Below are positions 1-64,000 of a stretch of DNA of 64,000 bases, piece by piece. The stretch covers positions 800,001 to 864,000 of the forward strand of contig CAWKFG010000004.1 in the NCBI GenBank assembly GCA_963848965.1, read 5' to 3'. Numbering within the stretch: position 1 is the stretch's first letter; every line of letters starts with the position of its first letter. A program made the position numbers and the translations under genes. Under the pieces are notes generated by a model. The model was not told where the DNA came from. It worked only from the letters and a program-made list of their open reading frames with translations, and did not search any database. The stretch is from an uncultured bacterium. Its GTDB lineage: Bacteria; Babelota; Babeliae; Babelales; Babelaceae.

Positions 1-17
1 ATTATAATTAATTTTAA

Positions 18-35
18 ATTGAATAATTATTCAAT
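18..35. promoter_or_regulatory. ARG box (ArgR operator) 1
   Basis: Perfect palindrome ATTGAATAATTATTCAAT matching the TGAATwwwwATTCA consensus, just downstream of TATAAT (3-8) and upstream of argR. Confidence 0.85.
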
Positions 36-106
36 AGCGATTGGCTAGAAACCAGAGAAAATTATAGCGCTGAAAACAAAATTACAAAAATCGGCCTGCT
101 AGCAAA

Positions 107-124
107 AATGAATAAAAATACTTA
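107..124 (+). promoter_or_regulatory. ARG box 2 (imperfect)
   Basis: AATGAATAAAAATACTTA adjacent to the argR RBS AAGGAG. Confidence 0.6.
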
Positions 125-136
125 AGGAGTATATAC

Positions 137-613
137 ATGAATAAGTTAAGCAAAGTTAATGAACGGCAAAAAGCGATCCAAGAACTTATTAAAGCTTACC
201 CCATTGAAAATCAGGTACAGCTAGTACAATTACTCAAAGAAAATTATGGTATTGAAACAAATCAATCAATTGTATCAAGAGATCTGAGAGACCTTGAAGT
301 AACAAAGCAAAAGTTCAAAGATACAATGATCTATGAGCTTAAAGAAGTAAATATAGACAAGGAAATTTTACGGTTGGGCATCATAGATATTACGCATAAT
401 GAAACACTCATTGCTGTCCATACGTTGGCTGGACTTGCTCCCTTTGTAGGAGACTTTCTTGATAAGCATAAAGATATAGGAATCCTTGCAACTCTTGCAG
501 GAGAAAACGTTGTCTTTGTTGCTCCTCAATCAATTAAAACTATCAAAGAGACATTCACCCAACTATGCCAGCTCGCTTACTTTAAACACCCAGAACAGAA
601 AGATAAATCATGA
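137..613 (+). CDS. argR: Arginine repressor
   Basis: Winged-helix QSIVSRDLRDL motif; C-terminal TLAGEN resembling TIAGDD; operon context. Confidence 0.92.
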   Translation: MNKLSKVNERQKAIQELIKAYPIENQVQLVQLLKENYGIETNQSIVSRDLRDLEVTKQKFKDTMIYELKEVNIDKEILRLGIIDITHNETLIAVHTLAGLAPFVGDFLDKHKDIGILATLAGENVVFVAPQSIKTIKETFTQLCQLAYFKHPEQKDKS

Positions 614-1365
614 AAAAAAATCTCTTATTATTTGGAACTATCACTTTAGGAGCCCTTATCCTAACGTATTTCTATACAGGTAACACAAAAAGTATCACTA
701 CAGATGAACTTATTGTAGGGACTAATCCTCATTTTCCTCCCTTTGAATATATAAAAAATGGTGAGATTGTGGGCTTTGACATTGAACTTATTAAAGAGAT
801 AGCAAAACGCATGGGCAAAAAGCTTATTTTGAAAGATATTGCCTTTGATTCTTTACTTTTAGAAGCACAATCAGGAAGAATTCATATGATTGCCGCTGCA
901 ATGACGCCAACACCAGAACGAGCAAAACAGGTTATTTTTACAAAACTCTATCTTGCTCAAGACCCACTTGAAGTTATTACACTTGCTGGACAACCACAAC
1001 CAAAAACGCTTGTCGATCTCAAAGGAAAAGAGGTAGTTGTCAATGACGGCTTTACAGCAGAAAGCTTTATGGCAAAGCAACCAGGCGTTATACTCAAGCG
1101 ATTACAATTTCCTGCTGAAGCTTTTCTTGCACTCCTCAACGGCCGAGCTTATGCATATGTTTCAGCACGAAATGCTGTACAGCCCTTTTTTGATCAGCAT
1201 GGTTCTGAAAAGTTTAATCGGTTAACTCTTCCTGTCTTTGATAGCTGTGCTTTTGCTATTTCAAAGAAGCATCCAGAACTTCTTGAGCCTATTCAAAAAG
1301 CTCTTAATGAACTTGAAAACAATGGCTTTTTAGAAAGTCTCAAAAAGAAATGGCATTTACTATAA
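610..1365 (+). CDS. Polar amino-acid ABC transporter substrate-binding protein (SBP family 3)
   Basis: N-terminal hydrophobic anchor; FPPFEY, GFDIEL and TPERAK motifs. Confidence 0.9.
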   Translation: MKKNLLLFGTITLGALILTYFYTGNTKSITTDELIVGTNPHFPPFEYIKNGEIVGFDIELIKEIAKRMGKKLILKDIAFDSLLLEAQSGRIHMIAAAMTPTPERAKQVIFTKLYLAQDPLEVITLAGQPQPKTLVDLKGKEVVVNDGFTAESFMAKQPGVILKRLQFPAEAFLALLNGRAYAYVSARNAVQPFFDQHGSEKFNRLTLPVFDSCAFAISKKHPELLEPIQKALNELENNGFLESLKKKWHLL

Positions 1366-1374
1366 GGACCTCCT

Positions 1375-2592
1375 ATGAAAGAAAAAGTAATCTTAGCTTA
1401 TAGTGGTGGCTTAGACACCTCAGTTATTTTAGCATGGCTCTGTAATAAGAAGTACGACGTTATCTGCTTTATAGCACATGTAGGCCAACAAGAAGACTTT
1501 GAAGAGATAAAGCAGAAAGCTCTCTCAATTGGTGCTCAAAAAGTTTATATAGAAGACCTGCAACAAGAATTTGTAGAAAGTTATATTTTTCAAGCGCTTA
1601 AAGCACAAGCTGTATATGAAGGAACATATCTATTGGGCACAGCGTTAGCACGCCCTTTAATCGCTCAAAAGCAAGTAGAAATTGCTCTTAAAGAGCAGTG
1701 TTCTTTCCTTGCACATGGCGCTACAGGCAAAGGAAACGATCAAATCCGGTTTGAGCTTACCTATCTCTCTCTTATGCCTCATGCACAGATCATCAGTCCA
1801 TGGAAGGATCCTGAATTTTTAGCGCAGTTTCAAGGACGATCAGATCTTATTGCTTATGCACAAAAGCATGGTATCCCAATTACATCAACATTAGAAAAGC
1901 CCTATAGCATTGATGCAAATCTTATGCATATAAGCTATGAAGGTGGTATGCTTGAAGATCCATCATATTCTCCTGCTAACTCTATTTTTCAATGGACTAC
2001 ATCGCTTTGTGATACTCCTGATAACAAAACAAGCATTGCTATCGAATTTACAGGAGGTATTCCGACAGCAGTAACTCATGGCGACAAATATATTACAGGA
2101 TCTCTTGAGTTATTTAAGTACCTTAATCATATAGGAGCACTCCATGGCATTGGTCGAATTGATATAGTAGAAAATCGTACTGTAGGCATGAAATCACGAG
2201 GTATCTATGAAGCTCCTGCAGGAACAATACTGTTTAAAGCTCATCGAGATTTAGAAACACTTGTACTTGACCGAGAAGTACTCCATTTGAAAGATATGCT
2301 TATGCCAAAAATTGCTCAACTTATCTACAATGGTTTTTGGTTTAGCCCTGAGATGGAATTTCTTATGGCTGCTATTAATAAAAGCCAAGAGCACCTTTGT
2401 GGTACTGTCTATATAGAGCTGTATAAAGGAAATGTTATCATCGCTGGGCGAGAATCAGCATATTCACTTTATAATAAAGATATTGCAAGTATGGATACCT
2501 GTGGAGCCTATAATCCTCTTGATGCTCAAGGGTTTATTACTATACAAAGTCTTCGTCTAAAAATAGCACAAGCTTTAAAGAAAGGTACATGA
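1375..2592 (+). CDS. argG: Argininosuccinate synthase
   Basis: AYSGGLDTS, HGATGKGNDQIRFE and ENRTVGMKSRGIYE motifs. Confidence 0.97.
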   Translation: MKEKVILAYSGGLDTSVILAWLCNKKYDVICFIAHVGQQEDFEEIKQKALSIGAQKVYIEDLQQEFVESYIFQALKAQAVYEGTYLLGTALARPLIAQKQVEIALKEQCSFLAHGATGKGNDQIRFELTYLSLMPHAQIISPWKDPEFLAQFQGRSDLIAYAQKHGIPITSTLEKPYSIDANLMHISYEGGMLEDPSYSPANSIFQWTTSLCDTPDNKTSIAIEFTGGIPTAVTHGDKYITGSLELFKYLNHIGALHGIGRIDIVENRTVGMKSRGIYEAPAGTILFKAHRDLETLVLDREVLHLKDMLMPKIAQLIYNGFWFSPEMEFLMAAINKSQEHLCGTVYIELYKGNVIIAGRESAYSLYNKDIASMDTCGAYNPLDAQGFITIQSLRLKIAQALKKGT

Positions 2593-3947
2593 TGGCAAAA
2601 TTATGGGACAAAGGCTACGAGCTTGATAAACTTATTGAACGATTTACAGTAGGCAATGATTTTCTACTTGACGCAGAGCTCATATATTATGATTCTGTAG
2701 GAAGTATTGCTCATGCACATATGCTTGCACATATAGGAATACTAACACAAAATGAGTTTACTAAGCTTAAAGAAGCACTCAATGAGATTATTTCTCTTGC
2801 AAGCCAGGGTACATTTTTTATCAGTGCAGAGGATGAAGATGTACATACTGCAATCGAAAACAAGCTGATAGCATCTTTAGGAGATCTAGGAAAAAAGATC
2901 CATACAGCTCGATCACGTAACGATCAAGTTATGCTCGATCTTAGACTCTATATGCGAGACAGCTTATTTACTGTAGTAAATGATGCGCTCACTCTGTGTA
3001 ATAAGCTTACGAAAGCTGCAGAGCTTTATAAAGATGTTCCGATACCAGGCAGAACTCATTTTCAACATGCTATGCCTTCTTCACTGGGACTCTTCTTTGG
3101 AGCTTATGCAGAATCATTGCTTGATGATATAGCTTTGTTACAAAGCTCTTATACCATTATAAATCAATCTCCCTTAGGCTCTGCTGCTAGCTACGGAGTT
3201 ATACTGCCTATTGACCGGCAGCATGTAGCAACTCTTTTGGGATTTGATCGAGTGCAAAACAATGTACTTTATGCTAACAATAGCCGAGGAAAAATTGAAA
3301 GTATTGTCCTCAGCGCTCTAGTACAAATAATGGTTGATCTGAGCAAATTGTGTACCGATCTTATCATATTTAGTGCACCAGAATTTGGCTACTTACAAAT
3401 ACCACAAGAGCTCTGCTCGGGAAGTAGTTTAATGCCACAAAAGCGTAATCCTTGTGGATTAGAGCTAGTACGAGCAAAATCTGCAACTGTAATGAGCTAT
3501 CTCATGCAAACATTAACTATCATACGAGGATTACCATCAGGATATAATCGTGATTTTCAGGAGACTAAGCAGTCATTGATTGACAGCTTTTCTATAACGA
3601 GTGATTCGTTGCATATTTGTAGTCATACAATAGCACATCTTGAGATTAATAGCCAAGCGTGTAAAACTGCATTTTCGACCGAGCTTTTTGCAACTGATTA
3701 TGCATTACAGCTTGTTCAAGCAGGCTCTCCATTTCGAGATGCATATAAACAGATAGCACATAATCCAGATACAATCCCTTGGCAAGATCCAGTAGAAAAT
3801 ATTAAGGCAAAAGTGCATCAAGGAGCTTCTGGTAATCTAGGCCTTGAACTTATTAAAGAGCAATGTGCTCAGTATGTTTCATGGGCTCAAAATACACAGC
3901 ATGTATATAAAACTTGTATCAACGCTTTACTTACAGAGGATAAATAA
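2589..3947 (+). CDS. argH: Argininosuccinate lyase
   Basis: EDVH, HTARSRNDQ, GSSLMPQKRNP and GYNRDFQE motifs. Confidence 0.96.
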   Translation: MMAKLWDKGYELDKLIERFTVGNDFLLDAELIYYDSVGSIAHAHMLAHIGILTQNEFTKLKEALNEIISLASQGTFFISAEDEDVHTAIENKLIASLGDLGKKIHTARSRNDQVMLDLRLYMRDSLFTVVNDALTLCNKLTKAAELYKDVPIPGRTHFQHAMPSSLGLFFGAYAESLLDDIALLQSSYTIINQSPLGSAASYGVILPIDRQHVATLLGFDRVQNNVLYANNSRGKIESIVLSALVQIMVDLSKLCTDLIIFSAPEFGYLQIPQELCSGSSLMPQKRNPCGLELVRAKSATVMSYLMQTLTIIRGLPSGYNRDFQETKQSLIDSFSITSDSLHICSHTIAHLEINSQACKTAFSTELFATDYALQLVQAGSPFRDAYKQIAHNPDTIPWQDPVENIKAKVHQGASGNLGLELIKEQCAQYVSWAQNTQHVYKTCINALLTEDK

Positions 3948-4609
3948 TGATTAATCTAGATTTAATGCTCCAGTCGCTTCCTCAACTTATGAAAGGAGCA
4001 TGGATAACAATTGAAATAGCAGGTATCTCTTGGTTCTTTGGATTTGCTCTAGGAACTATCTTAGGATTCTTACAAGCAAGAAAAATGCCCTTTCTGCAAA
4101 AAGCAATTTCTGCATACGTTACTCTTATACGAGGAACTCCTTTACTTATCCAGATAACTTTTTTCTACTATGTATTGCCCGTATTTGGTAGTACTCTTTC
4201 CAGCTTTTGGACGGCAGTTATCGCACTCGGTATTAATAGCAGTGCTTATATTAGTCAAATTATTAAATCTGGTATTACTGCCGTAGGCAATGAGCAGGTA
4301 GAAGCAGCATATGTACTCGGCTTTACGCCATTTCAGATAGCACGATATATAGTTATACCTCAAGCAGTACGTATTACTCTTCCAGCTTTAGCAGGAGAGT
4401 GCATAACTTTAATGAAAGATTCAAGTCTTGCATCTACGCTCGGAGTTATGGAGCTTTATAAAGAGGTGCGAATTATCATGAATCAGACATACGATGTTAT
4501 AACGCTCTTTTTCCTCGCTGCCCTCTTTTATCTAGCTATGACTTCATTTATATCCTTTTTATTTTACCTTTTAGAACGAAAGATGAACTGGTATGTTAAA
4601 TATTCATAA
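3947..4609 (+). CDS. Amino-acid ABC transporter permease (HisM/GlnP family)
   Basis: IRGTPLLIQ, EAA loop, KDSSLAS. Confidence 0.93.
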   Translation: MINLDLMLQSLPQLMKGAWITIEIAGISWFFGFALGTILGFLQARKMPFLQKAISAYVTLIRGTPLLIQITFFYYVLPVFGSTLSSFWTAVIALGINSSAYISQIIKSGITAVGNEQVEAAYVLGFTPFQIARYIVIPQAVRITLPALAGECITLMKDSSLASTLGVMELYKEVRIIMNQTYDVITLFFLAALFYLAMTSFISFLFYLLERKMNWYVKYS

Positions 4610-5306
4610 TATAAGTAAAACATTTAATGGTAAAAAGATCTTCACTGATCTTTCTCTTACAGTAGGCCCTGGACAAATTGCTCTTCTGTTAGGAAGTTCT
4701 GGTGTTGGTAAATCTACTTTACTACGAATACTGAGCAACTTAGAGACTCCAGATACTGGAACTATACTTCTTGATGGCAAACCACTTAAAGATTACCCGC
4801 CCTATACTGTAGGTATGGTTTTTCAACATTTTAATCTTTTTAAGCATCTATCAGTTGAGCACAATATAACTCTTGCTCTTGAAAAAATCTTTGGTTGGGA
4901 TTCTGCCAAAGCTCATGAGCATGCTTATAAACTCCTCGAACAATACAACATAGAAGATAAAGCGTCTCAACCTATTACAAGTCTTTCTGGTGGGCAAAAA
5001 CAACGTCTTGCTATAGCTCGGGCATTAGCTTTAAACCCACGAATTGTATGTATGGACGAACCTACTTCTGCACTTGATCCTCGGCTTACACACTCTATAG
5101 CACAAGAGATTCAGAATCTTGCCCAAAAAGGCCATATAGTTATAGTTTCAACACACGATATGAACCTTGTTTCTCATTTAGATTGCACTATTTATCTTAT
5201 CGATCAAGGGCACATTATTGAAACTGCTTCCTCAAAAGAACTTCAAACTGAAGCTCACGGATTTAAACATATTAGTACTTTTATAAAGGGAACATCATCT
5301 TTATAA
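4593..5306 (+). CDS. Amino-acid ABC transporter ATP-binding protein
   Basis: Walker A GSSGVGKS, LSGGQKQR signature, DEPTSALD. Confidence 0.94.
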   Translation: MLNIHNISKTFNGKKIFTDLSLTVGPGQIALLLGSSGVGKSTLLRILSNLETPDTGTILLDGKPLKDYPPYTVGMVFQHFNLFKHLSVEHNITLALEKIFGWDSAKAHEHAYKLLEQYNIEDKASQPITSLSGGQKQRLAIARALALNPRIVCMDEPTSALDPRLTHSIAQEIQNLAQKGHIVIVSTHDMNLVSHLDCTIYLIDQGHIIETASSKELQTEAHGFKHISTFIKGTSSL

Positions 5307-5444
5307 GACAATGAACAACACGATGCTCTCGTTATACTGTAGCATAGCAAAGTACACCTAAATTTATTGACTACTTTTGAATATTTAATTTATTATGGTA
5401 TAATAACAGGTATAAAATAAGATTAATTAATTATTCTTTTAGAA

Positions 5445-7505
5445 ATGGATCAAAAAATGAAATGGTACTTTTATTACCTTCTAAGTATAGCTGCTTTTAC
5501 GGGCAGTCTCTTGTCTATGGAACCTGCAGAGAAAGAAGAAGCTGCACCACCTAAAGAATTAGTTCCTATTGCTCGTCCTGGATATCTTCAGTGTATAGGA
5601 AGTTATTTACAGGGAACTTTAACATCAGCCTATAGTGGAAGTCAGTATCTTGTAGGGAGCACCTGGTCAGGGCTTGGGTATCTAACAAATTTAAGTATGG
5701 CTGGTGGCCGGTATGTACTTAACTTAGGATACTGTGCTCTTGAGCACTATTTAGCCTCTATACAATTGAGAAAACTTATCGCACGTCCTGATAAGTACTC
5801 TTCTGTTTTATCACATGTAAGGACCTGTACAAGTCTTAATAATGAAGAACAAGAGTTTCTTAACAATCGTATGGCAAAAGTAAAAAACGCTCTTGAAAGA
5901 ATGCTTGATAAGCAAGTTGATTCAAAATATATACCAAAAATAGCTCTCTGTTTCAGTGGAGGGGGTTATCGAGCTATGCTTGAAACGCTTGGTTGGTTAA
6001 CAGGAGCTGAAAGAATGGGTCTCCTCGATAGTTCTGTCTACATGACGGGACTTTCTGGATCAACATGGGCTCTCAATCCTTGGGTAGCCTCTCGGCTCTC
6101 ATTAGCTGCCTATAAAGAGCAACTGTTACCTAAGCTTACTAAAACACTTATGGAGCATGTAAAAAGTATGAGTACTCAAGATGCTCTTGAAATTCTTGTA
6201 GCACTTAGCAAAAAATATGTAGATCTTCAATCTATTGGACCTGCAGACTTTTTTGGTGCATTACTTGCTCATATGCTTCTTTCAAACATAGTACGACATA
6301 AACAGACATTTTCTCTTGCTGATCTTGCACCTTTAGTAAAATTAGGAAATTATCCTCTCGTAATTTCTACAGCTTCTTTAGGCGGAACATTTAACTTAAA
6401 ATACAGACCTACTTTTGAATTTTCTCCTTTTGAGATAGGAAGTGCTGAATGTGCTAAAGGTATATTTATTCCTTCATGGTCTTTAGGAAGAGTTTTCAAT
6501 AAGGGCACTTCGCAAAATATTGTTCCTATCGATATATTTAAATATGAAAAAGAAGCACTTTCAACCGCAGCAGGGCTCCTTACAACAAAAGTGCTTGGTG
6601 AGCAAGAAGCAAAAGAAGAAGTAGAAGAAAAAGCACAAATAGTTCACTACTTTGGAAGGCAGCAGTCTCTTGGGTACCTTATGGGCATCTGGGGCTCTGC
6701 TTTTGCTCTTAACATCGCAGATGTTCTTTTTGAATTAGCTAAAAAATTCTTTCCTGAAGATGTATGCCCTGTAGAAGGAGAATCAGCAGGCGGTCAATTC
6801 AAGCTTTTAAAAAGTATCTTTGCTTCACTGCTTGCCAAAACCATAGAATCATTAAGAGTTGGCTCATTTGAGCTCAAGAATATAGCGCCGGTAGCAGGAG
6901 ACATAAAGCGTTATATTGAAAACGAAAATTACGGTGCTGCACTTATTCCTAATATTACTCATAATATGGCTAACCAACCATTACGAGAAAGTCCTTATCT
7001 TTCACTCGTTGATGGAGGATTTGATGAAATAGAGGGCGATAGGCTCAACATAGCTATAACACCATTGTTAAGAAAAGATCGTGATCTTGATGTTATCATT
7101 ATTGGCGATAGTTCTGCAGAACTTATAGGAGCTCCTTCATTACGAGCTGCAGAAAGGCGTGCAAAAGCGCTTGGAGTCAAATTTCCAAAAATTACGTACG
7201 AAAACATTGATAAAAAGCCTATAAGTATCTTTATGGATGAAGGTGATCCTTCTGTGCCTATTATTGTATATATGCCAGGTATAGCAAACCCTGCTTATGG
7301 AGATTTCAATCCAATTACTGCTCTTTACACATATACGTTGAATTTCACTTATACTCAAGAGCAGGCTCAAACACTTATGGGATTAACCGAATTTAATATT
7401 ACGCAAGCTGCTCCTCTTATTCGAGAAGTTGTCTTAAAGGCAATAGAGAGAAAACAAGCAAAAGAGAAAAAAGGCGGTTGGTTTAGTTGGCTCAGAGGAA
7501 AATAA
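5445..7505 (+). CDS. Secreted cPLA2/phospholipase B-like lysophospholipase
   Basis: Signal peptide; SGGGYRAM oxyanion motif, GLSGSTW nucleophile, FEFSPFEIG, LVDGG catalytic Asp. Start may be the second ATG (5457). Confidence 0.85.
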   Translation: MDQKMKWYFYYLLSIAAFTGSLLSMEPAEKEEAAPPKELVPIARPGYLQCIGSYLQGTLTSAYSGSQYLVGSTWSGLGYLTNLSMAGGRYVLNLGYCALEHYLASIQLRKLIARPDKYSSVLSHVRTCTSLNNEEQEFLNNRMAKVKNALERMLDKQVDSKYIPKIALCFSGGGYRAMLETLGWLTGAERMGLLDSSVYMTGLSGSTWALNPWVASRLSLAAYKEQLLPKLTKTLMEHVKSMSTQDALEILVALSKKYVDLQSIGPADFFGALLAHMLLSNIVRHKQTFSLADLAPLVKLGNYPLVISTASLGGTFNLKYRPTFEFSPFEIGSAECAKGIFIPSWSLGRVFNKGTSQNIVPIDIFKYEKEALSTAAGLLTTKVLGEQEAKEEVEEKAQIVHYFGRQQSLGYLMGIWGSAFALNIADVLFELAKKFFPEDVCPVEGESAGGQFKLLKSIFASLLAKTIESLRVGSFELKNIAPVAGDIKRYIENENYGAALIPNITHNMANQPLRESPYLSLVDGGFDEIEGDRLNIAITPLLRKDRDLDVIIIGDSSAELIGAPSLRAAERRAKALGVKFPKITYENIDKKPISIFMDEGDPSVPIIVYMPGIANPAYGDFNPITALYTYTLNFTYTQEQAQTLMGLTEFNITQAAPLIREVVLKAIERKQAKEKKGGWFSWLRGK

Positions 7506-7540
7506 CTCCAAGCTCTAGTAAACTTTTTTGTAAAATATAG

Positions 7541-7573
7541 GTTAAAGGTGCTCATATCGTGAGCACCTTTAAC
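7541..7573. terminator. Bidirectional hairpin terminator
   Basis: GTTAAAGGTGCTC-loop-GAGCACCTTTAAC between convergent genes. Confidence 0.8.
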
Positions 7574-8221
7574 TTACTGTAGATACTTTACAATTCCCTG
7601 AGCAATAATAGCTGCTGCTTTTTGCTTATTAGCAGTTTCATGCAATTCTTTTTCAACATCTGGATTTGAAATAAAATCTACTTCTACAAGCACAGCGGGA
7701 CAGGTAGCTTTGCTTAGTACTCTAAACTTTGCAGCACGAATACCTCTATCACGCCGATTTCTTCCATTATTTGCAATATCAGACTCTCGTTGCTGTGAAA
7801 ACTGATGGTGAATACATGCTGCCAGCTTATATGATTCTGCAGGGCATTGTTCTACCATAGGGACATAGACTTCATACCCTCTTTTTTTAGCTGATTCAGC
7901 CGCATTAAGGTGTATCGAAACAAAAACAGCATTCTTTTCTTTGGCTCCAATTGCAACTCTTTTTTCTAGATCTTCAGAAAGATTTGGATCAAAGTGTTTA
8001 TCTTCATTACGAGTAAGCACTACTTTGATACCTTGCTTTTTAAGGATATTTCCTACTCTTCGTGCAATATCAAGAGCAAGCGTTTTTTCAACCAACAGTT
8101 TTTGTGGACTTACACATCCAGGAAATTTACCACCATGTCCTGGATCAAGAATTACTGTAGCCTTAGGTGCTGCAAGTACATAAACATTGAATAGCGCTAC
8201 TAACCATAAGCTTTTATACAT
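7574..8221 (-). CDS. N-acetylmuramoyl-L-alanine amidase (Amidase_3)
   Basis: ILDPGHGG, LTR, FVSIHLNA, PAVLVEVDFISN; start placed at ATG 8221 behind a GAGGAG RBS. Confidence 0.92.
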   Translation of the reverse strand: MYKSLWLVALFNVYVLAAPKATVILDPGHGGKFPGCVSPQKLLVEKTLALDIARRVGNILKKQGIKVVLTRNEDKHFDPNLSEDLEKRVAIGAKEKNAVFVSIHLNAAESAKKRGYEVYVPMVEQCPAESYKLAACIHHQFSQQRESDIANNGRNRRDRGIRAAKFRVLSKATCPAVLVEVDFISNPDVEKELHETANKQKAAAIIAQGIVKYLQ

Positions 8222-8222
8222 A

Positions 8223-9464
8223 CTACTCCTCATAAATACTCTTTAATGAAAGTAATTTATACTCTTTTACTTCTTTAGCAAGTGATCCATTTCTATTTAA
8301 AAGTCTTAAGGGTTTTTATTCTCTATATGAATGCACAAGTTGCTCAAATGTTGTAATTCCTTCAAATACTTCGCCAATAGGTAGTGTTTGTACATATCCA
8401 TAGCCAGGATCATAGCCTCGTGAATCAACACACTCACCAATTAGTGCATCACTTACTACAAGCACATGGCCAGGAATCCAAATAATATCGCCATTTTGTA
8501 GCATCTCTGTAGGCATTAACGGACGAAGATTCTTAGCCGCAGTTGTTGTGTTTTTAAAGAAATAAGGCATTCCACAGCTCTGAGCCACACGTAAAATAAG
8601 TCCTGAGCAATCACAACCTGTGTGTGGCGCACCTTCTGGTCTACTCCAATACGTAAGCTCTTGTGTTCCCTGTACCACTGTCTCTTTTTTAGCATTATAA
8701 GGATCACACAAAGAGATATAGGTACTACCACCCCACACATACGGTATCTTATTGGGGTTATTCTGGGCCCATTGTTTAAGTACCTTAACAAAGGTATCTC
8801 TACTAACAGTGTACTGCTTACTATAAAATATAAGCGCATACTCATGAGGTATTGCTACTATTCTTTTCTTTTGTGTAGGATAGTGTAACACTTCTACCAC
8901 ATATGAGCTTGCAGATGTTTGTACAGGCATAGGAACAAAGCGTGTTCCTGCAGAATACCATGTACTTGTTTCTTCATCGAGCCACGGTCTTATAAGTGTT
9001 AAAATACCATCTACAAGAACATTTTTAGAGAGATTTTTTGGTACAAAATTCTCAGCATACGGCTGTGGAATAGCAGACAGGTTTCCTGCTTCTTTTAGAT
9101 CTTTCAAATAACAAAGATTCTTTTCAAGTGTCCAAAACTCGTTGTATCGATTGCCAGCAACATCTTCCCAAAATGCATTAGGCACTTGGCATTTTACTTG
9201 ACCGTCTTTTTTTTCTACTACTCGTACAACTTCGTTAAATATAAGTTGATGAATTCTTTTGCATGTCTCAAGTTTATTACCCCAAGACACAGGAATTGCT
9301 GCATACTGCTCTTCAAGAGATTTTTCTAAAGAAAGAGCCTCTCCGGTCATATCTGCCACCGGTATTATAACAACTGCTTCTTGAGAAAGTTCTTTGCTAT
9401 CCCAATAGCCAGCATGAAGTATAAAAGGAATAAAAAGAGATAAAAGAAAACTATATCGTTTCAT
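8223..9464 (-). CDS. NlpC/P60-family peptidase with an in-frame TAA at 8316-8318 (possible pseudogene)
   Basis: PYVWGG, DCSGL and GH motifs; reading past the TAA gives 30 more codons homologous to the tail of paralog 40766..41971. Confidence 0.8.
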
Positions 9465-9653
9465 AGACTGTCCCTTATTAAAAGTATTTCTAACTAAGCA
9501 TAGGATAAATCATTACTTCGTCAAGGGAGTATTAGAAATGTGTTTCATGAACTTTTATAGAATTTTCAATTCATAAAGTTATAGCATTAAACAATTATGA
9601 AAAGTTAGATCATACAAACCTTCTTTTTCGACTATTTTCTATCTGATATTTAA

Positions 9654-9682
9654 TTGACAGTCATTAATATTAGGGTTACTAT
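9654..9682 (+). promoter_or_regulatory. Sigma70 promoter of ankyrin gene
   Basis: TTGACA-17nt-TACTAT, repeated before paralogs. Confidence 0.75.
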
Positions 9683-9812
9683 TTACAAAAGACGTGCCAA
9701 ATGTTTAAAGCACAGAAAGCATAATAAATTAGCTATTTATTTCATTCTGTTTTCATATTTTATTGAAAGCAACTACTAAATATAGTAATTGAGTAACTAT
9801 TAAAGGATAGTT

Positions 9813-11360
9813 ATGACAAAAATCTTAATATATATAGGTTTAATAAATACTTCATTTTCCTTTTCTTTAGCTATGGAAAAAGAACAAAAATCTCTCTATT
9901 CAAAGTTTACTCTATTTTCAACAAAAAAGACGGATAATGCTCAAGATGATAGTGCTCGTACACCCTTAATGAATGCCGCAAAAGAGGGCAATAAGGAAAA
10001 AGTAGAAACATTATTAACCTACGAAGCACATGTTAACTCTCAAGATACTAAAGGTCGTACCGCCTTAATGCTTGCTGCAATTGATGGACATAAAGAAATA
10101 GTAGAAACACTGATAGCTCATAGGGCAGACGTTAACATACAAGATAACAAAGGTGGCACTGCCTTATATTGGGCTGCAGTTGATGGTCAAAAAGAAGTAG
10201 TAAAACTACTCTTAAATAGTGGCGCTGATAGTAATATCCCAGATAGCAATGGAGCAACTGCTTTAATGTATACTGCAGGGCAACATTATAAAGAAATAAT
10301 AGAAATGCTTATTATCCATGGCACTTCTGTTAGTGCTCAAAATAGCTATAACAATACTGCCCTGCATTGGGCTGCAACCCATAATCAACCAGAGGTAGCA
10401 GAGTTGCTTATAACTTACGGTGCCCATGTTAATGCTCAAAATGAGGGGGGCGGAACACCATTAATGGCTGCTGCCGTAAATGGAAATGTGGAAGTACTTG
10501 CTGTACTTTTAGATAATGGTGCTAATCCGAATGATGGAGCGACTGATGATTATCACATATTGGCTTTGGCTGCAAAAGAAGGTCATTTCAACGTAGTAAC
10601 TGCACTTTTAGAAAGAGGTGCTTCTATTAATACCCAAAGTATTTATAGGAAAACTGCCTTAATATACGCTGCAGAATATGGACACAAGGAAATAGTAGCT
10701 CTTCTTATACAAAAAGGCGCTAATATTACTACTAAAGACGTTCGTGGATTCGATGCCTTGACAGCCGCAAAAGAAGGCGATACTCGTCAATTATTAGAAC
10801 TTTGCACATTACAAGAAGTAAAAACTTACCTTATTAATCCACTAGAGTATATTAAAAGAGATAGCAATAGATTTACCACAATTGGTAAAGGACAAACATG
10901 GCTCATGGTTGCATGTATCTATGGTCACGCTGATGTTATAGCTTTTTACAAGGACTACTCTCCTGACTATATTAATATAAAAGATCAGTATGGGCTCACT
11001 GCTCTTGACTATGCTTGTAAGTATAATATTGATAGCGCCGCTATTTTGATTAATACTTTGGGTAAAAAAATTAACCAATTAAATCTACAGCAAACGTTCT
11101 TCACCACTCTTACCTCTTATATCCCCTATTTTAATACCAATAAAAAGAATGAGCTTCTTAATCTTGCTGTAGAAAGGGGATATTTGCCACTCGTTAACGC
11201 TCTTTTAAGTATAGGAGCACAACCTACTATAGAGCTTGCTCAAAAAGCTCAAGAAAAAGGTTATTTAAAAATAATGCTTAGACTTCTCTTTTTAACCCTT
11301 GCTTCTACCCCTAAATATAAAAGAGAACCCTATAATTCGCTCAGTGGTCTTTTTAAGTAA
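9813..11360 (+). CDS. Secreted ankyrin-repeat protein, constant-C-terminus family, member 1
   Basis: Signal peptide ending AME; repeated G-TAL-AA-GH motifs; family tail SLSGLFK. Confidence 0.92.
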   Translation: MTKILIYIGLINTSFSFSLAMEKEQKSLYSKFTLFSTKKTDNAQDDSARTPLMNAAKEGNKEKVETLLTYEAHVNSQDTKGRTALMLAAIDGHKEIVETLIAHRADVNIQDNKGGTALYWAAVDGQKEVVKLLLNSGADSNIPDSNGATALMYTAGQHYKEIIEMLIIHGTSVSAQNSYNNTALHWAATHNQPEVAELLITYGAHVNAQNEGGGTPLMAAAVNGNVEVLAVLLDNGANPNDGATDDYHILALAAKEGHFNVVTALLERGASINTQSIYRKTALIYAAEYGHKEIVALLIQKGANITTKDVRGFDALTAAKEGDTRQLLELCTLQEVKTYLINPLEYIKRDSNRFTTIGKGQTWLMVACIYGHADVIAFYKDYSPDYINIKDQYGLTALDYACKYNIDSAAILINTLGKKINQLNLQQTFFTTLTSYIPYFNTNKKNELLNLAVERGYLPLVNALLSIGAQPTIELAQKAQEKGYLKIMLRLLFLTLASTPKYKREPYNSLSGLFK

Positions 11361-11371
11361 TTTACTAGACA

Positions 11372-11623
11372 CTAGTCCTCAACGTCAACATCGTTAATTT
11401 CGTGCTTAAGGAGCGTCTGAAAGTAACGTTGAGATAGGTCATCTTGCGATAGTACTTTAAGAAACCAATCAGGAAATTGTTTGATACCTGCTTCTACTAA
11501 CTCTTTAAAGTTTGTAGTTGCACATTCAAAATCAAAGTCAGGAATAGGTACATCAGAATGAGAAAAATGTATTAATTCGCCAAGAGAATAGTCTTTCCAT
11601 GCAACTTGGTATAGAAGTTTAAT
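11372..11623 (-). pseudogene. Start-less 83-codon gene remnant
   Basis: Open frame IKLLYQVAWKDYSLGELIHF...EINDVDVED-stop with no ATG; an in-frame TGA lies immediately upstream. Confidence 0.45.
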
Positions 11624-11649
11624 TCATAAGACTAGAGCATTGAAAAATT

Positions 11650-11672
11650 AAGGCCTAGCAAGTCTAGGCCTT
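11650..11672. terminator. AAGGCCTAG hairpin
   Basis: AAGGCCTAG-caagt-CTAGGCCTT after the J-like family gene. Confidence 0.7.
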
Positions 11673-11688
11673 CATATACTTACTACTT

Positions 11689-12549
11689 TTATTTGATTAT
11701 CGGACACCTAACTTCAGAATATTTCCGTCGTGATTTTTCAAACAATCTACGAGCATACTCGTCAAATTTATCATAATCCGTACCGTCTCTTAAAGCTCTT
11801 GTTGCAGTATTAATAAGGTTAAGCATCTCGTTTTGCTCAAGTAATCCAGTCTCTTTAGTGATATATTCTGCAGCACTCCAACCAGCTATTAAATCAGCCT
11901 GAGCCTTATCTACAGATAAATTAAAATCTCTACCACTTTTTGTTGGTTTAGCAGGAACTCCCAAAATATATTCCGGCTTTATAGGTTCTTTCTTTGGTTC
12001 CTTTGATAAAAAGGCTTCTCTTGCACGTACAAATATATCTCCAAGTAACTTGCAGCTATCAAGAGGTATAACAGCACCAATATTACTACTACCGATATTA
12101 CTGATGTCAATCGCCTTAAAATCAACACTGTAAGGTATAAAGCTAGATCCAGATAATGTCATTTCTACACCAAAAGCGTTCCGCCCCTTCTCTTTCATAG
12201 TATTTTTTATCCTTTCAGCATAGTCTTCTGTCTTTAAGAATCCTAAACTCCATACTTCAGGATCTGTATATTGCCATCCTACACCATGAGGACTTAATTT
12301 AAGTGAAGTAATTGCTTCTAGACCGTTAATCCAAATAACTTCTTCTGGATATATAACTCGACGGAGATTCGCGCCTCTAAATTGTTCCTTAAGATATTGA
12401 TACGTTACAACCACTGCGTCTGGCCTTTTATTTCTTATGAAAAGTCTTGCTTCATCACGAGGTTCTGGTTGCATACCATATACAGTAAAAGCTATACCTA
12501 CGCAGAACATATTTATTATAAATAGAAACTTTTTCATATTTTCTCCCAA
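11689..12549 (-). CDS. Secreted protein, J-like family, member 1
   Basis: Signal peptide (likely start MKKFLF); RLFIRN, RVIYPEE, LSPHG and PEYILGVP motifs shared with paralogs. Confidence 0.8.
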   Translation of the reverse strand: MGENMKKFLFIINMFCVGIAFTVYGMQPEPRDEARLFIRNKRPDAVVVTYQYLKEQFRGANLRRVIYPEEVIWINGLEAITSLKLSPHGVGWQYTDPEVWSLGFLKTEDYAERIKNTMKEKGRNAFGVEMTLSGSSFIPYSVDFKAIDISNIGSSNIGAVIPLDSCKLLGDIFVRAREAFLSKEPKKEPIKPEYILGVPAKPTKSGRDFNLSVDKAQADLIAGWSAAEYITKETGLLEQNEMLNLINTATRALRDGTDYDKFDEYARRLFEKSRRKYSEVRCPIIK

Positions 12550-12749
12550 TTTTACAGTTATATTTATATTAATTATAATTGTATATAAGAAGTATAATCA
12601 AGAGTTCTATCTTCTACTAAAGAACAGTTGCTTTAAAAAGACTTGATTAAAGGCTTTTATTGAGCTTGGCAAAGAAGATTGATAAGAGGATAAAGATACG
12701 TTTAAGATAAAAAGCTTTTTCTTGCGTTTGGTTTCTATCTGAAATTTAA

Positions 12750-12778
12750 TTGACAGTCATTAATTTTAGGGCTACTAT
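12750..12778 (+). promoter_or_regulatory. Sigma70 promoter of ankyrin gene
   Basis: TTGACA-17nt-TACTAT inside a block similar to 9640-9715. Confidence 0.75.
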
Positions 12779-12920
12779 TTACAAAAGATATACCAAATTT
12801 TTAAAATACAGAGGAAATAACAGTAGATTATGCTTGCTTTCTGGTTCGGCTTTACTATTACTTATCTCCGTTCAATTAATTATTAAATGAAAGACATACT
12901 AACGGAGTAAACACTAAAGG

Positions 12921-14579
12921 ATGATCATGATAAAAAATTTAATATACATAAGCTTAATAAGCACATTATTTTCTTTTTCTCAAGCAATGGAAAAAGCCAG
13001 AACAAACCTAAAGTTCCAAACAGATCAAGCTCCACACTTAAAAAAAGAGATCACCAGTAACACCAAAAATAATGATAATCGCACACCCCTCATGAAGGCT
13101 GCAAAGAACGGCCTTAAAGAAACTGTTAACGCATTGCTAGTACAATGCAATAACGTTAATGCTAAAGACCTTAAAGATCGTACTGCCCTCATGTTTGCTG
13201 CAAAGTTAGGTCACACAGAGATAGTAAAATTGCTACTTGATAATAGTGCGGATATTAATACTCAAGACCGATATGGCCAGACCGCTCTACATCGAGCCGC
13301 ATCTCATAATAAAAAAGAAGTTGTAGAATTACTTTTAAGTAAAGGTGCTGATTACAATATTCAAGATCTCTTTGATGGTATGACTGCTTTAATATGCGCT
13401 ACAAGATATGGGCACAAAGAAATTGTAGAATTTTTTTTAGATAATGGTGCTAATATCAATGCTCAAAATAGGAATGGTAACACTCCTTTGCATTGGGCTG
13501 CAGGATATGGTTGTAAAGAAGTAGTAGAACTGCTTTTAACTAAAGGTGCTGATTACGGTATTCAAAACAATGACAATATGACTGCGTTGATGGATGCTGC
13601 AGCGCAAGGCTATAAAGAAATAGTAGAAATACTTATAACTCATGGTGCTGATATCAATGTTCAAGATAAGCACGGTAACACTGCTTTACATTGGGCTGCA
13701 GCCAAAAACCGAGTAGAAGCAATAAAACTGCTTTTAAGTAAAGGAGCAGATATCAATACTCGAACTCATGATAATAGAACTCCTTTAATACGTGCTGCGT
13801 TCTCAGGTAAAGAGAAAGCAGTTGCTACGCTCTTAGATGCAGGTGCAGATATTCATGCTCAAAATAATCGCGCCTTAACGAACGCAGCAAACCGCGGATA
13901 TAAGAAGATAGTAGTTCTTCTTATAAAAAAAGGAGCTGACCTTACTAGTATAAAGCATGACCTAACATTCGCTGAGAAAGGAGAAACTCAACAACTCTTA
14001 GAGCTTTGCATTTTACCAGAAGTAAAAGCCTATCTGAGTAACCCAATGGAATATGTTAAAAAAGATACTAATAGATTCTCTACCATTGGCAAAGGACAAA
14101 CGTGGCTTATGGTTGCATGTATCTTTGGTCATACTGATGTTATATCCTTCTACAAAGATTATACCCCACAGTATGCTAATATAAAAGATAATTATGGTCG
14201 TACAGCTTTTGATTATGCTTATACCTATAATCTCAATAGTGTTGCTACTCTTATTAACATTTTTGGTACAAAAATTAGCCAATTAGATCCTCAACAGACT
14301 TCACGCTTTACTACTCTTATCGCTTATATTCCCTATCTTGGAGCTAAAATTAAGACTTATAAAAAAGAAGAACTCCTTAAGTTAGCAGTAGATAGAGGAA
14401 ACTTGTTTCTTGTTAATGCTCTTTTAAGTATAGGAGCACAACCTACTATAGAACTTGCTCAAGCGGCAAAAGACAGCGGTTACTTAAAAGTAATGCATAG
14501 ACTGCTTTTTTTAACCCTTGCTTCCATTCCTGAATATAAAAGAGAGCCATATAATTCGCTCAGTGGTCTCTTCAAGTAA
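12921..14579 (+). CDS. Secreted ankyrin-repeat protein, constant-C-terminus family, member 2
   Basis: Ankyrin repeats; TWLMVACIFGH, LLSIGAQPTIEL, SLSGLFK. Confidence 0.92.
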   Translation: MIMIKNLIYISLISTLFSFSQAMEKARTNLKFQTDQAPHLKKEITSNTKNNDNRTPLMKAAKNGLKETVNALLVQCNNVNAKDLKDRTALMFAAKLGHTEIVKLLLDNSADINTQDRYGQTALHRAASHNKKEVVELLLSKGADYNIQDLFDGMTALICATRYGHKEIVEFFLDNGANINAQNRNGNTPLHWAAGYGCKEVVELLLTKGADYGIQNNDNMTALMDAAAQGYKEIVEILITHGADINVQDKHGNTALHWAAAKNRVEAIKLLLSKGADINTRTHDNRTPLIRAAFSGKEKAVATLLDAGADIHAQNNRALTNAANRGYKKIVVLLIKKGADLTSIKHDLTFAEKGETQQLLELCILPEVKAYLSNPMEYVKKDTNRFSTIGKGQTWLMVACIFGHTDVISFYKDYTPQYANIKDNYGRTAFDYAYTYNLNSVATLINIFGTKISQLDPQQTSRFTTLIAYIPYLGAKIKTYKKEELLKLAVDRGNLFLVNALLSIGAQPTIELAQAAKDSGYLKVMHRLLFLTLASIPEYKREPYNSLSGLFK

Positions 14580-14610
14580 TTTTATACATGACTGACACTG
14601 AAGAATAACT

Positions 14611-14664
14611 ATGATAAAGATTTTACTTTGTATAGGCCTACTGAGTACACTATTTTCTTTGTAA
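14611..14664 (+). pseudogene. Signal-peptide relic of the ankyrin family
   Basis: MIKILLCIGLLSTLFSL-stop resembles MTKILIYIGLINTSFSF and MIKNLIYISLISTLFSF. Confidence 0.65.
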
Positions 14665-14904
14665 GCTTTAATCTATTCTGCTATTAATAAAAGGTATAAA
14701 GCTCTAGATAGCATTTTACAAACGTTTCTATCCTCGCCACCCTTACTATATTTAGACAAATTGAATCAAAAATAACAAAAAGCCCGGCAATACTGGTTTT
14801 AAATTTTTTATAAATCTTTTCTATTTAAATTGCAAAAAGACGCTTTTTTTATTATGCTTACTTAGGTACAATATATTATTTAGCTAATTAACACAAGGAT
14901 AACA

Positions 14905-15849
14905 ATGATTTGGCTTTCTAAAAAGTTTTTGTTTATTTATTTTATAGCTTATCCATACTCCAGTATGCTTACTGCTAATCCCTGTAGAATAACTACAATC
15001 ACTAAAGAGAACGGTCAAATCATTTATCTGCTATCTGATTGGAAAGAAGAATCTACTGAAACTCATCAAATGAGATTTCCCGAGCTCATAGAGCGTCTAA
15101 AAGCACTTGAAGATTCTGCCCAACAAGGTCTTCATATTTTTATAGCAAGTCCATCCACATGCTTTTTGAGTAGGCAATTAGCTGTTTTAGCAAAGCTAAT
15201 TGAATCTGCCCAAAAGCTTAATTTGAAAAAATCTACTATTGAAAACATCAATGCAAAAAGCTGCATACCTACTTTTAACTTAATTGCTTCTTGCTATCCA
15301 CATATAGAATCTCTTAATTTAGCATCTGCTGAAGTTAACACTTGTGCACAAGAACTATTTGGATATAGCTTTGATAAGCTAAGCTTTCAAACTATAATAG
15401 AAGAATTGGAGCATAATATAGATACTTTTGAAAGCTATAAAAAAAACTGTGATAATCCTTTTATTAAAGAAATACTAAAAACTAACTTACCTATATGTAG
15501 AGAGTTTATCAGTTCATCAAAATGGATCCTTGAAGAAGAAATAATGATTAATTTAAAAAAAAAACTTATAGAAGCACTTCCAGCCTTTAATGATGAATCT
15601 CATCAGTGTCGATTTAGGCTCACATTTACATTACTATCAGAAATAAGCTCTACTCTTTCTAGTCTTTACATAATCTCTCGAATTAATACTTTTTCAAATT
15701 ATGCAAAAGTTATTATTACTGCTGAAAATGATCGCATTGATAAAATTACTGCATTACTTGTCACTACTTTCTCTACTCTTAAAACACAAAGTATAGTAAT
15801 ACCAAGAGAGCTATTTAATGACACATTTTTACGCTTATTATCTTCCTAG
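14905..15849 (+). CDS. Secreted protein, DxH/GxxH family (degenerate member)
   Basis: Paralog of 15907..16890 (NGQIIY..SD, GLHIFI, TIENI) but lacks the conserved His residues. Confidence 0.7.
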   Translation: MIWLSKKFLFIYFIAYPYSSMLTANPCRITTITKENGQIIYLLSDWKEESTETHQMRFPELIERLKALEDSAQQGLHIFIASPSTCFLSRQLAVLAKLIESAQKLNLKKSTIENINAKSCIPTFNLIASCYPHIESLNLASAEVNTCAQELFGYSFDKLSFQTIIEELEHNIDTFESYKKNCDNPFIKEILKTNLPICREFISSSKWILEEEIMINLKKKLIEALPAFNDESHQCRFRLTFTLLSEISSTLSSLYIISRINTFSNYAKVIITAENDRIDKITALLVTTFSTLKTQSIVIPRELFNDTFLRLLSS

Positions 15850-15906
15850 TCCTCTTAAAATTATAACTAAATAGCAAACTTCTTTAAGAAATAGAAAGGA
15901 CGAAAA

Positions 15907-16890
15907 ATGCTTTTATTTTCTAAAAATCTTTTTTTTGCTTATCTACTAGCAATCATTTTCTCACCTTTACTTACCGCTACATTATATAGAATAACTAAAG
16001 TTATTAAACAAAATGGCCAAGTCATTTACTTTTTCTCTGATCACCATGAACTTGATAATACAAAGCGTAACGAAATCAATCAAAAACAGTTAGATAAATT
16101 CGTTGATATCATAGCAAAAGCAGAAGTATCTTCTGAAAAAGGTCTTTATATACTTATAGAATCTGGCTCTTGTCTTTATGTGCATCAACCTGGCGTTATA
16201 ATAACACTCATGAAGAAATGTAAAGAATTAAACTTGAAAAAGACAGTTATTGAAAACATTGACATAAGACAAAGGTCAAGAGCAGCTCATTTTCTAATGG
16301 CTAACTCCTTTAATATTGGATCGTTGGATTTTGAATCTTCTGAATTAATCACTAGTGCACATGAATCATATGGATGCCGTCTTGATAAATTCACTTCTAA
16401 AGAGATATTTGATGAATTTAATTCTCATATCATCACTCTTACCAATTATGCAAACACTTGTAATAATCCACTGCTTAAGGCTGAATTTGATGAAAAGATA
16501 GAAACTTGCCAAAAAAAAATATCCCAACTTAAACATATTTTAGAGAAAGAATTTGAATTTGATTTAAGAAAATACTTTTTAGAATCGTTATTACAGTGCA
16601 CTTCTCCTAAGGTTAATCTTAGAACTATAGAATATATATCTAAACTAATTTTAGAGATTGGTGTCCCCCTTATGGATCTTTATACAATTTTACGTATTCA
16701 TACCCTCGAAAATGTTCCTGAACTTATAGTCATCGCTGGAGGTACCCATATTGCAAATGTGATCTCAATGCTTGTTAAAAGCTCTATTACACTTGACGTA
16801 AAAAACATAAGCATACCGAAAAAATATTTTGTTGAAGCTCCTTTTGACTTGCTTACAGGCTCTTCAGTGAGTAAAGTACACCAAAAATAG
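15907..16890 (+). CDS. Secreted protein, DxH/GxxH family (possible EreA/ChaN/TraB-like fold)
   Basis: YFFSDHH, LYILIE, ENIDIR, IAGGTH. Confidence 0.7.
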   Translation: MLLFSKNLFFAYLLAIIFSPLLTATLYRITKVIKQNGQVIYFFSDHHELDNTKRNEINQKQLDKFVDIIAKAEVSSEKGLYILIESGSCLYVHQPGVIITLMKKCKELNLKKTVIENIDIRQRSRAAHFLMANSFNIGSLDFESSELITSAHESYGCRLDKFTSKEIFDEFNSHIITLTNYANTCNNPLLKAEFDEKIETCQKKISQLKHILEKEFEFDLRKYFLESLLQCTSPKVNLRTIEYISKLILEIGVPLMDLYTILRIHTLENVPELIVIAGGTHIANVISMLVKSSITLDVKNISIPKKYFVEAPFDLLTGSSVSKVHQK

Positions 16891-16937
16891 TTAATAATCT
16901 TTGCCCTCGTTCACAGCAAGCTTGAAACAGATTGAAA

Positions 16938-16961
16938 AAGGCCTAGTAAAAAATAGGCCTT
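16938..16961. terminator. AAGGCCTA hairpin
   Basis: AAGGCCTA...TAGGCCTT between convergent genes. Confidence 0.65.
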
Positions 16962-16979
16962 AAAGCGTTCATAATGCTA

Positions 16980-17873
16980 TTAAATACGACAAGATTTATC
17001 CAAAGCTTCTTTTGATTCAGCAAATAAGTTACGCGCAATTGTCACGAATTTTGCCAATTCTTCTTGTACTGTGGCACCTGTAGATCTTAAAGTCCTATAA
17101 GCAGCACGAATAAGTTCTCCTAATTTCTTTTTACTAATTAATCCTGCCCCTTCACCATATTTTGCCGCTTCCCAACCAGAGCTTAAATCTTCAACAGCCA
17201 GGTCTACTGATATCTTATAATCTGGATTCATTGTACTTGGCTTAGGTGGAACTCCCAAAATATATTCTGGTCTGATGTCTTTTTTATCGTCAAAAACTTC
17301 CCCTGCACGAGTAAATATATCTCCAAGCCACTTACACCTTATAAGGGAGATAACGCGCGCAATATCAATAGTGTCCTTTTCATGAGTATCAACTTTATAA
17401 CTCAGATAAGCATATCCAGATATTGTAATCTCTACTCCTCCTACGCGAGAAATCTTGCTTTGTATTTCTGTAGCATAATCTTTTCCTGGTATCATACCTA
17501 AAGTTAATAATTTAGGATCTGCCAATTGCTTTACATCACCATGAGGACTCAGTTTAAGTGAAGTAATCATAGAAGGGCCACCAATCCAAATAACTTCTTG
17601 TGGGTAAACAACCCGTTGTAAAACAAGATCTTTAAGTTCTGGGACATTACCATACTGATAGGCTACACGTATAGCATCCGTCCTATTATTCTTTATAAAG
17701 AGTCTACCAGGTCGCTCTATGCGTCTAGGGGGTTCGTCTCCCCTTCTCGGTTCAACTACTCTTTCTTCAGCTATTGGCTCAGCTGCCCTTTTTTCTTCAG
17801 CAGGTGCCATACAATACAAGTTTTGACCTATACCCACAAGAAATAAACTTATAATAAATAGAAATTTCTTCAC
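16980..17873 (-). CDS. Secreted protein, J-like family, member 2
   Basis: GTG start after AGGAGA; family motifs present. Confidence 0.8.
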   Translation of the reverse strand: MKKFLFIISLFLVGIGQNLYCMAPAEEKRAAEPIAEERVVEPRRGDEPPRRIERPGRLFIKNNRTDAIRVAYQYGNVPELKDLVLQRVVYPQEVIWIGGPSMITSLKLSPHGDVKQLADPKLLTLGMIPGKDYATEIQSKISRVGGVEITISGYAYLSYKVDTHEKDTIDIARVISLIRCKWLGDIFTRAGEVFDDKKDIRPEYILGVPPKPSTMNPDYKISVDLAVEDLSSGWEAAKYGEGAGLISKKKLGELIRAAYRTLRSTGATVQEELAKFVTIARNLFAESKEALDKSCRI

Positions 17874-17932
17874 ATTCTCTCCTTATTTTAAGGAAGCGTT
17901 AATGTATACACAGTCAAATAAAAGACTGTAGA

Positions 17933-17954
17933 AAGGCCTAGTAACCTAGGCCTT
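17933..17954. terminator. AAGGCCTAG hairpin
   Basis: AAGGCCTAG-taac-CTAGGCCTT. Confidence 0.7.
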
Positions 17955-17961
17955 CAATATC

Positions 17962-18810
17962 TTATATACGTTTAGGAGGAGCAGCAGGAGCTTTAACTGG
18001 AATCTCACAAGCGGCTTTTGTAAATGATTCTTGTGATTCTTCGAATAATGTACGAGCACGTTTTTTAAAGTCAGCTATTCGTTGACCACCAAGTCTTAAA
18101 GCTGAATAAGCAAGCCCAATAAGTTCACCTAACTTCTTTTTATCAAGCAAGCCTGCGCCAGATTTGTAATTAGCATCAGCCCAAGCAGCTTGCAAATTGC
18201 TATGTGCTTCATCTACAGATGTTTCGTAGTCTTTTATTGCCTTTGTGCCACTCGTTGGTTTTGATGGAACTCCAAGGATATATTCTGGCTTTATATCTTG
18301 AGCCTTTTCAAACGCTATCTTTGCGCGTGTAAATATATCTCCAAGCCACTTACATCTTATAAGAGGAATCATAGATACGATATTATTAGAAGATGGATTT
18401 ACAGTAACATTATAGCGCATAGCTATAAACCCAGATATAGTCATTTCCACTCCCCCTTGACCAGAAATACTTCCTTTTACCTCTAGAGCATAATCTTTTC
18501 CTGGTATCATACCAAAAGTTAGTGTTTCTGGACTTGTATATTGCATTACTTCGCCATGAGCGCTTAATTTAAGTGTAGCAATTTGTTCAGGATTACCAAT
18601 CCAAATAACTTCTTCTGGATATACAACACGTTGCAGAGCAACTCCTCTAAAACCTTCACGATCATATCCATATGTCACGAGCACAGCATCTGATCTGTTA
18701 TTTCTGATAAAAAGCCTACTGCCTTCTCTAGGCTCAGCTGGTTCCATACTATACATAGTAAAGGCCGCACCAACAAAGAATAAACTTACGATAAATATGA
18801 ATTTATTCAT
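17962..18810 (-). CDS. Secreted protein, J-like family, member 3
   Basis: Signal peptide ending SME; family motifs present. Confidence 0.8.
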   Translation of the reverse strand: MNKFIFIVSLFFVGAAFTMYSMEPAEPREGSRLFIRNNRSDAVLVTYGYDREGFRGVALQRVVYPEEVIWIGNPEQIATLKLSAHGEVMQYTSPETLTFGMIPGKDYALEVKGSISGQGGVEMTISGFIAMRYNVTVNPSSNNIVSMIPLIRCKWLGDIFTRAKIAFEKAQDIKPEYILGVPSKPTSGTKAIKDYETSVDEAHSNLQAAWADANYKSGAGLLDKKKLGELIGLAYSALRLGGQRIADFKKRARTLFEESQESFTKAACEIPVKAPAAPPKRI

Positions 18811-18987
18811 ACTTTCTCCTTATTTAATGATATTTTATATTAATTATAATTATAAATATTTGAGTAAAAAAGAATCAATAATTTTCTTATAAATTACCCT
18901 CTTCTTTTACCTTTAAAGTTAATTTGGAGTCATATTTTAAGCATGTAGTTCTTATAAAATGTCAAATCTTTATAATTCAAATGTGCA

Positions 18988-19016
18988 TTGACATTTTTTT
19001 ATTTTCTTATTACTAT
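18988..19016 (+). promoter_or_regulatory. Sigma70 promoter of ankyrin gene
   Basis: TTGACA-17nt-TACTAT followed by TTACAAA, as in the two other copies. Confidence 0.72.
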
Positions 19017-19093
19017 TTACAAAGTATAATTTTACTTTGATTAATATGTTTTCCTAAAACTTAAATACTATTCAAAACAACATTAAGGATGAT

Positions 19094-20491
19094 ATGATAA
19101 AAATTGCACTCTTTATAGGCCTCATAAATATCATAAGTTGTCCTTTCTTCCACGCAATGCAAAAAGAGGTTATCACCTCTAAGTCTACAACAAACAACAC
19201 TAGCAATCTCACAAAAAAAGAAATCGCCCTTCTAAAAGAAACCTCTAACATTACAATTAAAAACAATCTTCTCCTAAAAACTGCAGGCAAGGGAGACACA
19301 GAAGCTGTAGAATTAATTCTGAACTGTGGGGCAGATATTAATGCTCAAGGAAGCAATCATGAAACAGCTTTAATAATTGCTTCACACTTTGGATACATAA
19401 CACTTGTAGAGTTACTCCTAAACAAAGGAGCAGATGTTACTAAACAAGATGCTCTATTAGGTAATACAGCTTTATTAGATGCAGCAGAACGTGGCTACAA
19501 TAAAATAGTAAACTTATTGTTAAATGCAGGTGCTGATATAGATGCTAAAAACACTGCTCTTGAAAATACAGCGTTAATAAACGCAGCATGGAAAGGGCAT
19601 ACACAAGTAGTAAAGACACTTTTAGACAAGAAAGCCACTATCGATGCTAAAAATAAAAACGGCGATACCGCCTTTATGTGGGCAGCGTTAAATAACTATA
19701 CAGATATAATGTCTCTACTTTTAGAAAGAGGAGCAAACATTAATGCCAAAAACGAGTTTGGTCAAACTGCTCTCATGTGGGCAGCAGATCATAACAATTC
19801 AGAATTAATAACATTCCTTTTAAAAAACGGAGCAGATATTGATGCCAAAAATAACGAAGGTAAAACTGCCTTAGACCATGCTATTAATAGTAAAGAAGCT
19901 CGACGATTATTAGAAATTTGTGCATTACCTGAAATAAGAGAATATCTTAAAGATACAATCGCTTATAGTAAAAAGAGCAGAGGCCCCATTATCGGCAGAG
20001 GTAAACAATGGATTACGCCAACATGGCTTATGATCGCTTGCATTTTCGGTCATATTGAATTTATATGTTCATTTAAGCATGACTCTCTCGAGTATATTAA
20101 TGCAAAAGATTCTTATGGATGTACAGCCTTTGATTATGCTCTGCAATGCAACCCAAATAGTGTCGCTACCTTGATCAATATGTTTGGTACAAAAATTAAT
20201 CAATTAAGTTCACAACCAACTTCATTCGTTACCACTCTTATCTCTTACATTCCCTATCTTCGAACAAATAAAAAAGAAGAATTTCTTAATCTCGCTATAG
20301 AAAGAGGACATTTACCACTTGTTAATGCTCTTTTAAGCATAGGAGCACAACCTACTATAGAGCTTGCTCAAAAAGCTCGTGAAAATGGTTATCTAAAAAT
20401 AATGAATAGGCTTGTTTTTTCAGCTCTTGCTTCTTTACCCCAAAATAAAAAATGCCCTTACATTACTTCTTTGAGCCACTTGTTTAAATAG
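19094..20491 (+). CDS. Secreted ankyrin-repeat protein, constant-C-terminus family, member 3
   Basis: Ankyrin repeats; TWLMIACIFGH, LLSIGAQPTIEL. Confidence 0.92.
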   Translation: MIKIALFIGLINIISCPFFHAMQKEVITSKSTTNNTSNLTKKEIALLKETSNITIKNNLLLKTAGKGDTEAVELILNCGADINAQGSNHETALIIASHFGYITLVELLLNKGADVTKQDALLGNTALLDAAERGYNKIVNLLLNAGADIDAKNTALENTALINAAWKGHTQVVKTLLDKKATIDAKNKNGDTAFMWAALNNYTDIMSLLLERGANINAKNEFGQTALMWAADHNNSELITFLLKNGADIDAKNNEGKTALDHAINSKEARRLLEICALPEIREYLKDTIAYSKKSRGPIIGRGKQWITPTWLMIACIFGHIEFICSFKHDSLEYINAKDSYGCTAFDYALQCNPNSVATLINMFGTKINQLSSQPTSFVTTLISYIPYLRTNKKEEFLNLAIERGHLPLVNALLSIGAQPTIELAQKARENGYLKIMNRLVFSALASLPQNKKCPYITSLSHLFK

Positions 20492-20513
20492 CCCGAGCTT
20501 GAAAAATAATACG

Positions 20514-22064
20514 TTATAAAGTCCAGATATGGATCTCTTTTGAACCGAATGATACTACTTCATTAGAGATCTTTTCATCCCACGATTTAGCAGGATCTCT
20601 ATCAAAAAGAAGAAGATGCGCTTCATGAGCATTACACAAATCAACATATTCAGTAGTCTGCTCTAAGCCTTTTCGTAATGTATCTTCTCCTCGCTTAATC
20701 TTAAGTTCAAGTACGTATCTATACTTGCCTTTCCATATAACAAACAAGTCTACTCGTTTGGTACCAACAGCATACTCTCTATGTAGCTGACCTCCACCAT
20801 TGATGATACGTTGCAGAAATGCCATAAGAAGTAAGTGAGGAAATGATTCTTTATAATCAAGTTTTGTACTATATGCTTCTGCATTCTCTCTAAAAAATTG
20901 CGTAAATGCCTCAAGAAGTTTAACCATATTCAATTTACCATTAGCCTCTACATACCAAGAAGTTTGGTGAGGAATAATTTCTTGCAAAACATACGTAAGC
21001 GCTCGTGGAATAACTTGTTGATAAATAGGATTGGCTATATCCCAACTATTTTCCTTAACAAGTCCTAAGTCCCTTACATATTGAATGTCCTCAGGATTAA
21101 AAGAAAGAGGATCTGATCCACTTATAATAGCATCTATAATACCTCTCACTCGTGGTTCATTAAGCCTATCTACTAAAGCACTTATATGCGTATCTCGCCG
21201 TAATATAAGCGTTTCTTTAGACCGCTCAATAACCTCTTTGGTAATAGGTATACTTCTATCAGTAACATCTCTAAAACACGCTTGATAGGCAAGAGCATTT
21301 ACTAACCATGGTTGACCTTGTGTTAGATAGTAAGCATAGCAAAGTGCTTCTTCTGTAAATTCTTGACCAGTTTCTGCCGTATGCTGCAAATATAAGTCTC
21401 TTACTTGTTGCTCTGTAAAGTTTTTAAGCAATAACGAGTCTGCTACTATGTTAAAAGGACTTAAAAGGATTCCTTTTTCCTGCTCTGCAAGAGACTGTAG
21501 TTTATAATCTTCAAGATTACGTACTCCTATAAGACAAACAGATTGAGGAAAATGTTTTGGTCTAGTAGTGTAACCAGTACGAAGTTGCTTTAAAAGAAAT
21601 ATCAATGAAGTTTCAACTAATCCATCTACTTCATCAAAGAAAAGTATTAATGGTTTAGAACTAGTTTCTGCCCAAAACTCTAAAAATTGAGAGAAAGAAT
21701 CTTCTGGTATGGGAGTCTTTTCAAGAAGCTCTTGCGCAAAGATATGCGCCGCTTGCTCATAGGGTAGTTGTATCCGTATTTGCCTAGCAAATTGTGTTAA
21801 AAGCCAATAGACTGTTCTTTCAATATTATTCTTAGCTACATGCGCAGGTTCGGTAGTAAGATAAAGAGCTGTATACTTATTACCGCTATTAAGATGCCTT
21901 GCATATTCTAAAACAGCAGTAGTTTTACCACTCTGTCGTGGAGCATGGAGCAAAAAATAATATTTATTATCAAGAAACTGATCTAACTTATTCCAATTTA
22001 ACCGATGAGGTATAAAATAATGATCAGTAGGAATAATAGGACCTGCTATGCAAAATGTTTTCAT
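20514..22064 (-). CDS. AAA-like ATPase with C-terminal PD-(D/E)XK nuclease-like domain
   Basis: Walker A APRQSGKTT, Walker B FFDEVD; C-terminal REY...RVDL...ELK. Confidence 0.85.
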   Translation of the reverse strand: MKTFCIAGPIIPTDHYFIPHRLNWNKLDQFLDNKYYFLLHAPRQSGKTTAVLEYARHLNSGNKYTALYLTTEPAHVAKNNIERTVYWLLTQFARQIRIQLPYEQAAHIFAQELLEKTPIPEDSFSQFLEFWAETSSKPLILFFDEVDGLVETSLIFLLKQLRTGYTTRPKHFPQSVCLIGVRNLEDYKLQSLAEQEKGILLSPFNIVADSLLLKNFTEQQVRDLYLQHTAETGQEFTEEALCYAYYLTQGQPWLVNALAYQACFRDVTDRSIPITKEVIERSKETLILRRDTHISALVDRLNEPRVRGIIDAIISGSDPLSFNPEDIQYVRDLGLVKENSWDIANPIYQQVIPRALTYVLQEIIPHQTSWYVEANGKLNMVKLLEAFTQFFRENAEAYSTKLDYKESFPHLLLMAFLQRIINGGGQLHREYAVGTKRVDLFVIWKGKYRYVLELKIKRGEDTLRKGLEQTTEYVDLCNAHEAHLLLFDRDPAKSWDEKISNEVVSFGSKEIHIWTL

Positions 22065-22287
22065 CGATTCTCATATATTAGAAAAATTTCGGGTTCATTA
22101 ATAAACATAGCATAAGATATTATATGTGTCTAAAAACCGCTTTTTAAGTATTATCCAGATTATAAGTTCACTAACAAATGTAACTATTTGGTATCAAAAA
22201 TATCAGAATAAGCCTTTGCACTATTCATATTCTTTTACTATATTGGCTATTAGATGTATAGGCAAAACTTATTCTGGAGAAATATTC

Positions 22288-22830
22288 ATGAAGTATATTA
22301 GAACTTTTTATCTTTTTATATGTTTACTATCTTTTACTTCGCACATATTTAGCATGGGACTCCTAAAGTTCTTCTTTACGTCAGATAGCATAATTGCAGG
22401 ATATGGAAGGAATTATGCAAGAGCTCAAATGATGGACAGGGTTGAAGAGAAGGTTGGATTTAGACCAGCCTTTAGTGAAAACGAATTACTACGAAATACA
22501 GCAACGTCTTTTTCTAAAGCATTTAGAGAAGAAGAGAAAAAAAGAGAACTTGAAGAATATACTCTTCTAAGAGAACGACAAAAAAACGAGTTATGTGCAA
22601 TAATTAGAGCACGTAAGGAAGATTGTACTATAATAGCTAGAAATATTGGATGGGAAAACAATACTAAAGCAGTTGAACGTATCAAGCAACACGTATTTCA
22701 TTCTCCTATAGAGCCAACATTATTAACTGTTGAAATATGGGAACGATTATATCACAATAACTTTCTTAATGCAGATCGTGAATGGATTGAGGAAAAATTT
22801 CTTGAATTAAGACTCGATGAAGAAACCTAA
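22288..22830 (+). CDS. Hypothetical secreted protein
   Basis: ATG after GGAG RBS gives signal peptide MKYIRTFYLFICLLSF...SMG. Confidence 0.6.
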   Translation: MKYIRTFYLFICLLSFTSHIFSMGLLKFFFTSDSIIAGYGRNYARAQMMDRVEEKVGFRPAFSENELLRNTATSFSKAFREEEKKRELEEYTLLRERQKNELCAIIRARKEDCTIIARNIGWENNTKAVERIKQHVFHSPIEPTLLTVEIWERLYHNNFLNADREWIEEKFLELRLDEET

Positions 22831-23156
22831 CTTCCAAGATAGTAACTTCCATGTAGGTAATTTCGTAGCCCATCACGTAAGTATGCAAAAAATTTATTAA
22901 GAAGCTGATTCACAGATTCTTGCATTACTTCTTTTCCTAATGGTGCTAGAAAGCATATCACCTGGACAATTTTTATTTTATATTTAGACTTCAGCTCAGC
23001 CTTTATTTGCTCTATTATTAATTTTCTTTGGTTAAGAATGTGTGCGGGGACCTCTTCCTCTTCTATTAACCTATACGCTTGCATTTTACAAGACAACAAA
23101 CACGAAAAAACAAAAGCTATAAACGTAATAATCTTATAATCAATTCTCATATGCAA
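22827..23156 (-). CDS. Hypothetical protein with hydrophobic N-terminus
   Basis: 109 aa ORF with GAGGA upstream. Confidence 0.5.
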   Translation of the reverse strand: MHMRIDYKIITFIAFVFSCLLSCKMQAYRLIEEEEVPAHILNQRKLIIEQIKAELKSKYKIKIVQVICFLAPLGKEVMQESVNQLLNKFFAYLRDGLRNYLHGSYYLGS

Positions 23157-23204
23157 GTCCTCTTAAAGCAAGTTTTAATTGTTAAAAATTTATAAGTAAA
23201 ATGA

Positions 23205-23510
23205 TTAAGAAGCAATACCTGTTTTCTCAGGAAATGGTTGGTTGCTTTTTAGAATTTGAAGCAGTCGACCCCCTACCAGGTACATATAATAGGGATTTTC
23301 TAGAAAATATTTATCAGTTCGCTCTTCATCTACAATAAACTCTTGGTTCTTTTTATTTAATGAAGCATAACCATAAACTTTTTTTAACCTATACCTTATT
23401 TGGCCCTCTCGATGCATATATGGCTCTACTTCTATATTCATGAAAAACATATAGCTTACTGTTTCTAAGTCTTCTTCCATTTTTTGCATTCCTATATTTA
23501 TAGCCATCAT
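23205..23510 (-). CDS. Putative immunity protein 2 (orphan)
   Basis: Paralog of 23611..23913 (ED.ETV.Y.F, NK...EF..D...TD.YFL, C-terminal IAS). Confidence 0.7.
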   Translation of the reverse strand: MMAINIGMQKMEEDLETVSYMFFMNIEVEPYMHREGQIRYRLKKVYGYASLNKKNQEFIVDEERTDKYFLENPYYMYLVGGRLLQILKSNQPFPEKTGIAS

Positions 23511-23610
23511 ACTCCTAAATACTTAGAGCCTTTCAAGGATAAATTTTTCTTATAGCATCATGAGAAATACTACATAAAGTACCTTACTTAAAGAAGCTTA
23601 ATTTATAAGC

Positions 23611-23913
23611 CTAGCCAGAAGCTATTTCATAAAGCTCTGGATATTTATTTTGCTCTTTAAATCGAAGAAGTAAAGCATGAATTTCTTCAGCTTCTCTGTT
23701 ACGTTTGCTTAAAAAATAGAGATCTGTTTTTTTAGTATCAAGCACAAATTCTCCCGTGATCTTGTTAAAGCTACTTATTCCCCATACAGTCTTAAGAATT
23801 TGTTTAGGATGACCTCTTTGATCAATTTCTTGTAAAGATTCCCATATATTTGTTTCAAATTTATACAAAACAGTTTCTGCATCTTCATTTAACTTATGTA
23901 ATAATACGAACAT
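23611..23913 (-). CDS. Putative immunity protein 1 (cognate)
   Basis: 100 aa, no signal peptide, starts 3 nt after the stop of the large toxin-like gene. Confidence 0.72.
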   Translation of the reverse strand: MFVLLHKLNEDAETVLYKFETNIWESLQEIDQRGHPKQILKTVWGISSFNKITGEFVLDTKKTDLYFLSKRNREAEEIHALLLRFKEQNKYPELYEIASG

Positions 23914-23916
23914 TTT

Positions 23917-26900
23917 TTAGCTCTCTCCTAAATAAGTAGGATAACTCCAAGGAGCCCCCCTAGCTTTTTGCGCTATATCATGAGCATTTCCTGCTTTAAT
24001 CTTGTATAGCTTTTCAAGCCTTGCTTCTATATACTCATGTTCTAAGAGTTTAATATCGTTTACAGTAAAATCTCCCTGAAATAACCTTGTCCATGAAGAT
24101 GCCATCTCTTTATCCGGGTCAAATTTGCTTACAGTGCCATCTCTTTTTGAATGTTCATTAAAGAAAACATGCTGCTTAATCCTTTTTATCCAATGTTCAG
24201 GTAAGCCAGTATTTCGTGCTATTTTTGCAACATCGTCTTGAGCTCTAATAAGATCGTACATTCTTGCCGCCCATTTATTTGCTAACTCTATGTTCTGTAC
24301 CTGAGATAGACTAGAATTATGCGGTATTATATATCTGCACCATTCTCCAGTATCTATTTTTTTATAAAGCTCAACAACACTATTATCGTTGTTTATTATT
24401 TCTATTTTTATAGGAGTTTGCTTTATTCTTAATCCTTCTAAATGCGGTGCTCTATAAATTGAATGTATTTTAGCCTTCTGCTCTGCTTCTGTAAATATTG
24501 GCACAACTTTATTAACTTTTGTTGTGCATCTTAATGCAAACTCCTTAGAATACTCTGGAAACACAACTTGTGGTTCCCATATAGTATTGATTTGTGGCAA
24601 TCCTTGTTCACTCTTTATTGTTTCTTCTACTGCTATAGCATTACATAAAATTTCCTCTTCCAAGATCCTAATATCTCTTTGAAATCCGTGTATAATAGCA
24701 TCTTTAACTTTTTTGTTTGCATCCGTAATAGGCCCAAGAAGTTTTACATGCTCTGCACATTGATCTTTCAGCTTTTGTATTTGCTGTATCCCCTTGTCTA
24801 AAATTAAGCTAATCTCATTCTCTGCTTCATGAAAATATGTCCTATAAGAAGGATTATTGAGGGTAAAATGCTCTGGACTAGGAGAGACTTTAACTCCTGA
24901 AGGATTAGAAGCACCATTTTTTAAAACCGATATCAGTTGTGTTGGAGGACTTGCTTCTCCTGATAAAATACGAGGTTTAGGTAAAATCTCTGGTATTGGT
25001 CTTTCAATATCATACCTTGCAGATGTAGGAATCCCTGATACAACTTCTGCTCTTAAAGGACCACCCTCTCTTTTAAACGCTGCCTTTAAATTTTTTCTAA
25101 CTGCAGGAACTATATTATGAACCTTAGCAACTTTAAGCAAATTTGCTGTAGATCGCAGACCATGCTTAATATCTATGGCATGCGAAGCACTTGCTCCAAG
25201 CATCTCTCCTAAATCATACGCACTAGCCTTTTTGGCTTTATCAAGATATGTATAGAATGACTGAACAAAGTGCTCTTTTATTACTTGTCTTTTTTCAGAA
25301 TCCCAACAAGCAGCTACAAGCTGTCCAATTCCTTGAGCTGCAGAAACAAGTCCTTCAGCAACGCCCATAGGATCCGTAACACACTTACCAAGGAATCTAA
25401 CACCTTCAAGAGCAGACCTAAACCGTTCAACAACAAAGGACTTACCAAACCCTGCTATAAGATCTGTGCAGGTTTGAGTCGCTCTATAGCTCATTAAAAT
25501 ATTACTTGAACAGTTAAAGTCAGTTGCCATACCTGCAACACTTCCTATAGTTTCTGCAAGTGGTCTATCAGCTATATCTCCTCTATAATAAATCTCAGCT
25601 GTTTGGTTAAAAATGCCATTTATTGTATTTTGTAAAGTCTGCTGTACAGGATTATCAAAAACAGTATGGAATTTAGCAGAATCAACGCTTATATGCGCTC
25701 CAAAATCCAATGCATAGGAGCTAAGTTGGGTTCTTTGAGGCAAAAAGTGCATAGAGTCTAGATGTAATGGTTCATTTTTATCAACAGACAGAGATGGTGA
25801 TTCTGCAGGTACTGGAGAAGGCACAATTTCTGATTGAACCTTGCTATCAGGTAAAGATTTTTGTTCTGTAGAAGGAGAATAAACAGAACTTTTAAGTGAG
25901 CTTTGATCTTGTGGTACTTTAGACTGGGGAGCAGAATCTTTTTCTGCACTTGGTAAAGATATTTTAGAAGTTTCTCCAGTGTTACTTGAAGAAAGAGCGC
26001 CAGTTGAGTGGGGGCTAGCAGAACTTGTAGGTGTTGCAGAAGGCACTGATTTACTTGGTGTTGGTTGTGAAGTATTTGAGGGAGCACCTATTCTATTAAT
26101 TGCAGCGTTAACAAGACATGTACGTAATACTCCTATATCGTTTTGCGAATGATTACCTTCATACAATCGTTGCCAAGAACGTACGAGTTCTTCAGGAGCT
26201 GTTACTTGAGGGTTATTAAAATAGGCATTTTTAACTCTTTGAACTCGCTCTTGAGTAAACCCACTATTTCTTGAAACTCGTTGAAGATCATCGTTATAGC
26301 CTCTTATTTGACTAAGTAACTCTGAAGCTGTTGATTGAGATGCAGGAGACGGAGTTGAAGGCATAGGAAAAGGAGCTGTTTGAGGCTTTGAAGAAAGTGT
26401 TTCCCGAAGCCAATTACGTAACCCATTAAGAGCACTGTCTATTAACTCATTTGCCATTTCTTGAGCAACTTCTTTTCCAAATTCTTTTGCAAGGCCCTTT
26501 GTATGTCCAAATGTTCGTTGTGTAGCACTAGGAGGTTGCTGTGCTGCTTTTAGCATATCATTTATTTTGCTTAACTTTTCTTCATCTATTTTAATATCAT
26601 TCAAAGAAGGTTTATTTTTAGAAGGTTTAGGAGGTCTTTCGGAATTTATAAAGGGTATCTCATGATCTTGCGGTTTCGGTGCTATTTTTTCAGACAAGGA
26701 TGTACTGCTTGGAAGACTTGCTTTCTGAATGGTATCTCTGATATTTTTAATAGAAGCATCACTACTTATGTTGGGCTGTGATGGCAATGAGGTACTTACA
26801 TTAGAGGATTTACCTAATTCAGGCTTAGGGCTTTCTTTATGCGAAAAATCTTCTTTTAGATTTTCTTGAGAGACAAGATTTTTACTTAGATTTGACTTTA

Positions 26901-28257
26901 ATAGCTCTGCTGGTGCCATTTCTGCTGAAGAGGAATTAGCTTGAACGCTGCTTCCCTGATTTTTCTTTCCCTTTTCTTGGCCACTCTTATCTTCGGCCTT
27001 TGAACTGGCTATGTTTTGAGAAGATAAAGGAACACTTGCTTTTGCTAGAGGTGGTTTACTTGTAGTAACGCTTGGAGCAACTTGTTCTGGACCCTTCAAT
27101 GGAGAGCTATGTTCTTTTGCTTTTGGCAAGTCACTATTAGGTAGCTTAGGAATAGGAGAAGATGGCAAACCTGTTTCTAACAGCTTACTTGGTAGAATAT
27201 TCTGTTCCGAAGGAAGCTGTGCACAATTACTGTACTTATTCTTGATAGCTTTAACAAATTTTTTTCCTGCCTTTATATTAAGTTCTCTTTCTTTTTCACG
27301 TCCTTCTCTACTTTCTCTGATATCACGAGGAATTTGAAGAAATGAGCGCATATCTTTACATTCAATCATTTCTTCTTTATAAAGGTCCTTTAGTTTGCTT
27401 TGTCCTACTGTAGACCTTTTAATTGAAGCTGGAAATTGTTGGAATTCTTCTACGCTTGTACAGCTCTGCATTTGAGTATGGAGCTGTTGTAGTTTTTCAG
27501 GCGTAAATATTTGTTTTGCTAGGTGAGGAACTCCTGTACGTATGCTCTCTGGTAAACCTCCATGTTGTAGCGGAGTACCCTGCTGCGGAAATATACCACA
27601 TTTCTTATCATATTCATTGTTAGCATATTGCTCATTGTAAGGTATTGACTCAAATTGGTCAGGAAGAGGTAAAGGTGGGTTTCCAGAAGTTGTTTTAGTT
27701 GGTGGTACTTGCCGAGAAGGGGCTGTTGACAAGCTAGGTCCATTTTTTGTTGATGGGGGTTTAGGTAACGGATCAGACAGAGGTGGAGATACAGGAGGCT
27801 TAGCATTTTTTGCTAACGTTCTAGAACTTGGGGGTAGAAGTTCTTTAAAACTACCTGGAGAAGAAGTAGTAGTGGCAACACCATCATGCATAGTGTTTGT
27901 TGTAACGCAGTATACATTAGGAATAGAATCAAGCTTTTTACTGTGTACATCACTTACAAGGTTTGATAAAGCGCTGTTCGTAGGTTTGAGAGAAGAAAAT
28001 TTTTCAGAAAGAATCTGACAATCGGATGATTTAGAAGGGCAAATAATAGCAGTTAAGGTAGTTTCTTGCGCTTTCAGCTCTTTGTAAAGATGGAGCTCAT
28101 TTCCTTCTCTGTCCTTGACGACTCCTATTTTAAACTGGGCAGAAGGTATTAGATCCTTATCTTTTATACGGTCCTGTGGAGGTAATGAACTTTTTAAAGT
28201 CAAAAATAGTGAGCTAAGTAAAATAAAAACTATACAGTAATTATATCCCTTATACAT
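23917..28257 (-). CDS. Large secreted Pro/Ser-rich protein with polymorphic-toxin-like C-terminal domain
   Basis: Signal peptide, low-complexity linkers, Gly/Ala-rich helical pre-toxin-like segment, C-terminal IARNTG...FDPD..MA.SW.RL...LLEHEYIE...AH. Confidence 0.75.
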   Translation of the reverse strand: MYKGYNYCIVFILLSSLFLTLKSSLPPQDRIKDKDLIPSAQFKIGVVKDREGNELHLYKELKAQETTLTAIICPSKSSDCQILSEKFSSLKPTNSALSNLVSDVHSKKLDSIPNVYCVTTNTMHDGVATTTSSPGSFKELLPPSSRTLAKNAKPPVSPPLSDPLPKPPSTKNGPSLSTAPSRQVPPTKTTSGNPPLPLPDQFESIPYNEQYANNEYDKKCGIFPQQGTPLQHGGLPESIRTGVPHLAKQIFTPEKLQQLHTQMQSCTSVEEFQQFPASIKRSTVGQSKLKDLYKEEMIECKDMRSFLQIPRDIRESREGREKERELNIKAGKKFVKAIKNKYSNCAQLPSEQNILPSKLLETGLPSSPIPKLPNSDLPKAKEHSSPLKGPEQVAPSVTTSKPPLAKASVPLSSQNIASSKAEDKSGQEKGKKNQGSSVQANSSSAEMAPAELLKSNLSKNLVSQENLKEDFSHKESPKPELGKSSNVSTSLPSQPNISSDASIKNIRDTIQKASLPSSTSLSEKIAPKPQDHEIPFINSERPPKPSKNKPSLNDIKIDEEKLSKINDMLKAAQQPPSATQRTFGHTKGLAKEFGKEVAQEMANELIDSALNGLRNWLRETLSSKPQTAPFPMPSTPSPASQSTASELLSQIRGYNDDLQRVSRNSGFTQERVQRVKNAYFNNPQVTAPEELVRSWQRLYEGNHSQNDIGVLRTCLVNAAINRIGAPSNTSQPTPSKSVPSATPTSSASPHSTGALSSSNTGETSKISLPSAEKDSAPQSKVPQDQSSLKSSVYSPSTEQKSLPDSKVQSEIVPSPVPAESPSLSVDKNEPLHLDSMHFLPQRTQLSSYALDFGAHISVDSAKFHTVFDNPVQQTLQNTINGIFNQTAEIYYRGDIADRPLAETIGSVAGMATDFNCSSNILMSYRATQTCTDLIAGFGKSFVVERFRSALEGVRFLGKCVTDPMGVAEGLVSAAQGIGQLVAACWDSEKRQVIKEHFVQSFYTYLDKAKKASAYDLGEMLGASASHAIDIKHGLRSTANLLKVAKVHNIVPAVRKNLKAAFKREGGPLRAEVVSGIPTSARYDIERPIPEILPKPRILSGEASPPTQLISVLKNGASNPSGVKVSPSPEHFTLNNPSYRTYFHEAENEISLILDKGIQQIQKLKDQCAEHVKLLGPITDANKKVKDAIIHGFQRDIRILEEEILCNAIAVEETIKSEQGLPQINTIWEPQVVFPEYSKEFALRCTTKVNKVVPIFTEAEQKAKIHSIYRAPHLEGLRIKQTPIKIEIINNDNSVVELYKKIDTGEWCRYIIPHNSSLSQVQNIELANKWAARMYDLIRAQDDVAKIARNTGLPEHWIKRIKQHVFFNEHSKRDGTVSKFDPDKEMASSWTRLFQGDFTVNDIKLLEHEYIEARLEKLYKIKAGNAHDIAQKARGAPWSYPTYLGES

Positions 28258-28520
28258 GCACTTTTCTTTCTATTGTTGGTACAGTATTACCATTTATTTT
28301 AATTCGCATAATATATTTGTCAATGTGGTCATTTATTTTTAATTAAACTTAAATTTATGTAATAAAAATCATCCAGTATTTTTCGCTAATTCCTATAAGA
28401 AGCCACACGTAAAAACTTTTATTAGGATATATTTATCAATATAAGCTGTCGTACATTTGAGCTTATTCTTGAATCAAACTTTGGCAATACTTAAAGAAAG
28501 TAGAAAATAATCAGTTTTTG

Positions 28521-29006
28521 TTAAGCTTCATTAATAAGCCATATTTCGTAGTTTAAATAGAGAGCAAAAATTACCCATAAAGCATAGGGTACTAAAAGTA
28601 GTGCTGCTAGACGCGAACAGCGCCATATAAATGCGATAAGAAATACTATACTTAAAAAAACAAACTGAGCATCTAAAAAAGCTAGAGAGATGTTTTTCCT
28701 ATAAAAAAAGAAGTAGCTCCACAATACATTGAGCATTCCATTTACTCCAAATAAACTCATAATGGTCCACATATAAGGATCTCGTGTACATATATTCCAT
28801 ACAATGAGAAGTGAAAATACTGTTAAAGTACCAATAAGAGTCCATATAACAGAAAAAACCCAATCGGGTGGAGTAAGCGCAGGAAGCAAAATGTCTTCGT
28901 GATACCATTGTATACCTTGCATAGTAAACCATCTTCCCAATCCTAGAATGAGTATCACCAATCCTGGGATTATAAGATAATTAATTTTAAGGTACAGGGT
29001 CTTCAT
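28521..29006 (-). CDS. tspO: TspO/MBR family tryptophan-rich sensory protein
   Basis: WY, PPDWVFSVIWT, LNVLWSYFFF, LLVPYALWVIFALYLN. Confidence 0.92.
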   Translation of the reverse strand: MKTLYLKINYLIIPGLVILILGLGRWFTMQGIQWYHEDILLPALTPPDWVFSVIWTLIGTLTVFSLLIVWNICTRDPYMWTIMSLFGVNGMLNVLWSYFFFYRKNISLAFLDAQFVFLSIVFLIAFIWRCSRLAALLLVPYALWVIFALYLNYEIWLINEA

Positions 29007-29398
29007 TGCAACTTTCGCTTTTGATCAGGAGATAAACTTGCAAGCTCTTTACTTAAAAAATAACTAAGAAATGTTCGAATTAATACAAGTAATGCGAGCA
29101 ACCCTACATCATAATAGGTCGGACGTGTAATCGATTTGATAATATCAGCACCAACCATAAACTCTAATCCAAGAATAATGTCATGGCCAAGCCTTAATCT
29201 GATACCATTTACGTCTATGGAAGACCTTCGTAGGACCGATGCTATAAAAGTATATAATGATCTGAATGCACCAAAAGCAATTACCGCTACTCCAATAGTA
29301 GAAATAAGCGAACTAACTAGTAATGAAACATCAATTAAAGAAATCATCATTACTCCTTTGTTTACTAGCATTTTACTAATAGAACAGTATAAAAGCAA
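29003..29398 (-). CDS. DUF1622-like membrane protein
   Basis: RLRLG...LGLEFMVGADII...PT...IRTFLSYFL..E; true start probably at a downstream Met. Confidence 0.8.
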   Translation of the reverse strand: MLLYCSISKMLVNKGVMMISLIDVSLLVSSLISTIGVAVIAFGAFRSLYTFIASVLRRSSIDVNGIRLRLGHDIILGLEFMVGADIIKSITRPTYYDVGLLALLVLIRTFLSYFLSKELASLSPDQKRKLQ

Positions 29399-29456
29399 GA
29401 GAATCCCAAGCTTGAGATTCTCTTACCTTATTTACATTTTAAAAATGCTGTACAAT

Positions 29457-30602
29457 TTATTGAACAAAGAGCGGAATATTTTGTACTTGCTCTACAAAGT
29501 CATTTAAGAGAAGAGCAATAGATTTATCATGTATGGAAAGATCAAAGTACCCACTTGCTATGGCACCCTCTTTGCATATATCTTCTAATTCATCTGTAAT
29601 TTCAGGTAACAAAGCAATTACATCCATGATTTCTGAGTGACCAGGCTTCTTGCCGTTTATAGACACATTAATCCCTAAGTTCTGCTTACATTCATCTAAG
29701 ACAAATTGGTTAGTTCCTTCAGCAAGTTGTACAATAGAAACAGTCATTACAAGTATTGCAAGAATTAAGATAACTGTACGAGCTTTTTCTGTAAAAACAA
29801 CAGTTTCTTGTGAGTCTGTATTCGCTTTTATAAGTTGCTCTACTAACACAGTAAGAGCCACTGCACCTACACTCATAAGCGCTTTTTCTAGTAAAGCATC
29901 CTCATTCATTCTCCCAAGTATAGTAACAAAGTCTCCTTGAAAAGAAGCTAAGTCAAAGTCTGAATAAAAATAAATAAGCTTTTTGTAATACAGAGGCTGA
30001 TAACAATCTTCTTTTCTTACAGGACAAGCAAAATGAACAAGCAGCTCAAGAGGTTTTTGTGCCGGAACAATACGCGAAAGATAATTTGCGACATTACATC
30101 CATGACTATGACCAAGAAGTGTTACATTGCCTTTGAGCACTTGCAACATATCCTTTAGATATTTAGCAGCATTCTTTCTTATAGTATCTGCATTAAACCA
30201 GTCAGCTGGCCACTGAAAGGAAAATAACATCAAAGGCCTATTGCGTCGATTTGATGAGATTGCCGCTGCTCTCTGTATATGTCTATAATGTGGATTATGA
30301 AGATCTGTATCATCAAAAAACTTTGGTGTATGCTGACCCCCTGTGCCATGAATAACTATCCATATCTCCAAACTATGATTATCTTCTACTTCAAGCGGCA
30401 CATATAACTGATACTTTCTAATACCTATACCATCTTTAAAGCTAAAAGGAAGCAATCTTTTTGGAAAAGAAGGTTTATCAACCCAGCATGTAGGCTCATG
30501 AACATCGTTTGGTACTAAACTCAGTTCTCCAACAGTAAGCGTAAATTGCCAACTAAGAACCGCGGATAGCAACGAAACAAGAACATATAGTCGAGTATTC
30601 AT
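29457..30602 (-). CDS. Secreted alpha/beta hydrolase-like protein
   Basis: Signal peptide; IHGT oxyanion motif, GHSHG nucleophile elbow, late GHS; two hydrophobic segments. Confidence 0.7.
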   Translation of the reverse strand: MNTRLYVLVSLLSAVLSWQFTLTVGELSLVPNDVHEPTCWVDKPSFPKRLLPFSFKDGIGIRKYQLYVPLEVEDNHSLEIWIVIHGTGGQHTPKFFDDTDLHNPHYRHIQRAAAISSNRRNRPLMLFSFQWPADWFNADTIRKNAAKYLKDMLQVLKGNVTLLGHSHGCNVANYLSRIVPAQKPLELLVHFACPVRKEDCYQPLYYKKLIYFYSDFDLASFQGDFVTILGRMNEDALLEKALMSVGAVALTVLVEQLIKANTDSQETVVFTEKARTVILILAILVMTVSIVQLAEGTNQFVLDECKQNLGINVSINGKKPGHSEIMDVIALLPEITDELEDICKEGAIASGYFDLSIHDKSIALLLNDFVEQVQNIPLFVQ

Positions 30603-30831
30603 AAAAGCCTCCTTGTAAAAGTATGATTTTAAAAGAAGTTAGTCTACTCGAAATGTAAAATATTTTAAAGTGTTTTTTTTAATTTATAAAAATAAAATCT
30701 CAAAATTAGCGATAGATAGCTCATAAAAGATATAAATAGGTAAGAAATTACAACTAGGTCCTTCAATAATAAGAGATGCACATCTCTTCATTATAATTAA
30801 GGCGAGTTTGACATACTAGTTTAGCAAATTA

Positions 30832-32760
30832 TTATTTATCTTGGAGCAATTGCACAATTTCTTGATGCCCTGCTTCTTGAGCAAGCATTAAAGCAGTCTT
30901 ACCTTGTTTATTAGTTAGAGACGTATTAGCTTTCACTTCTAATAGTTTCTGTACAAGACCTGTATGCCCTTTTTGAGCAGCATCCATAAGTACTGTATGT
31001 CCTTGACTATCTTGGTAATCAGTATCTTCTTGCTGTAGTGATATCTCTTGATTCTGCCGTTGTACAAGTTTATCAAGTAAATATTTTTTAAAACAGAATG
31101 GCTTATGTATTTTCCATTCTCTCATTTGACATTCCTTTGAGCAATAACGAACAGCTCTACAGCAATTGCACAGTTGTATGTGCTTACTTTGACAGACATG
31201 ACATTCTTTTTTATCTATATTAAGAGGATAAGAAAGTATAGTATAACCATAAGTATCTTGAGCTCCTGCTTGCAGAAGCAGATCCATTAATGCTACAGCT
31301 CCTTTTTGAGCAACTATAAGAAATGCATCTTTTTTACTGCTTTTTGTTTTTGCTCCTGCACTTAATAATATTTTTGCTATATCAGCATGCCCTCGATATA
31401 AAGCCCTTATTAAAGGGGTATTTCCATTATTGCTTTCTTCATTGACATCTGCACTATGAGCTATAAGCATTTCTACTATATTTTTGTTACCTTCTCTTGC
31501 AGCAACCATTAATGGAGTAATTCCATCTTGATCTTTTATATTTCCTCTAAATCCAGCTTTTATGAGGGCAGTAAGCATTCCTGTATAGTTCTGCTTTACT
31601 AATTCATGTACAAGCTGAGCTGGCAAAATTCCTTTTTGAAAGAGAGTTATAACTGCTTGTGTAAAGATGCAAGCTTGCTGCGGAGTAATAGTTATTTGAG
31701 CTCCTCGTTCTAAAAGCAACGCAATGAGATCACTCTCTAGTTTTGAAACAGCTGCAATGAGAGCTGTATGACCATCTTCAAATTGAGCATTAACATCAGC
31801 ACCTGCATCAAGAAGTAGTAGTATTATCTCTTTAGATCCCTGTAATACAGCATCTCTTACAAGAGTTGTTTTATTCTCGGGATCATTTACTTCTATACCC
31901 GCATCTATAAGCATACGTACTATTTCTTTATGGCCTTTAACTACGGCAAAATAGAGTGCAGTACATTTAGCAGTAGTTTTAGTATTAACATCGGCTCCTT
32001 TTTTAAGTAATACCTGTACCACATTACTATGCCCATAATGTGATGCGAGTATTAAAGCAGTTCTGCCATCTTGCGTAGCAGCATTAATATCTGCTCCTGC
32101 ATATAAAAGAGCACTTGTTGCTTCAGCATGACCATACTCTGCTGCAAATAATAAAGGAGTATAGTTATTAAAATCCTCAACATAATACTGATTTGAGTGA
32201 GGTAAAAGATATTTACAGGTTGCGTTAACATGAGCTCCATGAGCTATAAGCATTTCTATTACCTCTTTATCGCCATTATATGCAGCCCAATGTAATGCTG
32301 TTTTACCAGTGTTTTCCTGATCATTAACTCGTGCTCCTGCATCTAATAAAAGAGCTATAATATCTTTGGAAGACATGAACTTCCGGTATACTTCACCTGC
32401 AGATCCTTTACCTGCTGCCAAAGTTAACGCAGTACAACCATTACTATTTTTACTATGAATATCAACTTTAGCATCAATAAGTAGTTTCACTATCTCTTTG
32501 TAGCCATTTTGTGCTGCTATCATTAAAGCAGTCCATCCATGCTCATCTGTAGCATTAATAGGTGTACTACTTAAACGTATAAGTTGTCGAACTCCGTTTA
32601 CATCCCCTCTTGCAACAGCGCTTAAAAACCTATTTAACGATCGAGAAATATCCTCACGATTTGGCACTTGAGGACTTCTTTTTTCTTTCTCCATACAAGA
32701 GAGAACACCTGAAAAGCAAAAAACGAAAGCTAATAAATAATATACTAGAACATTTTTCAT
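30832..32760 (-). CDS. Secreted ankyrin-repeat protein with MYND zinc finger
   Basis: Many ankyrin repeats; CHVC...CNCC...YCSKECQ...W..HK..C. Confidence 0.9.
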   Translation of the reverse strand: MKNVLVYYLLAFVFCFSGVLSCMEKEKRSPQVPNREDISRSLNRFLSAVARGDVNGVRQLIRLSSTPINATDEHGWTALMIAAQNGYKEIVKLLIDAKVDIHSKNSNGCTALTLAAGKGSAGEVYRKFMSSKDIIALLLDAGARVNDQENTGKTALHWAAYNGDKEVIEMLIAHGAHVNATCKYLLPHSNQYYVEDFNNYTPLLFAAEYGHAEATSALLYAGADINAATQDGRTALILASHYGHSNVVQVLLKKGADVNTKTTAKCTALYFAVVKGHKEIVRMLIDAGIEVNDPENKTTLVRDAVLQGSKEIILLLLDAGADVNAQFEDGHTALIAAVSKLESDLIALLLERGAQITITPQQACIFTQAVITLFQKGILPAQLVHELVKQNYTGMLTALIKAGFRGNIKDQDGITPLMVAAREGNKNIVEMLIAHSADVNEESNNGNTPLIRALYRGHADIAKILLSAGAKTKSSKKDAFLIVAQKGAVALMDLLLQAGAQDTYGYTILSYPLNIDKKECHVCQSKHIQLCNCCRAVRYCSKECQMREWKIHKPFCFKKYLLDKLVQRQNQEISLQQEDTDYQDSQGHTVLMDAAQKGHTGLVQKLLEVKANTSLTNKQGKTALMLAQEAGHQEIVQLLQDK

Positions 32761-32845
32761 AAGAGAGCCTTTATATACCTTTCGCTTCTAAGACATTGCT
32801 TATAGAGCTTACGAAAAAGGCCCTGGAAAAACCAGAGCCTTTTCG

Positions 32846-34528
32846 TTATTTCTTAATACGTGCTTGAGCTTTTATAAGAAGTTTTACTATTTCATCGTGA
32901 GCATTTTCTTGAGCAAGACTAAGAGCAGTTTTTCCACTTTTATCCATTATAAGAATATTCGCTTTCTTTTTAAGAAGTACTGTGACAAGCTCTGTATAGC
33001 CATTCTTTGCAGCCAGCATAAGAACTGTTTGACCTTGTTGATTAATAGGCTCGTTGAGATTGCTATCATGAGCCATTGCTTGATCAATAAGGTACTTTTT
33101 CATGCATGCTCCTTTATGTTTAGACCAATCAACTTTTTGGCAGTTTTGAGAGCAATAGCATATGCTCATGCATCGCTGACATTTTTTTGTAGGAGTCTTA
33201 TTACATATTTTACACGCTTTATTATTAACTTGTGTCTCTTCTTTATCAAACGAGATCTCTAATTCTGCAGGAAGTCCCATAAAAAGCGATAAATAATCAC
33301 CAAGAGGCCCAAGCTTTTCATTCTTTATATTTACACGAATAGATGCCGCTACTGAGGTATCTGAACTGCGTTCAGTATCAATTGTGATCTCTTCACTATT
33401 TTTAAGAAGAATCTCGTATAAGTGTTTACCCCTCTTTTCTTCTCCTCTTAATAATGCAGCGGTCTCGCCAGGAGTAATTAAGGACATTTCTTCAGGAGTT
33501 GAATCGTGCTTGGGCACAAGAAGCTTAACAAGCTCTATATGTCTGCTTCGAAATGCATGCATAAAAGCATTATGGCCCTCATTACATCGCAATGTAAGGC
33601 TAGAATTGTATCTTAACAAGACTTTCACTATCTTTGTGTTTCCCCTTTGAGCAGCTATCATTAAAGCAGTATCACCATTCTTATTTTGCATATCTACATA
33701 CTGATTCTGCTCTTCTAAATCCTTAATTGTTTCTATAAGTATTTTAACTACATCAAGATGCCCATTTTGAGCAGCTAACATTAAAGGGCTCCAGCCTACA
33801 TTATCTACAGCATCAATCTTAGCACCCTTACTTAAAAGAATTTTAACTAATGTTCTATGCCCTGAATCTGCTGCTCGAATTAAAGGCGTAGCTTGCGTTT
33901 CTTCGTCTCGAGCATTAACGTCAGCTCCTTGCTCTATAAGAAGGTTAGCTAATGCTAAATGTCCTTCAAAAGATGCAGCGATTAATGCTCTATTTTTAGC
34001 ACTTTGCTTATCATCGCTATGTTCTACTAATAATCCTACTATAAGTGAGTGACCTTCAGAAGCCGCTAGTTCTATAGCTGTAGCACGATCCTTATTTTTA
34101 AGAGAACTATTTGCTCCTCTTTCAAGCAAATAGTTAACAGCTGTTACATTACCATCAAGTGCAGCAACCATTAAAGGAGTTAATCCTAAAAGCGGCTCTT
34201 TAGCATTAATATCCAAGCCTGCATCAAGGATCCTTTTTATAGTAGCAAAATTCCCTTTAACCATCGCCTCTAAAAGAGAGCCAAGGTCTGGATTAACCTT
34301 CTTGGCTATAATAGCAAACTGTTTTGGTGTCCATTTCACCTGTTTTTCTGATTCTGTCACTATATTATCAAGAGTAATATTAAGTTGTGCAAGTTGTTCA
34401 GACGAAAGCTCGATACTTCCTTCATCAGTTTGTATAGCAATCTTGCAATTCTTTAAATCTGGGATCTTTTCCATTCCATACATTAAAATACTACTAGAGA
34501 GCATTGCTAATAACACATAATAATACAT
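32846..34528 (-). CDS. Secreted ankyrin-repeat protein with MYND zinc finger
   Basis: Ankyrin repeats; CKIC...CQRC...YCSQNCQKVDWSKHKGAC. Confidence 0.9.
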   Translation of the reverse strand: MYYYVLLAMLSSSILMYGMEKIPDLKNCKIAIQTDEGSIELSSEQLAQLNITLDNIVTESEKQVKWTPKQFAIIAKKVNPDLGSLLEAMVKGNFATIKRILDAGLDINAKEPLLGLTPLMVAALDGNVTAVNYLLERGANSSLKNKDRATAIELAASEGHSLIVGLLVEHSDDKQSAKNRALIAASFEGHLALANLLIEQGADVNARDEETQATPLIRAADSGHRTLVKILLSKGAKIDAVDNVGWSPLMLAAQNGHLDVVKILIETIKDLEEQNQYVDMQNKNGDTALMIAAQRGNTKIVKVLLRYNSSLTLRCNEGHNAFMHAFRSRHIELVKLLVPKHDSTPEEMSLITPGETAALLRGEEKRGKHLYEILLKNSEEITIDTERSSDTSVAASIRVNIKNEKLGPLGDYLSLFMGLPAELEISFDKEETQVNNKACKICNKTPTKKCQRCMSICYCSQNCQKVDWSKHKGACMKKYLIDQAMAHDSNLNEPINQQGQTVLMLAAKNGYTELVTVLLKKKANILIMDKSGKTALSLAQENAHDEIVKLLIKAQARIKK

Positions 34529-34933
34529 ACTATTCCTTTCTTATAAGCTATTTTTATATTCTTTACTATACATAATTCTGTCAATTTGTCAAAAATAACT
34601 TCTGCGTATCAGTTATAAGCACTAGTATGATGGCATACACTATGAACAGGCTCTATAGGCACTTTTTATTAAAAAAGGCAGAAAATACTGAGCAAAGCTC
34701 AGCAGTCTATAGGCTAGGGGATGAATGCCCATTTGCACAGGTTGCTAGTAATAGTAGATAAGCTTAACAAACAGATCTAGCATAGTAGACTATGAAAAAA
34801 GCATTTAACTATCGCTTTTATCCTACAAGCCAACAACAGCTTTCTCTATTAAGGTACAGCCCAGAACAAAGACACCCAAATCTTGACTTTTGCTTACTAA
34901 AAATTTCATAATAAACAAAAAAGGGAGTGTGCT

Positions 34934-35980
34934 GTGGCAGAAGGAACGAGCAAACAACCAGAGGTTAATGCAACCTCTACATTATTCCAATTTATATGGA
35001 TTGGTGTTACCTCTGTTGTCCTACTCTTTCTTATCTATCAATCAATTACTGATTTTAAATCGCTTGATGAAATACCAGAATTATTCCCTATAACACCAGC
35101 AAAAGCTGCTGAGTTTGGAGGAACTCCTGCTCATGTAAAGGTTGGATTACAAATAAGTAGTTTTTCTGTGTTTGATATGATTAATAACAACTTTGCCTTA
35201 GCAGGGACTGTCTGGTTTGAATTTGATCCAAGTATGACATCATTAGAAACTATCGGGAAATTCTCTTTTGAAAAGGGAGAAATTAAACTGCTTTCTCCTC
35301 CTAGCACTCGTATCATTGAAGGGCGATTATTTGCACGCTATAACGTCCGAGTTGAACTCAAAACTAACCTTAATCAAAGGCTCTTTCCTTTCACAGGACA
35401 TACACTCTATATAGTACTTGATAATAACTACGTTTCACCTGCAGAGATTACTTTTGAATCTGCTCTTAAAGACTTTGTTCTCTCACGAGGTATTGTTGTA
35501 TCCGGCTGGAAGGAATACGATCGTCATGTTTATACGGGCTATTCTGTTGCCGAATTAGAAAAAAACAATAAAGAAAAAACTATCTATCATCCTCGTGCTA
35601 TGTTCGCTATTGATTTTGGATTTGTAGGTATCAGACAGATACTTACTATTTTACTTCCTCTTATTCTTATTTTCTTTATCTCTGTTTTTTCCTTTGCTCT
35701 TGATCCTAAAGGATATTATACTTCAATTCTTACTATATCTTCAGGCAGTATCACAGGTTTGCTTGCATACCGCTTTGTTATTGAAAATCTCTCTCCTCGA
35801 GTAGGATATTTTATGCTCTCTGATTGGCTTTTTTTCCTTTTTTTAACAATGACATTCGTTATCTTTTTTGCAAATACTAAAACATTAAATCTTCATGTAC
35901 GAAGCAAAGAGTTTATAACAATCGTATTACATGCAATCGTTATAGCAACGGCAGTTTATCTTTTTAACTTTTGGGTTTAA
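34934..35980 (+). CDS. Prokaryotic pentameric ligand-gated ion channel (Pro-loop receptor) homologue
   Basis: VKVGLQI..F..FD.....F...GTVWF beta-strand pattern, RLFPF Pro-loop, M1 ILLP, M2-M3 LSPRVGYF..SD, four C-terminal TM helices, one N-terminal hydrophobic anchor. Confidence 0.82.
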   Translation: MAEGTSKQPEVNATSTLFQFIWIGVTSVVLLFLIYQSITDFKSLDEIPELFPITPAKAAEFGGTPAHVKVGLQISSFSVFDMINNNFALAGTVWFEFDPSMTSLETIGKFSFEKGEIKLLSPPSTRIIEGRLFARYNVRVELKTNLNQRLFPFTGHTLYIVLDNNYVSPAEITFESALKDFVLSRGIVVSGWKEYDRHVYTGYSVAELEKNNKEKTIYHPRAMFAIDFGFVGIRQILTILLPLILIFFISVFSFALDPKGYYTSILTISSGSITGLLAYRFVIENLSPRVGYFMLSDWLFFLFLTMTFVIFFANTKTLNLHVRSKEFITIVLHAIVIATAVYLFNFWV

Positions 35981-35982
35981 AA

Positions 35983-38322
35983 ATGAAAAAACTAGTAAAT
36001 TTTCTGTTTATAGTTCTTCTTTTTTGTTTCTCTACTAGAGCATTCGAGACACTCAAACAAGCAGAAGCCTATGCTCAGCTTAATCCTGAAGTTTCTATTG
36101 CTAAAGAGCAAAACATTTTAAGGCCTGATTATGAAGATTTTTATGTTCAACGAGGACCTTCACTTATTTCTGATATCTTAACACCATTTAAAGATCAGTT
36201 ATGGTCTCCTACCATCTTTAAAGATACACTACAAACAGTTGTACAAGAGCGAGAGCAAAAAGGATATTACGGTAAATTTATTCTTATTAAAACTCCAAAA
36301 CCAGGAACTCAATTTATTGTAATTGGACCGCTCTTTGGAACATTTCACTCACTTGTAAGAAACCTCAAAGAACTTGAAGTTCAAGGGTTTATAAATAATA
36401 ATTTAGAAGTGATTAAGCCAAACTGTTTTATAATTTTCAATGGTAATGTTATAAACGGCGCGCCACACGTTTTAGAGACACTCACACTTGTTCTTTCGCT
36501 TATGGAAAAAAATCCTCATGCCGTTAAGTACATAAGAGGACTCTATGAAAACGAACTATACTGGCAAAATACTACGTTAAAAAGCCAGCTTAAATTACAA
36601 GCACGGCGCCTTTCAAACGAAAATATACCATTTGCACGCCTTCTTACCCGATTTTTTAAGACACTCCCTCTTGGTATATACCTCAATAGTACCAATCCAC
36701 AAGAAGGGCTTTTACGTATCTCTTATTTTTCACTTGAAGATAATGTCTTTCTTGAAAATTCATGTATGAAAGAACTTCTAACCTATCGCCCTTCTATGAC
36801 AGTATGTAGATTAAAAACTGCTGCTAAGTCTGAAGAACGTGCTCCTGTAAGAGCAATTATTAAAGGTGAAAATCGGCTCATAAGCTATGAACAAAATCCA
36901 GGGCTCACTCTTTTGGAGCCTGAGCGTGGAGCAACAGCATGGTCTGTACTTTCAAGTCCTAATAAAATATACAGAGAACATTTTTCATTCTTCTATGACG
37001 CTTTTTCCATCATTACTATAGGGCCTACACTTGCAGACACTACCATTACTCTCTATCACCAGGATGTAAGAGATCTCATTAGTTTTAGAAGAGCAATGAC
37101 CTATAATCTACTTACTGGACAAGCTTTACTAAGACCACTATCAACACAACCTGCATTTGAGATACTTTTTGCTAAAAAAGAAGTTAAAGTCCCTCGTATT
37201 GAAGAGAAAGTTCCAGAAACTCTTCATATTACTGACACTATTAGATTGGGCTCTACCATGGATCTTTCAAAGAGTAACCAGCTTATTGGCAAAAGTATGA
37301 AAGCAGGTATCTCTGCACTTGTTAACAGAGTTAATCAATCTGGAGGCATTAATGGTAAGCTTTATCAAGTTACCATTGTAGATGACCAATATAATCCTAC
37401 ACTTTCACATGCTAACATAGAAAAATTTCTGCATAATAATATTAAGTTCATCTTATGCCCAGTAGGAACACCAACATTATCAGCATCACTCGATCTAATC
37501 AAAGAGAAAAAGATCTTTGTACTCTTTCCTAATAGCGGTTCTCTCATCTTCCGTAAACCAGATCTTACTAATATTGTTCACTTTAGACCTTCTTACGAAA
37601 CTGAAGCAGTTGCGATTACGTACCATATGATAAAGAATTTAGCATCTAAAAGATTTGCTTTCTTTTACCAAAATGATAGTTATGGCAGATCTGCTTTAGA
37701 CGGCGCTCTTAAAGTACTTAAAAAAGAAGGACTTAAAGAATGGATTGACGCTCCATATCTTGCTAATACAGTACAAGTAAATGAAGCAGTAAACGCCATT
37801 AGAAAAGGACTTCCAGATAGCATAGGATTCTTCTCAAACGTTACTCCTACTATAGAGCTTATACGTCAGTTAGGAAGTGAATTCTTAGCAGGCAGGAAAC
37901 TCTTTGCTATTTCTCCTGTAGGAGAACGGTCATTCAAACAGTTCGTAAGATCTTCAGGACTAGAAGTCTCCTTTGCTCAAGTAGTACCAAACCCTGCTAC
38001 AAGTGATCTTCAAATAGTACAAGAATATCGCCAAGAAATAGCAAAACAAGCATTAGCACCTGATACTTACGCACTTGAAGGATATATTGCTGCTTCACTC
38101 ACTGCAAATTATTTCAGAAGAATTAAAGGACCAATTACCTTTGAAGCTCTCTTAAAACTTATAGAAGGCACTAAGAATTACAAATTCAAAGGGCTTACAC
38201 TAAACTTTGATCCTCAAACACGAGCGTTAGCACATTATTTGTGGATTGAACAACCAAATGGTGAATGGGTAGAGCAAAATTTAAATGCTTTAGAGAGTAT
38301 AAATGAAAGCACTACACAATAA
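35983..38322 (+). CDS. Secreted fusion: degenerate PPP/metallophosphoesterase fold plus LIV-type periplasmic binding domain (A)
   Basis: GPLFG, FNGNVING, IRGLYE, FFKTLPL and VLSSPN align with PPP motifs; C-terminal VNQSGGINGK, DDQYNP, YQNDSYG, ALEGY. ATG lies 2 nt after the pLGIC stop. Confidence 0.8.
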   Translation: MKKLVNFLFIVLLFCFSTRAFETLKQAEAYAQLNPEVSIAKEQNILRPDYEDFYVQRGPSLISDILTPFKDQLWSPTIFKDTLQTVVQEREQKGYYGKFILIKTPKPGTQFIVIGPLFGTFHSLVRNLKELEVQGFINNNLEVIKPNCFIIFNGNVINGAPHVLETLTLVLSLMEKNPHAVKYIRGLYENELYWQNTTLKSQLKLQARRLSNENIPFARLLTRFFKTLPLGIYLNSTNPQEGLLRISYFSLEDNVFLENSCMKELLTYRPSMTVCRLKTAAKSEERAPVRAIIKGENRLISYEQNPGLTLLEPERGATAWSVLSSPNKIYREHFSFFYDAFSIITIGPTLADTTITLYHQDVRDLISFRRAMTYNLLTGQALLRPLSTQPAFEILFAKKEVKVPRIEEKVPETLHITDTIRLGSTMDLSKSNQLIGKSMKAGISALVNRVNQSGGINGKLYQVTIVDDQYNPTLSHANIEKFLHNNIKFILCPVGTPTLSASLDLIKEKKIFVLFPNSGSLIFRKPDLTNIVHFRPSYETEAVAITYHMIKNLASKRFAFFYQNDSYGRSALDGALKVLKKEGLKEWIDAPYLANTVQVNEAVNAIRKGLPDSIGFFSNVTPTIELIRQLGSEFLAGRKLFAISPVGERSFKQFVRSSGLEVSFAQVVPNPATSDLQIVQEYRQEIAKQALAPDTYALEGYIAASLTANYFRRIKGPITFEALLKLIEGTKNYKFKGLTLNFDPQTRALAHYLWIEQPNGEWVEQNLNALESINESTTQ

Positions 38323-38345
38323 AGTAGAATACTTCTACTTTATTG
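38317..38345 (+). terminator. Intergenic hairpin
   Basis: CAATAAAGTAGAA-tac-TTCTACTTTATTG. Confidence 0.6.
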
Positions 38346-38389
38346 ATTAAAGCACATTAAGATGTTTAATTAAGCAGAGGAAATGAGAT

Positions 38390-40732
38390 ATGCTAAAATT
38401 TTTATTTTTAATTTGTTCTTTAGCAAGTACATTTCTTCATGGACTAGATTCAATTAACACGCTCCTTGCATTTACCCAAATTCATGAAGAATATCCAGAA
38501 GCAGATAATGATGATATTGCTAATCTTCACTATACCAACTTTTATAAAAAGAATGCTGCTACTTTTTGGACACGCTTTCTAGCACGGCTTGGCCTAGCTA
38601 CCTTTAACGTTCAACAATACTATCAAAATCTTAAAGACATAACCGAAAAAAGACTCAAAGACGCTTTGCGAAAGAGATATACTATTATTCTTAAAGTTCC
38701 TGCTAGTACTCAGTTTATAGTAATCAGTAATAGTCAAGGTGAAATACACTCTCTTGCTCGCATTCTTAATGCTCTCTACCAAAATAAGATCATTGATGAA
38801 AACTTTAAAATTCTAAGCAATGATCTTTACTTTATTTTTAATGGTAATATGACAACTAGCTCTCCTTATGCGTTAGAAAGCCTTAATGTTATTACAAATA
38901 TCTTGAGAGTAAATCCGAATAGAGCTTTCTTTATTAAAGGGGTTTATTCTGATAAAGAACGATGGAAAACAAGAGCTCTTGGTTATCAAGTAGATATTCA
39001 ACTTTCTTACTTTAAAGATGCCTCTTCTGTCATTAGAGAATTCTTTAACACCCTTCCATTAGGAGTATACATACTTTCAGAAGATCCAAATGAGCCCCCT
39101 ATTCGTATTTCACACTATGATCTTAATGCACAAGAATTTAATAACTTAGAATGCTCTCTCAAATCACCACACACAGCTCAGACGCAAGAAGGCATATGCT
39201 TAGTAGGAGAACCAACTGCTCCACCACAAGGACCGTTAACAGCTCTTATTACCGGAAAAGATGATAATGTTGACCTTAGTAATTCACATGGTCTCCTTTT
39301 CGTTCAACGAGAAAATCCGCCTACGTGGAAAGTTTTTTCAAGCCCTTCGCGTTTTTATAGACAAAAATTTGGCTTCATTTACGATGCTTTTGCGCTTATT
39401 ACAGTAGGAAAATCTGTTCAATCCAGTCTTATTAGTTTATTTAATGAAAATGTACTCCATCCTAGATTCAAACTTGAAAAGACATATGATATTGTTACAG
39501 GAAAATCCATCCTTGATCCTATTAAGTCCTCTACATGGGATTCTATTTTTCAAACTTTGCGTTCTATGGCTCTCAAACATTCTACTTCTTTGCCAGAACG
39601 AAAAGCTTCAATTCAGATACAAGATAAAGCTTTTTCACTCTTAAAAGGAACCGTAGAACTTGGTTCAACACTTGACCTTTCAGCTCGTATTAAAAATATA
39701 GGAATTGCAACGAAAAATGGGGTTTCACTTGCACTCAATAAAGTAAATAGAGAAGGTGGTATTAATGGTAAGCGATATTTCGTTGATTTTTTAAATGATC
39801 ACTACAACCCTTCTACCTCAAAAGCTAATATAGAGCAGCTTATAAAAAACAATGTTAAACTTATTCTTGCTCCTGCAGGCACTCCAACTATACTTAGATG
39901 GCTCGATTTAATTGAAAATAAAGAAGTCTTTGTGCTATTCCCAAATAGTGGCTCTCCACAACTAAGAAAACCGGATCTTACTCATATTGTTCACTTTAGG
40001 CAATCATACTTAAATGAAGGACAGGCACTTGCATATTATATGATAAAAAATGTAGATTCTAAAAAGTTTACCTTCTTTTACCAAGATGATGATTATGGTA
40101 AATCTGCTTTAGAAGGAGCTCGCCAAGTTCTTAAAAGAGAAGGGATAAAAGAGTGGACAGAAGTAGCCCATCCGCCAACTGCAGTTCAGGTAACTGAAGC
40201 AGCAAACATTATTAGAAAGAGTAATCCCGAAGCTATAGGATTTTTTTCAAATATTGCGCCTACTACGAATTGTATTAGAGACTTAGGTGGAGAGTTTTTA
40301 ACAGGTAAAAACCTTTTCGCTGTATCACCTTTAGGCGATAGATCATTTAAACAGTTTATCCAATCAATGGGACTAGAAGTCACCTTCTCTCAAGTAATAC
40401 CAGATCCACTAACTAGTATGATTGAAATAGTTAAAGAGTATAGACAAGAAGCAACAAAACAAGCACTTACACCAGATACCTATTCTCTGGAAGCGTATAT
40501 TGCTACTATAATAACTGCAGATTATTTAAGAAAGATTAAAGGGCCGATTACTCCTGATGCTCTTCTAAAACTTATAGAAAACACAAAGAATTATAACTTT
40601 AAAGGACTTACTCTTAATTTTAATCCAAAAACACATCAGCTTAATCAATATCTCTGGATAGAGCAACCGGATGGTAAATGGCTAGAACATGATATGGAAA
40701 AATTAACTACCTACTTAACAGAAAGCAAATAG
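38390..40732 (+). CDS. Secreted pseudo-phosphatase plus periplasmic binding domain fusion (B)
   Basis: Same architecture; NREGGINGK, NDHYNP, YQDDDYG. Confidence 0.8.
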   Translation: MLKFLFLICSLASTFLHGLDSINTLLAFTQIHEEYPEADNDDIANLHYTNFYKKNAATFWTRFLARLGLATFNVQQYYQNLKDITEKRLKDALRKRYTIILKVPASTQFIVISNSQGEIHSLARILNALYQNKIIDENFKILSNDLYFIFNGNMTTSSPYALESLNVITNILRVNPNRAFFIKGVYSDKERWKTRALGYQVDIQLSYFKDASSVIREFFNTLPLGVYILSEDPNEPPIRISHYDLNAQEFNNLECSLKSPHTAQTQEGICLVGEPTAPPQGPLTALITGKDDNVDLSNSHGLLFVQRENPPTWKVFSSPSRFYRQKFGFIYDAFALITVGKSVQSSLISLFNENVLHPRFKLEKTYDIVTGKSILDPIKSSTWDSIFQTLRSMALKHSTSLPERKASIQIQDKAFSLLKGTVELGSTLDLSARIKNIGIATKNGVSLALNKVNREGGINGKRYFVDFLNDHYNPSTSKANIEQLIKNNVKLILAPAGTPTILRWLDLIENKEVFVLFPNSGSPQLRKPDLTHIVHFRQSYLNEGQALAYYMIKNVDSKKFTFFYQDDDYGKSALEGARQVLKREGIKEWTEVAHPPTAVQVTEAANIIRKSNPEAIGFFSNIAPTTNCIRDLGGEFLTGKNLFAVSPLGDRSFKQFIQSMGLEVTFSQVIPDPLTSMIEIVKEYRQEATKQALTPDTYSLEAYIATIITADYLRKIKGPITPDALLKLIENTKNYNFKGLTLNFNPKTHQLNQYLWIEQPDGKWLEHDMEKLTTYLTESK

Positions 40733-40737
40733 TGCTT

Positions 40738-40763
40738 AAAGGTTCCCTTTCAAGGGAACCTTT
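40738..40763. terminator. Bidirectional terminator
   Basis: AAAGGTTCCCTT-tc-AAGGGAACCTTT between convergent genes. Confidence 0.85.
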
Positions 40764-40765
40764 TC

Positions 40766-41971
40766 TTATTCATAAATACTAGAAAGCTTAAGAATCTTCA
40801 TCTGAGTAATTTGCTTGCATACATGGCCAGCCTTATTTAAAATTTTAAGCGGTTGTTTTTCTTTATAGGCTCTTAAAAGCTCTTCAAAAGAGTGAATACC
40901 TTCAAAGAACTTAGAAATATGGATTGACTGGCTGATACCAAAGCCATGTGGATAGCCCCGAGCTTCAATAAGCTCATTATTTTTTAAATCTCCTACTACC
41001 ATAATATGAATGGGATACCAAATTAAATCGCCCTCTTCTAGAGTATCTGATTTACCTAATTCCCTTAAGTTATTTATAGCGGCAAATGTAGTTTTGCAGA
41101 AGTATGGCATACCACATACTTGAGCGGCACGTAAAATAAGAGTAGCACATTCAAATCCTGTATAGGGCTTAGCTCCTGGTCGATCCCACAAAGTCACTTT
41201 TTGCCCATTTTTTATATTCTCTTGTATTGTAAAGTTATCTGGCTCAACTAATGATATAAAACTACAACCGCCCCAAATGTAAGGAATTTTAGACGTAGTT
41301 GCAGTCCAAGCTTTCAAGATTTTGACAAAGGCATCTTTAGAATACGTAACGACGCTAACCTCTTTTGGTATCAACGCTATTTTAGCAGTGTAAGAAGCAA
41401 AATTAATCATTTTTATAGCATATGCTTTTGAAGTGTCATAACTAGGTACACGCACAAAGCGAGTTCCTGCTGAATACCATATGCCAGTTTCTTTATCTTG
41501 CCAAGGAAAGGCTAACGTCAAGATACCATCTAAAAGGATATATTTACTAAAATTTTCTGTATAAGGCGCAGGAACAGCATCTAAATTCCCTAGCTTATTC
41601 TTAAGGTCTTTAAGGTATAATATGTCTTTTTTTTGCATCCAAAATAGGTTCGATCTTTTTCCTTCTGCAGTATAATAATAATTGTTATTAATCAGACAAC
41701 AAATTTCATCTCCTCTTACTTCAACTACTTTAACAACTTCGTTAAACAAAGGTTGATATGCACGAAGACCAATTATTTTCCCATCTGCTTGAATTTCTAA
41801 AGCAGGTAACTCATACGAATCTCCGTGCCCTTTTATAACTTGCTCTTCAGCTGCATCTGTAACTGGTACAATTATAATAGCTTCAGTAGAAAGCTCATGT
41901 TGATCCCAATAACCTGCAGTTATACATGGAAAAACTAATGTTAAAGTAATAAAAAGTAGTTTTTTAGACAT
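40766..41971 (-). CDS. NlpC/P60-family protein (paralog of 8223..9464)
   Basis: Signal peptide, GYWD..ELS, WYSAGTRFV, PYIWGG, FECATL, GDLIW..IH. Confidence 0.8.
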   Translation of the reverse strand: MSKKLLFITLTLVFPCITAGYWDQHELSTEAIIIVPVTDAAEEQVIKGHGDSYELPALEIQADGKIIGLRAYQPLFNEVVKVVEVRGDEICCLINNNYYYTAEGKRSNLFWMQKKDILYLKDLKNKLGNLDAVPAPYTENFSKYILLDGILTLAFPWQDKETGIWYSAGTRFVRVPSYDTSKAYAIKMINFASYTAKIALIPKEVSVVTYSKDAFVKILKAWTATTSKIPYIWGGCSFISLVEPDNFTIQENIKNGQKVTLWDRPGAKPYTGFECATLILRAAQVCGMPYFCKTTFAAINNLRELGKSDTLEEGDLIWYPIHIMVVGDLKNNELIEARGYPHGFGISQSIHISKFFEGIHSFEELLRAYKEKQPLKILNKAGHVCKQITQMKILKLSSIYE

Positions 41972-42151
41972 TAAGACTCCGATATACTTTTTAATAAATT
42001 AAAACTATACACAAAAGTATATTAATTTTTGAAAGTTTTGACTAGACAGAAAGTGCATTTTTTACTATCATTATGATGATTCGTTAATTCCAATCAGAAT
42101 TTTAATACCAGATAAATATAAGTATAAATAAGATATATCTGAAAGCTATCA

Positions 42152-43471
42152 ATGAAAACAACTTTAAAAAGAACCATTCTTTTCTTTTTAATAAGCTTTT
42201 TAGCTTGTATAGCCACTATACGGTTGGAAAATAACCCAACCTTACTAGAAAAATTACATATCACCATGGTGAGTAATGACGATTGGATAAAAGAGCTCAA
42301 TGAAGCAGGTATCTTAACCCAACCTTGCAAAAAGCTCTCTATAGAGAAGAAACAATACGATATACCTTTATTTAAGCATTATCCTCAACTGCTAGGAAAA
42401 TTACCCTATATCTCTCTAGGTAATCTTCCTACACCAATTATGAAACTTGAAAACTTGTCTTCAAAACCAGGTTATCCTATCATTTACGTAAAAAGAGATG
42501 ACCTTACAGGTACCTCACAAGAATATGGAGGCAATAAGGTAAGAAAACTTGAACCTCTCTTTGGTGAAGCCTTAATGCATGGTGCTACCGAGATTATTAC
42601 CTTAGGATGGGCAGGATCTAATAGTGCAGTTGCTACATCTGCATATGCAAAAAAGCTGGGCTTAAAATGTACTTGTATGCTAAAACCTCAAGATAATTCA
42701 TCTCTTTTACAAAAGAACTTATTACTTCATACCCATTATGGAACAGAGCTCCACTATTATCCTGACAATAATTGGCGCAAACTTGGTACCATTACCTTAT
42801 GGCATAATAGAAAACAGGTAACTGGAAGGTATCCGTATATTATTCCCACTGGTGGTTCTAATGCATTAGGTACTATAGGCTTTGTAAATGCTGCTCTAGA
42901 GCTTAAAAAGCAGATTTTAGACGGGCAAATGCCTGAGCCAGACCGCATTTATGTAGCATGTGCAGGAATGGCTACTAGTGTAGGACTAATCCTTGGATGT
43001 AAGCTTGCTCAACTAAAAACACAGGTAATTCCAGTAATAGTAGGGCCGGAAGAAACTCCTGGTCAATACAAAACAGGAATTAAAAAGCTCTTTGATGAAG
43101 CACTTGCTCTTCTTCGTAGCTATGATCCATCAATACCTTTTCTACAAGTTCCAGAAGATATAGCAATTAATTATGATTTTAGTGGCCCAAAATATGGTAT
43201 ATTTACTTTACAAGGTATGAACGCTCAAAAACTAGCACAAGAGCTAGAAAACCTTAACTTAGATGGTATCTATACAGCAAAAGCATTTGCAGCTCTTTTA
43301 GATGATATAAAGAATAAGAAAATTACAACAGATGAGATAGTTCTTTTTTGGAATACTTACTGCGGTCTTGATTTTTCAAAGCTTACTGATTCTCTCAATT
43401 ACTCTCAATTACCTTCAAGCTTTCATCACTACTTCCAGACAGAATTGCAACCTTTAGAAAGATCACTATAA
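42152..43471 (+). CDS. PLP-dependent D-cysteine desulfhydrase/ACC deaminase family protein
   Basis: LPTPI, KRDDL, YGGNKVRKLE, IPTGGSN, LDGIYTAKA. Confidence 0.88.
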   Translation: MKTTLKRTILFFLISFLACIATIRLENNPTLLEKLHITMVSNDDWIKELNEAGILTQPCKKLSIEKKQYDIPLFKHYPQLLGKLPYISLGNLPTPIMKLENLSSKPGYPIIYVKRDDLTGTSQEYGGNKVRKLEPLFGEALMHGATEIITLGWAGSNSAVATSAYAKKLGLKCTCMLKPQDNSSLLQKNLLLHTHYGTELHYYPDNNWRKLGTITLWHNRKQVTGRYPYIIPTGGSNALGTIGFVNAALELKKQILDGQMPEPDRIYVACAGMATSVGLILGCKLAQLKTQVIPVIVGPEETPGQYKTGIKKLFDEALALLRSYDPSIPFLQVPEDIAINYDFSGPKYGIFTLQGMNAQKLAQELENLNLDGIYTAKAFAALLDDIKNKKITTDEIVLFWNTYCGLDFSKLTDSLNYSQLPSSFHHYFQTELQPLERSL

Positions 43472-43805
43472 AAGAAGGCTGTCTAATAACCATTTTTCTG
43501 CACAACACCAGTTCAAGCTAAGAACTATAGATAGCATGAACTTTGGGCTTAAAAGTTAGGCAGTAAGAATATGTCCACTTATTTTAGTCTATTTTTGGAA
43601 CGGGATATCTATAGATAAAAACAGCCCAAGAAGAAAGAAGTATATACCTTATCCTCCTTCAGTTGCTGTCTATTATAATCTACAATAATCGTATTTTATC
43701 GTAAAAAACAGCACTTTTTAATCATCAAACACAATCTCTTGAAGATCGAATAATCACCATGCTACAATTCAATTACAAAAGTATTCTATTTATAAGAGGA
43801 ATTAT

Positions 43806-44207
43806 ATGAAAATCTTATTTTTGCTTATCACTCTTGTAACAATAAACACATATTCAACAATACCTCAAGAAGAGAGCTCATCTCTTCCAAACAAAAGACC
43901 CACAACAGTTCGAGTAAATAGAATTTATCACCTATTTAAATCTATAGGGAGTTTGTCAAGTGTCTTTCTCTGTCTCGTAGCAAGTCGCTATATATACATA
44001 AGGCTAGCTAGTGATTTTGATTTACCTAATAATGCTCGAATTGGTGAAACTCTTTTATACAGACTCTACTTTTGTGGTGGTATATTCGCTATCATCGGTC
44101 TAGCCGATACAGCATACTATAAGTGGCAAACCTTTACTGAATCTCTACAAAAATGCTTAGATGGTCACTATGAACAAATTTGCAACCATGTAAACTATAC
44201 TAGCTAG
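43806..44207 (+). CDS. Hypothetical membrane protein
   Basis: GAGGA RBS; signal peptide and two hydrophobic segments. Confidence 0.6.
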   Translation: MKILFLLITLVTINTYSTIPQEESSSLPNKRPTTVRVNRIYHLFKSIGSLSSVFLCLVASRYIYIRLASDFDLPNNARIGETLLYRLYFCGGIFAIIGLADTAYYKWQTFTESLQKCLDGHYEQICNHVNYTS

Positions 44208-44220
44208 TAGTTATTTTTGT

Positions 44221-44571
44221 TTAAGTAGAAGAAGCTTTCTCATCTTGAACTTCAGCAGACTGGCTAGAGCTATTTTCCTTTGCTTTACTTTCATCTTCTT
44301 CTTTTAATAACCCTAAAACTCGAAAGACTCCAAGAATTCTCTCTTCATCTTTTTTTTGTTCTTTTCGCATATAGGCAGCATCTGCCTCTGCAATTTTATA
44401 ACTTGTCTCGTTAAAATCCGTCCACATATCCTTTGCCACTGCCCACCAAGTACTTAAAAAAGAGCTTTCTTCTGTAGCTTGCTCTTTCGCTGCCATAGCT
44501 TTGCTCTCATAAACCCCAAAAGTACCTACGAAGAAAACAGAAGTTAATAAGAAGATATTAATCTTTACCAT
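44221..44571 (-). CDS. Hypothetical secreted protein
   Basis: GGAG RBS; signal peptide ending AMA; charged mature region. Confidence 0.65.
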   Translation of the reverse strand: MVKINIFLLTSVFFVGTFGVYESKAMAAKEQATEESSFLSTWWAVAKDMWTDFNETSYKIAEADAAYMRKEQKKDEERILGVFRVLGLLKEEDESKAKENSSSQSAEVQDEKASST

Positions 44572-44664
44572 TTAGCACTCCTTTGACTAAGGCCAAACAA
44601 ACACTGTCTATTTTTCAGAATAATTCAAAAACGGTAAAATTTCAATTTTTAACAATAAAATTTT
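44552..44664. repeat. Duplicated upstream/start block, copy 1
   Basis: Similar to 55566..55678 (AAGATATTAATCTTTACCATT...CAGAATAATTCAAA...AATAAAATTTT). Confidence 0.85.
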
Positions 44665-44724
44665 GCTGGTTCAAAGTTATACGGTAACTGTAAGGTATAT
44701 TTTATTACTATCTTTAGGTGTCTC

Positions 44725-45072
44725 ATGAAATACTTTCTATACATTAGATTACTATTATTTAGTTTTTATAGCACTGTTCAGTGTATTATTGAGTCAATTG
44801 ATACACTTAAAAGCAGAAACGTCGGTCCCTATGTTTATCTTTATACTGATAGACATAGAGACGATCTTCCAGAATTAGATGAGCAAGAGCTTCATGCGCT
44901 TAAACATTTTTTAGAAATACACGCTTGCAGAGGAGAAATAATTCACGTCTGCATCGAAGTTACCATTCCGCTTACAAAAGCAAATACAGCTTTGCTCACA
45001 CGAGATATTTTAAAAGAAGAGTATTTTAGGACACCTTTATTATGTGGTAATGGCTTTAAGTGGTTGAAGTAA
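44725..45072 (+). pseudogene. Truncated member of the DxH/GxxH family
   Basis: Signal peptide, VYLYTDRH, IHVCIE; runs into the convergent gene and lacks the C-terminal GxxH part. Confidence 0.55.
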
Positions 45073-46257
45073 TTTTATCTTCAGCTCAAAATTCTTAATA
45101 AGGCTATCAAGCATCGTATGTATCTCTTTTAACCGAGTAAAATCTGATGAGACTTTTGTAAGAGCAGTTCCATATTTTATATTACGTAATAAGCTCAAAG
45201 TAAATAAGCTTGCAGCAGATGCTATCACATAGTATTGTAATTTTCGCTGAGTATCTTTCTCTATAAATGAAGCCACAGTAAAACTTATAATTATCCAGCC
45301 AATAAGACTAGGTATATAAAACCCATAATATGCCAAATCTCCCTTATTCTTATGACATAATTCTTTCAGCGTTTCCCACAATATAATGTACCACCCTATT
45401 TCTTTATTTAAATATGGCCCAATTAAACCTTCTACAGTACATTTTAAGCAGTTTAATATTTCAATAGCTGCCATATATAATAACTTTTTATGAGTAACCT
45501 CAGTAGAAGTATAAAGTGACTCAATAAAATTAAAGTTCTTTATATATTCTTCAAGCGCAATTCTAAAAGCCTTACTATCATAATCCCATATAGCATCTTG
45601 TAATGAACTAAAATCTTTATAAGGACGTCTAAGAATATTATCATCACTACTACCATACTTCACTGTTTTATAAAATCTATTTACACCCTTTAATACTTTT
45701 TCCTCAGGAACTCTTATTAGTCTCCCGTTAAAATTTGTAATTTCCTTTTTTGCGGTAACTGCTCCAGGGGTAATATGACGAATGATATAATCCTTAAAGA
45801 CTCTCATATTGCGATCTTTATTAGGTAAGTAATCCATAATTTCTCGCCATGCTGCAGCATATCGAGGAGTAAGCAAAACGTTAGGACAAAAATTATGTAA
45901 AGCAGAAACGACATCTACAAAATCCTTATCAGCACGTGCATGCATTAATACTTCTCCAAGATCTCTATTCTTTCTTGGTATTTTATTCTGCATTATAAAA
46001 GATTTGAGCTCTGGCTGAGAAGAAAGCACGTTTGAAAGAGCCTTTCTTCCTTCTTTGCTTAAAGCTGTATAAACATTCTCAATAAATTTCTGATCTAAAG
46101 CAGGAACCTGTGCATGCCCCTCCAATTGTAATAGCCCCTCTTCTAATCTGCAATCTTCTAAAAGTGGTTTTTTATAGTCATTCATCTCCATAGATCTAAT
46201 TGGCAAAACCACTGCTATGGCAAAAAATACAAATAATGTAGTTAACGAAAATCTCAT
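45040..46257 (-). CDS. Hypothetical secreted/membrane protein
   Basis: Signal peptide ending SME; two C-terminal hydrophobic helices. Confidence 0.7.
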   Translation of the reverse strand: MRFSLTTLFVFFAIAVVLPIRSMEMNDYKKPLLEDCRLEEGLLQLEGHAQVPALDQKFIENVYTALSKEGRKALSNVLSSQPELKSFIMQNKIPRKNRDLGEVLMHARADKDFVDVVSALHNFCPNVLLTPRYAAAWREIMDYLPNKDRNMRVFKDYIIRHITPGAVTAKKEITNFNGRLIRVPEEKVLKGVNRFYKTVKYGSSDDNILRRPYKDFSSLQDAIWDYDSKAFRIALEEYIKNFNFIESLYTSTEVTHKKLLYMAAIEILNCLKCTVEGLIGPYLNKEIGWYIILWETLKELCHKNKGDLAYYGFYIPSLIGWIIISFTVASFIEKDTQRKLQYYVIASAASLFTLSLLRNIKYGTALTKVSSDFTRLKEIHTMLDSLIKNFELKIKLLQPLKAITT

Positions 46258-46537
46258 TATTTTCTCCTACTAGTAATATATATTATCAGTTATCAACAAC
46301 AAACTATGAATAAATACTAGCAAAAAACATTTATTATGGCAATATAAAATACACAATTAGCATATACAACACTACTGTACCATTTATAGATGTTAGCTAT
46401 TAACCTACAAATTCTTAGATCATTCCCTTTACAATTTTGTTCATAGCTCAGTATACTTGCATATATGTTAAGAAACAAACCTTTCTTTATAATTAGCTAT
46501 TAATTAAAGCTCTGGTTATCGATAAAGGAAAAAATAG

Positions 46538-48904
46538 ATGCTCAAGCTTTTATTTTTCATTTTTTTTCTAATTACGGCGCCTCTTCGTGGATTAGATTCA
46601 ATTGATAATCTTCTTACGTTTACTCAAACTCATGATGAATATCCAGAAGCGGATAATGATAATATTGCTAATCTTCGCTATACCAACTTTTACAAAAAGA
46701 GTATTCCTACTTTTTGGAAACGCTTTCTAGCAAGATTAGGTCTCGCTACCTTTGACGCTCAACAATACTATCTCAATCTAAAAGAAATAACCGAAAAAAG
46801 ACTTAAAGAAGGTTTACGAAAGAGGCATACTCGTGTTCTTAAAGTTCCTGCTGGTACACAGTTTTTAATTATTAGCAATACTCAAGGTGACTTACATTCA
46901 CTTACCCGTATATTTAATGCACTATACCAAAATCATATTATAGACCAGAACTTTAAAATCTTAAGCACTAATCTTTACCTTATTTTTAACGGTAATATGA
47001 CTACAAGCTCTCCTTATGCTTTAGAAAGTCTTAACGTTATTATAAACATTCTAAAAGCAAATCCGGGACATGCTTTCTTCATTAAAGGTACTTACTCAGA
47101 TAAGGAGCAATGGAAAACAAGAGCACTCGGCTATCAAGTAGATATTCGGCTCTCTTACTTTAAAGATGCTCCCTCTGTTACTAGAGAATTCTTTAACACT
47201 CTCCCTTTAGGAATATACATACTTTCAGAAGATCCTAATGAGCCTCCTATTCGTATATCTCACTATGATCTAAGTGCACAAGAATTCAATAATCTGGAAT
47301 GTTCTCTTAAATCACCGCATACATCTCAAATTCAAGAAGGCATATGTTTAGTGGGAGAGCCAACTGCACCACCTCAAGGACCGCTAACCGCTCTTATTGC
47401 CGGAAAAGATGATAACGTTGATCTTAGTAATTCTCGTGGCCTTCTCTTTGTTCAACGAGAAAATCCGCCTACTTGGAAAGTCTTTTCTAGCCCCTCTCGA
47501 TATTATAGACAAAAATTTGGCTTTATTTACGATGCTTTTGGGCTTCTTACTATAGGCAAATCTGTTAAATCTAGCTTTATCAGTCTATTTAATGAAAATG
47601 TGCTTCACCCTGGTTTTAAGCTTGCAAAAACGTACAGCATCGTTACAGGGAAACCTTTAACAGTTCCTCAAATTAAAGGCTCTAAAAATTGGCAAAATCT
47701 TTTTCAAAAGCTCAGCTCGTTAGCAAAAGACACCAATCTAAAGCAGTTCCAACATAAGCAAGTTTTAACCAAGACAACCGATAGCCATCCTCAAAAAACT
47801 ACAAAAGGAATCGTAGAGTTAGGCTCTAGCGTAGACCTTTCAAGAAGCTTAAAAAACTTAGGTCGTGATATCCGCATAGGAATTTCACTTGCTTTAAATG
47901 GAATAAACCAATCAGGAGGGATAAATGGTAAATCCTATCAAGTTACTATACTTGATGATCAATATACTCCATTGCTTACTAGAAAAAACGTAGATTATTT
48001 CTTAAAGAAAGGCATAAGCTTAATCCTTATTCCTACAGGAAGTCCTACTCTGGAAGCGTGTTTAGATTTAATTAAAAACAGAAAGATCCTTGTTCTATTT
48101 CCAACAACTGGAGCTGATCTCTTTAGAAAACCTGAGTTAGAATATATTGTACATTTTAGGAAATCTAATAGAATTCAAGCGAAAATAGTAGTTGAACACT
48201 TAGTAAAACAATCTACGTCACTAAAAAAGTTTGCTTTTTTCTACCAAAACGATCTTCATGGCAACGAATCACTAAAAGGGGCTTTAGAATCTCTTAAAAA
48301 GGCTAGAATAAAAAATTGGGTTTTAGTCCCTTACACTTCAAATACATTATTAAAAATACCGGAAGCAGCAGAAACTATAAGAAAAGCTAATCCCGACGCT
48401 ATCGGTCTCTTTTCGACGCTTCCTCCAGCCATAGAACTTTTACGGCAATTAGGCGGTGAATTTTTAGAACCTAAAATGATTTTTACTAATTCAACATTAG
48501 GAGAAAAGTCTTTCCGTGAATTTTTAGATTCGTTAGGATTAAAAGCTACCATAGCGCAAGTAACTCCTAACCCGCAAACAAGTTCCCTAGAAATAGTTAA
48601 AGAATATAGAAATGAGATAGTAAAAAAAGGTTTTAAAACAGACCCTTATTCTCTCGAAGGTTATATAGCAACTCAGTTAACTGCAGATTTTCTTAAGAAA
48701 ATATCTGGGCCTATTACAAAGCCTTCACTCTTAAAACTAATTAAAAGTTTAAAAAACTATAACTTTAAAGGATTAAATTTAAACTTTAACCCAAAAACGC
48801 ATGAAATTGCAGACTACCTTTGGATAGAAGAGCCAACAGGACAATGGATAGAATATAAAATTAAAGATGATGAAGGCAATGTTGTTTCTCAAAAGTCTAT
48901 ATGA
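46538..48904 (+). CDS. Secreted pseudo-phosphatase plus periplasmic binding domain fusion (C)
   Basis: N-terminal half very similar to B; divergent binding domain. Confidence 0.8.
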   Translation: MLKLLFFIFFLITAPLRGLDSIDNLLTFTQTHDEYPEADNDNIANLRYTNFYKKSIPTFWKRFLARLGLATFDAQQYYLNLKEITEKRLKEGLRKRHTRVLKVPAGTQFLIISNTQGDLHSLTRIFNALYQNHIIDQNFKILSTNLYLIFNGNMTTSSPYALESLNVIINILKANPGHAFFIKGTYSDKEQWKTRALGYQVDIRLSYFKDAPSVTREFFNTLPLGIYILSEDPNEPPIRISHYDLSAQEFNNLECSLKSPHTSQIQEGICLVGEPTAPPQGPLTALIAGKDDNVDLSNSRGLLFVQRENPPTWKVFSSPSRYYRQKFGFIYDAFGLLTIGKSVKSSFISLFNENVLHPGFKLAKTYSIVTGKPLTVPQIKGSKNWQNLFQKLSSLAKDTNLKQFQHKQVLTKTTDSHPQKTTKGIVELGSSVDLSRSLKNLGRDIRIGISLALNGINQSGGINGKSYQVTILDDQYTPLLTRKNVDYFLKKGISLILIPTGSPTLEACLDLIKNRKILVLFPTTGADLFRKPELEYIVHFRKSNRIQAKIVVEHLVKQSTSLKKFAFFYQNDLHGNESLKGALESLKKARIKNWVLVPYTSNTLLKIPEAAETIRKANPDAIGLFSTLPPAIELLRQLGGEFLEPKMIFTNSTLGEKSFREFLDSLGLKATIAQVTPNPQTSSLEIVKEYRNEIVKKGFKTDPYSLEGYIATQLTADFLKKISGPITKPSLLKLIKSLKNYNFKGLNLNFNPKTHEIADYLWIEEPTGQWIEYKIKDDEGNVVSQKSI

Positions 48905-49041
48905 TATTTTATAAAACTATTTAACTTCCTAATCTTATAAGTACTCTATCTAAAATATTTTTATTAATGCTTGCAATAAATATCGCTTATGTTATTTTGA
49001 AAATTATAATAATTAAAGAACAAATCTAATTAGAGTAAACC

Positions 49042-49737
49042 ATGAATACAAAAATATCCTATCTTATTACATTAGCAGTAGTAACTCTGTACCCTTTAGC
49101 TATTATGGCAGAAATTATAGTACCATATTATGACACTTATGTAATTTCTCAACAGAATTATCCTAAAGAAATTTTCAAGAGTTTTACTATTATAGAAACC
49201 CCTAGACTCATTTTACGAAAGATACAGCTTCAGGATAAACAAGATATATTTGACATTACCTCAGACCACTCTGTAGTAAAATACACCTCAACCTTAGAAT
49301 TTACTAAGTCAATCACAGATGTAGAACTTCTTATTAATATTATGACAGAACGTTATGATAAAGACCTTCCTACAAGATGGGTCATTTTTCATAAAGGAGA
49401 TAAAAAAGTTATAGGAATTTGTGGCTTTTATGACTATGTTCCTATGTATGCTCGTGCTGAATTAGGTTATGCCCTTTCTCGTGCTTACTGGGGAAAAGGA
49501 TTAGGCACTGAAGCTGCTCAAGCAGTAGTAGATTTTGGCTTTAAAAATATGAATCTAAATAGAATCGAAGCTACATGTGATCCAGAAAATCGTGCCTCTT
49601 CTCATATTTTGGAAAAAGTAGGCATGAAATACGAAGGAATATTACGTCAACATATCTTCAAAGATGGCAAATATTGTGATAGAAAAATGTATGCTATTTT
49701 AAGAAGTGACTGGGCAGAACAAAGAGTATATGATTAA
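49042..49737 (+). CDS. GNAT acetyltransferase, RimJ/RimL type, with signal-like N-terminus
   Basis: ETPRLILR, AELGYAL...YWGKGLGTEA, N.AS..ILEKVGMKYEG. Confidence 0.9.
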   Translation: MNTKISYLITLAVVTLYPLAIMAEIIVPYYDTYVISQQNYPKEIFKSFTIIETPRLILRKIQLQDKQDIFDITSDHSVVKYTSTLEFTKSITDVELLINIMTERYDKDLPTRWVIFHKGDKKVIGICGFYDYVPMYARAELGYALSRAYWGKGLGTEAAQAVVDFGFKNMNLNRIEATCDPENRASSHILEKVGMKYEGILRQHIFKDGKYCDRKMYAILRSDWAEQRVYD

Positions 49738-49861
49738 ATGCAAGTCAGTTTGCATTTACATTTACCTAAACTAATAACTCTTTAAGCATCTGTTATAGCA
49801 GAATCTTTTTAAAAGTGCATAGCAAGTTAGCATTTACTCACAACTTTCTGTTTTAAAACTT

Positions 49862-50716
49862 TTATTTTGGGGGGTTATATCCAGCACCCCGACCAGTAAG
49901 AGATTGTATCATCCCATTAAACTCAATTTCTGCCTTAAGCAAGGCATATGCTCCCTTTATTAGATTTATAGCTTCATCTATAAATTTTTGTAGCTTTGGA
50001 TATTTCTCTTCTTCTGCTTCCCATTGTTTTAATAATCTTTCATAAGCTCCAGTTATATCAGCAAGATCTGCATTTTCAGGGACAGCTAAAACATAACGAG
50101 GTAGTATTTCTATCCCTTTTCTTATAGCTTCAGCAACGCGAGGGAATGCATCGCTTACCTTATAGCTTGCTGGTACCAATGTCTTTTCACCTCCTCTTTC
50201 AAGCTCTAATCGAATAGATGTAGGTTTAGTCTCAAAGGACCTTAAGTTTTGAAAAGGTTTATCAGGAAGTGAGATTGTCAAATCTGCGCTTTTAATTGGG
50301 CTAGCTTTTAATGCTGGACCTACCTCCTGCATAAGATTCTTTGGCGTTATAATCGGAGCAGCACTGAATAAACCTTGCCACCTGCCATAGAGCTTTATAG
50401 TAAGAGTTTGTATCTCTTCTGGATTATCAAGTATCAAGCGTGGTTGAATATTACCAGAAGCAGCTGCCAATACATTTTGGCCTTTTATATTACCCTTTTT
50501 CTCATACTCTACAAGAATATCCCATGTTGTAGTATTAATAAGTGTAAGTCTTCCTTTTATTTCTTGTTCTGCCTTTTGTTGCACCGGTACTCTTTGTGGT
50601 GCTCTAGGGTCTCCATAGAACATTTCTCTTTCCAAGGGACCTTCTTTTTCCATAGCTTTGGTTAAAGAGATTATGGTGAAAATTGGTATAAATACTAAAA
50701 TAAAACACTTCTTCAT
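49862..50716 (-). CDS. Secreted protein with C-terminal HPD-less J-like domain
   Basis: PRYVLAVPENADLADITGAYERLLKQW...AINLIKGAYALL. Confidence 0.7.
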   Translation of the reverse strand: MKKCFILVFIPIFTIISLTKAMEKEGPLEREMFYGDPRAPQRVPVQQKAEQEIKGRLTLINTTTWDILVEYEKKGNIKGQNVLAAASGNIQPRLILDNPEEIQTLTIKLYGRWQGLFSAAPIITPKNLMQEVGPALKASPIKSADLTISLPDKPFQNLRSFETKPTSIRLELERGGEKTLVPASYKVSDAFPRVAEAIRKGIEILPRYVLAVPENADLADITGAYERLLKQWEAEEEKYPKLQKFIDEAINLIKGAYALLKAEIEFNGMIQSLTGRGAGYNPPK

Positions 50717-50793
50717 TGCTTCTCCTACTTAACTTATTTTATTATAATAGTAATAAAGAGTATTAGTGGGAGTCAACAGTATGTATACCATTT

Positions 50794-52201
50794 TGTTGCG
50801 ACTCTTTAGGAATGTCCTATTTTTAACTCATTAGAAGTGTCCCTTAGCCCAGGATTTCTCCAAGGGTGATTGTAAGCTTGTTTCCTACTTATTGTCCTTC
50901 TATCTAGCTTGGTCTCATCGTATTTTTCACGCTTCTTGATATATGGTAGCTCTATCTCTTTATAGTTAAGATTATGATCTTTCAACGCTAACGATATTGT
51001 ACCGTCCATATACTTGCGTATTTCAATCTTACTACCCCTGTAAAGCACTATTGGCTGCTTTTTTTCAAGAAGGAAGAGCCTGTTGTTATAGCTTACTGTC
51101 CTATCATTATTTAGTATACGATTTTCTTTGATACACAGGATAGAGTTTATATTGTATTCTTCGAGCGAACCGTGTAGATCAATATTATTTTTTGGTGCTC
51201 TTGCGAACTTTTCATTAAACTCGCTTATAAAGCTTTCTTTTAGATACTTATTTGCATCTTCTATTGTCTTTACCTCTTGTAATGCTAGCTCTTTAACTAG
51301 TCTATCTTGTAAGGTCTTGAATAACCTTTCTACTCTTCCTTTTGCTTGAGGACAGTATGCAGGAATAAGCTCTATATTTAGCTCTGTGAGCATTCTTTTA
51401 TACTGCGTCATTCTCTCTTTACGATTTTTACCTGTGTTTACTCTGTAGACACGCCCACCATCAGCGTATAACGCTCTTGGCCTTCCATATTTGTTTAAGT
51501 ACGTTCTTGTTATCTCTATCAAGCTTTTTGTTGTTTCATGGTCCGCAAACATTAACTCAACTAGCTCTGTCGCATCATCTATAAAGGCAATGAGTGTGCT
51601 ATATTGATTATTGAACCATTGATGATAAGAGCCATCTACTTGCACTAACTCTCCAAAGTGTGCTTTACGCTCTCTTCTTACATGTATTTTTAGCTTTCTT
51701 TGTCGAGCCAATCTTAACCCATTACGTATCATCATTCTTCTTATCGTCTCATGATCTACATTTATTTGATGATTCTTTGCCAATTTTTCTGCTATCAGCG
51801 TTGGGCCATAATTAACATATACTGTCATTATCAATTCAATTATCTTCCCTTCTATCTCTGGCGGTATTCGTCTATTTCCAGCTCTACCACGCCCTTTATG
51901 AGCAAGGCCTATCTTCCCTTCTTTAAGGTATCTTATTAATTTTCTTCTTATTTGCCTTGCACTTAAGTTGAGAATTTCTGCAGCTTCTTGTTGATTTAGT
52001 TCGCCTTTTATTATAGATTCAAAGATAATAATTTGATCTAGTTCTTTTTTACTCATACGAATGTCTTTCATTTTGCCCTCTTTTCAGCTATTGTGTGTTT
52101 CCAATTCACAATTTAGCCTGAGAGGGCCTTTGTTTTCAATTATTTAACACTTCGGACATTTCTATTGAGTTTTAGGCGGACATTTTCATAGAGTTCCTAC
52201 A
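50794..52201 (-). mobile_element. IS1202-family (ISNCY) insertion sequence, 1408 bp, with 17 bp target duplication
   Basis: Imperfect inverted ends TGTTGCGACTCTTTAGGAATGTCC and TGTAGGAACTCTATGAAAATGTCC; CAGTATGTATACCATTT at 50777-50793 and 52202-52218. Confidence 0.9.
50806..52071 (-). CDS. DDE transposase (HTH plus integrase core)
   Basis: QVDGSYH, FIDDAT, LYADG, PQAKGRVERLFKTLQDRL. Confidence 0.93.
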   Translation of the reverse strand: MKDIRMSKKELDQIIIFESIIKGELNQQEAAEILNLSARQIRRKLIRYLKEGKIGLAHKGRGRAGNRRIPPEIEGKIIELIMTVYVNYGPTLIAEKLAKNHQINVDHETIRRMMIRNGLRLARQRKLKIHVRRERKAHFGELVQVDGSYHQWFNNQYSTLIAFIDDATELVELMFADHETTKSLIEITRTYLNKYGRPRALYADGGRVYRVNTGKNRKERMTQYKRMLTELNIELIPAYCPQAKGRVERLFKTLQDRLVKELALQEVKTIEDANKYLKESFISEFNEKFARAPKNNIDLHGSLEEYNINSILCIKENRILNNDRTVSYNNRLFLLEKKQPIVLYRGSKIEIRKYMDGTISLALKDHNLNYKEIELPYIKKREKYDETKLDRRTISRKQAYNHPWRNPGLRDTSNELKIGHS

Positions 52202-52265
52202 CAGTATGTATACCATTTTTTAACGTATAAGATCACCTTTTATATTAAGCTTGTAGGATGCTTTT

Positions 52266-53360
52266 TTATAAAAGAGTACAATAAGGAGAACTGCTTTGTT
52301 GTTTTACCGGTACAATAGGTTTATCAAAAAGAATATTATCAAAAACCTCTAAAGCAAGGGGCTCTGCTGTATGTTTTAAACCAAAATTGAATTCTTGAGG
52401 TTTAGCGTCTGTGCTCTCTTTAAGCATAGCACTTACACTATCGGTATGATATCCGCCTGCTGCAACTACTATTTTAGAGACTCCTTTATTTTGAAGTTCT
52501 TTCACTTTAAAAAATATGTAAAGATCTAAAAGAGGAGTACTCATTCTCCTGACAAGCGTTTCTAGATAAGCTAGAGGGCTCGATAACTTTCTTCCATTAA
52601 CTTCTTCTGGTCCTAGCTTTTCTCGAAAATTGTGTTCATGTGCTTTTAAAGAGAAAATCATATCTAATAGAGGTTGTTCTATATCTATATCATGTTCATC
52701 ACGAAGTATCTTAAGAGTATTTTTAAGCTCTTCTACATAAAAAGTGGCTTCTTCCATTTTACTTTTAAAGATGCTGTCAAATTGGGGATTGCTAAAGCTC
52801 TGTTTTAGATTCATAACTATTTCCTTCATATGATCAAATGTATCAAAAACATGTTTCCATGAAAGGCTATTAACTGTACAATCATAATATTTTAGGTATA
52901 AAGGAACTCTTTTATGCCAAGTAATTCTTTCTTTTAACCATTCCCATTGTTCAAGAGCAGTTTCATGAAAATTACCCAACATCCCTGCTGTAAGTTTTAT
53001 ACATCTACGTATATCAATATCCTCAAAATGAGACTTCTTAAGATTCTTCTCTAAAGACATAGGAAGTAAGTCTGCAAGTATACAAATATTGTTACCACCA
53101 AGAGCCCATATTTCTGTAGCTCCTTGTTCTATAAGAATGTGCAGCCCTTCTCCTTCTTCTGCTCTATCTAAAACTCTACGCATCTTTTGACATTGAAGGA
53201 TATTCTCATCTCTATATTCTGTTGTATGATGGTAGTCAGTTAGGAAATAAATATACTGCTTACTGTCCCACGTAAGAGCAGTCATATCAGTAATAGTAGC
53301 AGTAAGTGTTCCTGTTAATCCAATAAGCAAGCATAGAGTAGAGATAAATAGTGAAAACAT
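52266..53360 (-). CDS. Secreted protein, DxH/GxxH family
   Basis: Start placed after AAGGA; YFLTDYH, GLHILIE, EDIDIR, VAAGGYH. Confidence 0.72.
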   Translation of the reverse strand: MFSLFISTLCLLIGLTGTLTATITDMTALTWDSKQYIYFLTDYHHTTEYRDENILQCQKMRRVLDRAEEGEGLHILIEQGATEIWALGGNNICILADLLPMSLEKNLKKSHFEDIDIRRCIKLTAGMLGNFHETALEQWEWLKERITWHKRVPLYLKYYDCTVNSLSWKHVFDTFDHMKEIVMNLKQSFSNPQFDSIFKSKMEEATFYVEELKNTLKILRDEHDIDIEQPLLDMIFSLKAHEHNFREKLGPEEVNGRKLSSPLAYLETLVRRMSTPLLDLYIFFKVKELQNKGVSKIVVAAGGYHTDSVSAMLKESTDAKPQEFNFGLKHTAEPLALEVFDNILFDKPIVPVKQQSSSPYCTLL

Positions 53361-53451
53361 TGTTTCCTTTCTTATATTTGTTATTTTACTTAGTTCTTGC
53401 ATAAATTTAAGTTAGGTGTTTTTAAAGAGTTGCTTCTTGTAAAAAACTCTT

Positions 53452-53709
53452 TTAACTCAAGAACCAAAGGTAGTTTAAGTATATCCCAGAAAGAGGCAAC
53501 TTTTTGTTTATAGGTTCTTTTTTTACAGTATTGATAAGCGTTTGAGAAAGCGCTTTACAAAGAGTTTCTTCGTTAAGCGTATAATGACTAAGATTACGAA
53601 TATGATTTGTGTATGCCTCTAAGGGCAGTGCATTATAAGTAAAAGTATAAGGTAATGAATAAAGTGTACTAAAGAACAGTACTATGATAGTGTAAAGGAT
53701 ATTTTTCAT
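53452..53709 (-). pseudogene. Truncated, frameshifted paralog of the beta-propeller gene 58775..60235
   Basis: MKNILY...YNALPL...LSQTLINTVKKEPINKKLPL; the shifted frame continues FWDILK, compared with YWDIFK in the paralog. Confidence 0.7.
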
Positions 53710-53975
53710 TAAGATACCTTGTAAGTATTAAATTTCTGAGCAAGACAAAAATGCTTACTCATATCTTTAGTTAGCATAACTATAAGTAAGTATCGCTTAC
53801 TTATACAATAAAAACTCCCTTACAAGAATAAATCAATTGATAGCTTTTTATCTAGGCTGGTTAGGAGCCTCTAGTAATGCTATCTTTTATCCTCACTTAT
53901 TAAAATATGCTATTTATCATAAAAAAGCAATACCAAATTAATTATTTGCTCTAAAAGCTATAGAAAAAATAAAGA
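53710..53975 (-). repeat. Conserved 5-prime leader, copy A
   Basis: Shares TTATGATAAATAG, TGTAAGGGAGTTTTT and a TAAGTAAG/CTTACTTA hairpin with 55730-55967 (+) and 60719-60975 (-). Confidence 0.8.
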
Positions 53976-53984
53976 GAACTTTGA

Positions 53985-55484
53985 TCACTTAAAGAGACCG
54001 CTAAGAGCAAGATAGGGTTGTCTTTTGTACTCAGGGATAGAAGTAAGAGCAATAAAAAGGATCCTATGCATTATTTTTAAGTGTCCTCTTTCACCGGCTT
54101 CTTTGGCAAGCTCTAGAGTAGGTTGTGCTCCTATACTCAAAAGAGCATTAACAAAAGGAAGCATTCCTCTTTCTACCGCACATTTAAGAAGTGCATCTTT
54201 TTTACTTATACCGATATAAGGAATATAAGAAATAAGAGTAGTAAAGAGTGAAACTTTTTGAGGATTTAATTGATTAATCTTTTCACCAAAGGTATTTACA
54301 AGGCGAATAACACTATCAAAACTATATGTATCTGCATAATCAAAAGCAGTGCGGCCATAATAATCCTTTGCGTTAATGAATTCCAAAGAGTAACTCTTAT
54401 AAAACGATATAACCTCAATGTGCCCAAAGATGCAAGCAATCATAAGCCACGTTTGTCCTGTGTTAGTAGTAGCAAATCTATTGGTATCCTTTTTGACATA
54501 CTCTAATGGATTACTAAGATAAGCTTGTACTTCAGGTAAATTGCAAAGTTCTAATAGTTGACAAGTTTCTCTCTCTTTAGCGAGTGTCAACGCACTCTTA
54601 CCACTGTACTCTTGAGCTGTAATACTAGCACCATTTTTTATAAGAAGGGCTACTATTTTTTTATGCCCTGCTTCTGTAGCACATATCAAGGCAGTCCAGC
54701 AGCTGTGGCGATTTTTGGCATTACTATCTGCACCTGCGTTTAAAAGCAAAGCAACTATCTGCTCTTCACCTTTTGCAGCAGCAAGAATTAAAGGAGTTGT
54801 CTCAGTATGATATCCAGCATCGATAACTGCACCTTTGTTTAAGAGCAGAGCTGCCACTTCTGTTCGACCATAGTATGCAGCCACATGTAAAGCGGTAAAA
54901 CCATGATCATCTTGAACCTCCATATCAGCACCATAAGCAATAAGCACATCTACCATATGCTTGTCTCCATGAAGCACTGCGTTTGCCAAGGCAGTCATCC
55001 CCTTATCATCTCGAGCATTGATATTAGCACCATAATTAAGAAGCAATTCTAGTAGTTCTGTTCGGCCATAAGATGCAGCCAAATGTAAGGCAGTCCAACC
55101 ATGGTTCGCTTGAACTTCAGTATTAGCACCGTTACTAAGAAGTAGTACTACTCGTTCTGTTTCATGAAGTATAACTGCCAAATGTAAGGCAGTATCGCCT
55201 CTCTTATCTTTAGCATTAATATCAGCACCTCTATTTAATAGAAGTCGTAGGATCTCTTTATGCTCTTTACTTACAGCAAAAAAAAGAGCAGGGTCCCCAT
55301 ATTTATTTTGAGCACTAGCACTAACTCCTGCATTTAAAAGCAAAGCTACTAATTCTATATCTCCTTGCTCTACAGCGGCTATTAAATGCTCTTCTGCTTT
55401 TTCCCTTTCTTGTATCTCTTCCATTGCTAACAAATAAGAAAAGAATAATGTGCTTATCAAGCTTATAGTTTTTAAATTTTTCAT
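53985..55484 (-). CDS. Secreted ankyrin-repeat protein, constant-C-terminus family, member 4
   Basis: Start MKNLKTISLISTLF...AME; ankyrin repeats; family tail LSGLFK. Confidence 0.9.
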   Translation of the reverse strand: MKNLKTISLISTLFFSYLLAMEEIQEREKAEEHLIAAVEQGDIELVALLLNAGVSASAQNKYGDPALFFAVSKEHKEILRLLLNRGADINAKDKRGDTALHLAVILHETERVVLLLSNGANTEVQANHGWTALHLAASYGRTELLELLLNYGANINARDDKGMTALANAVLHGDKHMVDVLIAYGADMEVQDDHGFTALHVAAYYGRTEVAALLLNKGAVIDAGYHTETTPLILAAAKGEEQIVALLLNAGADSNAKNRHSCWTALICATEAGHKKIVALLIKNGASITAQEYSGKSALTLAKERETCQLLELCNLPEVQAYLSNPLEYVKKDTNRFATTNTGQTWLMIACIFGHIEVISFYKSYSLEFINAKDYYGRTAFDYADTYSFDSVIRLVNTFGEKINQLNPQKVSLFTTLISYIPYIGISKKDALLKCAVERGMLPFVNALLSIGAQPTLELAKEAGERGHLKIMHRILFIALTSIPEYKRQPYLALSGLFK

Positions 55485-55522
55485 TGTAAACTCCAGTAAG
55501 CGCAAAGAAACTGGGCCCTTTT
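55485..55522 (-). mobile_element. Isolated right-end relic of the IscB element
   Basis: AAAAGGGCCCAGTTTCTTTGCGCTTACTGGAGTTTACA closely matches AAAAGGCCCGGTTTCCGCGCTTACTGGAATTTTACA at 60236-60271. Confidence 0.72.
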
Positions 55523-55529
55523 GTATGCA

Positions 55530-55678
55530 GCATATGAATAAAACAGAAGCCAGAGTACTTATAATAAGATATTAATCTTTACCATTGAGCACCCCTTTGA
55601 CTAAAACTAAACAAACACCGTCTACTTTTCAGAATAATTCAAAGACAATAGAATTACAATTCTTGAGAATAAAATTTT
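55530..55678 (-). pseudogene. Relic of the 44221..44571 gene start and upstream region (copy 2)
   Basis: MVKINILL-stop from 55585 with a matching upstream block. Confidence 0.7.
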
Positions 55679-55729
55679 ACTCATCCAGTTTATTTTAACG
55701 TCAGTTTGAGGTAGCGTTAAAATATAATT

Positions 55730-55967
55730 CAATTTGATTTTTTATGATAAATAGCATATCATTAATACATAAGGGATAAAGAGAACTGCTTATAAGGCAT
55801 ACTAACCAGCCTTACTTAAAGGGCATCTCATTTACTTACCTTATCTGTAAGGGAGTTTTTTATTGTACAAGTAAGGATGCTTACTTATACTTATGGTAAC
55901 TATATAATTTTAACAAGCGCTTTTCTGAGATTAAAAGATAATCGATCGCTTATAAGAGGTATACCAC
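55730..55967 (+). repeat. Conserved 5-prime leader, copy B
   Basis: Inverted copy of the leader preceding MKNFLY. Confidence 0.78.
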
Positions 55968-57275
55968 ATGAAAAACTTCCTTTACACTATGAAGATAACG
56001 TATTCTAGCGTTAATCGAATGCTTTTTTTAATGCTCTTTCTTTTTCAAACTATTCAACTTTACCCTATAATTGTCGCATGTACAGTACTTAAATCTCCAG
56101 AAGGTAAGTTGATCTTCTTGCTTGGTGACTATCATGATGATAATTACCCAGAAGTATGCGCACAACAACGGGAAGATTTAGCACACATGCTTGAAAAAAT
56201 TGGTCAAGTAGAGCTTTATATAGAAGATGCCGCAAATCTCTATACACCTATTGATCCTTCAAAGTCCAAATTGCCTAATGAGTTTTTAGCAAATCTGACT
56301 CACTCTATGCAAGAAAAGAATAATCCTGGCGTCATCTACCACCAACTTGACGATATGCCATTATGTCGCTTACTTAACGCTCTCATTAATCAATATACAA
56401 ACTGTCCAGATTGGAAAGCATATAATCAGGATTTGGCCAAGCATGGTAAACCTGCTGGGGTAAGCATTACGTGGACAATGCAGCAGCTTGAAGAAGAATA
56501 TAATGATAAGGTAGCAGAATTAATAGTCCTCAGACAAAAAATAAGCAATGCTGCTATCAGAGAGAAACTTGAAGGTTTCCTTGCAAGGTGCTGTGGAAGT
56601 TATTCAAAATTATTAACTACCATTTATAAGAACCTCAATTTTAAGCCAGAAAGCACTTTAGCATTTATAGCTTTTAAAGGATTTTACGAGTATCTAAAAA
56701 ATATAAGTACTATAATGCGTTTGGGGAAGAAAGAATTTGATGAGATGCTTGCTTGCTATAACAACTTTGATACGTTAAGCAGCGAACAGGAAAAAGGAGA
56801 GATGTGGAATACACTTTACAGTCATATCCCGAAACTTAATGGCTATATTTATTATTATGGTGTTAATCAGCAGAAAATTCCTGAAGGGTATTGGGATATT
56901 GAAAAGTTCCTTAGTTGTGCAACATGGCCCCTAATTACGCAGTATACTGCTTTAAAGCTGCTAACGAGCAATAACCTTTATCCTGCTATAATATGCTCTG
57001 GAAATTGGCATACTCAAGGACTTGCTAAGTTTTTAGTTAATGATTGCGGTTATACAAAGATAGCGTTTGAAGGCTTTGAATGTATACCTGGTGCTACAGT
57101 ATGTTGGAAAACAACGCCACAAGGCATGATTTATAGCACAGTGAAGCTTGGTATAAATATGGATTTTGCAGGTAAAGGAGAATTTCGTAAGGATGTACCT
57201 CTTGTAGGCAGGCTTTATCCTCCACTTGATATTAAAGCTACTCTTACTCAATATCAAGGTTTACCCATGCTATAG
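55968..57275 (+). CDS. Secreted protein, DxH/GxxH family (long member)
   Basis: IFLLGDYH, LYIED, IICSGNWH. Confidence 0.68.
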   Translation: MKNFLYTMKITYSSVNRMLFLMLFLFQTIQLYPIIVACTVLKSPEGKLIFLLGDYHDDNYPEVCAQQREDLAHMLEKIGQVELYIEDAANLYTPIDPSKSKLPNEFLANLTHSMQEKNNPGVIYHQLDDMPLCRLLNALINQYTNCPDWKAYNQDLAKHGKPAGVSITWTMQQLEEEYNDKVAELIVLRQKISNAAIREKLEGFLARCCGSYSKLLTTIYKNLNFKPESTLAFIAFKGFYEYLKNISTIMRLGKKEFDEMLACYNNFDTLSSEQEKGEMWNTLYSHIPKLNGYIYYYGVNQQKIPEGYWDIEKFLSCATWPLITQYTALKLLTSNNLYPAIICSGNWHTQGLAKFLVNDCGYTKIAFEGFECIPGATVCWKTTPQGMIYSTVKLGINMDFAGKGEFRKDVPLVGRLYPPLDIKATLTQYQGLPML

Positions 57276-58510
57276 CCGTAACGTGCTTTATATAAGGCTT
57301 TTTGCTCTTCACTTATTTTCTTTTCTCTCTCCTGTATCTTTCTAGTATCATCTTTAAATTCTTGAGTTATATCAAGTTTCTCACTCATTTCAGGGTCAGC
57401 TTTAAGTACTTTCTCTAGGAATTTAGTGTAAAATTCAGTTGTTTCAAGAGGATTACGTATACTGACAAGAATACCTTTATCAGAAATATCGAGATCTAAA
57501 TCTGTATGTAAAACGTAAAGTTTTTCTATCGTTTCTTGAATCTCGTACAAGTGGGCAGCTATAGGGTCAATATAACCAGTATGCCCTATTGCTTTACCAT
57601 TTACTTGCACTCGTATATTGTATACCTTTCCTATCTGATCATAGCCATATTTGCGCACGCTTCCTTCTTTACTAAAGGGATCTCTTAATGCACCAATGGC
57701 TCCTAAACCCTGAATCCAATCTCTTGGTGACCAAAAGCTAAAAAGAACATTGAAGTTTGCTGGCGTGTACTCTGCTCTTTCTTCTCCAGCAGTTGCCGTA
57801 CGTACAGGGGGCCCTAGAAAGAACATATAATTGACAGCATTAAGCATCTTTGAATCTTTTAACACTTTAAATTCTAAGATGTGAGAGGCAGCATTGGTTA
57901 CGTTAGCTCCGTGGCTATGGGATAACTCACGTATATCATAGCCTTGGTAAGACGCTACTATAAATTGGCCAAGAGTATTACCGGCATCTCTTCTTGCTCT
58001 TACAGTGTTAAATCCGGGCCAACGAAACGAGAGCACTTCAATGATAGTCTTATTATTATCAGCTATTTGCTTTGCATATTTTAAAAGATTTTTAAATGGT
58101 TTACACTTGATATCATAATATGCAGGTGTAATAGGGCCACCACAACCGAAGAATCCTGTACCATGCATAATCATAACTAATATACGCTGTACTGTTCTAT
58201 TAATTTGAGGAGATTGATAAACGTATGCTCCTCGAATACCCATATCTTGTTCTTCGTTATAGGCAAAACCTTTATAATGATCTTCCAATAGGTTTTGAGG
58301 TATTTCATACCACCCTTGCATATCAGGCTCTTTAACGCATGTTAAGAGTTTATAAAAAGACAGCTCCTCAATAGATACTGCTAGTTTAGGTGCTACTATA
58401 TCCTGCTCTCGCAACGTCTTTTCGAACTCCTCCTCTAGAATTTCCATTGCCCCTAATTGTCTTGCAAAGGTTATTAAGATGAAACTAAGGAAATAAATCT
58501 TACTTTTCAT
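57254..58510 (-). CDS. Secreted alpha/beta hydrolase-like protein
   Basis: Signal peptide ending AME; MHGT, SFRWPG, SHSHGANV, PPVR, late GH; related to 29457..30602. Confidence 0.7.
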   Translation of the reverse strand: MKSKIYFLSFILITFARQLGAMEILEEEFEKTLREQDIVAPKLAVSIEELSFYKLLTCVKEPDMQGWYEIPQNLLEDHYKGFAYNEEQDMGIRGAYVYQSPQINRTVQRILVMIMHGTGFFGCGGPITPAYYDIKCKPFKNLLKYAKQIADNNKTIIEVLSFRWPGFNTVRARRDAGNTLGQFIVASYQGYDIRELSHSHGANVTNAASHILEFKVLKDSKMLNAVNYMFFLGPPVRTATAGEERAEYTPANFNVLFSFWSPRDWIQGLGAIGALRDPFSKEGSVRKYGYDQIGKVYNIRVQVNGKAIGHTGYIDPIAAHLYEIQETIEKLYVLHTDLDLDISDKGILVSIRNPLETTEFYTKFLEKVLKADPEMSEKLDITQEFKDDTRKIQEREKKISEEQKALYKARYGYSMGKP

Positions 58511-58590
58511 TGATCTCTCTTATTTTATTATATTTCAATTATTAATTATAATTAAACACGGATCTTATAATCAATAAATATTTAATTTAA

Positions 58591-58760
58591 TGTAGGAACT
58601 CTATGAAAATGTCCGCCTAAAACTCAATAGAAATGTCCGAAGTGTTAAATAATTGAAAATGAAGGACATTCGTATGAGTAGAAAAGAGTTAGATCAGATT
58701 ATTATCTTTGAATCTATAATAAAAGGTGAGCTAAATCAACGGGAAGCTGCAGAAATTCTC
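58591..58760 (+). mobile_element. Partial left end of the same IS1202-family element
   Basis: TGTAGGAACTCTATGAAAATGTCC...; encodes MKDIRMSRKELDQIIIFESIIKGELNQREAAEIL and then breaks off. Confidence 0.9.
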
Positions 58761-58774
58761 TTCTCTTTTAATAA

Positions 58775-60235
58775 TTAGTAATGAAAATAATTTTGAACTC
58801 TATGGTATGTATTAATCATTGTTGAAAAAAGCGAAGGTATCTTAAAATAAGATATAAGCACATTTTTATGCTTACAGTTCTCAAATAAATCTTTGTAGTA
58901 AGGATCAATTAAAGTCTTCCAACCGAACTTTTTCAGCTTTGCTATCAGTACTAATTCTGCAACGCTAAGAACTTTTAAGGACTCTTCTACATCATAAATC
59001 CATAAGTATGATTCTTTTAAGGATTCACGACTTGTAAGGACATATATTCGTACCTTATCTCGGTCCCAGTAAACAGGAGTATAATCAATACGAGCATCGT
59101 AAGGATAGCTATTTATTAAAATTGGATTAGAGGTATTATTAATATTCCAGAGATACATTCGTTCTTGATTAATTAAAACAATATTTTTACTGCTTAAATC
59201 CACAGAAACTACTAGATTCACATCATTATCATTTAATTTTATCTGCCTTATAGGACATCCTTTTTCTATATTTTTAAGATCATAGATGTAGCAACCAAAT
59301 GAGGAGGTAGCGACCAAAAGTGTTCCATCTGGACTTACAGTAAAAGAAGATCCTAGACAATGATTTGGTAGCTCTTTAAAAGGAAGTCTATGCCACTGTA
59401 AAGTAGCAATATTCAAAAAATCTATACAAAGTTGTTTTCCTGTTGCTACTAAGAAATCTCCTTGAGGAGTAAATTGGATTCCAGATAGTCTGTACTCCGA
59501 TCCATGATCTCTTTTTAAGATTTGAACTAACGAACTTCCAGGAAGAGCAGTAAGGTCTAATGTATAGTAGTACGCGCTATTTTTTTCCACTTCACTATTA
59601 GAGTAAAGCATTAGGAGAGTTCTTTGAGCATTTATTGCAAAATAACATCTAGAACCTAATACTTTTTCAAATTTTTTAATACATATGCCTTGATCTATAT
59701 CCCATAAGCATACAGTATCTTTATGCGCCGTAAAAAGGTGATTAGTACGAGGAACAAGAATTAGAGAAAGAATAGGTTCTGAACTCCGAAGAAAAGATTT
59801 CATTTCTAAAGAAGGATAAGAAAATATTCGTTCTCCACACCATTTGCTTTCGGTGTACGGAGGATTTATCTGTTCAAACTCATTCTGTAACAGCAATAAA
59901 GAATCAGTACCTTGTATAAGTTCGTGAAAATATCCTTCACGTACATTCTTTGGCAGTGCTTGTATTTTAGGAATAATCTGTATTTTAAAGATATCCCAAT
60001 AAAGAGGTAAATTTTCGTTTATTAGCTCTCTTCTTATAGTATCTATTAACTCTTGAGAAAGTTCTTTATTATCTAGTTTTTTAATAAGCTCTTGTGACTC
60101 ACAATTAATGAGATTATAAGCAAGTTTTGTACATGCTATCTCTTTTAATGGCGGTGCATTATAAATAGGTTTATAGTGCAATGAATAGATTATATTACAG
60201 AAAACTAATGGTATTATATAAAGGATATTTTTCAT
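58775..60235 (-). CDS. Secreted WD40-like beta-propeller protein
   Basis: VCLWDI, IQFTPQG, VSPDGTLL, IYDL and YLWNI repeats. Confidence 0.7.
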   Translation of the reverse strand: MKNILYIIPLVFCNIIYSLHYKPIYNAPPLKEIACTKLAYNLINCESQELIKKLDNKELSQELIDTIRRELINENLPLYWDIFKIQIIPKIQALPKNVREGYFHELIQGTDSLLLLQNEFEQINPPYTESKWCGERIFSYPSLEMKSFLRSSEPILSLILVPRTNHLFTAHKDTVCLWDIDQGICIKKFEKVLGSRCYFAINAQRTLLMLYSNSEVEKNSAYYYTLDLTALPGSSLVQILKRDHGSEYRLSGIQFTPQGDFLVATGKQLCIDFLNIATLQWHRLPFKELPNHCLGSSFTVSPDGTLLVATSSFGCYIYDLKNIEKGCPIRQIKLNDNDVNLVVSVDLSSKNIVLINQERMYLWNINNTSNPILINSYPYDARIDYTPVYWDRDKVRIYVLTSRESLKESYLWIYDVEESLKVLSVAELVLIAKLKKFGWKTLIDPYYKDLFENCKHKNVLISYFKIPSLFSTMINTYHRVQNYFHY

Positions 60236-60269
60236 TGTAAAATTCCAGTAAGCGCGGAAACCGGGCCTT

Positions 60270-60465
60270 TTAAGGCGCGTCAGTCTTCGCTAAAGCTTCG
60301 CCCAACAAGGAGGAAGCGCAGGTTAAATAATTATAACTATAACCATCACATGCATGAATAAGCTTACAATACTTGTAGCTTATACCTTGTATTGTAGAGC
60401 TATCAGTGACAATATTGAAAAAGCCATTAGCTCTTATTGTTATCAATAACGAATACGTATGACAT
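60270..60465 (-). pseudogene. iscB: iscB remnant
   Basis: MSYVFVIDNNK (start of the PLMP domain) joined out of frame to RANGFFNI...QGISYKYCKLIHACDGYSY (IscB C-terminus); RuvC and HNH regions absent. Confidence 0.82.
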
Positions 60466-60479
60466 AGTATCCTTTATAA

Positions 60480-60718
60480 TAATCTCCCCTAACGGGGGTA
60501 AAGTTTGCCTCGCTCATGTTATAAGGCGGTATATAGTAAGAGCACTGACTTATACCCTCAATCTGTTTAACCCTTACATTACAGAGCATGGAACTGGCAA
60601 GTATTCCATGGTGTGATCTTTAACTCTCCCTTATAACGTAGTCAAAAGCAGAGGCCTTTGACTTGAGCTGGTCAACGTGAGCTTTTACATGCTACGCCCT
60701 TTGGGCGTGGTAGTTGAC
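60480..60718 (-). ncRNA. HEARO RNA / IscB omega-RNA scaffold
   Basis: Ordered motifs GTCAAC..GTTGACCAG, CTACGTT, TGGAATAC..GCCAGTTCCATGCTCT, TTAAACAG, CAGTG, AACATGAGCGAGG, TTACC. Confidence 0.85.
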
Positions 60719-60975
60719 TGCTAACTCTTTACAAGTAGTAAACTGTGGATATACACAGAAAGCTTATACATTATAGTTATCACATATATAAGTAAGCGTA
60801 ACCTACTTATATAATAAAAAACTCCCTTACAAGAACAAAGTAATCAATAGCTTGCTTGTAAACCTTAGATAATACTATCTTTTTCTTTATGCTCACTTTT
60901 TAAAATATTCTATTTATCATAAAAAATCAATAAGATTTAGTAAATTGCTCTAAAAACTATAAAAAGTAAATAAAA
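60719..60975 (-). repeat. Conserved 5-prime leader, copy C (separated from its gene by the IscB element)
   Basis: Colinear with 53710-53975. Confidence 0.8.
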
Positions 60976-61117
60976 TCAGATCTTTTACTTAAGAACTCGT
61001 ACAAAGGAGTTAAAACGACATCAACTACCTTTTAAAAATTAAATTTTTATTGAATTTAAATTGAATAATAGTTTAAAATATTAAAAATAAGCTTTAAATA
61101 AAGTATAGGATTTTAAC

Positions 61118-62122
61118 ATGAATAAAATACTTTTGGCCTTATATAATTTAATAATTTTAAGTAGTTTGTGTCTTTATGCAATGGAACAAAGCTCTTCGGA
61201 TCTACAAATTATAAATAACACTAACGAGAACTTCTATATACTTCTAACCTCAGCTGATGAGCATGAGCGAGACACTCAAATAGACACACTTGTAAGTAAT
61301 ATTACAGGAGATTCTAAAAAAACTTTAGGAAGAAGTTTAAAGCCTGGAGGTATTTTTAATATAACTAATTACACCTCTCAGAATTCAATCCAAGGCAACT
61401 TCCAAGATAAAGTATCAGTCAACCCCCAAGATTTAGCAATCATCAGCAACTATGCTGAAGTACAAAAAGTTCTTAACCAACCCGGAACTAAAGTTATTAC
61501 CCTACAAAAGCAGCTTAAAGCTCCTTGGTATTATGTAGGTACACCTATTACGGATTTTACTATCGATGCAAAAGCCGTTTCTACGCCACTTAAAGAACTT
61601 ATTGAACTTGAGGAAGGAAAGAAAGTTACTCAACAGCCAGAATATAAAGAGGAAGCTGAGAAAGCTTTAGCACAGCTTAAGAGAGCTAGCATAGATCCTC
61701 GCATTCAAGAAGTGGCACGCGAACCTTTTATGATCGCTATTAGACAACAAGATAAAAATGCTGTAATTAGTTTTCTTCAAGCAGGCATTGATCCCAACTT
61801 TACTGATCCATCAGGACAGACTCCTCTTATAAGCGCACTAGCATCTGAAGCTTTTGATATAGCAAAGCTTCTTATTGAAAACAATGCCGATGTTAATGTC
61901 CAAAATGAAGATAAAATGACTCCACTTATGGCTCTATTAACTACCAAAGAAACAGATCAAAGCAGAGTCAAAGAAATAGAAACACTAGTAAGACTCCTTC
62001 TTAATAAGCACGCCGATACTAACTTGAAAAATAACTTAGGCCAAACAGCACTAGATCTGGCACGCTATAATTACTCTGATAATCCTACTCTTATAACATT
62101 ACTAGAACAACATAGCAAATAG
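61118..62122 (+). CDS. Secreted protein with C-terminal ankyrin repeats
   Basis: Signal peptide ending AME; GQTPL, KMTPL, GQTAL. Confidence 0.85.
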   Translation: MNKILLALYNLIILSSLCLYAMEQSSSDLQIINNTNENFYILLTSADEHERDTQIDTLVSNITGDSKKTLGRSLKPGGIFNITNYTSQNSIQGNFQDKVSVNPQDLAIISNYAEVQKVLNQPGTKVITLQKQLKAPWYYVGTPITDFTIDAKAVSTPLKELIELEEGKKVTQQPEYKEEAEKALAQLKRASIDPRIQEVAREPFMIAIRQQDKNAVISFLQAGIDPNFTDPSGQTPLISALASEAFDIAKLLIENNADVNVQNEDKMTPLMALLTTKETDQSRVKEIETLVRLLLNKHADTNLKNNLGQTALDLARYNYSDNPTLITLLEQHSK

Positions 62123-62433
62123 CTACAAATTTTTTAGGATCACAGTAAAAGAAGATTGCTTGCTTTAGAATAACGCCCTGATCATTATTTTCTCCTTACT
62201 ACCCTTTGATTATTATGTACTGCAAACAATACGTAAACTCAATAACATCGAGTACAGCATACTCTAAATAAGAATGACCCTAACGGCAATGATAGAAATA
62301 GTAAGATCTAGTATACTCTTCATATAAATAAATTTTTTATTGACTCTATTAGGACTTCATTTTACTCTGCTAATAATCTTAATAGATCTCTTAATCTTTT
62401 CCAACAGACCTTAATGTCTAATAAGGAGTTTTC

Positions 62434-63108
62434 GTGATAAAAGTTCTATTTTTATCTTTGTTTATCCTTGTAACAACAAATATACAAGGAATGGAGCAAG
62501 CAGTTCCAAAGGTATTTAACGCTATTCAGGAAAATTTCAGAGGGTTAGCTCACAATATGCTTTCTGAAATTGATACTGGACTCTATGTTTTGGTAGATGA
62601 TGTACTCAGAGATCACCGAAAAATTCAATCTAATAATGGAAACGTATCTACAATTTCAGCAGCTCTTCGTAACCCTAATCTCTTTATAGTAAATGAGGAA
62701 CATAGCAATATAGCAGAACTTCTAAGTGAAGAAGAAATAACTGCAGTAAAAGCAAACAAATACTTCATATCAATACTCAACCAAAAACAAAAAGAAGTAC
62801 TTCTTCACCATATTCATAAATATAATCAAAACTTATTCAATGAGATAAGATCACAATTAGCATACATACATAAAGAAGATCCGGCTGTATCTCAAAAAAT
62901 AACTGACACCAAAAATGTTCAAGAACTTAAAACTGTTTTAAATACTAAAGAAGTACACAAGACTCTTAAAAATCTCATGTTAACGCTTGAGGCAGAAACT
63001 GAAACACTAAAAGTGCTCAAAGAATGTCTACAAATACTTAGAAGCTTGGTTACTCGTCTTACTTACTTTGTACAAGCGGAAGAAGCCTTTACCACAACGG
63101 CTAAATAA
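62434..63108 (+). CDS. Hypothetical secreted helical protein
   Basis: GTG start after AAGGAG; signal peptide ending GME. Confidence 0.7.
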   Translation: MIKVLFLSLFILVTTNIQGMEQAVPKVFNAIQENFRGLAHNMLSEIDTGLYVLVDDVLRDHRKIQSNNGNVSTISAALRNPNLFIVNEEHSNIAELLSEEEITAVKANKYFISILNQKQKEVLLHHIHKYNQNLFNEIRSQLAYIHKEDPAVSQKITDTKNVQELKTVLNTKEVHKTLKNLMLTLEAETETLKVLKECLQILRSLVTRLTYFVQAEEAFTTTAK

Positions 63109-63175
63109 TTAGCATTTCAGCTATAGTAACAAAATACAGGCACATATAAATAAGACAAGCTTATTATATTTTCTT

Positions 63176-64000
63176 TTACTCAATCTTACAGCCGGCTACT
63201 TTTGAAACAGCTTCTTTTGATTGTTGAAAAGATCTTGTAGCAAAAGGAAAAAATAACTCTTCTCCTTTACCAGTACTTAAAACAGTATAAGCACGTTGTA
63301 TAAGTGCAAGAATTGCCTTTCGTTCAAGACCTTCAATATTCGCTTTTACTTCTTGCCAACCAGCAGTTAAATCACTCTGTGCTTTGCTGAGAGACTTGCC
63401 ATAAACTTCTAGCATACTTCTGTCTGCACTGCTAGGCCTAGGAAGAACTCCTAGTATGTATTCGGGTCTTATTGGCATTCCAGCTTTAAGAGCTTCGTCT
63501 GCACGTTTAAATAGACCACCCAAATAAGAGCATTTACCAAGGAAAATGTTTCCTTCTACGCTTGAATAAGGAATTGAATTAAACTCAACCCTATAAGGCG
63601 CAAGCGTAGCAATCTGAGAAGGCATATACCCTAGTAAGGCTGGCTGAGATATTACCATTTCTACACCGCCTTGACCAATTTCCCCTTGCATCTCAGTAGC
63701 ATAATCCTTTGGTCCCTTTATAACTTTAGGTATAGCTACGTACTGTCTGAATACGCCATGAGGGCTTAACACAAGATGAGAGATATTTCTAGGATCACTA
63801 ATCCAAACATACTCTTGAGGATATACTACCCTTGAAAGAGGTATGTCTTTGTCGGTCCCTTTTTCATATATATATTCTACAACTACTGCATCATTTCTAT
63901 TGTTTCTGATAAAGATCCGTTGTTGCTGAGAACCAGGTTCTAATTTGGCAAAGTATACAGATGGATCACGTGTTGGTTCTGATTCTTCTAGTTTTGTTAA
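63176..64000 (-). CDS. J-like family member 4 (5-prime end outside the window)
   Basis: Frame is open to the window edge: RIFIRNNRNDAV, RVVYPQE, LSPHG, RPEYILGV. Confidence 0.8.
   Translation of the reverse strand, partial: LTKLEESEPTRDPSVYFAKLEPGSQQQRIFIRNNRNDAVVVEYIYEKGTDKDIPLSRVVYPQEYVWISDPRNISHLVLSPHGVFRQYVAIPKVIKGPKDYATEMQGEIGQGGVEMVISQPALLGYMPSQIATLAPYRVEFNSIPYSSVEGNIFLGKCSYLGGLFKRADEALKAGMPIRPEYILGVLPRPSSADRSMLEVYGKSLSKAQSDLTAGWQEVKANIEGLERKAILALIQRAYTVLSTGKGEELFFPFATRSFQQSKEAVSKVAGCKIE

Follow-up and report, generated by a model that had tools for sequence, protein, structure and literature searches.

A Met-Glu signal-peptide junction that could mark host-directed proteins of a protist-parasitic Dependentiae bacterium

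Signal peptides followed by Met in a 64-kb window

The window analysed here, a stretch of 64,000 nucleotides from an uncultured bacterium, encodes a PLA2_B-type lysophospholipase precursor, ankyrin-repeat proteins with and without a zf-MYND domain, a lineage-specific protein family and several proteins of no known family, in all of which a candidate signal peptide runs directly into a Met (Table 1). The source organism belongs to the Dependentiae (TM6), Babeliales, its SecY being 57-82% identical to records so titled and about 43% identical to the best match from another phylum. For the Dependentiae, published work, in the portions available, puts the share of genes encoding signal peptides at up to 44%, and the Babela paper reports type II as the only secretion system detected.

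Table 1. Candidate signal peptides followed by Met in the window; positions count from its first nucleotide, and a slash marks the cut.
Feature	Span	Strand	Signal peptide	Met codon	Junction	Remark
PLA2_B-type lysophospholipase precursor	5445..7505	+	5445-5516	5517-5519	LLS/ME	
Ankyrin-repeat protein	9813..11360	+	9813-9872	9873-9875	SLA/ME	
Lineage-specific 282-297 aa family member	11689..12549	-	12475-12549	12472-12474	VYG/MQ	
Ankyrin-repeat protein	12921..14579	+	12921-12986	12987-12989	SQA/ME	
Extra candidate	14905..15849	+	14905-14964	14965-14967	YSS/ML	beyond the list of the sequence-only reading
282-297 aa family member	16980..17873	-	17811-17873	17808-17810	LYC/MA	
282-297 aa family member	17962..18810	-		18754-18756 and 18745-18747	FT/MYS/ME	two candidate sites
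Ankyrin-repeat protein	19094..20491	+	19094-19156	19157-19159	FHA/MQ	missed by predictor
Internal ATG start in GTG ORF 22126-22830	22288..22830	+	22288-22353	22354-22356	IFS/MG	weak case
Ankyrin + zf-MYND protein	30832..32760	-	32695-32760	32692-32694	LSC/ME	
Ankyrin + zf-MYND protein	32846..34528	-	34475-34528	34472-34474	MYG/ME	
Small protein	44221..44571	-	44497-44571	44494-44496	SKA/MA	weak case; E and K in c-region
Protein of no known family	45040..46257	-	46192-46257	46189-46191	IRS/ME	
284-aa protein of no known family	49862..50716	-	50654-50716	50651-50653	TKA/ME	
No above-threshold family match	57254..58510	-	58448-58510	58445-58447	LGA/ME	
Ankyrin-repeat protein	53985..55505	-	55425-55505	55422-55424	LLA/ME	
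Ankyrin-repeat protein	61118..62122	+	61118-61180	61181-61183	LYA/ME	
No above-threshold family match	62434..63108	+	62434-62490	62491-62493	IQG/ME	
282-aa family paralogue	63176..64000	-			LYC/ME	runs past window end; start just outside, C4:864114

A sequence-only reading of the window had listed 17 such junctions. All 17 were found again when matched by eye, 16 of them in the N-termini of the ORF set and the 17th behind the internal ATG start at 22288, which was outside the ORF set given to our predictor. That predictor is a home-made heuristic rather than SignalP; it looks for a hydrophobic core and applies the -3/-1 rule while being blind to +1, and since it demands the -3/-1 rule, only a sharp Met at the next position counts as independent evidence. 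It predicted 32 signal peptides in the window and listed 13 with Met at +1; the enrichment, computed for 12/32 against a background of 1.77% Met, gives a binomial P of 1.5e-13. Twelve of the 13 are ORFs of the earlier list, and the 13th, at 14905-15849, is atypical in having Leu after the Met and has no Pfam match. Five listed ORFs were missed: those at 19094, 32846 and 45040 received no signal peptide call, and in those at 44221 and 57254 the cleavage site was placed elsewhere (for 44221, two residues further on). In 17962-18810 the predictor cuts at the first of the two nearby Mets. Two of the 17 junctions are weak, namely 22288-22830, which has Met-Gly followed by a hydrophobic run and no Pfam match, and 44221-44571, which has a charged c-region. 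The protein at 49862..50716 was not retrieved by a search for the six-member 282-aa family.

The junction had also been described as absent from the amidase, NlpC/P60 and binding-protein fusions of the window. This stands for the Amidase_3 protein, the SBP_bac_3 protein and three Peripla_BP_6 proteins, all without the Met. The NlpC/P60 label comes down to one sub-threshold match at 8316-9464 (16.2 bits where the cut-off is 23; E 0.01), with no match for 40766-41971.

A cleavage box restricted to host-type proteins

Genome-wide, Met occupies +1 in 186 of 596 predicted signal peptides (P 1.5e-170 against the same background, to be read as an order of magnitude, paralogues not being independent). 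From -10 to +11 the Met count is 186 at +1 and between 0 and 21 at each of the other 20 positions, and the residue after a +1 Met is E, Q or K in 155/186. Run as a control on Bacteroidales, the predictor recovered the published Q-rule of that group weakly, with Gln as the top +1 residue in 5/32. The 223 proteins of a refined Met class group into 92 BLAST clusters, of which 66 are singletons, which bears out the earlier description of the carriers as unrelated proteins.

Within this class, +2 is Glu in 53%, Gln in 13%, Lys in 11% (often as Met-Lys-Arg), Asp in 4% and Asn in 4%, with Glu at only 8-22% from +3 to +10. Upstream of the cut, -1 is Ala in 39, Gly in 28 and Ser in 25% (A/G/S together 92%; Cys 4%), -2 is Tyr or Phe in 44%, and -3 is Leu in 36, Ser in 12, Val in 11, Ile in 11, Thr in 10 and Ala in 10%. 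The signal peptides have a median length of 21 (mode 18-21), a median n-region charge of +1 and a core of 16, and in length, charge and hydrophobicity they equal those of the non-Met class. These values fit Sec/SPI signal peptides, in which a positively charged n-region precedes an uncharged, hydrophobic stretch and the whole runs to some 18-25 residues. Cleavage between the small residue and the Met, as first proposed, fits signal peptidase I, given the small residue at -1, the aliphatic or small residue at -3 and the length of 18-21. Peptidase_S26 (signal peptidase I, LepB) has a single match (E 6.7e-36) in the genome, which is 88.7% complete, so that a second signal peptidase could be missed. 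A predicted signal peptidase I cut just ahead of the Met would leave a mature Met-Glu or Met-Gln N-terminus. Ordinary n- and h-regions joined to a distinctive cleavage box make this, on the predicted sequences, a putative lineage-restricted "effector-type" Sec signal peptide. A lipoprotein signal peptide was also considered and rejected, as it needs an invariant Cys at +1, where these proteins have Met.

Proteins with eukaryote-type domains such as ankyrin, C2H2 zinc finger, WD40, LRR, RING, MYND and PLA2_B have the box, and so do many orphans. Among ankyrin-like ORFs with a predicted signal peptide, 58/64 have the junction. The split between effector-like and envelope proteins proved real both in the window and on a further, independent part of contig C1 (387 kb). 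In the latter, 46 proteins fall in the Met class, and all 37 of those with Pfam annotation have eukaryote-type domains, while the non-Met class includes three Trypsin_2/PDZ (DegP-like) proteins, S41, M23, SBP_bac_3 and GH3. Signal-peptide proteins of the Peptidase_C11, GH3 and Metallophos types likewise have no Met, and periplasmic and outer-membrane housekeeping proteins are without the box. Three genes for secretins are found some 25 kb upstream of the window; two of the products have a predicted signal peptide but no Met, and none was predicted for the third. From their domains, together with the available parts of the Babela and Chromulinavorax papers, we infer that the Met-class proteins reach the host cytosol.

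Within the phylum the rule is patchy (0-38%), with 1/77 in outgroups; in one family of close relatives it ranges from 3/54 to 16/48. Some relatives with many signal-peptide ankyrin proteins do without it, as in genome G040, where the junction reads MYAA/QE.

Origin and conservation of the Met

A residue that is always Met, encoded by ATG, could be a start codon, and the sequence-only reading had offered an alternative internal start as one option: a single gene would give both a long form for export and a short form that begins at the Met and stays in the cytoplasm. The upstream DNA does not support this, as an SD-like 4-mer precedes the internal ATG in 3/223 genes and the annotated start in 104/223 of the same genes (620/1520 for all starts, and 28/373 at equivalent positions of the non-Met class). 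It is also hard to see what host-type repeat proteins would do in the bacterial cytoplasm, and we give an internal start almost no credence.

The Met might instead be a start codon of the past, kept by inertia after genes that were once cytoplasmic, or acquired as whole ORFs, gained a signal peptide by 5' extension. Many Met-class proteins have eukaryote-type domains and were possibly acquired as whole ORFs, and hydrophobic peptides are easily encoded by T-rich upstream DNA. The homologues speak against it. In other genomes of the phylum, 26/29 homologues of the phospholipase have a predicted signal peptide, yet outside the present genome a credible Met occurs in a single close relative, G137. 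Counted over 44 homologue pairs for non-repeat proteins of the Met class, the signal peptide is followed by another residue in 29 and by Met in 9, and in 6 none is predicted. The Met column is also the best or nearly the best conserved in three paralogue families (rank 1 of 57, 1 of 47 and 4 of 58), and the 53% Glu at +2 is unlike position 2 of true N-termini in the genome, which is Lys in 19-30% and Glu in 6%. For the phospholipase family a historical residue is already largely refuted, and as a general account we consider it very improbable.

Synonymous codons at -3, -1 and +2 are used as in the rest of the genome, which shows that the constraint is at the protein level. By these comparisons, the Met is under protein-level selection, is kept while its flanks drift and was gained on pre-existing signal peptides, being neither a start codon nor its fossil.

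Possible roles of the mature Met-Glu end and known parallels

The best explanation, in our view, is that the Met would serve as a cap that fits the mature N-terminus to the host cytosol; among the functional readings we put this at a little under an even chance. The residue behind the Met is E, Q, D, N, K, R, H or a bulky hydrophobic one in 205/223 proteins and small in 18. Residues of the former kind are destabilising N-termini in the eukaryotic Arg/N-degron pathway, and Met ahead of such a residue is not removed by Met-aminopeptidase, so that the mature end would look like a native N-terminus with its Met retained. Being too bulky to enter the peptidase's -1 pocket, the +1 Met would also hold the cleavage register in place. 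The graded, patchy spread of the rule is more easily reconciled with a benefit to each protein separately than with a signal that is obligatory. A prediction of the cap, that Met-less effector-like proteins should start with stabilising residues, was not confirmed: 30 such proteins have 19 destabilising and 11 stabilising N-termini, and the other 343 proteins have 232 and 111. Ala, Ser, Gly and Thr are equally stabilising, so the cap alone leaves the choice of Met unexplained. No enzyme that would modify the Met end was found: both Met-aminopeptidases (M24 peptidases) lack a signal peptide, and the occurrence of the lone exported GNAT does not track the rule.

Mimicry of host N-termini acetylated by NatB had been proposed for the same ends. 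NatB substrates begin with a Met that has Asp, Asn, Glu or Gln after it (PMC11735805, as far as its available text goes), and about 74% of the predicted mature N-termini bear exactly these dipeptides (E/Q/D/N at +2). However, the same text describes NatB as ribosome-tethered and acting co-translationally on nascent chains, whereas the predicted effectors are made in the bacterium and would arrive finished; the match of dipeptides is sound and mimicry as such may still apply, but NatB acetylation of imported proteins is doubtful.

If cleavage itself were the point, the bulky +1 Met and acidic +2 would fix a unique cut and hasten release of proteins with long, charged, disordered mature ends, with no role after cleavage. 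Met, Glu, Gln and Lys are unfit for the -1 and -3 pockets, there is a single LepB gene, and only the cleavage box differs between the two classes. Such a role would leave unexplained both the choice of Met over other bulky residues and the restriction to eukaryote-type proteins, many periplasmic proteins with charged N-termini being without the box, and it strikes us as quite improbable.

The sequence-only reading had also suggested an effector-sorting signal. In that case the Met-Glu end, or the whole L-Y-[AGS]/M-E box, might be read after Sec cleavage by a second, type II/secretin export step that would part exported proteins from periplasmic residents. The box is the sole feature common to more than 200 proteins of 92 unrelated clusters, it divides host-type proteins cleanly from periplasmic enzymes, and the three secretin genes lie upstream of the window. 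We know of no linear signal for type II secretion, and classical type II cargo, the hydrolases named above, lacks the Met. The rule is, moreover, graded and patchy among close relatives, and the ankyrin cluster, with 122 members, has about 15 without the Met. An obligatory signal would be hard to gain one protein at a time. We regard a sorting tag of this kind as possible, though somewhat unlikely. In its strongest form, the Met-Glu end would be a host-targeting signal, a bacterial counterpart of PEXEL, read by a secretin-based machine or at a host-membrane translocation step; this is less likely still, and if true it would be the first linear export signal of a type II-like pathway, and a one-line rule would list the entire effector set of an uncultured phylum.

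Rules at +1 or +2 after signal-peptide cleavage do exist elsewhere. In diatom plastid pre-proteins, the +1 Phe of the ASAFAP motif is a sorting determinant. It resembles the present case in that a conserved residue right after the cleavage site sets one destination class apart, and differs in its setting in eukaryotic algae, in having Phe where the present box has Met and in its plastid destination (PMC4329603, available portions). PEXEL of Plasmodium is likewise a short motif adjoining the signal sequence that marks the host-directed proteins of an intracellular parasite; it is cleaved in the ER, and proteolysis bares a defined N-terminus that is required for export and whose second residue is acidic or an amide (bioRxiv 10.1101/2023.07.12.548774 and PMC10038149, available portions). 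In contrast to the Met-Glu box, which is bacterial and coincides with the predicted signal-peptidase site itself, and whose role in export is putative, PEXEL is found in a eukaryotic parasite, lies apart from the signal peptide on its downstream side and has a dedicated aspartic protease to cut it. A further parallel is the Bacteroidetes Q-rule, also a lineage-specific preference for one residue at +1 in the Sec/SPI pathway found from proteome statistics, in which the +1 Gln of SPI substrates becomes pyroglutamate and has been tied to how stable exported proteins are (PMC5837995 and PMC10653852, available portions). The residue is Gln there and Met here, where Gln stands at +1 in 31/596 signal peptides; from the same portions of those papers, the Q-rule covers most SPI substrates, whereas the Met rule covers about a third of signal peptides, those of the host-type class only, and is patchy within its phylum. 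In the literature searched, we found no description of a Met-Glu +1 rule.

The Met-Glu junction could mark the host-directed proteins of a protist-parasitic bacterium. The simple rule of a signal peptide, a small residue, Met and then Glu, Gln or Lys separates the host-directed from the envelope class in this genome and flags about 220 proteins, some 66 of them orphans without a paralogue among the genome's signal-peptide proteins. It would be the second lineage-specific +1 rule, after the Q-rule, in the otherwise universal Sec/SPI pathway and, unlike the Q-rule, is specific to one class of protein. For the Dependentiae, which are widespread and mostly uncultured parasites of protists, it offers a practical means of predicting effectors and a way to test how they are sorted or how they stay stable in the host, and the range of its use among related genera puts natural comparisons on hand.

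Signal-peptide junctions with a +1 Met

We surveyed the N-termini of every open reading frame (ORF) of at least 80 aa in the window and found a recurring pattern of a Lys-rich start, a hydrophobic stretch, a small residue and a Met, usually followed by Glu or Gln. The sequence-only reading had listed 17 such junctions, and all 17 were found again, 16 of them in the printed ORF N-termini as compared by eye and the 17th behind an ATG internal to its ORF; two of the 17 are weak (listed in the table of features). A predictor blind to the +1 residue returned 13 Met junctions among 32 predicted signal peptides of the window (P = 1.5e-13, computed for 12 of 32). Proteins with a predicted signal peptide and Met at +1 are hereafter the Met class; in the window it comprises the PLA2_B protein, seven Ank proteins and several orphans. 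The amidase and the binding proteins had been described as lacking the motif, and Amidase_3, SBP_bac_3 and three Peripla_BP_6 proteins indeed fall into the non-Met class, which also includes PALP and a GNAT.

For the whole genome (1.73 Mb, 37% GC), a home-written cleavage-site heuristic that relies solely on the hydrophobic core plus the -3/-1 rule, ignoring the +1 residue, was run on a crude set of 1520 ORFs. It yielded 596 candidate signal peptides on proteins with no additional transmembrane segment, and Met stands at +1 in 186 of these (31%), vs a Met content of 1.77% in the proteome, and occurs 0-21 times at each of the remaining 20 positions from -10 to +11. The residue behind the +1 Met is E in 106, Q in 27, K in 22, D in 9 and N in 6 of the 186. 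Because the heuristic overlooks several obvious cases, the figures for Met junctions are underestimates. In a control on Bacteroidales the published Q-rule came through only weakly, with Q as the top +1 residue (5/32), and in true outgroups Met was at +1 in 0/32, 0/23 and 1/22 predicted signal peptides (baseline n = 77). The proteins had been called unrelated, and BLAST clustering of the 596 with signal peptides removed bears this out: the Met class occupies 92 of 341 clusters, 66 of them singletons.

Tolerating sites misplaced by a few residues gave a refined Met class of 223 proteins. Its box has L at -3 (36%), Y (26%) or F (18%) at -2, A (39%), G (28%) or S (25%) at -1, Met at +1, E (53%), Q (13%) or K (11%) at +2, and K (19%), P (17%), Q (12%) or R (10%) at +3, the top tripeptides from +1 being MEK (36), MEP (24), MEQ (16) and MKR (14). 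The non-Met class has the classical A, V or L at -3 and no strong preference at -2. Median signal-peptide length is 21 residues in the Met class vs 22 in the non-Met class, and we found no difference between the two in n-region charge, core length or hydrophobicity; a different targeting route for the Met class is thus not supported. The Met-Lys-Arg sub-motif lies right after the cleavage site in 14 of the 223, among them three tandem proteins of 1690-1773 aa; what comes next is either an acidic Ser/Glu-rich run or a Lys/Arg-rich run resembling a nuclear localisation signal.

Proteins with and without the junction

We compared the two classes on 387 kb of contig C1, a sample independent of the window. 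The Met class there numbers 46 proteins, 37 with a Pfam match, and all 37 matches are to eukaryote-type domains: Ank in 21 (two with zf-MYND), zf-C2H2 in 10, WD40 in two, LRR in two, and RING and Mito_carr in one each. The 74 non-Met candidates include 17 of extracytoplasmic type (three Trypsin_2/PDZ, S41, M23, SBP_bac_3, GH3, C11, Metallophos and others), 13 that are clearly cytoplasmic false positives (L11, L17 and PNPase among them), six Ank proteins (at least three with a junction by eye), three WD40 proteins and 35 without a Pfam match. Genome-wide, a signal peptide is predicted for 64 ankyrin-like ORFs, 58 of which carry the junction, and the largest BLAST cluster, also ankyrin, has 100 of its 122 members in the Met class, with 7 of the other 22 carrying a junction by eye. 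Of the three secretins encoded in the genome, two have a predicted signal peptide that lacks the Met; for the third, no signal peptide was predicted.

Two further loci on C1 deserve mention. A tandem array encodes at least eight signal-peptide-bearing C2H2 proteins of 4-11 fingers each, every one with the junction ..Y[ST]|MQE.., and these are apparently exported eukaryote-type DNA-binding proteins. A mitochondrial carrier repeat (Mito_carr, E = 3.5e-25) stands behind a predicted Met-type signal peptide, and this carrier may be destined for a host membrane.

Coordinates of the features discussed (G000 is the genome studied; C1, C4 and C5 are its contigs; the window is G000:C4:800001-864000)
Feature	Location	Strand	Remark
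ArgG	window 1375-2592	+	
PLA2_B protein	window 5445-7505		Met class
282-312 aa family	window 11689-12549, 16980-17873, 17962-18810, 63176-64000; G000:C4:864276-865154; C5:17526-18416		six members, no Pfam match
ORF with 17th junction	window 22126-22830		behind internal ATG
Weak junction	window 22288-22830		Met-Gly, then hydrophobic run
Weak junction	window 44221-44571		charged residues ahead of site
RimJ/RimL-type GNAT	window 49042-49737	+	Acetyltransf_3, E = 8e-34
Met-Lys-Arg proteins	G000:C4:683214-698945		also at other loci
C2H2 array	L094 = G000:C1:232149-251642		about C1:233097-241884
Mito_carr protein	L099:47-928 = G000:C1:328704-329585	-	

Start codon, ancestry and constraint

An alternative internal start had been offered as one explanation of the motif, and it fared poorly. 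A Shine-Dalgarno (SD)-like 4-mer, scored 4-18 nt upstream, precedes 620 of the 1520 annotated starts and 104 of the 223 annotated Met-class starts, vs 3 of the 223 internal ATGs; at equivalent positions in the non-Met class it is found in 28 of 373. The residue behind the Met is E in 53%, while the second residue of the genome's real N-termini is K in 19-30% and E in 6%. Judged by these signals, the junction Met is not a start codon.

Nor is it a fossil start, judging by the PLA2_B series and 44 homologue pairs. Counting the studied genome, 158 of the 201 phylum genomes searched have a homologue of the PLA2_B-type window protein. A signal peptide is predicted at 26 of 29 loci fetched from other genomes; Met occupies +1 in the studied genome and in a single further credible case, the close relative G137 (..VVA|MQ..). 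The start of a third case, G087, looks mis-called, and the predicted mature end of the remaining homologues is mostly Asp, Glu or Thr. For the non-repeat Met-class proteins, homologues of 19 of 104 were found in the DNA already sampled from relatives, and of the resulting 44 pairs, which possibly include paralogues, 29 carry a residue other than Met behind the signal peptide, nine have Met and six are without a predicted signal peptide. Since most homologues have a signal peptide with another +1 residue, the signal peptide predates the Met.

Alignments of three paralogue families put the Met column at ranks 1/57, 1/47 and 4/58 in conservation, with identities of 1.00, 1.00 and 0.54, whereas the other columns have medians of 0.18, 0.20 and 0.04; as read from these alignments, the +1 Met is under selection. 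Synonymous codons at -3, -1 and +2 match genome usage (e.g., GAA/GAG 0.66/0.34 vs 0.67/0.33), so the constraint acts on the protein, and a nucleic-acid motif (DNA or RNA) near the ATG was rejected. The analysis shows, at the level of predicted proteins, a cleavage box with a +1 Met that is class-specific and under selection. The 282-312 aa family, one copy of which has an in-frame TAA, is present in the studied genome, with one weak match only among the 201 phylum genomes searched; being lineage-specific, it is uninformative on gain or loss of the Met.

Distribution, machinery and possible function

SecY places the genome firmly in the Dependentiae: it shares 57-82% identity with records titled Candidatus Dependentiae, Babeliales or TM6, against about 43% with the best from any other phylum. 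The nearest relatives of its ArgG come from many unrelated phyla, archaea included (56-67% identity), and the arginine genes, by their sequence matches, may have been acquired horizontally. When relatives, sampled at 20-200 kb each, were put through this pipeline, the +1 Met counts showed a rule that is widespread yet graded and patchy; the samples are small and of unequal gene content. The ankyrin proteins of G040 (L129-L135) commonly have the junction ..MSMYAA|QE.. and occasionally ..YA|MQE.., which suggests, from these predicted sites, lineage-specific variants of the box.

Strict +1 Met among predicted signal peptides in sampled relatives
Genome	Relation	Count
G137	same family (f1)	13/46
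G141	same family (f1)	14/46
G079	same family (f1)	13/34
G147	same family (f1)	16/48
G173	same family (f1)	4/34
G048	same family (f1)	3/34
G163	same family (f1)	3/54
G024	same family (f1)	3/32
G204	closest by SecY (84%; record behind L026); follows rule	11/45
G001	other family	14/82
G039	other family	7/35
G005	other family	7/53
G040	other family	6/65
G019	other family	2/27
G007	other family	1/15
G008	other family	0/40
G010	other family	0/18
G017	other family	0/5
G013	other family	0/9

A second, dedicated signal peptidase is not supported: the genome, 88.7% complete, has one Peptidase_S26 gene, and 41 phylum genomes, this one counted, have 1-3 matches each. An exported enzyme acting on the N-terminal Met was likewise rejected, as both Peptidase_M24 (Met-aminopeptidase) genes are without a signal peptide. 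The RimJ/RimL-type GNAT of the window has a signal-peptide-like N-terminus (..LAIMA|E..), and an N-acetyltransferase, if exported, would meet acetyl-CoA in the host only. It has weak matches in 12 of 41 family genomes (this one counted), all beginning at query residue 41 or later and so without the N-terminal part, and no close homologue in the 40 other genomes of the family; the high-rule genomes G137, G079 and G147 yielded no match, and G141 one of 25% identity. A role as the parasite's own N-acetyltransferase was rejected because its presence across the 41 family genomes does not follow that of the rule.

LepB would cleave directly before the Met, and the domains of the Met-class proteins, together with the Babela and Chromulinavorax papers, suggest delivery into the host cytosol. 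Our preferred, though tentative, reading is that the Met caps the mature N-terminus. It would shield the residue behind it, which in 205 of 223 cases would be a destabilising N-terminus in the eukaryotic cytosol by the N-degron rules. Met-X ends of this type resist Met-aminopeptidase. Such an end would also look native, and the Met would fix the cleavage register. However, small residues would be equally suitable, and NatB acts co-translationally according to PMC11735805. Capping also predicts stabilising starts in effector-like proteins without Met; these show no clear trend that way, with 19 destabilising-type and 11 stabilising-type starts (n = 30) vs 232 and 111 among the others (n = 343). 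The main rival, a linear tag read in a second export step, seems somewhat less likely to us: no other feature is common to the more than 200 unrelated proteins, but the graded distribution and the hydrolase-type cargo without the tag argue against it.

We found no description of a +1 Met in the literature covered, including passages of the phylum's main genome papers (PMC6561590, PMC4378268 and PMC4776705). The nearest known counterpart is the Q-rule of Bacteroidetes, and PEXEL and ASAFAP are functional analogues in eukaryotes. The Met box is of clear interest for secretion and effector research.

Follow-up and report, generated by a model that had tools for sequence, protein, structure and literature searches.

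A divergent ligand-gated ion channel gene and its pseudo-phosphatase/binding-protein neighbours: a candidate receptor-channel system in Dependentiae

What does a ligand-gated ion channel do in a bacterium that lives inside protists and depends on its host, and do the proteins encoded directly behind it belong to its function? The native-cell roles of prokaryotic ligand-gated ion channels of the pentameric type (pLGICs) and their control by accessory domains are little known, and DeCLIC is, according to the available part of PMC12664993, so far the only prokaryotic pLGIC with an accessory N-terminal domain that is partly characterised. The question is raised by a locus in the window, meaning the whole stretch of 64,000 nucleotides that was analysed, in which a pLGIC-like gene is followed by two genes for predicted exported proteins of one architecture, F2 and F3, with a third, F4, further along (Table 1).

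Gene layout and the channel subunit

The layout given by an earlier, sequence-only reading, with a channel stop 2 nt before the first partner gene, a second gene of the same architecture and a third copy at 46538, is borne out by the open reading frames; read directly, the TAA of the channel occupies 35978-35980 and the ATG of F2 stands at 35983. The hairpin after F3 is likely the end of the operon, and together with the promoter-like site before the channel it fits a single transcription unit spanning 34934-40732. The promoter-like site, 22 nt upstream of the channel start, is weak evidence, as the promoter scan overall was not enriched (25 found vs 22.8 expected from shuffles). The remnant of an IS605-type TnpB directly upstream of the operon is context and lies outside the channel/partner system. 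A search of Rfam over 34400-49200 returned nothing at the gathering score, and a search of sequencing runs with 34800-40800 listed none, RNA runs included. The two minus-strand open reading frames at 40766-41971 and 45040-46257 (about 400 aa each) match no Pfam family and are mutually unrelated (BLASTP E 1.9).

Table 1. Features of the locus, in window coordinates
Feature	Position	Strand	Remarks
TnpB N-terminus remnant, IS605-type	34792-34908	+	39 codons; Pfam HTH_OrfB_IS605, E 3.1e-6, 27 bits vs cut-off 21
Promoter-like site	34883-34912	+	TTGACT, 18 nt, CATAAT; consensus scan, 10/12 matches
Channel gene	34934-35980	+	348 aa; GTG start after AGGGAG-like ribosome site
F2	35983-38322	+	predicted exported partner, 779 aa from ATG; listed ORF 35971-38322
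F2 pseudo-phosphatase domain (N-dom, alpha type)	36043-37137	+	AF2 pLDDT 86.5
F2 type-I periplasmic binding domain	37237-38247	+	LivJ/LivK-like Venus flytrap; Peripla_BP_6, E 3.7e-38
F3	38390-40732	+	second predicted exported partner, 780 aa
F3 N-dom, beta type	~38447-39589	+	motif loss in alignment
F3 binding domain	39650-40666	+	Pfam Peripla_BP_6, E 9.9e-40
Terminator-like hairpin	40738-40763	+	11-bp stem then Ts; after F3, between convergent genes
F4	46538-48904	+	third partner, 788 aa, unlinked to operon
F4 binding domain	47816-48811	+	divergent binding domain; N-dom of same beta type as F3

The 348-aa protein models confidently as a divergent subunit of the pLGIC (Pro-loop receptor) family, distantly related to the ligand-gated channels of nerve cells. 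A membrane helix at the N-terminus (residues 16-39) is predicted to precede a periplasmic beta-sandwich domain (about 60-232), which leads into four transmembrane helices (233-345); in the AF2 model, with a mean pLDDT of 94.3, strands span 66-230 and the helices 233-255, 258-286, 295-315 and 322-345. GLIC is the best Foldseek match in the PDB (E 2.5e-17, TM 0.60/0.66), with at least 500 matches at E<=0.001 and only pLGICs among the 45 matches listed, and the match of the family profile to GLIC (E 4.9e-12) covers the stretch from the Pro-loop through M3. The identification of this protein as a pLGIC, made at first from its sequence, is thus upheld by model, structure search and profile. Profile libraries do not reach it: no Pfam family is found at E<=1, Neur_chan_LBD and Neur_chan_memb included, and NCBIfam LGIC_1 stays below threshold (E 1.3e-6, 28.1 bits vs a cut-off of 500). 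An N-terminal extension of about 210 aa, carried by the channel in one genome family, likewise has no Pfam match.

A beta6-beta7 loop with [F/Y]P at its tip, of which the proline is absolutely conserved, a pre-M1 Arg and an M1 Pro are given as pLGIC features in the available part of PMC4795631, and the family alignment retains them: F151 in 51/52 rows and P152 in 52/52, aligned by HMMER to the YPFD of GLIC; R234 in 48/52; and P242 in 52/52, aligned to LPM in M1 of GLIC. The same source, as far as available, describes the Asp of [F/Y]PxD as pairing with the pre-M1 Arg in a salt bridge of Pro-loop receptors (PMC4795631). At this position the window channel has Thr (FPFT), whereas its relatives have Asp in 33/52 and Glu in 5/52 rows (38/52 acidic), so that the family largely keeps the feature and the window copy departs from it. 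In M2, as aligned by HMMER to GLIC, position 9' is Thr in 44/52 rows and 16' is Phe in 51/52. The channel therefore resembles GLIC, ELIC and sTeLIC in its beta-sandwich extracellular domain, four transmembrane helices and conserved FP, pre-M1 Arg and M1 Pro; it differs from them in being only about 15% identical, in its extra conserved N-terminal membrane helix, and in having dedicated partner genes where those channels work alone.

Partner proteins: a phosphatase fold joined to a binding domain

F2, F3 and F4 are predicted exported proteins, each with a short hydrophobic, signal-peptide-like N-terminus (judged by eye), followed by a PPP-fold domain that lacks the catalytic residues and by a type-I periplasmic binding domain (PBP). 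The PBPs score 132.5 (F2), 137.7 (F3) and 107.1 bits (F4) against Peripla_BP_6, for which the Pfam cut-off is 31.7, and the best PDB sequence match of the F2 PBP is 4kv7 (E 3.4e-21). The modules have diverged unevenly: identity of the N-dom is 80.7% for the pair F3/F4 and 27.9% for F2/F3, that of the PBP 49.4% and 59.9%, respectively. A shared N-dom joined to divergent PBPs in F3 and F4 indicates domain swapping, which fits interchangeable sensors on one docking module. To that extent the modular receptor proposed from sequence agrees with the data; its binding, gating and ligand are steps that would follow from the model set out below.

Binding proteins of the LivJ type usually feed transporters, and a different use of the same parts would be solute uptake, with the binding proteins delivering a nutrient to a pLGIC-like pentamer that serves as membrane conduit instead of signalling. 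The channel is a conserved neighbour of the binding-protein genes, and no LivH/M-type permease (PF02653) is matched in the organism's own genome, so that another membrane partner would be needed; the control search matched 12/14 known genomes, and with the own genome 88.7% complete the absence of the permease is not proven. For a host-dependent bacterium with auxotrophies, such a conduit would open a new uptake route that relies on binding proteins. It is nevertheless improbable, as the stripe of small and polar residues that lines the pore of channels is retained in M2, and the up to seven binding domains found on a single chain resemble sensing more than stoichiometric delivery. The characterised pLGICs, moreover, are all known to pass small inorganic ions down gradients, and transport of amino acids is not known for any of them.

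The N-dom is assigned to the PPP fold by structure and by sequence. By VIA-align, the F2 N-dom superposes on PP5 with Z 22.0 and an rmsd of 2.8 A for 244 residues; Z is 20.8 for PP1 and for rdgC and 19.6 for calcineurin, while generic metallophosphoesterases score only Z 8-13; the Foldseek match to the PPP fold has E 1e-10, and the N-dom profile finds rdgC, PP5 and PP2A among PDB sequences at E 1e-7 to 1e-5. Active PPP enzymes carry the motifs GDxHG, GDxVDRG and GNHE and two downstream His, and these are intact in two paralogues of the own genome (contig C1, 76216-77901; contig C4, 724751-726568, upstream of the window), which served as the reference for motif loss. Aligned with these paralogues, F2, F3 and F4 have all six metal-ligand positions replaced or deleted. 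At the motif positions they read GPLFG, GNVING and GLYE (F2), SNSQG, GNMTTS and GVYS (F3) and SNTQG, GNMTTS and GTYS (F4), with GDxHG, GDxxDR, GNH(E/D), the HGG His and GHxH all missing, and about 100 residues of the intact paralogues are deleted. With the fold kept and the metal and catalytic motifs gone, the N-dom is classed among the pseudo-phosphatases rather than the phosphatases, and the dead phosphatase fold with a binding domain that had been read from the sequence is confirmed by the PP5 match, the loss of the six ligands and Peripla_BP_6.

Reuse of such a fold has a precedent in Vps29, an inactive calcineurin-like phosphoesterase fold that serves protein-protein interaction. The N-dom falls specifically in the PPP branch of PP1, PP2A, PP5 and calcineurin (Z 19-22 vs 10.6 for Vps29), and unlike Vps29 it is joined to solute-binding domains and is predicted to lie in the periplasm. 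Pseudoenzymes often retain ligand binding, and the N-dom might itself be a sensor or residual enzyme, its remodelled pocket binding or hydrolysing a phosphorylated host metabolite, which would give each partner two ligand sites. Pfam Metallophos still detects many relatives, and partial motifs, GD(I/L)HG and GNHE(D), survive in the relatives P0117, P0129 and P0165. We consider this unlikely: besides the 0/6 metal ligands and the deletion in the window proteins, every aligned family member, those with partial motifs included, lacks the HGG and GHxH histidines, and an alignment of 21 N-doms shows no conservation at the motif positions. The N-dom is also the fastest-evolving module, with about 25-30% identity between genomes vs 40% for the PBP; such divergence would not be expected of a rigid docking interface, unless the N-dom co-evolves with the channel.

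The channel and its partners in other Dependentiae genomes

Channel and partner belong to a large family, with 563 N-dom clusters at 50% identity (E<=1e-30) and a channel in 160/261 genomes of the phylum. Linkage of the two far exceeds chance. Adjacency is found in 14/14 loci of a species-level genome collection, in the 30/30 best-scoring loci of the phylum and in 32/40 further regions, which were hand-picked, some for long ORFs; across all fetched Dependentiae loci, 69/80 non-identical channel genes are accompanied on their own strand by a partner domain no more than 450 nt away, counts that come from related genomes and not from independent samples. The remaining 11/80 channel genes have no adjoining partner and include the own genome's second channel paralogue, on contig C2. 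Channel and partners, first noticed side by side in one genome, occur linked or fused in genomes across the phylum.

The modules occur in several orders: channel followed by N-dom-PBP; PBP, channel and N-dom as three genes; N-dom-PBP followed by channel; and channel-PBP in one ORF. Single chains of channel, N-dom and PBP (1086-1113 aa) form five protein clusters. A fused frame of 1118 aa in genome G223 proved to be two in-frame genes, with a TGA stop and 3 nt lying between them, and was excluded from the fusions. In 147 of the best 150 N-dom representatives the N-dom comes first in the chain; the number of PBP domains behind it ranges from 0 to 7. At the stricter threshold of E<=1e-40 the N-dom is present in 128/261 genomes, and comparison of the two tables shows that all 128 also carry the channel, with 32/160 channel-bearing genomes having no N-dom at this threshold; in one whole family, the channel is present in 6/8 genomes and the N-dom in 0/8. 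As far as seen, the system of dead phosphatase, PBP and channel is confined to Dependentiae.

That the exported fusions act alone, as host-directed or envelope proteins merely co-transcribed with a channel to which they are functionally uncoupled, is very improbable against this background. Dependentiae have many exported proteins of unknown role, and no channel adjoins F4 or many of the paralogues elsewhere; the adjacency, however, is retained in several orders of the genes and in different families of the phylum, natural fusions come in five plus two forms, and no N-dom occurs without a channel in any of the 128 genomes. A structural or assembly role for the partners, or one as constitutive regulators such as an inhibitory cap, with a flytrap whose solute binding takes no part in gating, is also quite unlikely. 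An N-dom role independent of the flytrap is suggested by the N-dom-only proteins, which make up 35 of the 153 examined and include the second gene of the closest relatives (339-367 aa). The PBP is nevertheless kept in 118/153, in up to seven copies per chain, its scores well above the Pfam threshold show that it is not decaying, and in the absence of an N-dom it is joined directly to the channel.

The last arrangement is seen in a genome that is 95% complete (G196), with two channel-PBP fusions and no N-dom anywhere, and the adaptor argument drawn from it is that of a single genome. In a quick tree these fusions nest within a clade of channels adjoining N-dom genes (SH-aLRT 95); this nesting among unfused operons, together with the far greater frequency of separate genes, makes the fusions look derived. 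The earlier proposal that the sensor had been split off and multiplied is accordingly sustained in its second half, by several genes per genome and 0-7 PBPs per chain, and a fused ancestor is unsupported.

A candidate receptor-channel system and its relatives

Taken together, the data favour the reading that F2, F3 and F4 are exchangeable sensor subunits of the pLGIC, docked on it through the non-catalytic PPP-fold domain to form one receptor-channel system, to which we assign a probability of roughly 0.6. As to how it would work, including physical binding, docking by the phosphatase-like domain, gating, the ligand, ion selectivity and a physiological role, we infer the following. The 348-aa protein would form a pentameric inner-membrane channel, anchored by its extra N-terminal helix and with the ligand-binding-type domain facing the periplasm, into which F2, F3 and the unlinked F4 would be exported. 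The metal-free PPP fold would serve as docking or adaptor module, and the C-terminal Venus flytrap would bind a small solute, probably amino-acid-like. Closure of the flytrap may be relayed to the channel allosterically, or the ligand may be handed to the channel's own pocket; the response of the channel would then alter the flux of the ions it selects and thereby the membrane potential. Several flytraps on one docking domain would bring several ligand inputs to one channel. A complex prediction with two channel periplasmic domains and the F2 pseudo-phosphatase domain, run without controls, scored 0.01 vs a mark of 0.32 and counts neither for nor against the model. A tentative extension, which we hold to be possible but doubtful, is a combinatorial receptor in which one pentamer accepts two docking classes (alpha, F2; beta, F3 and F4), each with none to seven flytraps.

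Parts of such a system have known counterparts. In MBP with Tar and LuxP with LuxQ, a binding protein free in the periplasm reports its ligand by docking on a membrane receptor; those receptors differ in their kinase or methyl-accepting output, and have no ion channel and no pseudo-phosphatase adaptor. In ionotropic glutamate receptors and the bacterial GluR0, flytraps drive an ion channel and flytrap domains stack modularly, the differences being a tetrameric K-channel-like pore, covalently inserted flytraps and the lack of an adaptor pseudoenzyme. The relation of these flytraps to PBPs is mentioned in the available parts of PMC549065 and PMC12664993. Closest are the bacterial pLGICs of Tasneem, Iyer, Jakobsson and Aravind (2005, PMC549065), where, in the available part of the paper, channels fused to PBP-I or in operons with PBP-II or Cache domains are described and functional cooperation is predicted. 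The likeness lies in a pLGIC core with a periplasmic small-molecule-binding module, fused or next door; in those systems, as the same part of the paper gives them, PBP-I sits at the channel N-terminus and the partners found in operons belong to PBP-II or Cache, whereas in Dependentiae PBP-I is downstream or C-terminal, is carried on a dead PPP domain in 0-7 copies per chain, and is encoded by several genes per genome. The word 'phosphatase' has 0 occurrences in PMC549065, and other phosphatase-related terms are also absent there. DeCLIC, with which PMC9897478 also deals, is likewise a prokaryotic pLGIC with an additional periplasmic domain, which the available part of PMC12664993 describes as N-terminal in the same chain, calcium-binding and modulating gating; unlike it, the modules considered here are separate exported proteins, and the DeCLIC domain has a fold unrelated to PPP phosphatases or PBPs.

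A literature search, with subscription journals outside its scope, found no description of the arrangement of Dependentiae pLGIC, PBP and pseudo-phosphatase. The novelty assumed at the outset is therefore narrower: cooperation of pLGICs with binding proteins has been in print since 2005 (PMC549065, on the part available), and undescribed in the papers searched are only the dead-phosphatase adaptor, the C-terminal or downstream placement of the PBP and its multiplication.

If the proposed reading is true, the PPP fold gains a new use as periplasmic adaptor. The system is naturally split, so that its sensor can be expressed apart from its pore, exchanged for another and titrated, and the channel-PBP and channel-N-dom-PBP chains provide natural fused controls, making the gating of pLGICs by accessory domains directly testable. 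A role in reading host-derived metabolites is plausible for a host-dependent bacterium and, if true, hints at the way in which the obligate intracellular bacteria found in protists sense their host. Should the combinatorial form also hold, its docking domain would be the first known pseudo-phosphatase to serve as a channel adaptor, the receptor would parallel, in a bacterium and without covalent links, the modular flytrap-channel receptors of neurons, and many periplasmic metabolite signals could converge on one electrical output in such a bacterium.

The channel and its partner proteins

The 348-aa protein heading the gene group is pLGIC-like, as the sequence-only reading had proposed, and this is borne out by an AlphaFold2 model, a structural match to GLIC and a family profile. 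The protein matches no Pfam family at E≤1. NCBIfam LGIC_1 is matched at E 1.3e-6, yet the score of 28 bits falls short of the 500-bit cut-off, and a phmmer search of PDB sequences aligns the membrane part of the channel with sTeLIC (E 1.7e-4) and DeCLIC (E 0.06-0.075). Its relatives comprise 104 proteins at E≤0.001 (90%-identity clusters), none with a precomputed Pfam domain. An alignment with 52 channel relatives (A1) served as input to the AlphaFold2 model, which has a mean pLDDT of 94.3. In this model, residues 16-39 form an N-terminal helix, 66-230 a beta-sandwich and 233-345 four further helices. In the Foldseek comparison suggested by that reading, GLIC is the top PDB match (E 2.5e-17, TM 0.60/0.66) and all matches listed are pLGICs. 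The A1 profile finds GLIC sequences too (E 4.9e-12), in an alignment spanning Pro-loop through M3.

Among the superfamily signature residues, as defined by Jaiteh et al. 2016 (PMC4795631), Pro-loop F151 and P152 occur in 51/52 and 52/52 rows of A1, pre-M1 R234 in 48/52 and M1 P242 in 52/52. The Asp position of the [F/Y]PxD motif is Thr in the window's channel; across A1 it is D in 33/52 rows and E in 5/52. When aligned to GLIC with HMMER, M2 has Thr at 9' in 44/52 rows and Phe at 16' in 51/52, and the acidic ring of GLIC at -2'/-1' has no counterpart in this channel family. Position 9' of the pLGIC pore is normally Leu or Ile and forms the hydrophobic gate; because it is Thr here, the alignment suggests that the gate may sit elsewhere.

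In each of the exported partner proteins F2, F3 and F4, the C-terminal half is a type-I periplasmic binding domain (PBP), with Peripla_BP_6 scores of 132.5, 137.7 and 107.1 bits, respectively, against a cut-off of 31.7. The best relatives of these domains among PDB sequences are Leu/Ile/Val-binding-protein homologues. The N-terminal ~380 residues of each partner (the N-domain) have no match in Pfam, and PF00149 Metallophos is present in many N-domain relatives. The AlphaFold2 model from 21 aligned N-domains (A2; pLDDT 86.5) matches PPZ1, PP1, PP2A and calcineurin at E ~1e-10 in Foldseek. VIA-align places PP5 at Z 22.0 (rmsd 2.8 A, 244 residues), PP1 and rdgC at 20.8 and calcineurin at 19.6, against Z 8-13 for generic metallophosphoesterases, and at sequence level the A2 profile matches PPP phosphatases at E 1e-7 to 1e-4.

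Two PPP-like genes elsewhere in the same genome retain all motifs and share an ...HSL(V/I)R.L... signature with the N-domain. Relative to these intact paralogues, every metal-ligand position is replaced or deleted in F2, F3 and F4. With the motifs as usually defined for the PPP family, the counterpart of GDxHG is GPLFG in F2, SNSQG in F3 and SNTQG in F4, that of GDxxDR is GNVING in F2 and GNMTTS in both F3 and F4, and that of GNH(E/D) is GLYE, GVYS and GTYS, respectively; the HGG and GHxH histidines are missing from all three. The first and third motifs are kept in some N-domain relatives, the last two histidines in none of those aligned. Because the fold matches PPP enzymes and the motif histidines and metal-ligand positions are lost, the N-domain is, by model and alignment, a PPP-branch pseudo-phosphatase. 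The partners had been described beforehand as a dead phosphatase fold joined to a binding protein, and the Peripla_BP_6 scores, the PP5 match and the motif loss agree with that description. The intact PPP genes are possible relatives of the N-domain ancestor.

Gene order and paralogues in the window's genome

The coordinates first assigned to the channel and its partners hold in the ORF map and the sequence, including the 2 nt between the channel stop and the F2 ATG, and the third partner copy expected at 46538 is present as F4. F2 and F3 are separated by 67 nt, and the interval between F3 and F4 contains five ORFs (115-439 aa), distributed over both strands. Because a promoter-like site and a hairpin bracket the genes, 34934-40732 is likely one unit. 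Directly upstream of the channel gene lies a transposase remnant, inside which the promoter-like site falls, and the divergent genes there encode ankyrin repeats and zf-MYND fingers, eukaryote-like domains typical of host-associated bacteria.

Features of the channel region and related genes of the same genome (window positions unless a contig is named)
Feature	Position	Strand	Remarks
Ankyrin-repeat protein	30832-32760	-	Large; one zf-MYND finger; directly upstream, divergent
Ankyrin-repeat protein	32846-34528	-	Large; one zf-MYND finger; directly upstream, divergent
IS605-type TnpB ORF	34792-34908	+	39 codons; N-terminal HTH; Pfam HTH_OrfB_IS605, E 3.1e-6
Promoter-like site	34883-34912	+	Consensus scan; scan overall not above shuffles
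Channel gene	34934-35980	+	348 codons; GTG start after AGGGAG-like site; TAA 35978-35980
Channel M2	35720-35800
F2	ATG at 35983	+	779 aa counted from ATG
F3	38390-40732	+	780 aa
Terminator-like hairpin	40738-40763	+	11-bp stem and T-run, directly behind F3
F4	46538-48904	+	788 aa; same build as F2 and F3
Second channel (locus L016)	G000:C2:30539-31567	-
Intact PPP-like gene	G000:C1:76216-77901		All motifs present
Intact PPP-like gene	G000:C4:724751-726568		All motifs present; upstream of window

The assembly comprises 1.73 Mb in 5 contigs and is 88.7% complete. It encodes three partners in all, each inside the window, and two channels. The second channel, with 43% identity to the first, has no partner alongside and groups apart from it in the quick tree, in a clade (SH-aLRT 99) whose other channels are unpartnered or have their partner upstream. 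Its flanks hold a 448-aa exported protein that appears outer-membrane-barrel-like by eye and a 443-aa glycosyltransferase-like ORF. A LivH/M-type permease (PF02653) was not found in this 88.7% complete genome by a search whose control matched 12/14 known genomes.

Identities among the partners differ by domain, with 80.7% in the N-domain and 49.4% in the PBP for F3 and F4, 27.9% and 59.9% for F2 and F3, and 29.1% and 52.1% for F2 and F4. Because the two sets of values disagree, the partners are assigned to two putative docking-domain classes, alpha (F2) and beta (F3 and F4), between which the PBPs have been exchanged. At three loci of close relatives (L002, L011, L013), the F3 position is occupied by a beta N-domain alone, of 339-367 aa and without a PBP.

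Linkage and permutation of the modules across the phylum

The named relatives of the channel are all Dependentiae, TM6 or Babeliaceae MAGs; two carry the depositor label Pseudomonadota, and at least one of these belongs to the phylum set used here. A pattern scan with one genome per species gave 14 channel loci, all with an N-domain gene downstream on the same strand, which one locus reaches via a second tandem channel; a PBP follows in 13, and the 14th leaves the contig end. A channel profile search matched 160/261 genomes of the phylum, including 111/189 high-quality ones. The top 30 loci by score, a set that contains the window's locus and over-represents close relatives, all have an N-domain after the channel. 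Among 40 further regions hand-picked from ranks 31-150, some for their long frames, partner genes are present in 32 and the channel is alone in 8.

Linkage was tallied over 80 non-identical channel domains from all fetched loci, out of ~275 channel matches in the phylum search. The channel gene is followed by an N-domain gene in 53, lies between PBP and N-domain genes in 10, follows a PBP gene in 3, is fused to a PBP in a single ORF in 2 and lies between two N-domain genes in 1. Another 11 have no adjoining partner; two of these lie shortly 5' of another channel that is itself linked. The gene-neighbourhood survey proposed in the sequence-only reading therefore finds channel and partners linked or fused across Dependentiae. 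The N-domain occurs at E≤1e-40 in 128/261 genomes, and by-eye comparison of the two tables places a channel in all 128. A further 32 genomes show a channel but no N-domain, 101 lack both and none has an N-domain without a channel; these counts come from related genomes and not from independent samples. By family, channel and N-domain are each present in 7/7 genomes of f5, 0/16 of f2 and 0/14 of f4; in f8, 6/8 genomes carry the channel and 0/8 the N-domain.

The window-type order among fetched loci is channel, then N-domain and PBP in one chain. The reversed order, with the N-domain-PBP chain 5' of the channel, also occurs, and genome G167 has an N-domain followed by three or four PBPs. The three-gene loci of PBP, channel and N-domain form one clade (8 rows, SH-aLRT 100, quick tree). 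In L077 (G133) and similar three-gene loci, PBP and N-domain alike have a hydrophobic anchor at the N-terminus, together with long low-complexity linkers or tails rich in Q/V/P. Their sequences suggest membrane-tethered partners. In five loci of one family (L049, L050, L051, L052 and L086; G164-G168), the channel ORF, read stop to stop, has a ~210-aa N-terminal extra stretch that looks like several membrane helices and has no Pfam match.

The best 150 N-domain representatives and three channel-N-domain-PBP fusions (n=153) comprise N-domain-PBP (77), N-domain alone (35), N-domain with two (22), three (7), four (3) and five, six or seven PBPs (1 each), channel-N-domain-PBP (5) and PBP-N-domain (1). 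The longest arrays are those of P0171 (3020 aa) and P0202 (2821 aa), in which one dead-phosphatase domain precedes seven and six PBPs, respectively. The channel-N-domain-PBP chains include three clusters of 1102-1105 aa from a search for longer proteins and two further clusters of 1113 and 1086 aa from an exhaustive profile search. A 1118-aa frame in G223 was rejected as a fusion, as a stop separates two genes.

Genome G196 carries two tandem copies of a channel-PBP fusion with a linker of ~25-45 residues and without an N-domain, and no N-domain match was found anywhere in this 95% complete genome. The fusions nest within the clade of channels followed by an N-domain (SH-aLRT 95, quick tree). 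Mainly because this one genome joins channel to PBP directly and has no N-domain, the N-domain may be what connects flytrap and channel wherever these are not parts of one chain.

A proposed periplasmic sensor-channel

In the predicted topology, the N-terminal helix of the channel puts the beta-sandwich in the periplasm, where M4 also ends; this is consistent with the expected place of an exported partner, or of a PBP fused to the channel C-terminus. Because beta-sandwich, M4 end and partners would all lie there, we infer that the whole system is a periplasmic sensor-channel, in which the dead PPP domain would dock on the channel, the flytrap would bind a solute and the pentamer would turn this signal into ion flux. 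The folds, dead active site, linkage, fusions, co-occurrence and domain swapping were obtained directly; what we infer concerns binding, the docking module, gating, ligand, ion selectivity and physiological role. Against the sensor-channel reading stand the stand-alone channels and the 32 genomes with a channel and no N-domain, the position of F4 unlinked to the operon, the N-domain as the fastest-evolving of the three modules and the Pro-loop Asp absent from the window's copy, and it is limited by partly hand-picked regions and a quick tree.

Tasneem et al. 2005 (PMC549065) describe PBP-I domains fused to the N-terminus of bacterial pLGICs as well as operons in which a separate PBP-II or Cache protein is encoded beside the pLGIC, and propose cooperation; the word 'phosphatase' is absent from that paper. 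Jaiteh et al. 2016 deliberately excluded terminal domains and give such associations as known only at genome level (PMC4795631). DeCLIC is presented as the sole pLGIC with a partly characterised accessory N-terminal domain in a further article (PMC12664993). Neither a pseudo-phosphatase partner for a pLGIC nor any Dependentiae pLGIC is described in the openly accessible full-text literature searched.

Folds, motif loss and linkage uphold the structural reading first made from sequence, and the gene arrangement of channel and partners is real. With its presumed sensor-channel function, the system would be of the same kind as pLGICs with accessory binding-protein modules, from which it would differ in an extra pseudo-phosphatase adaptor and in multiplied, exchangeable sensors.
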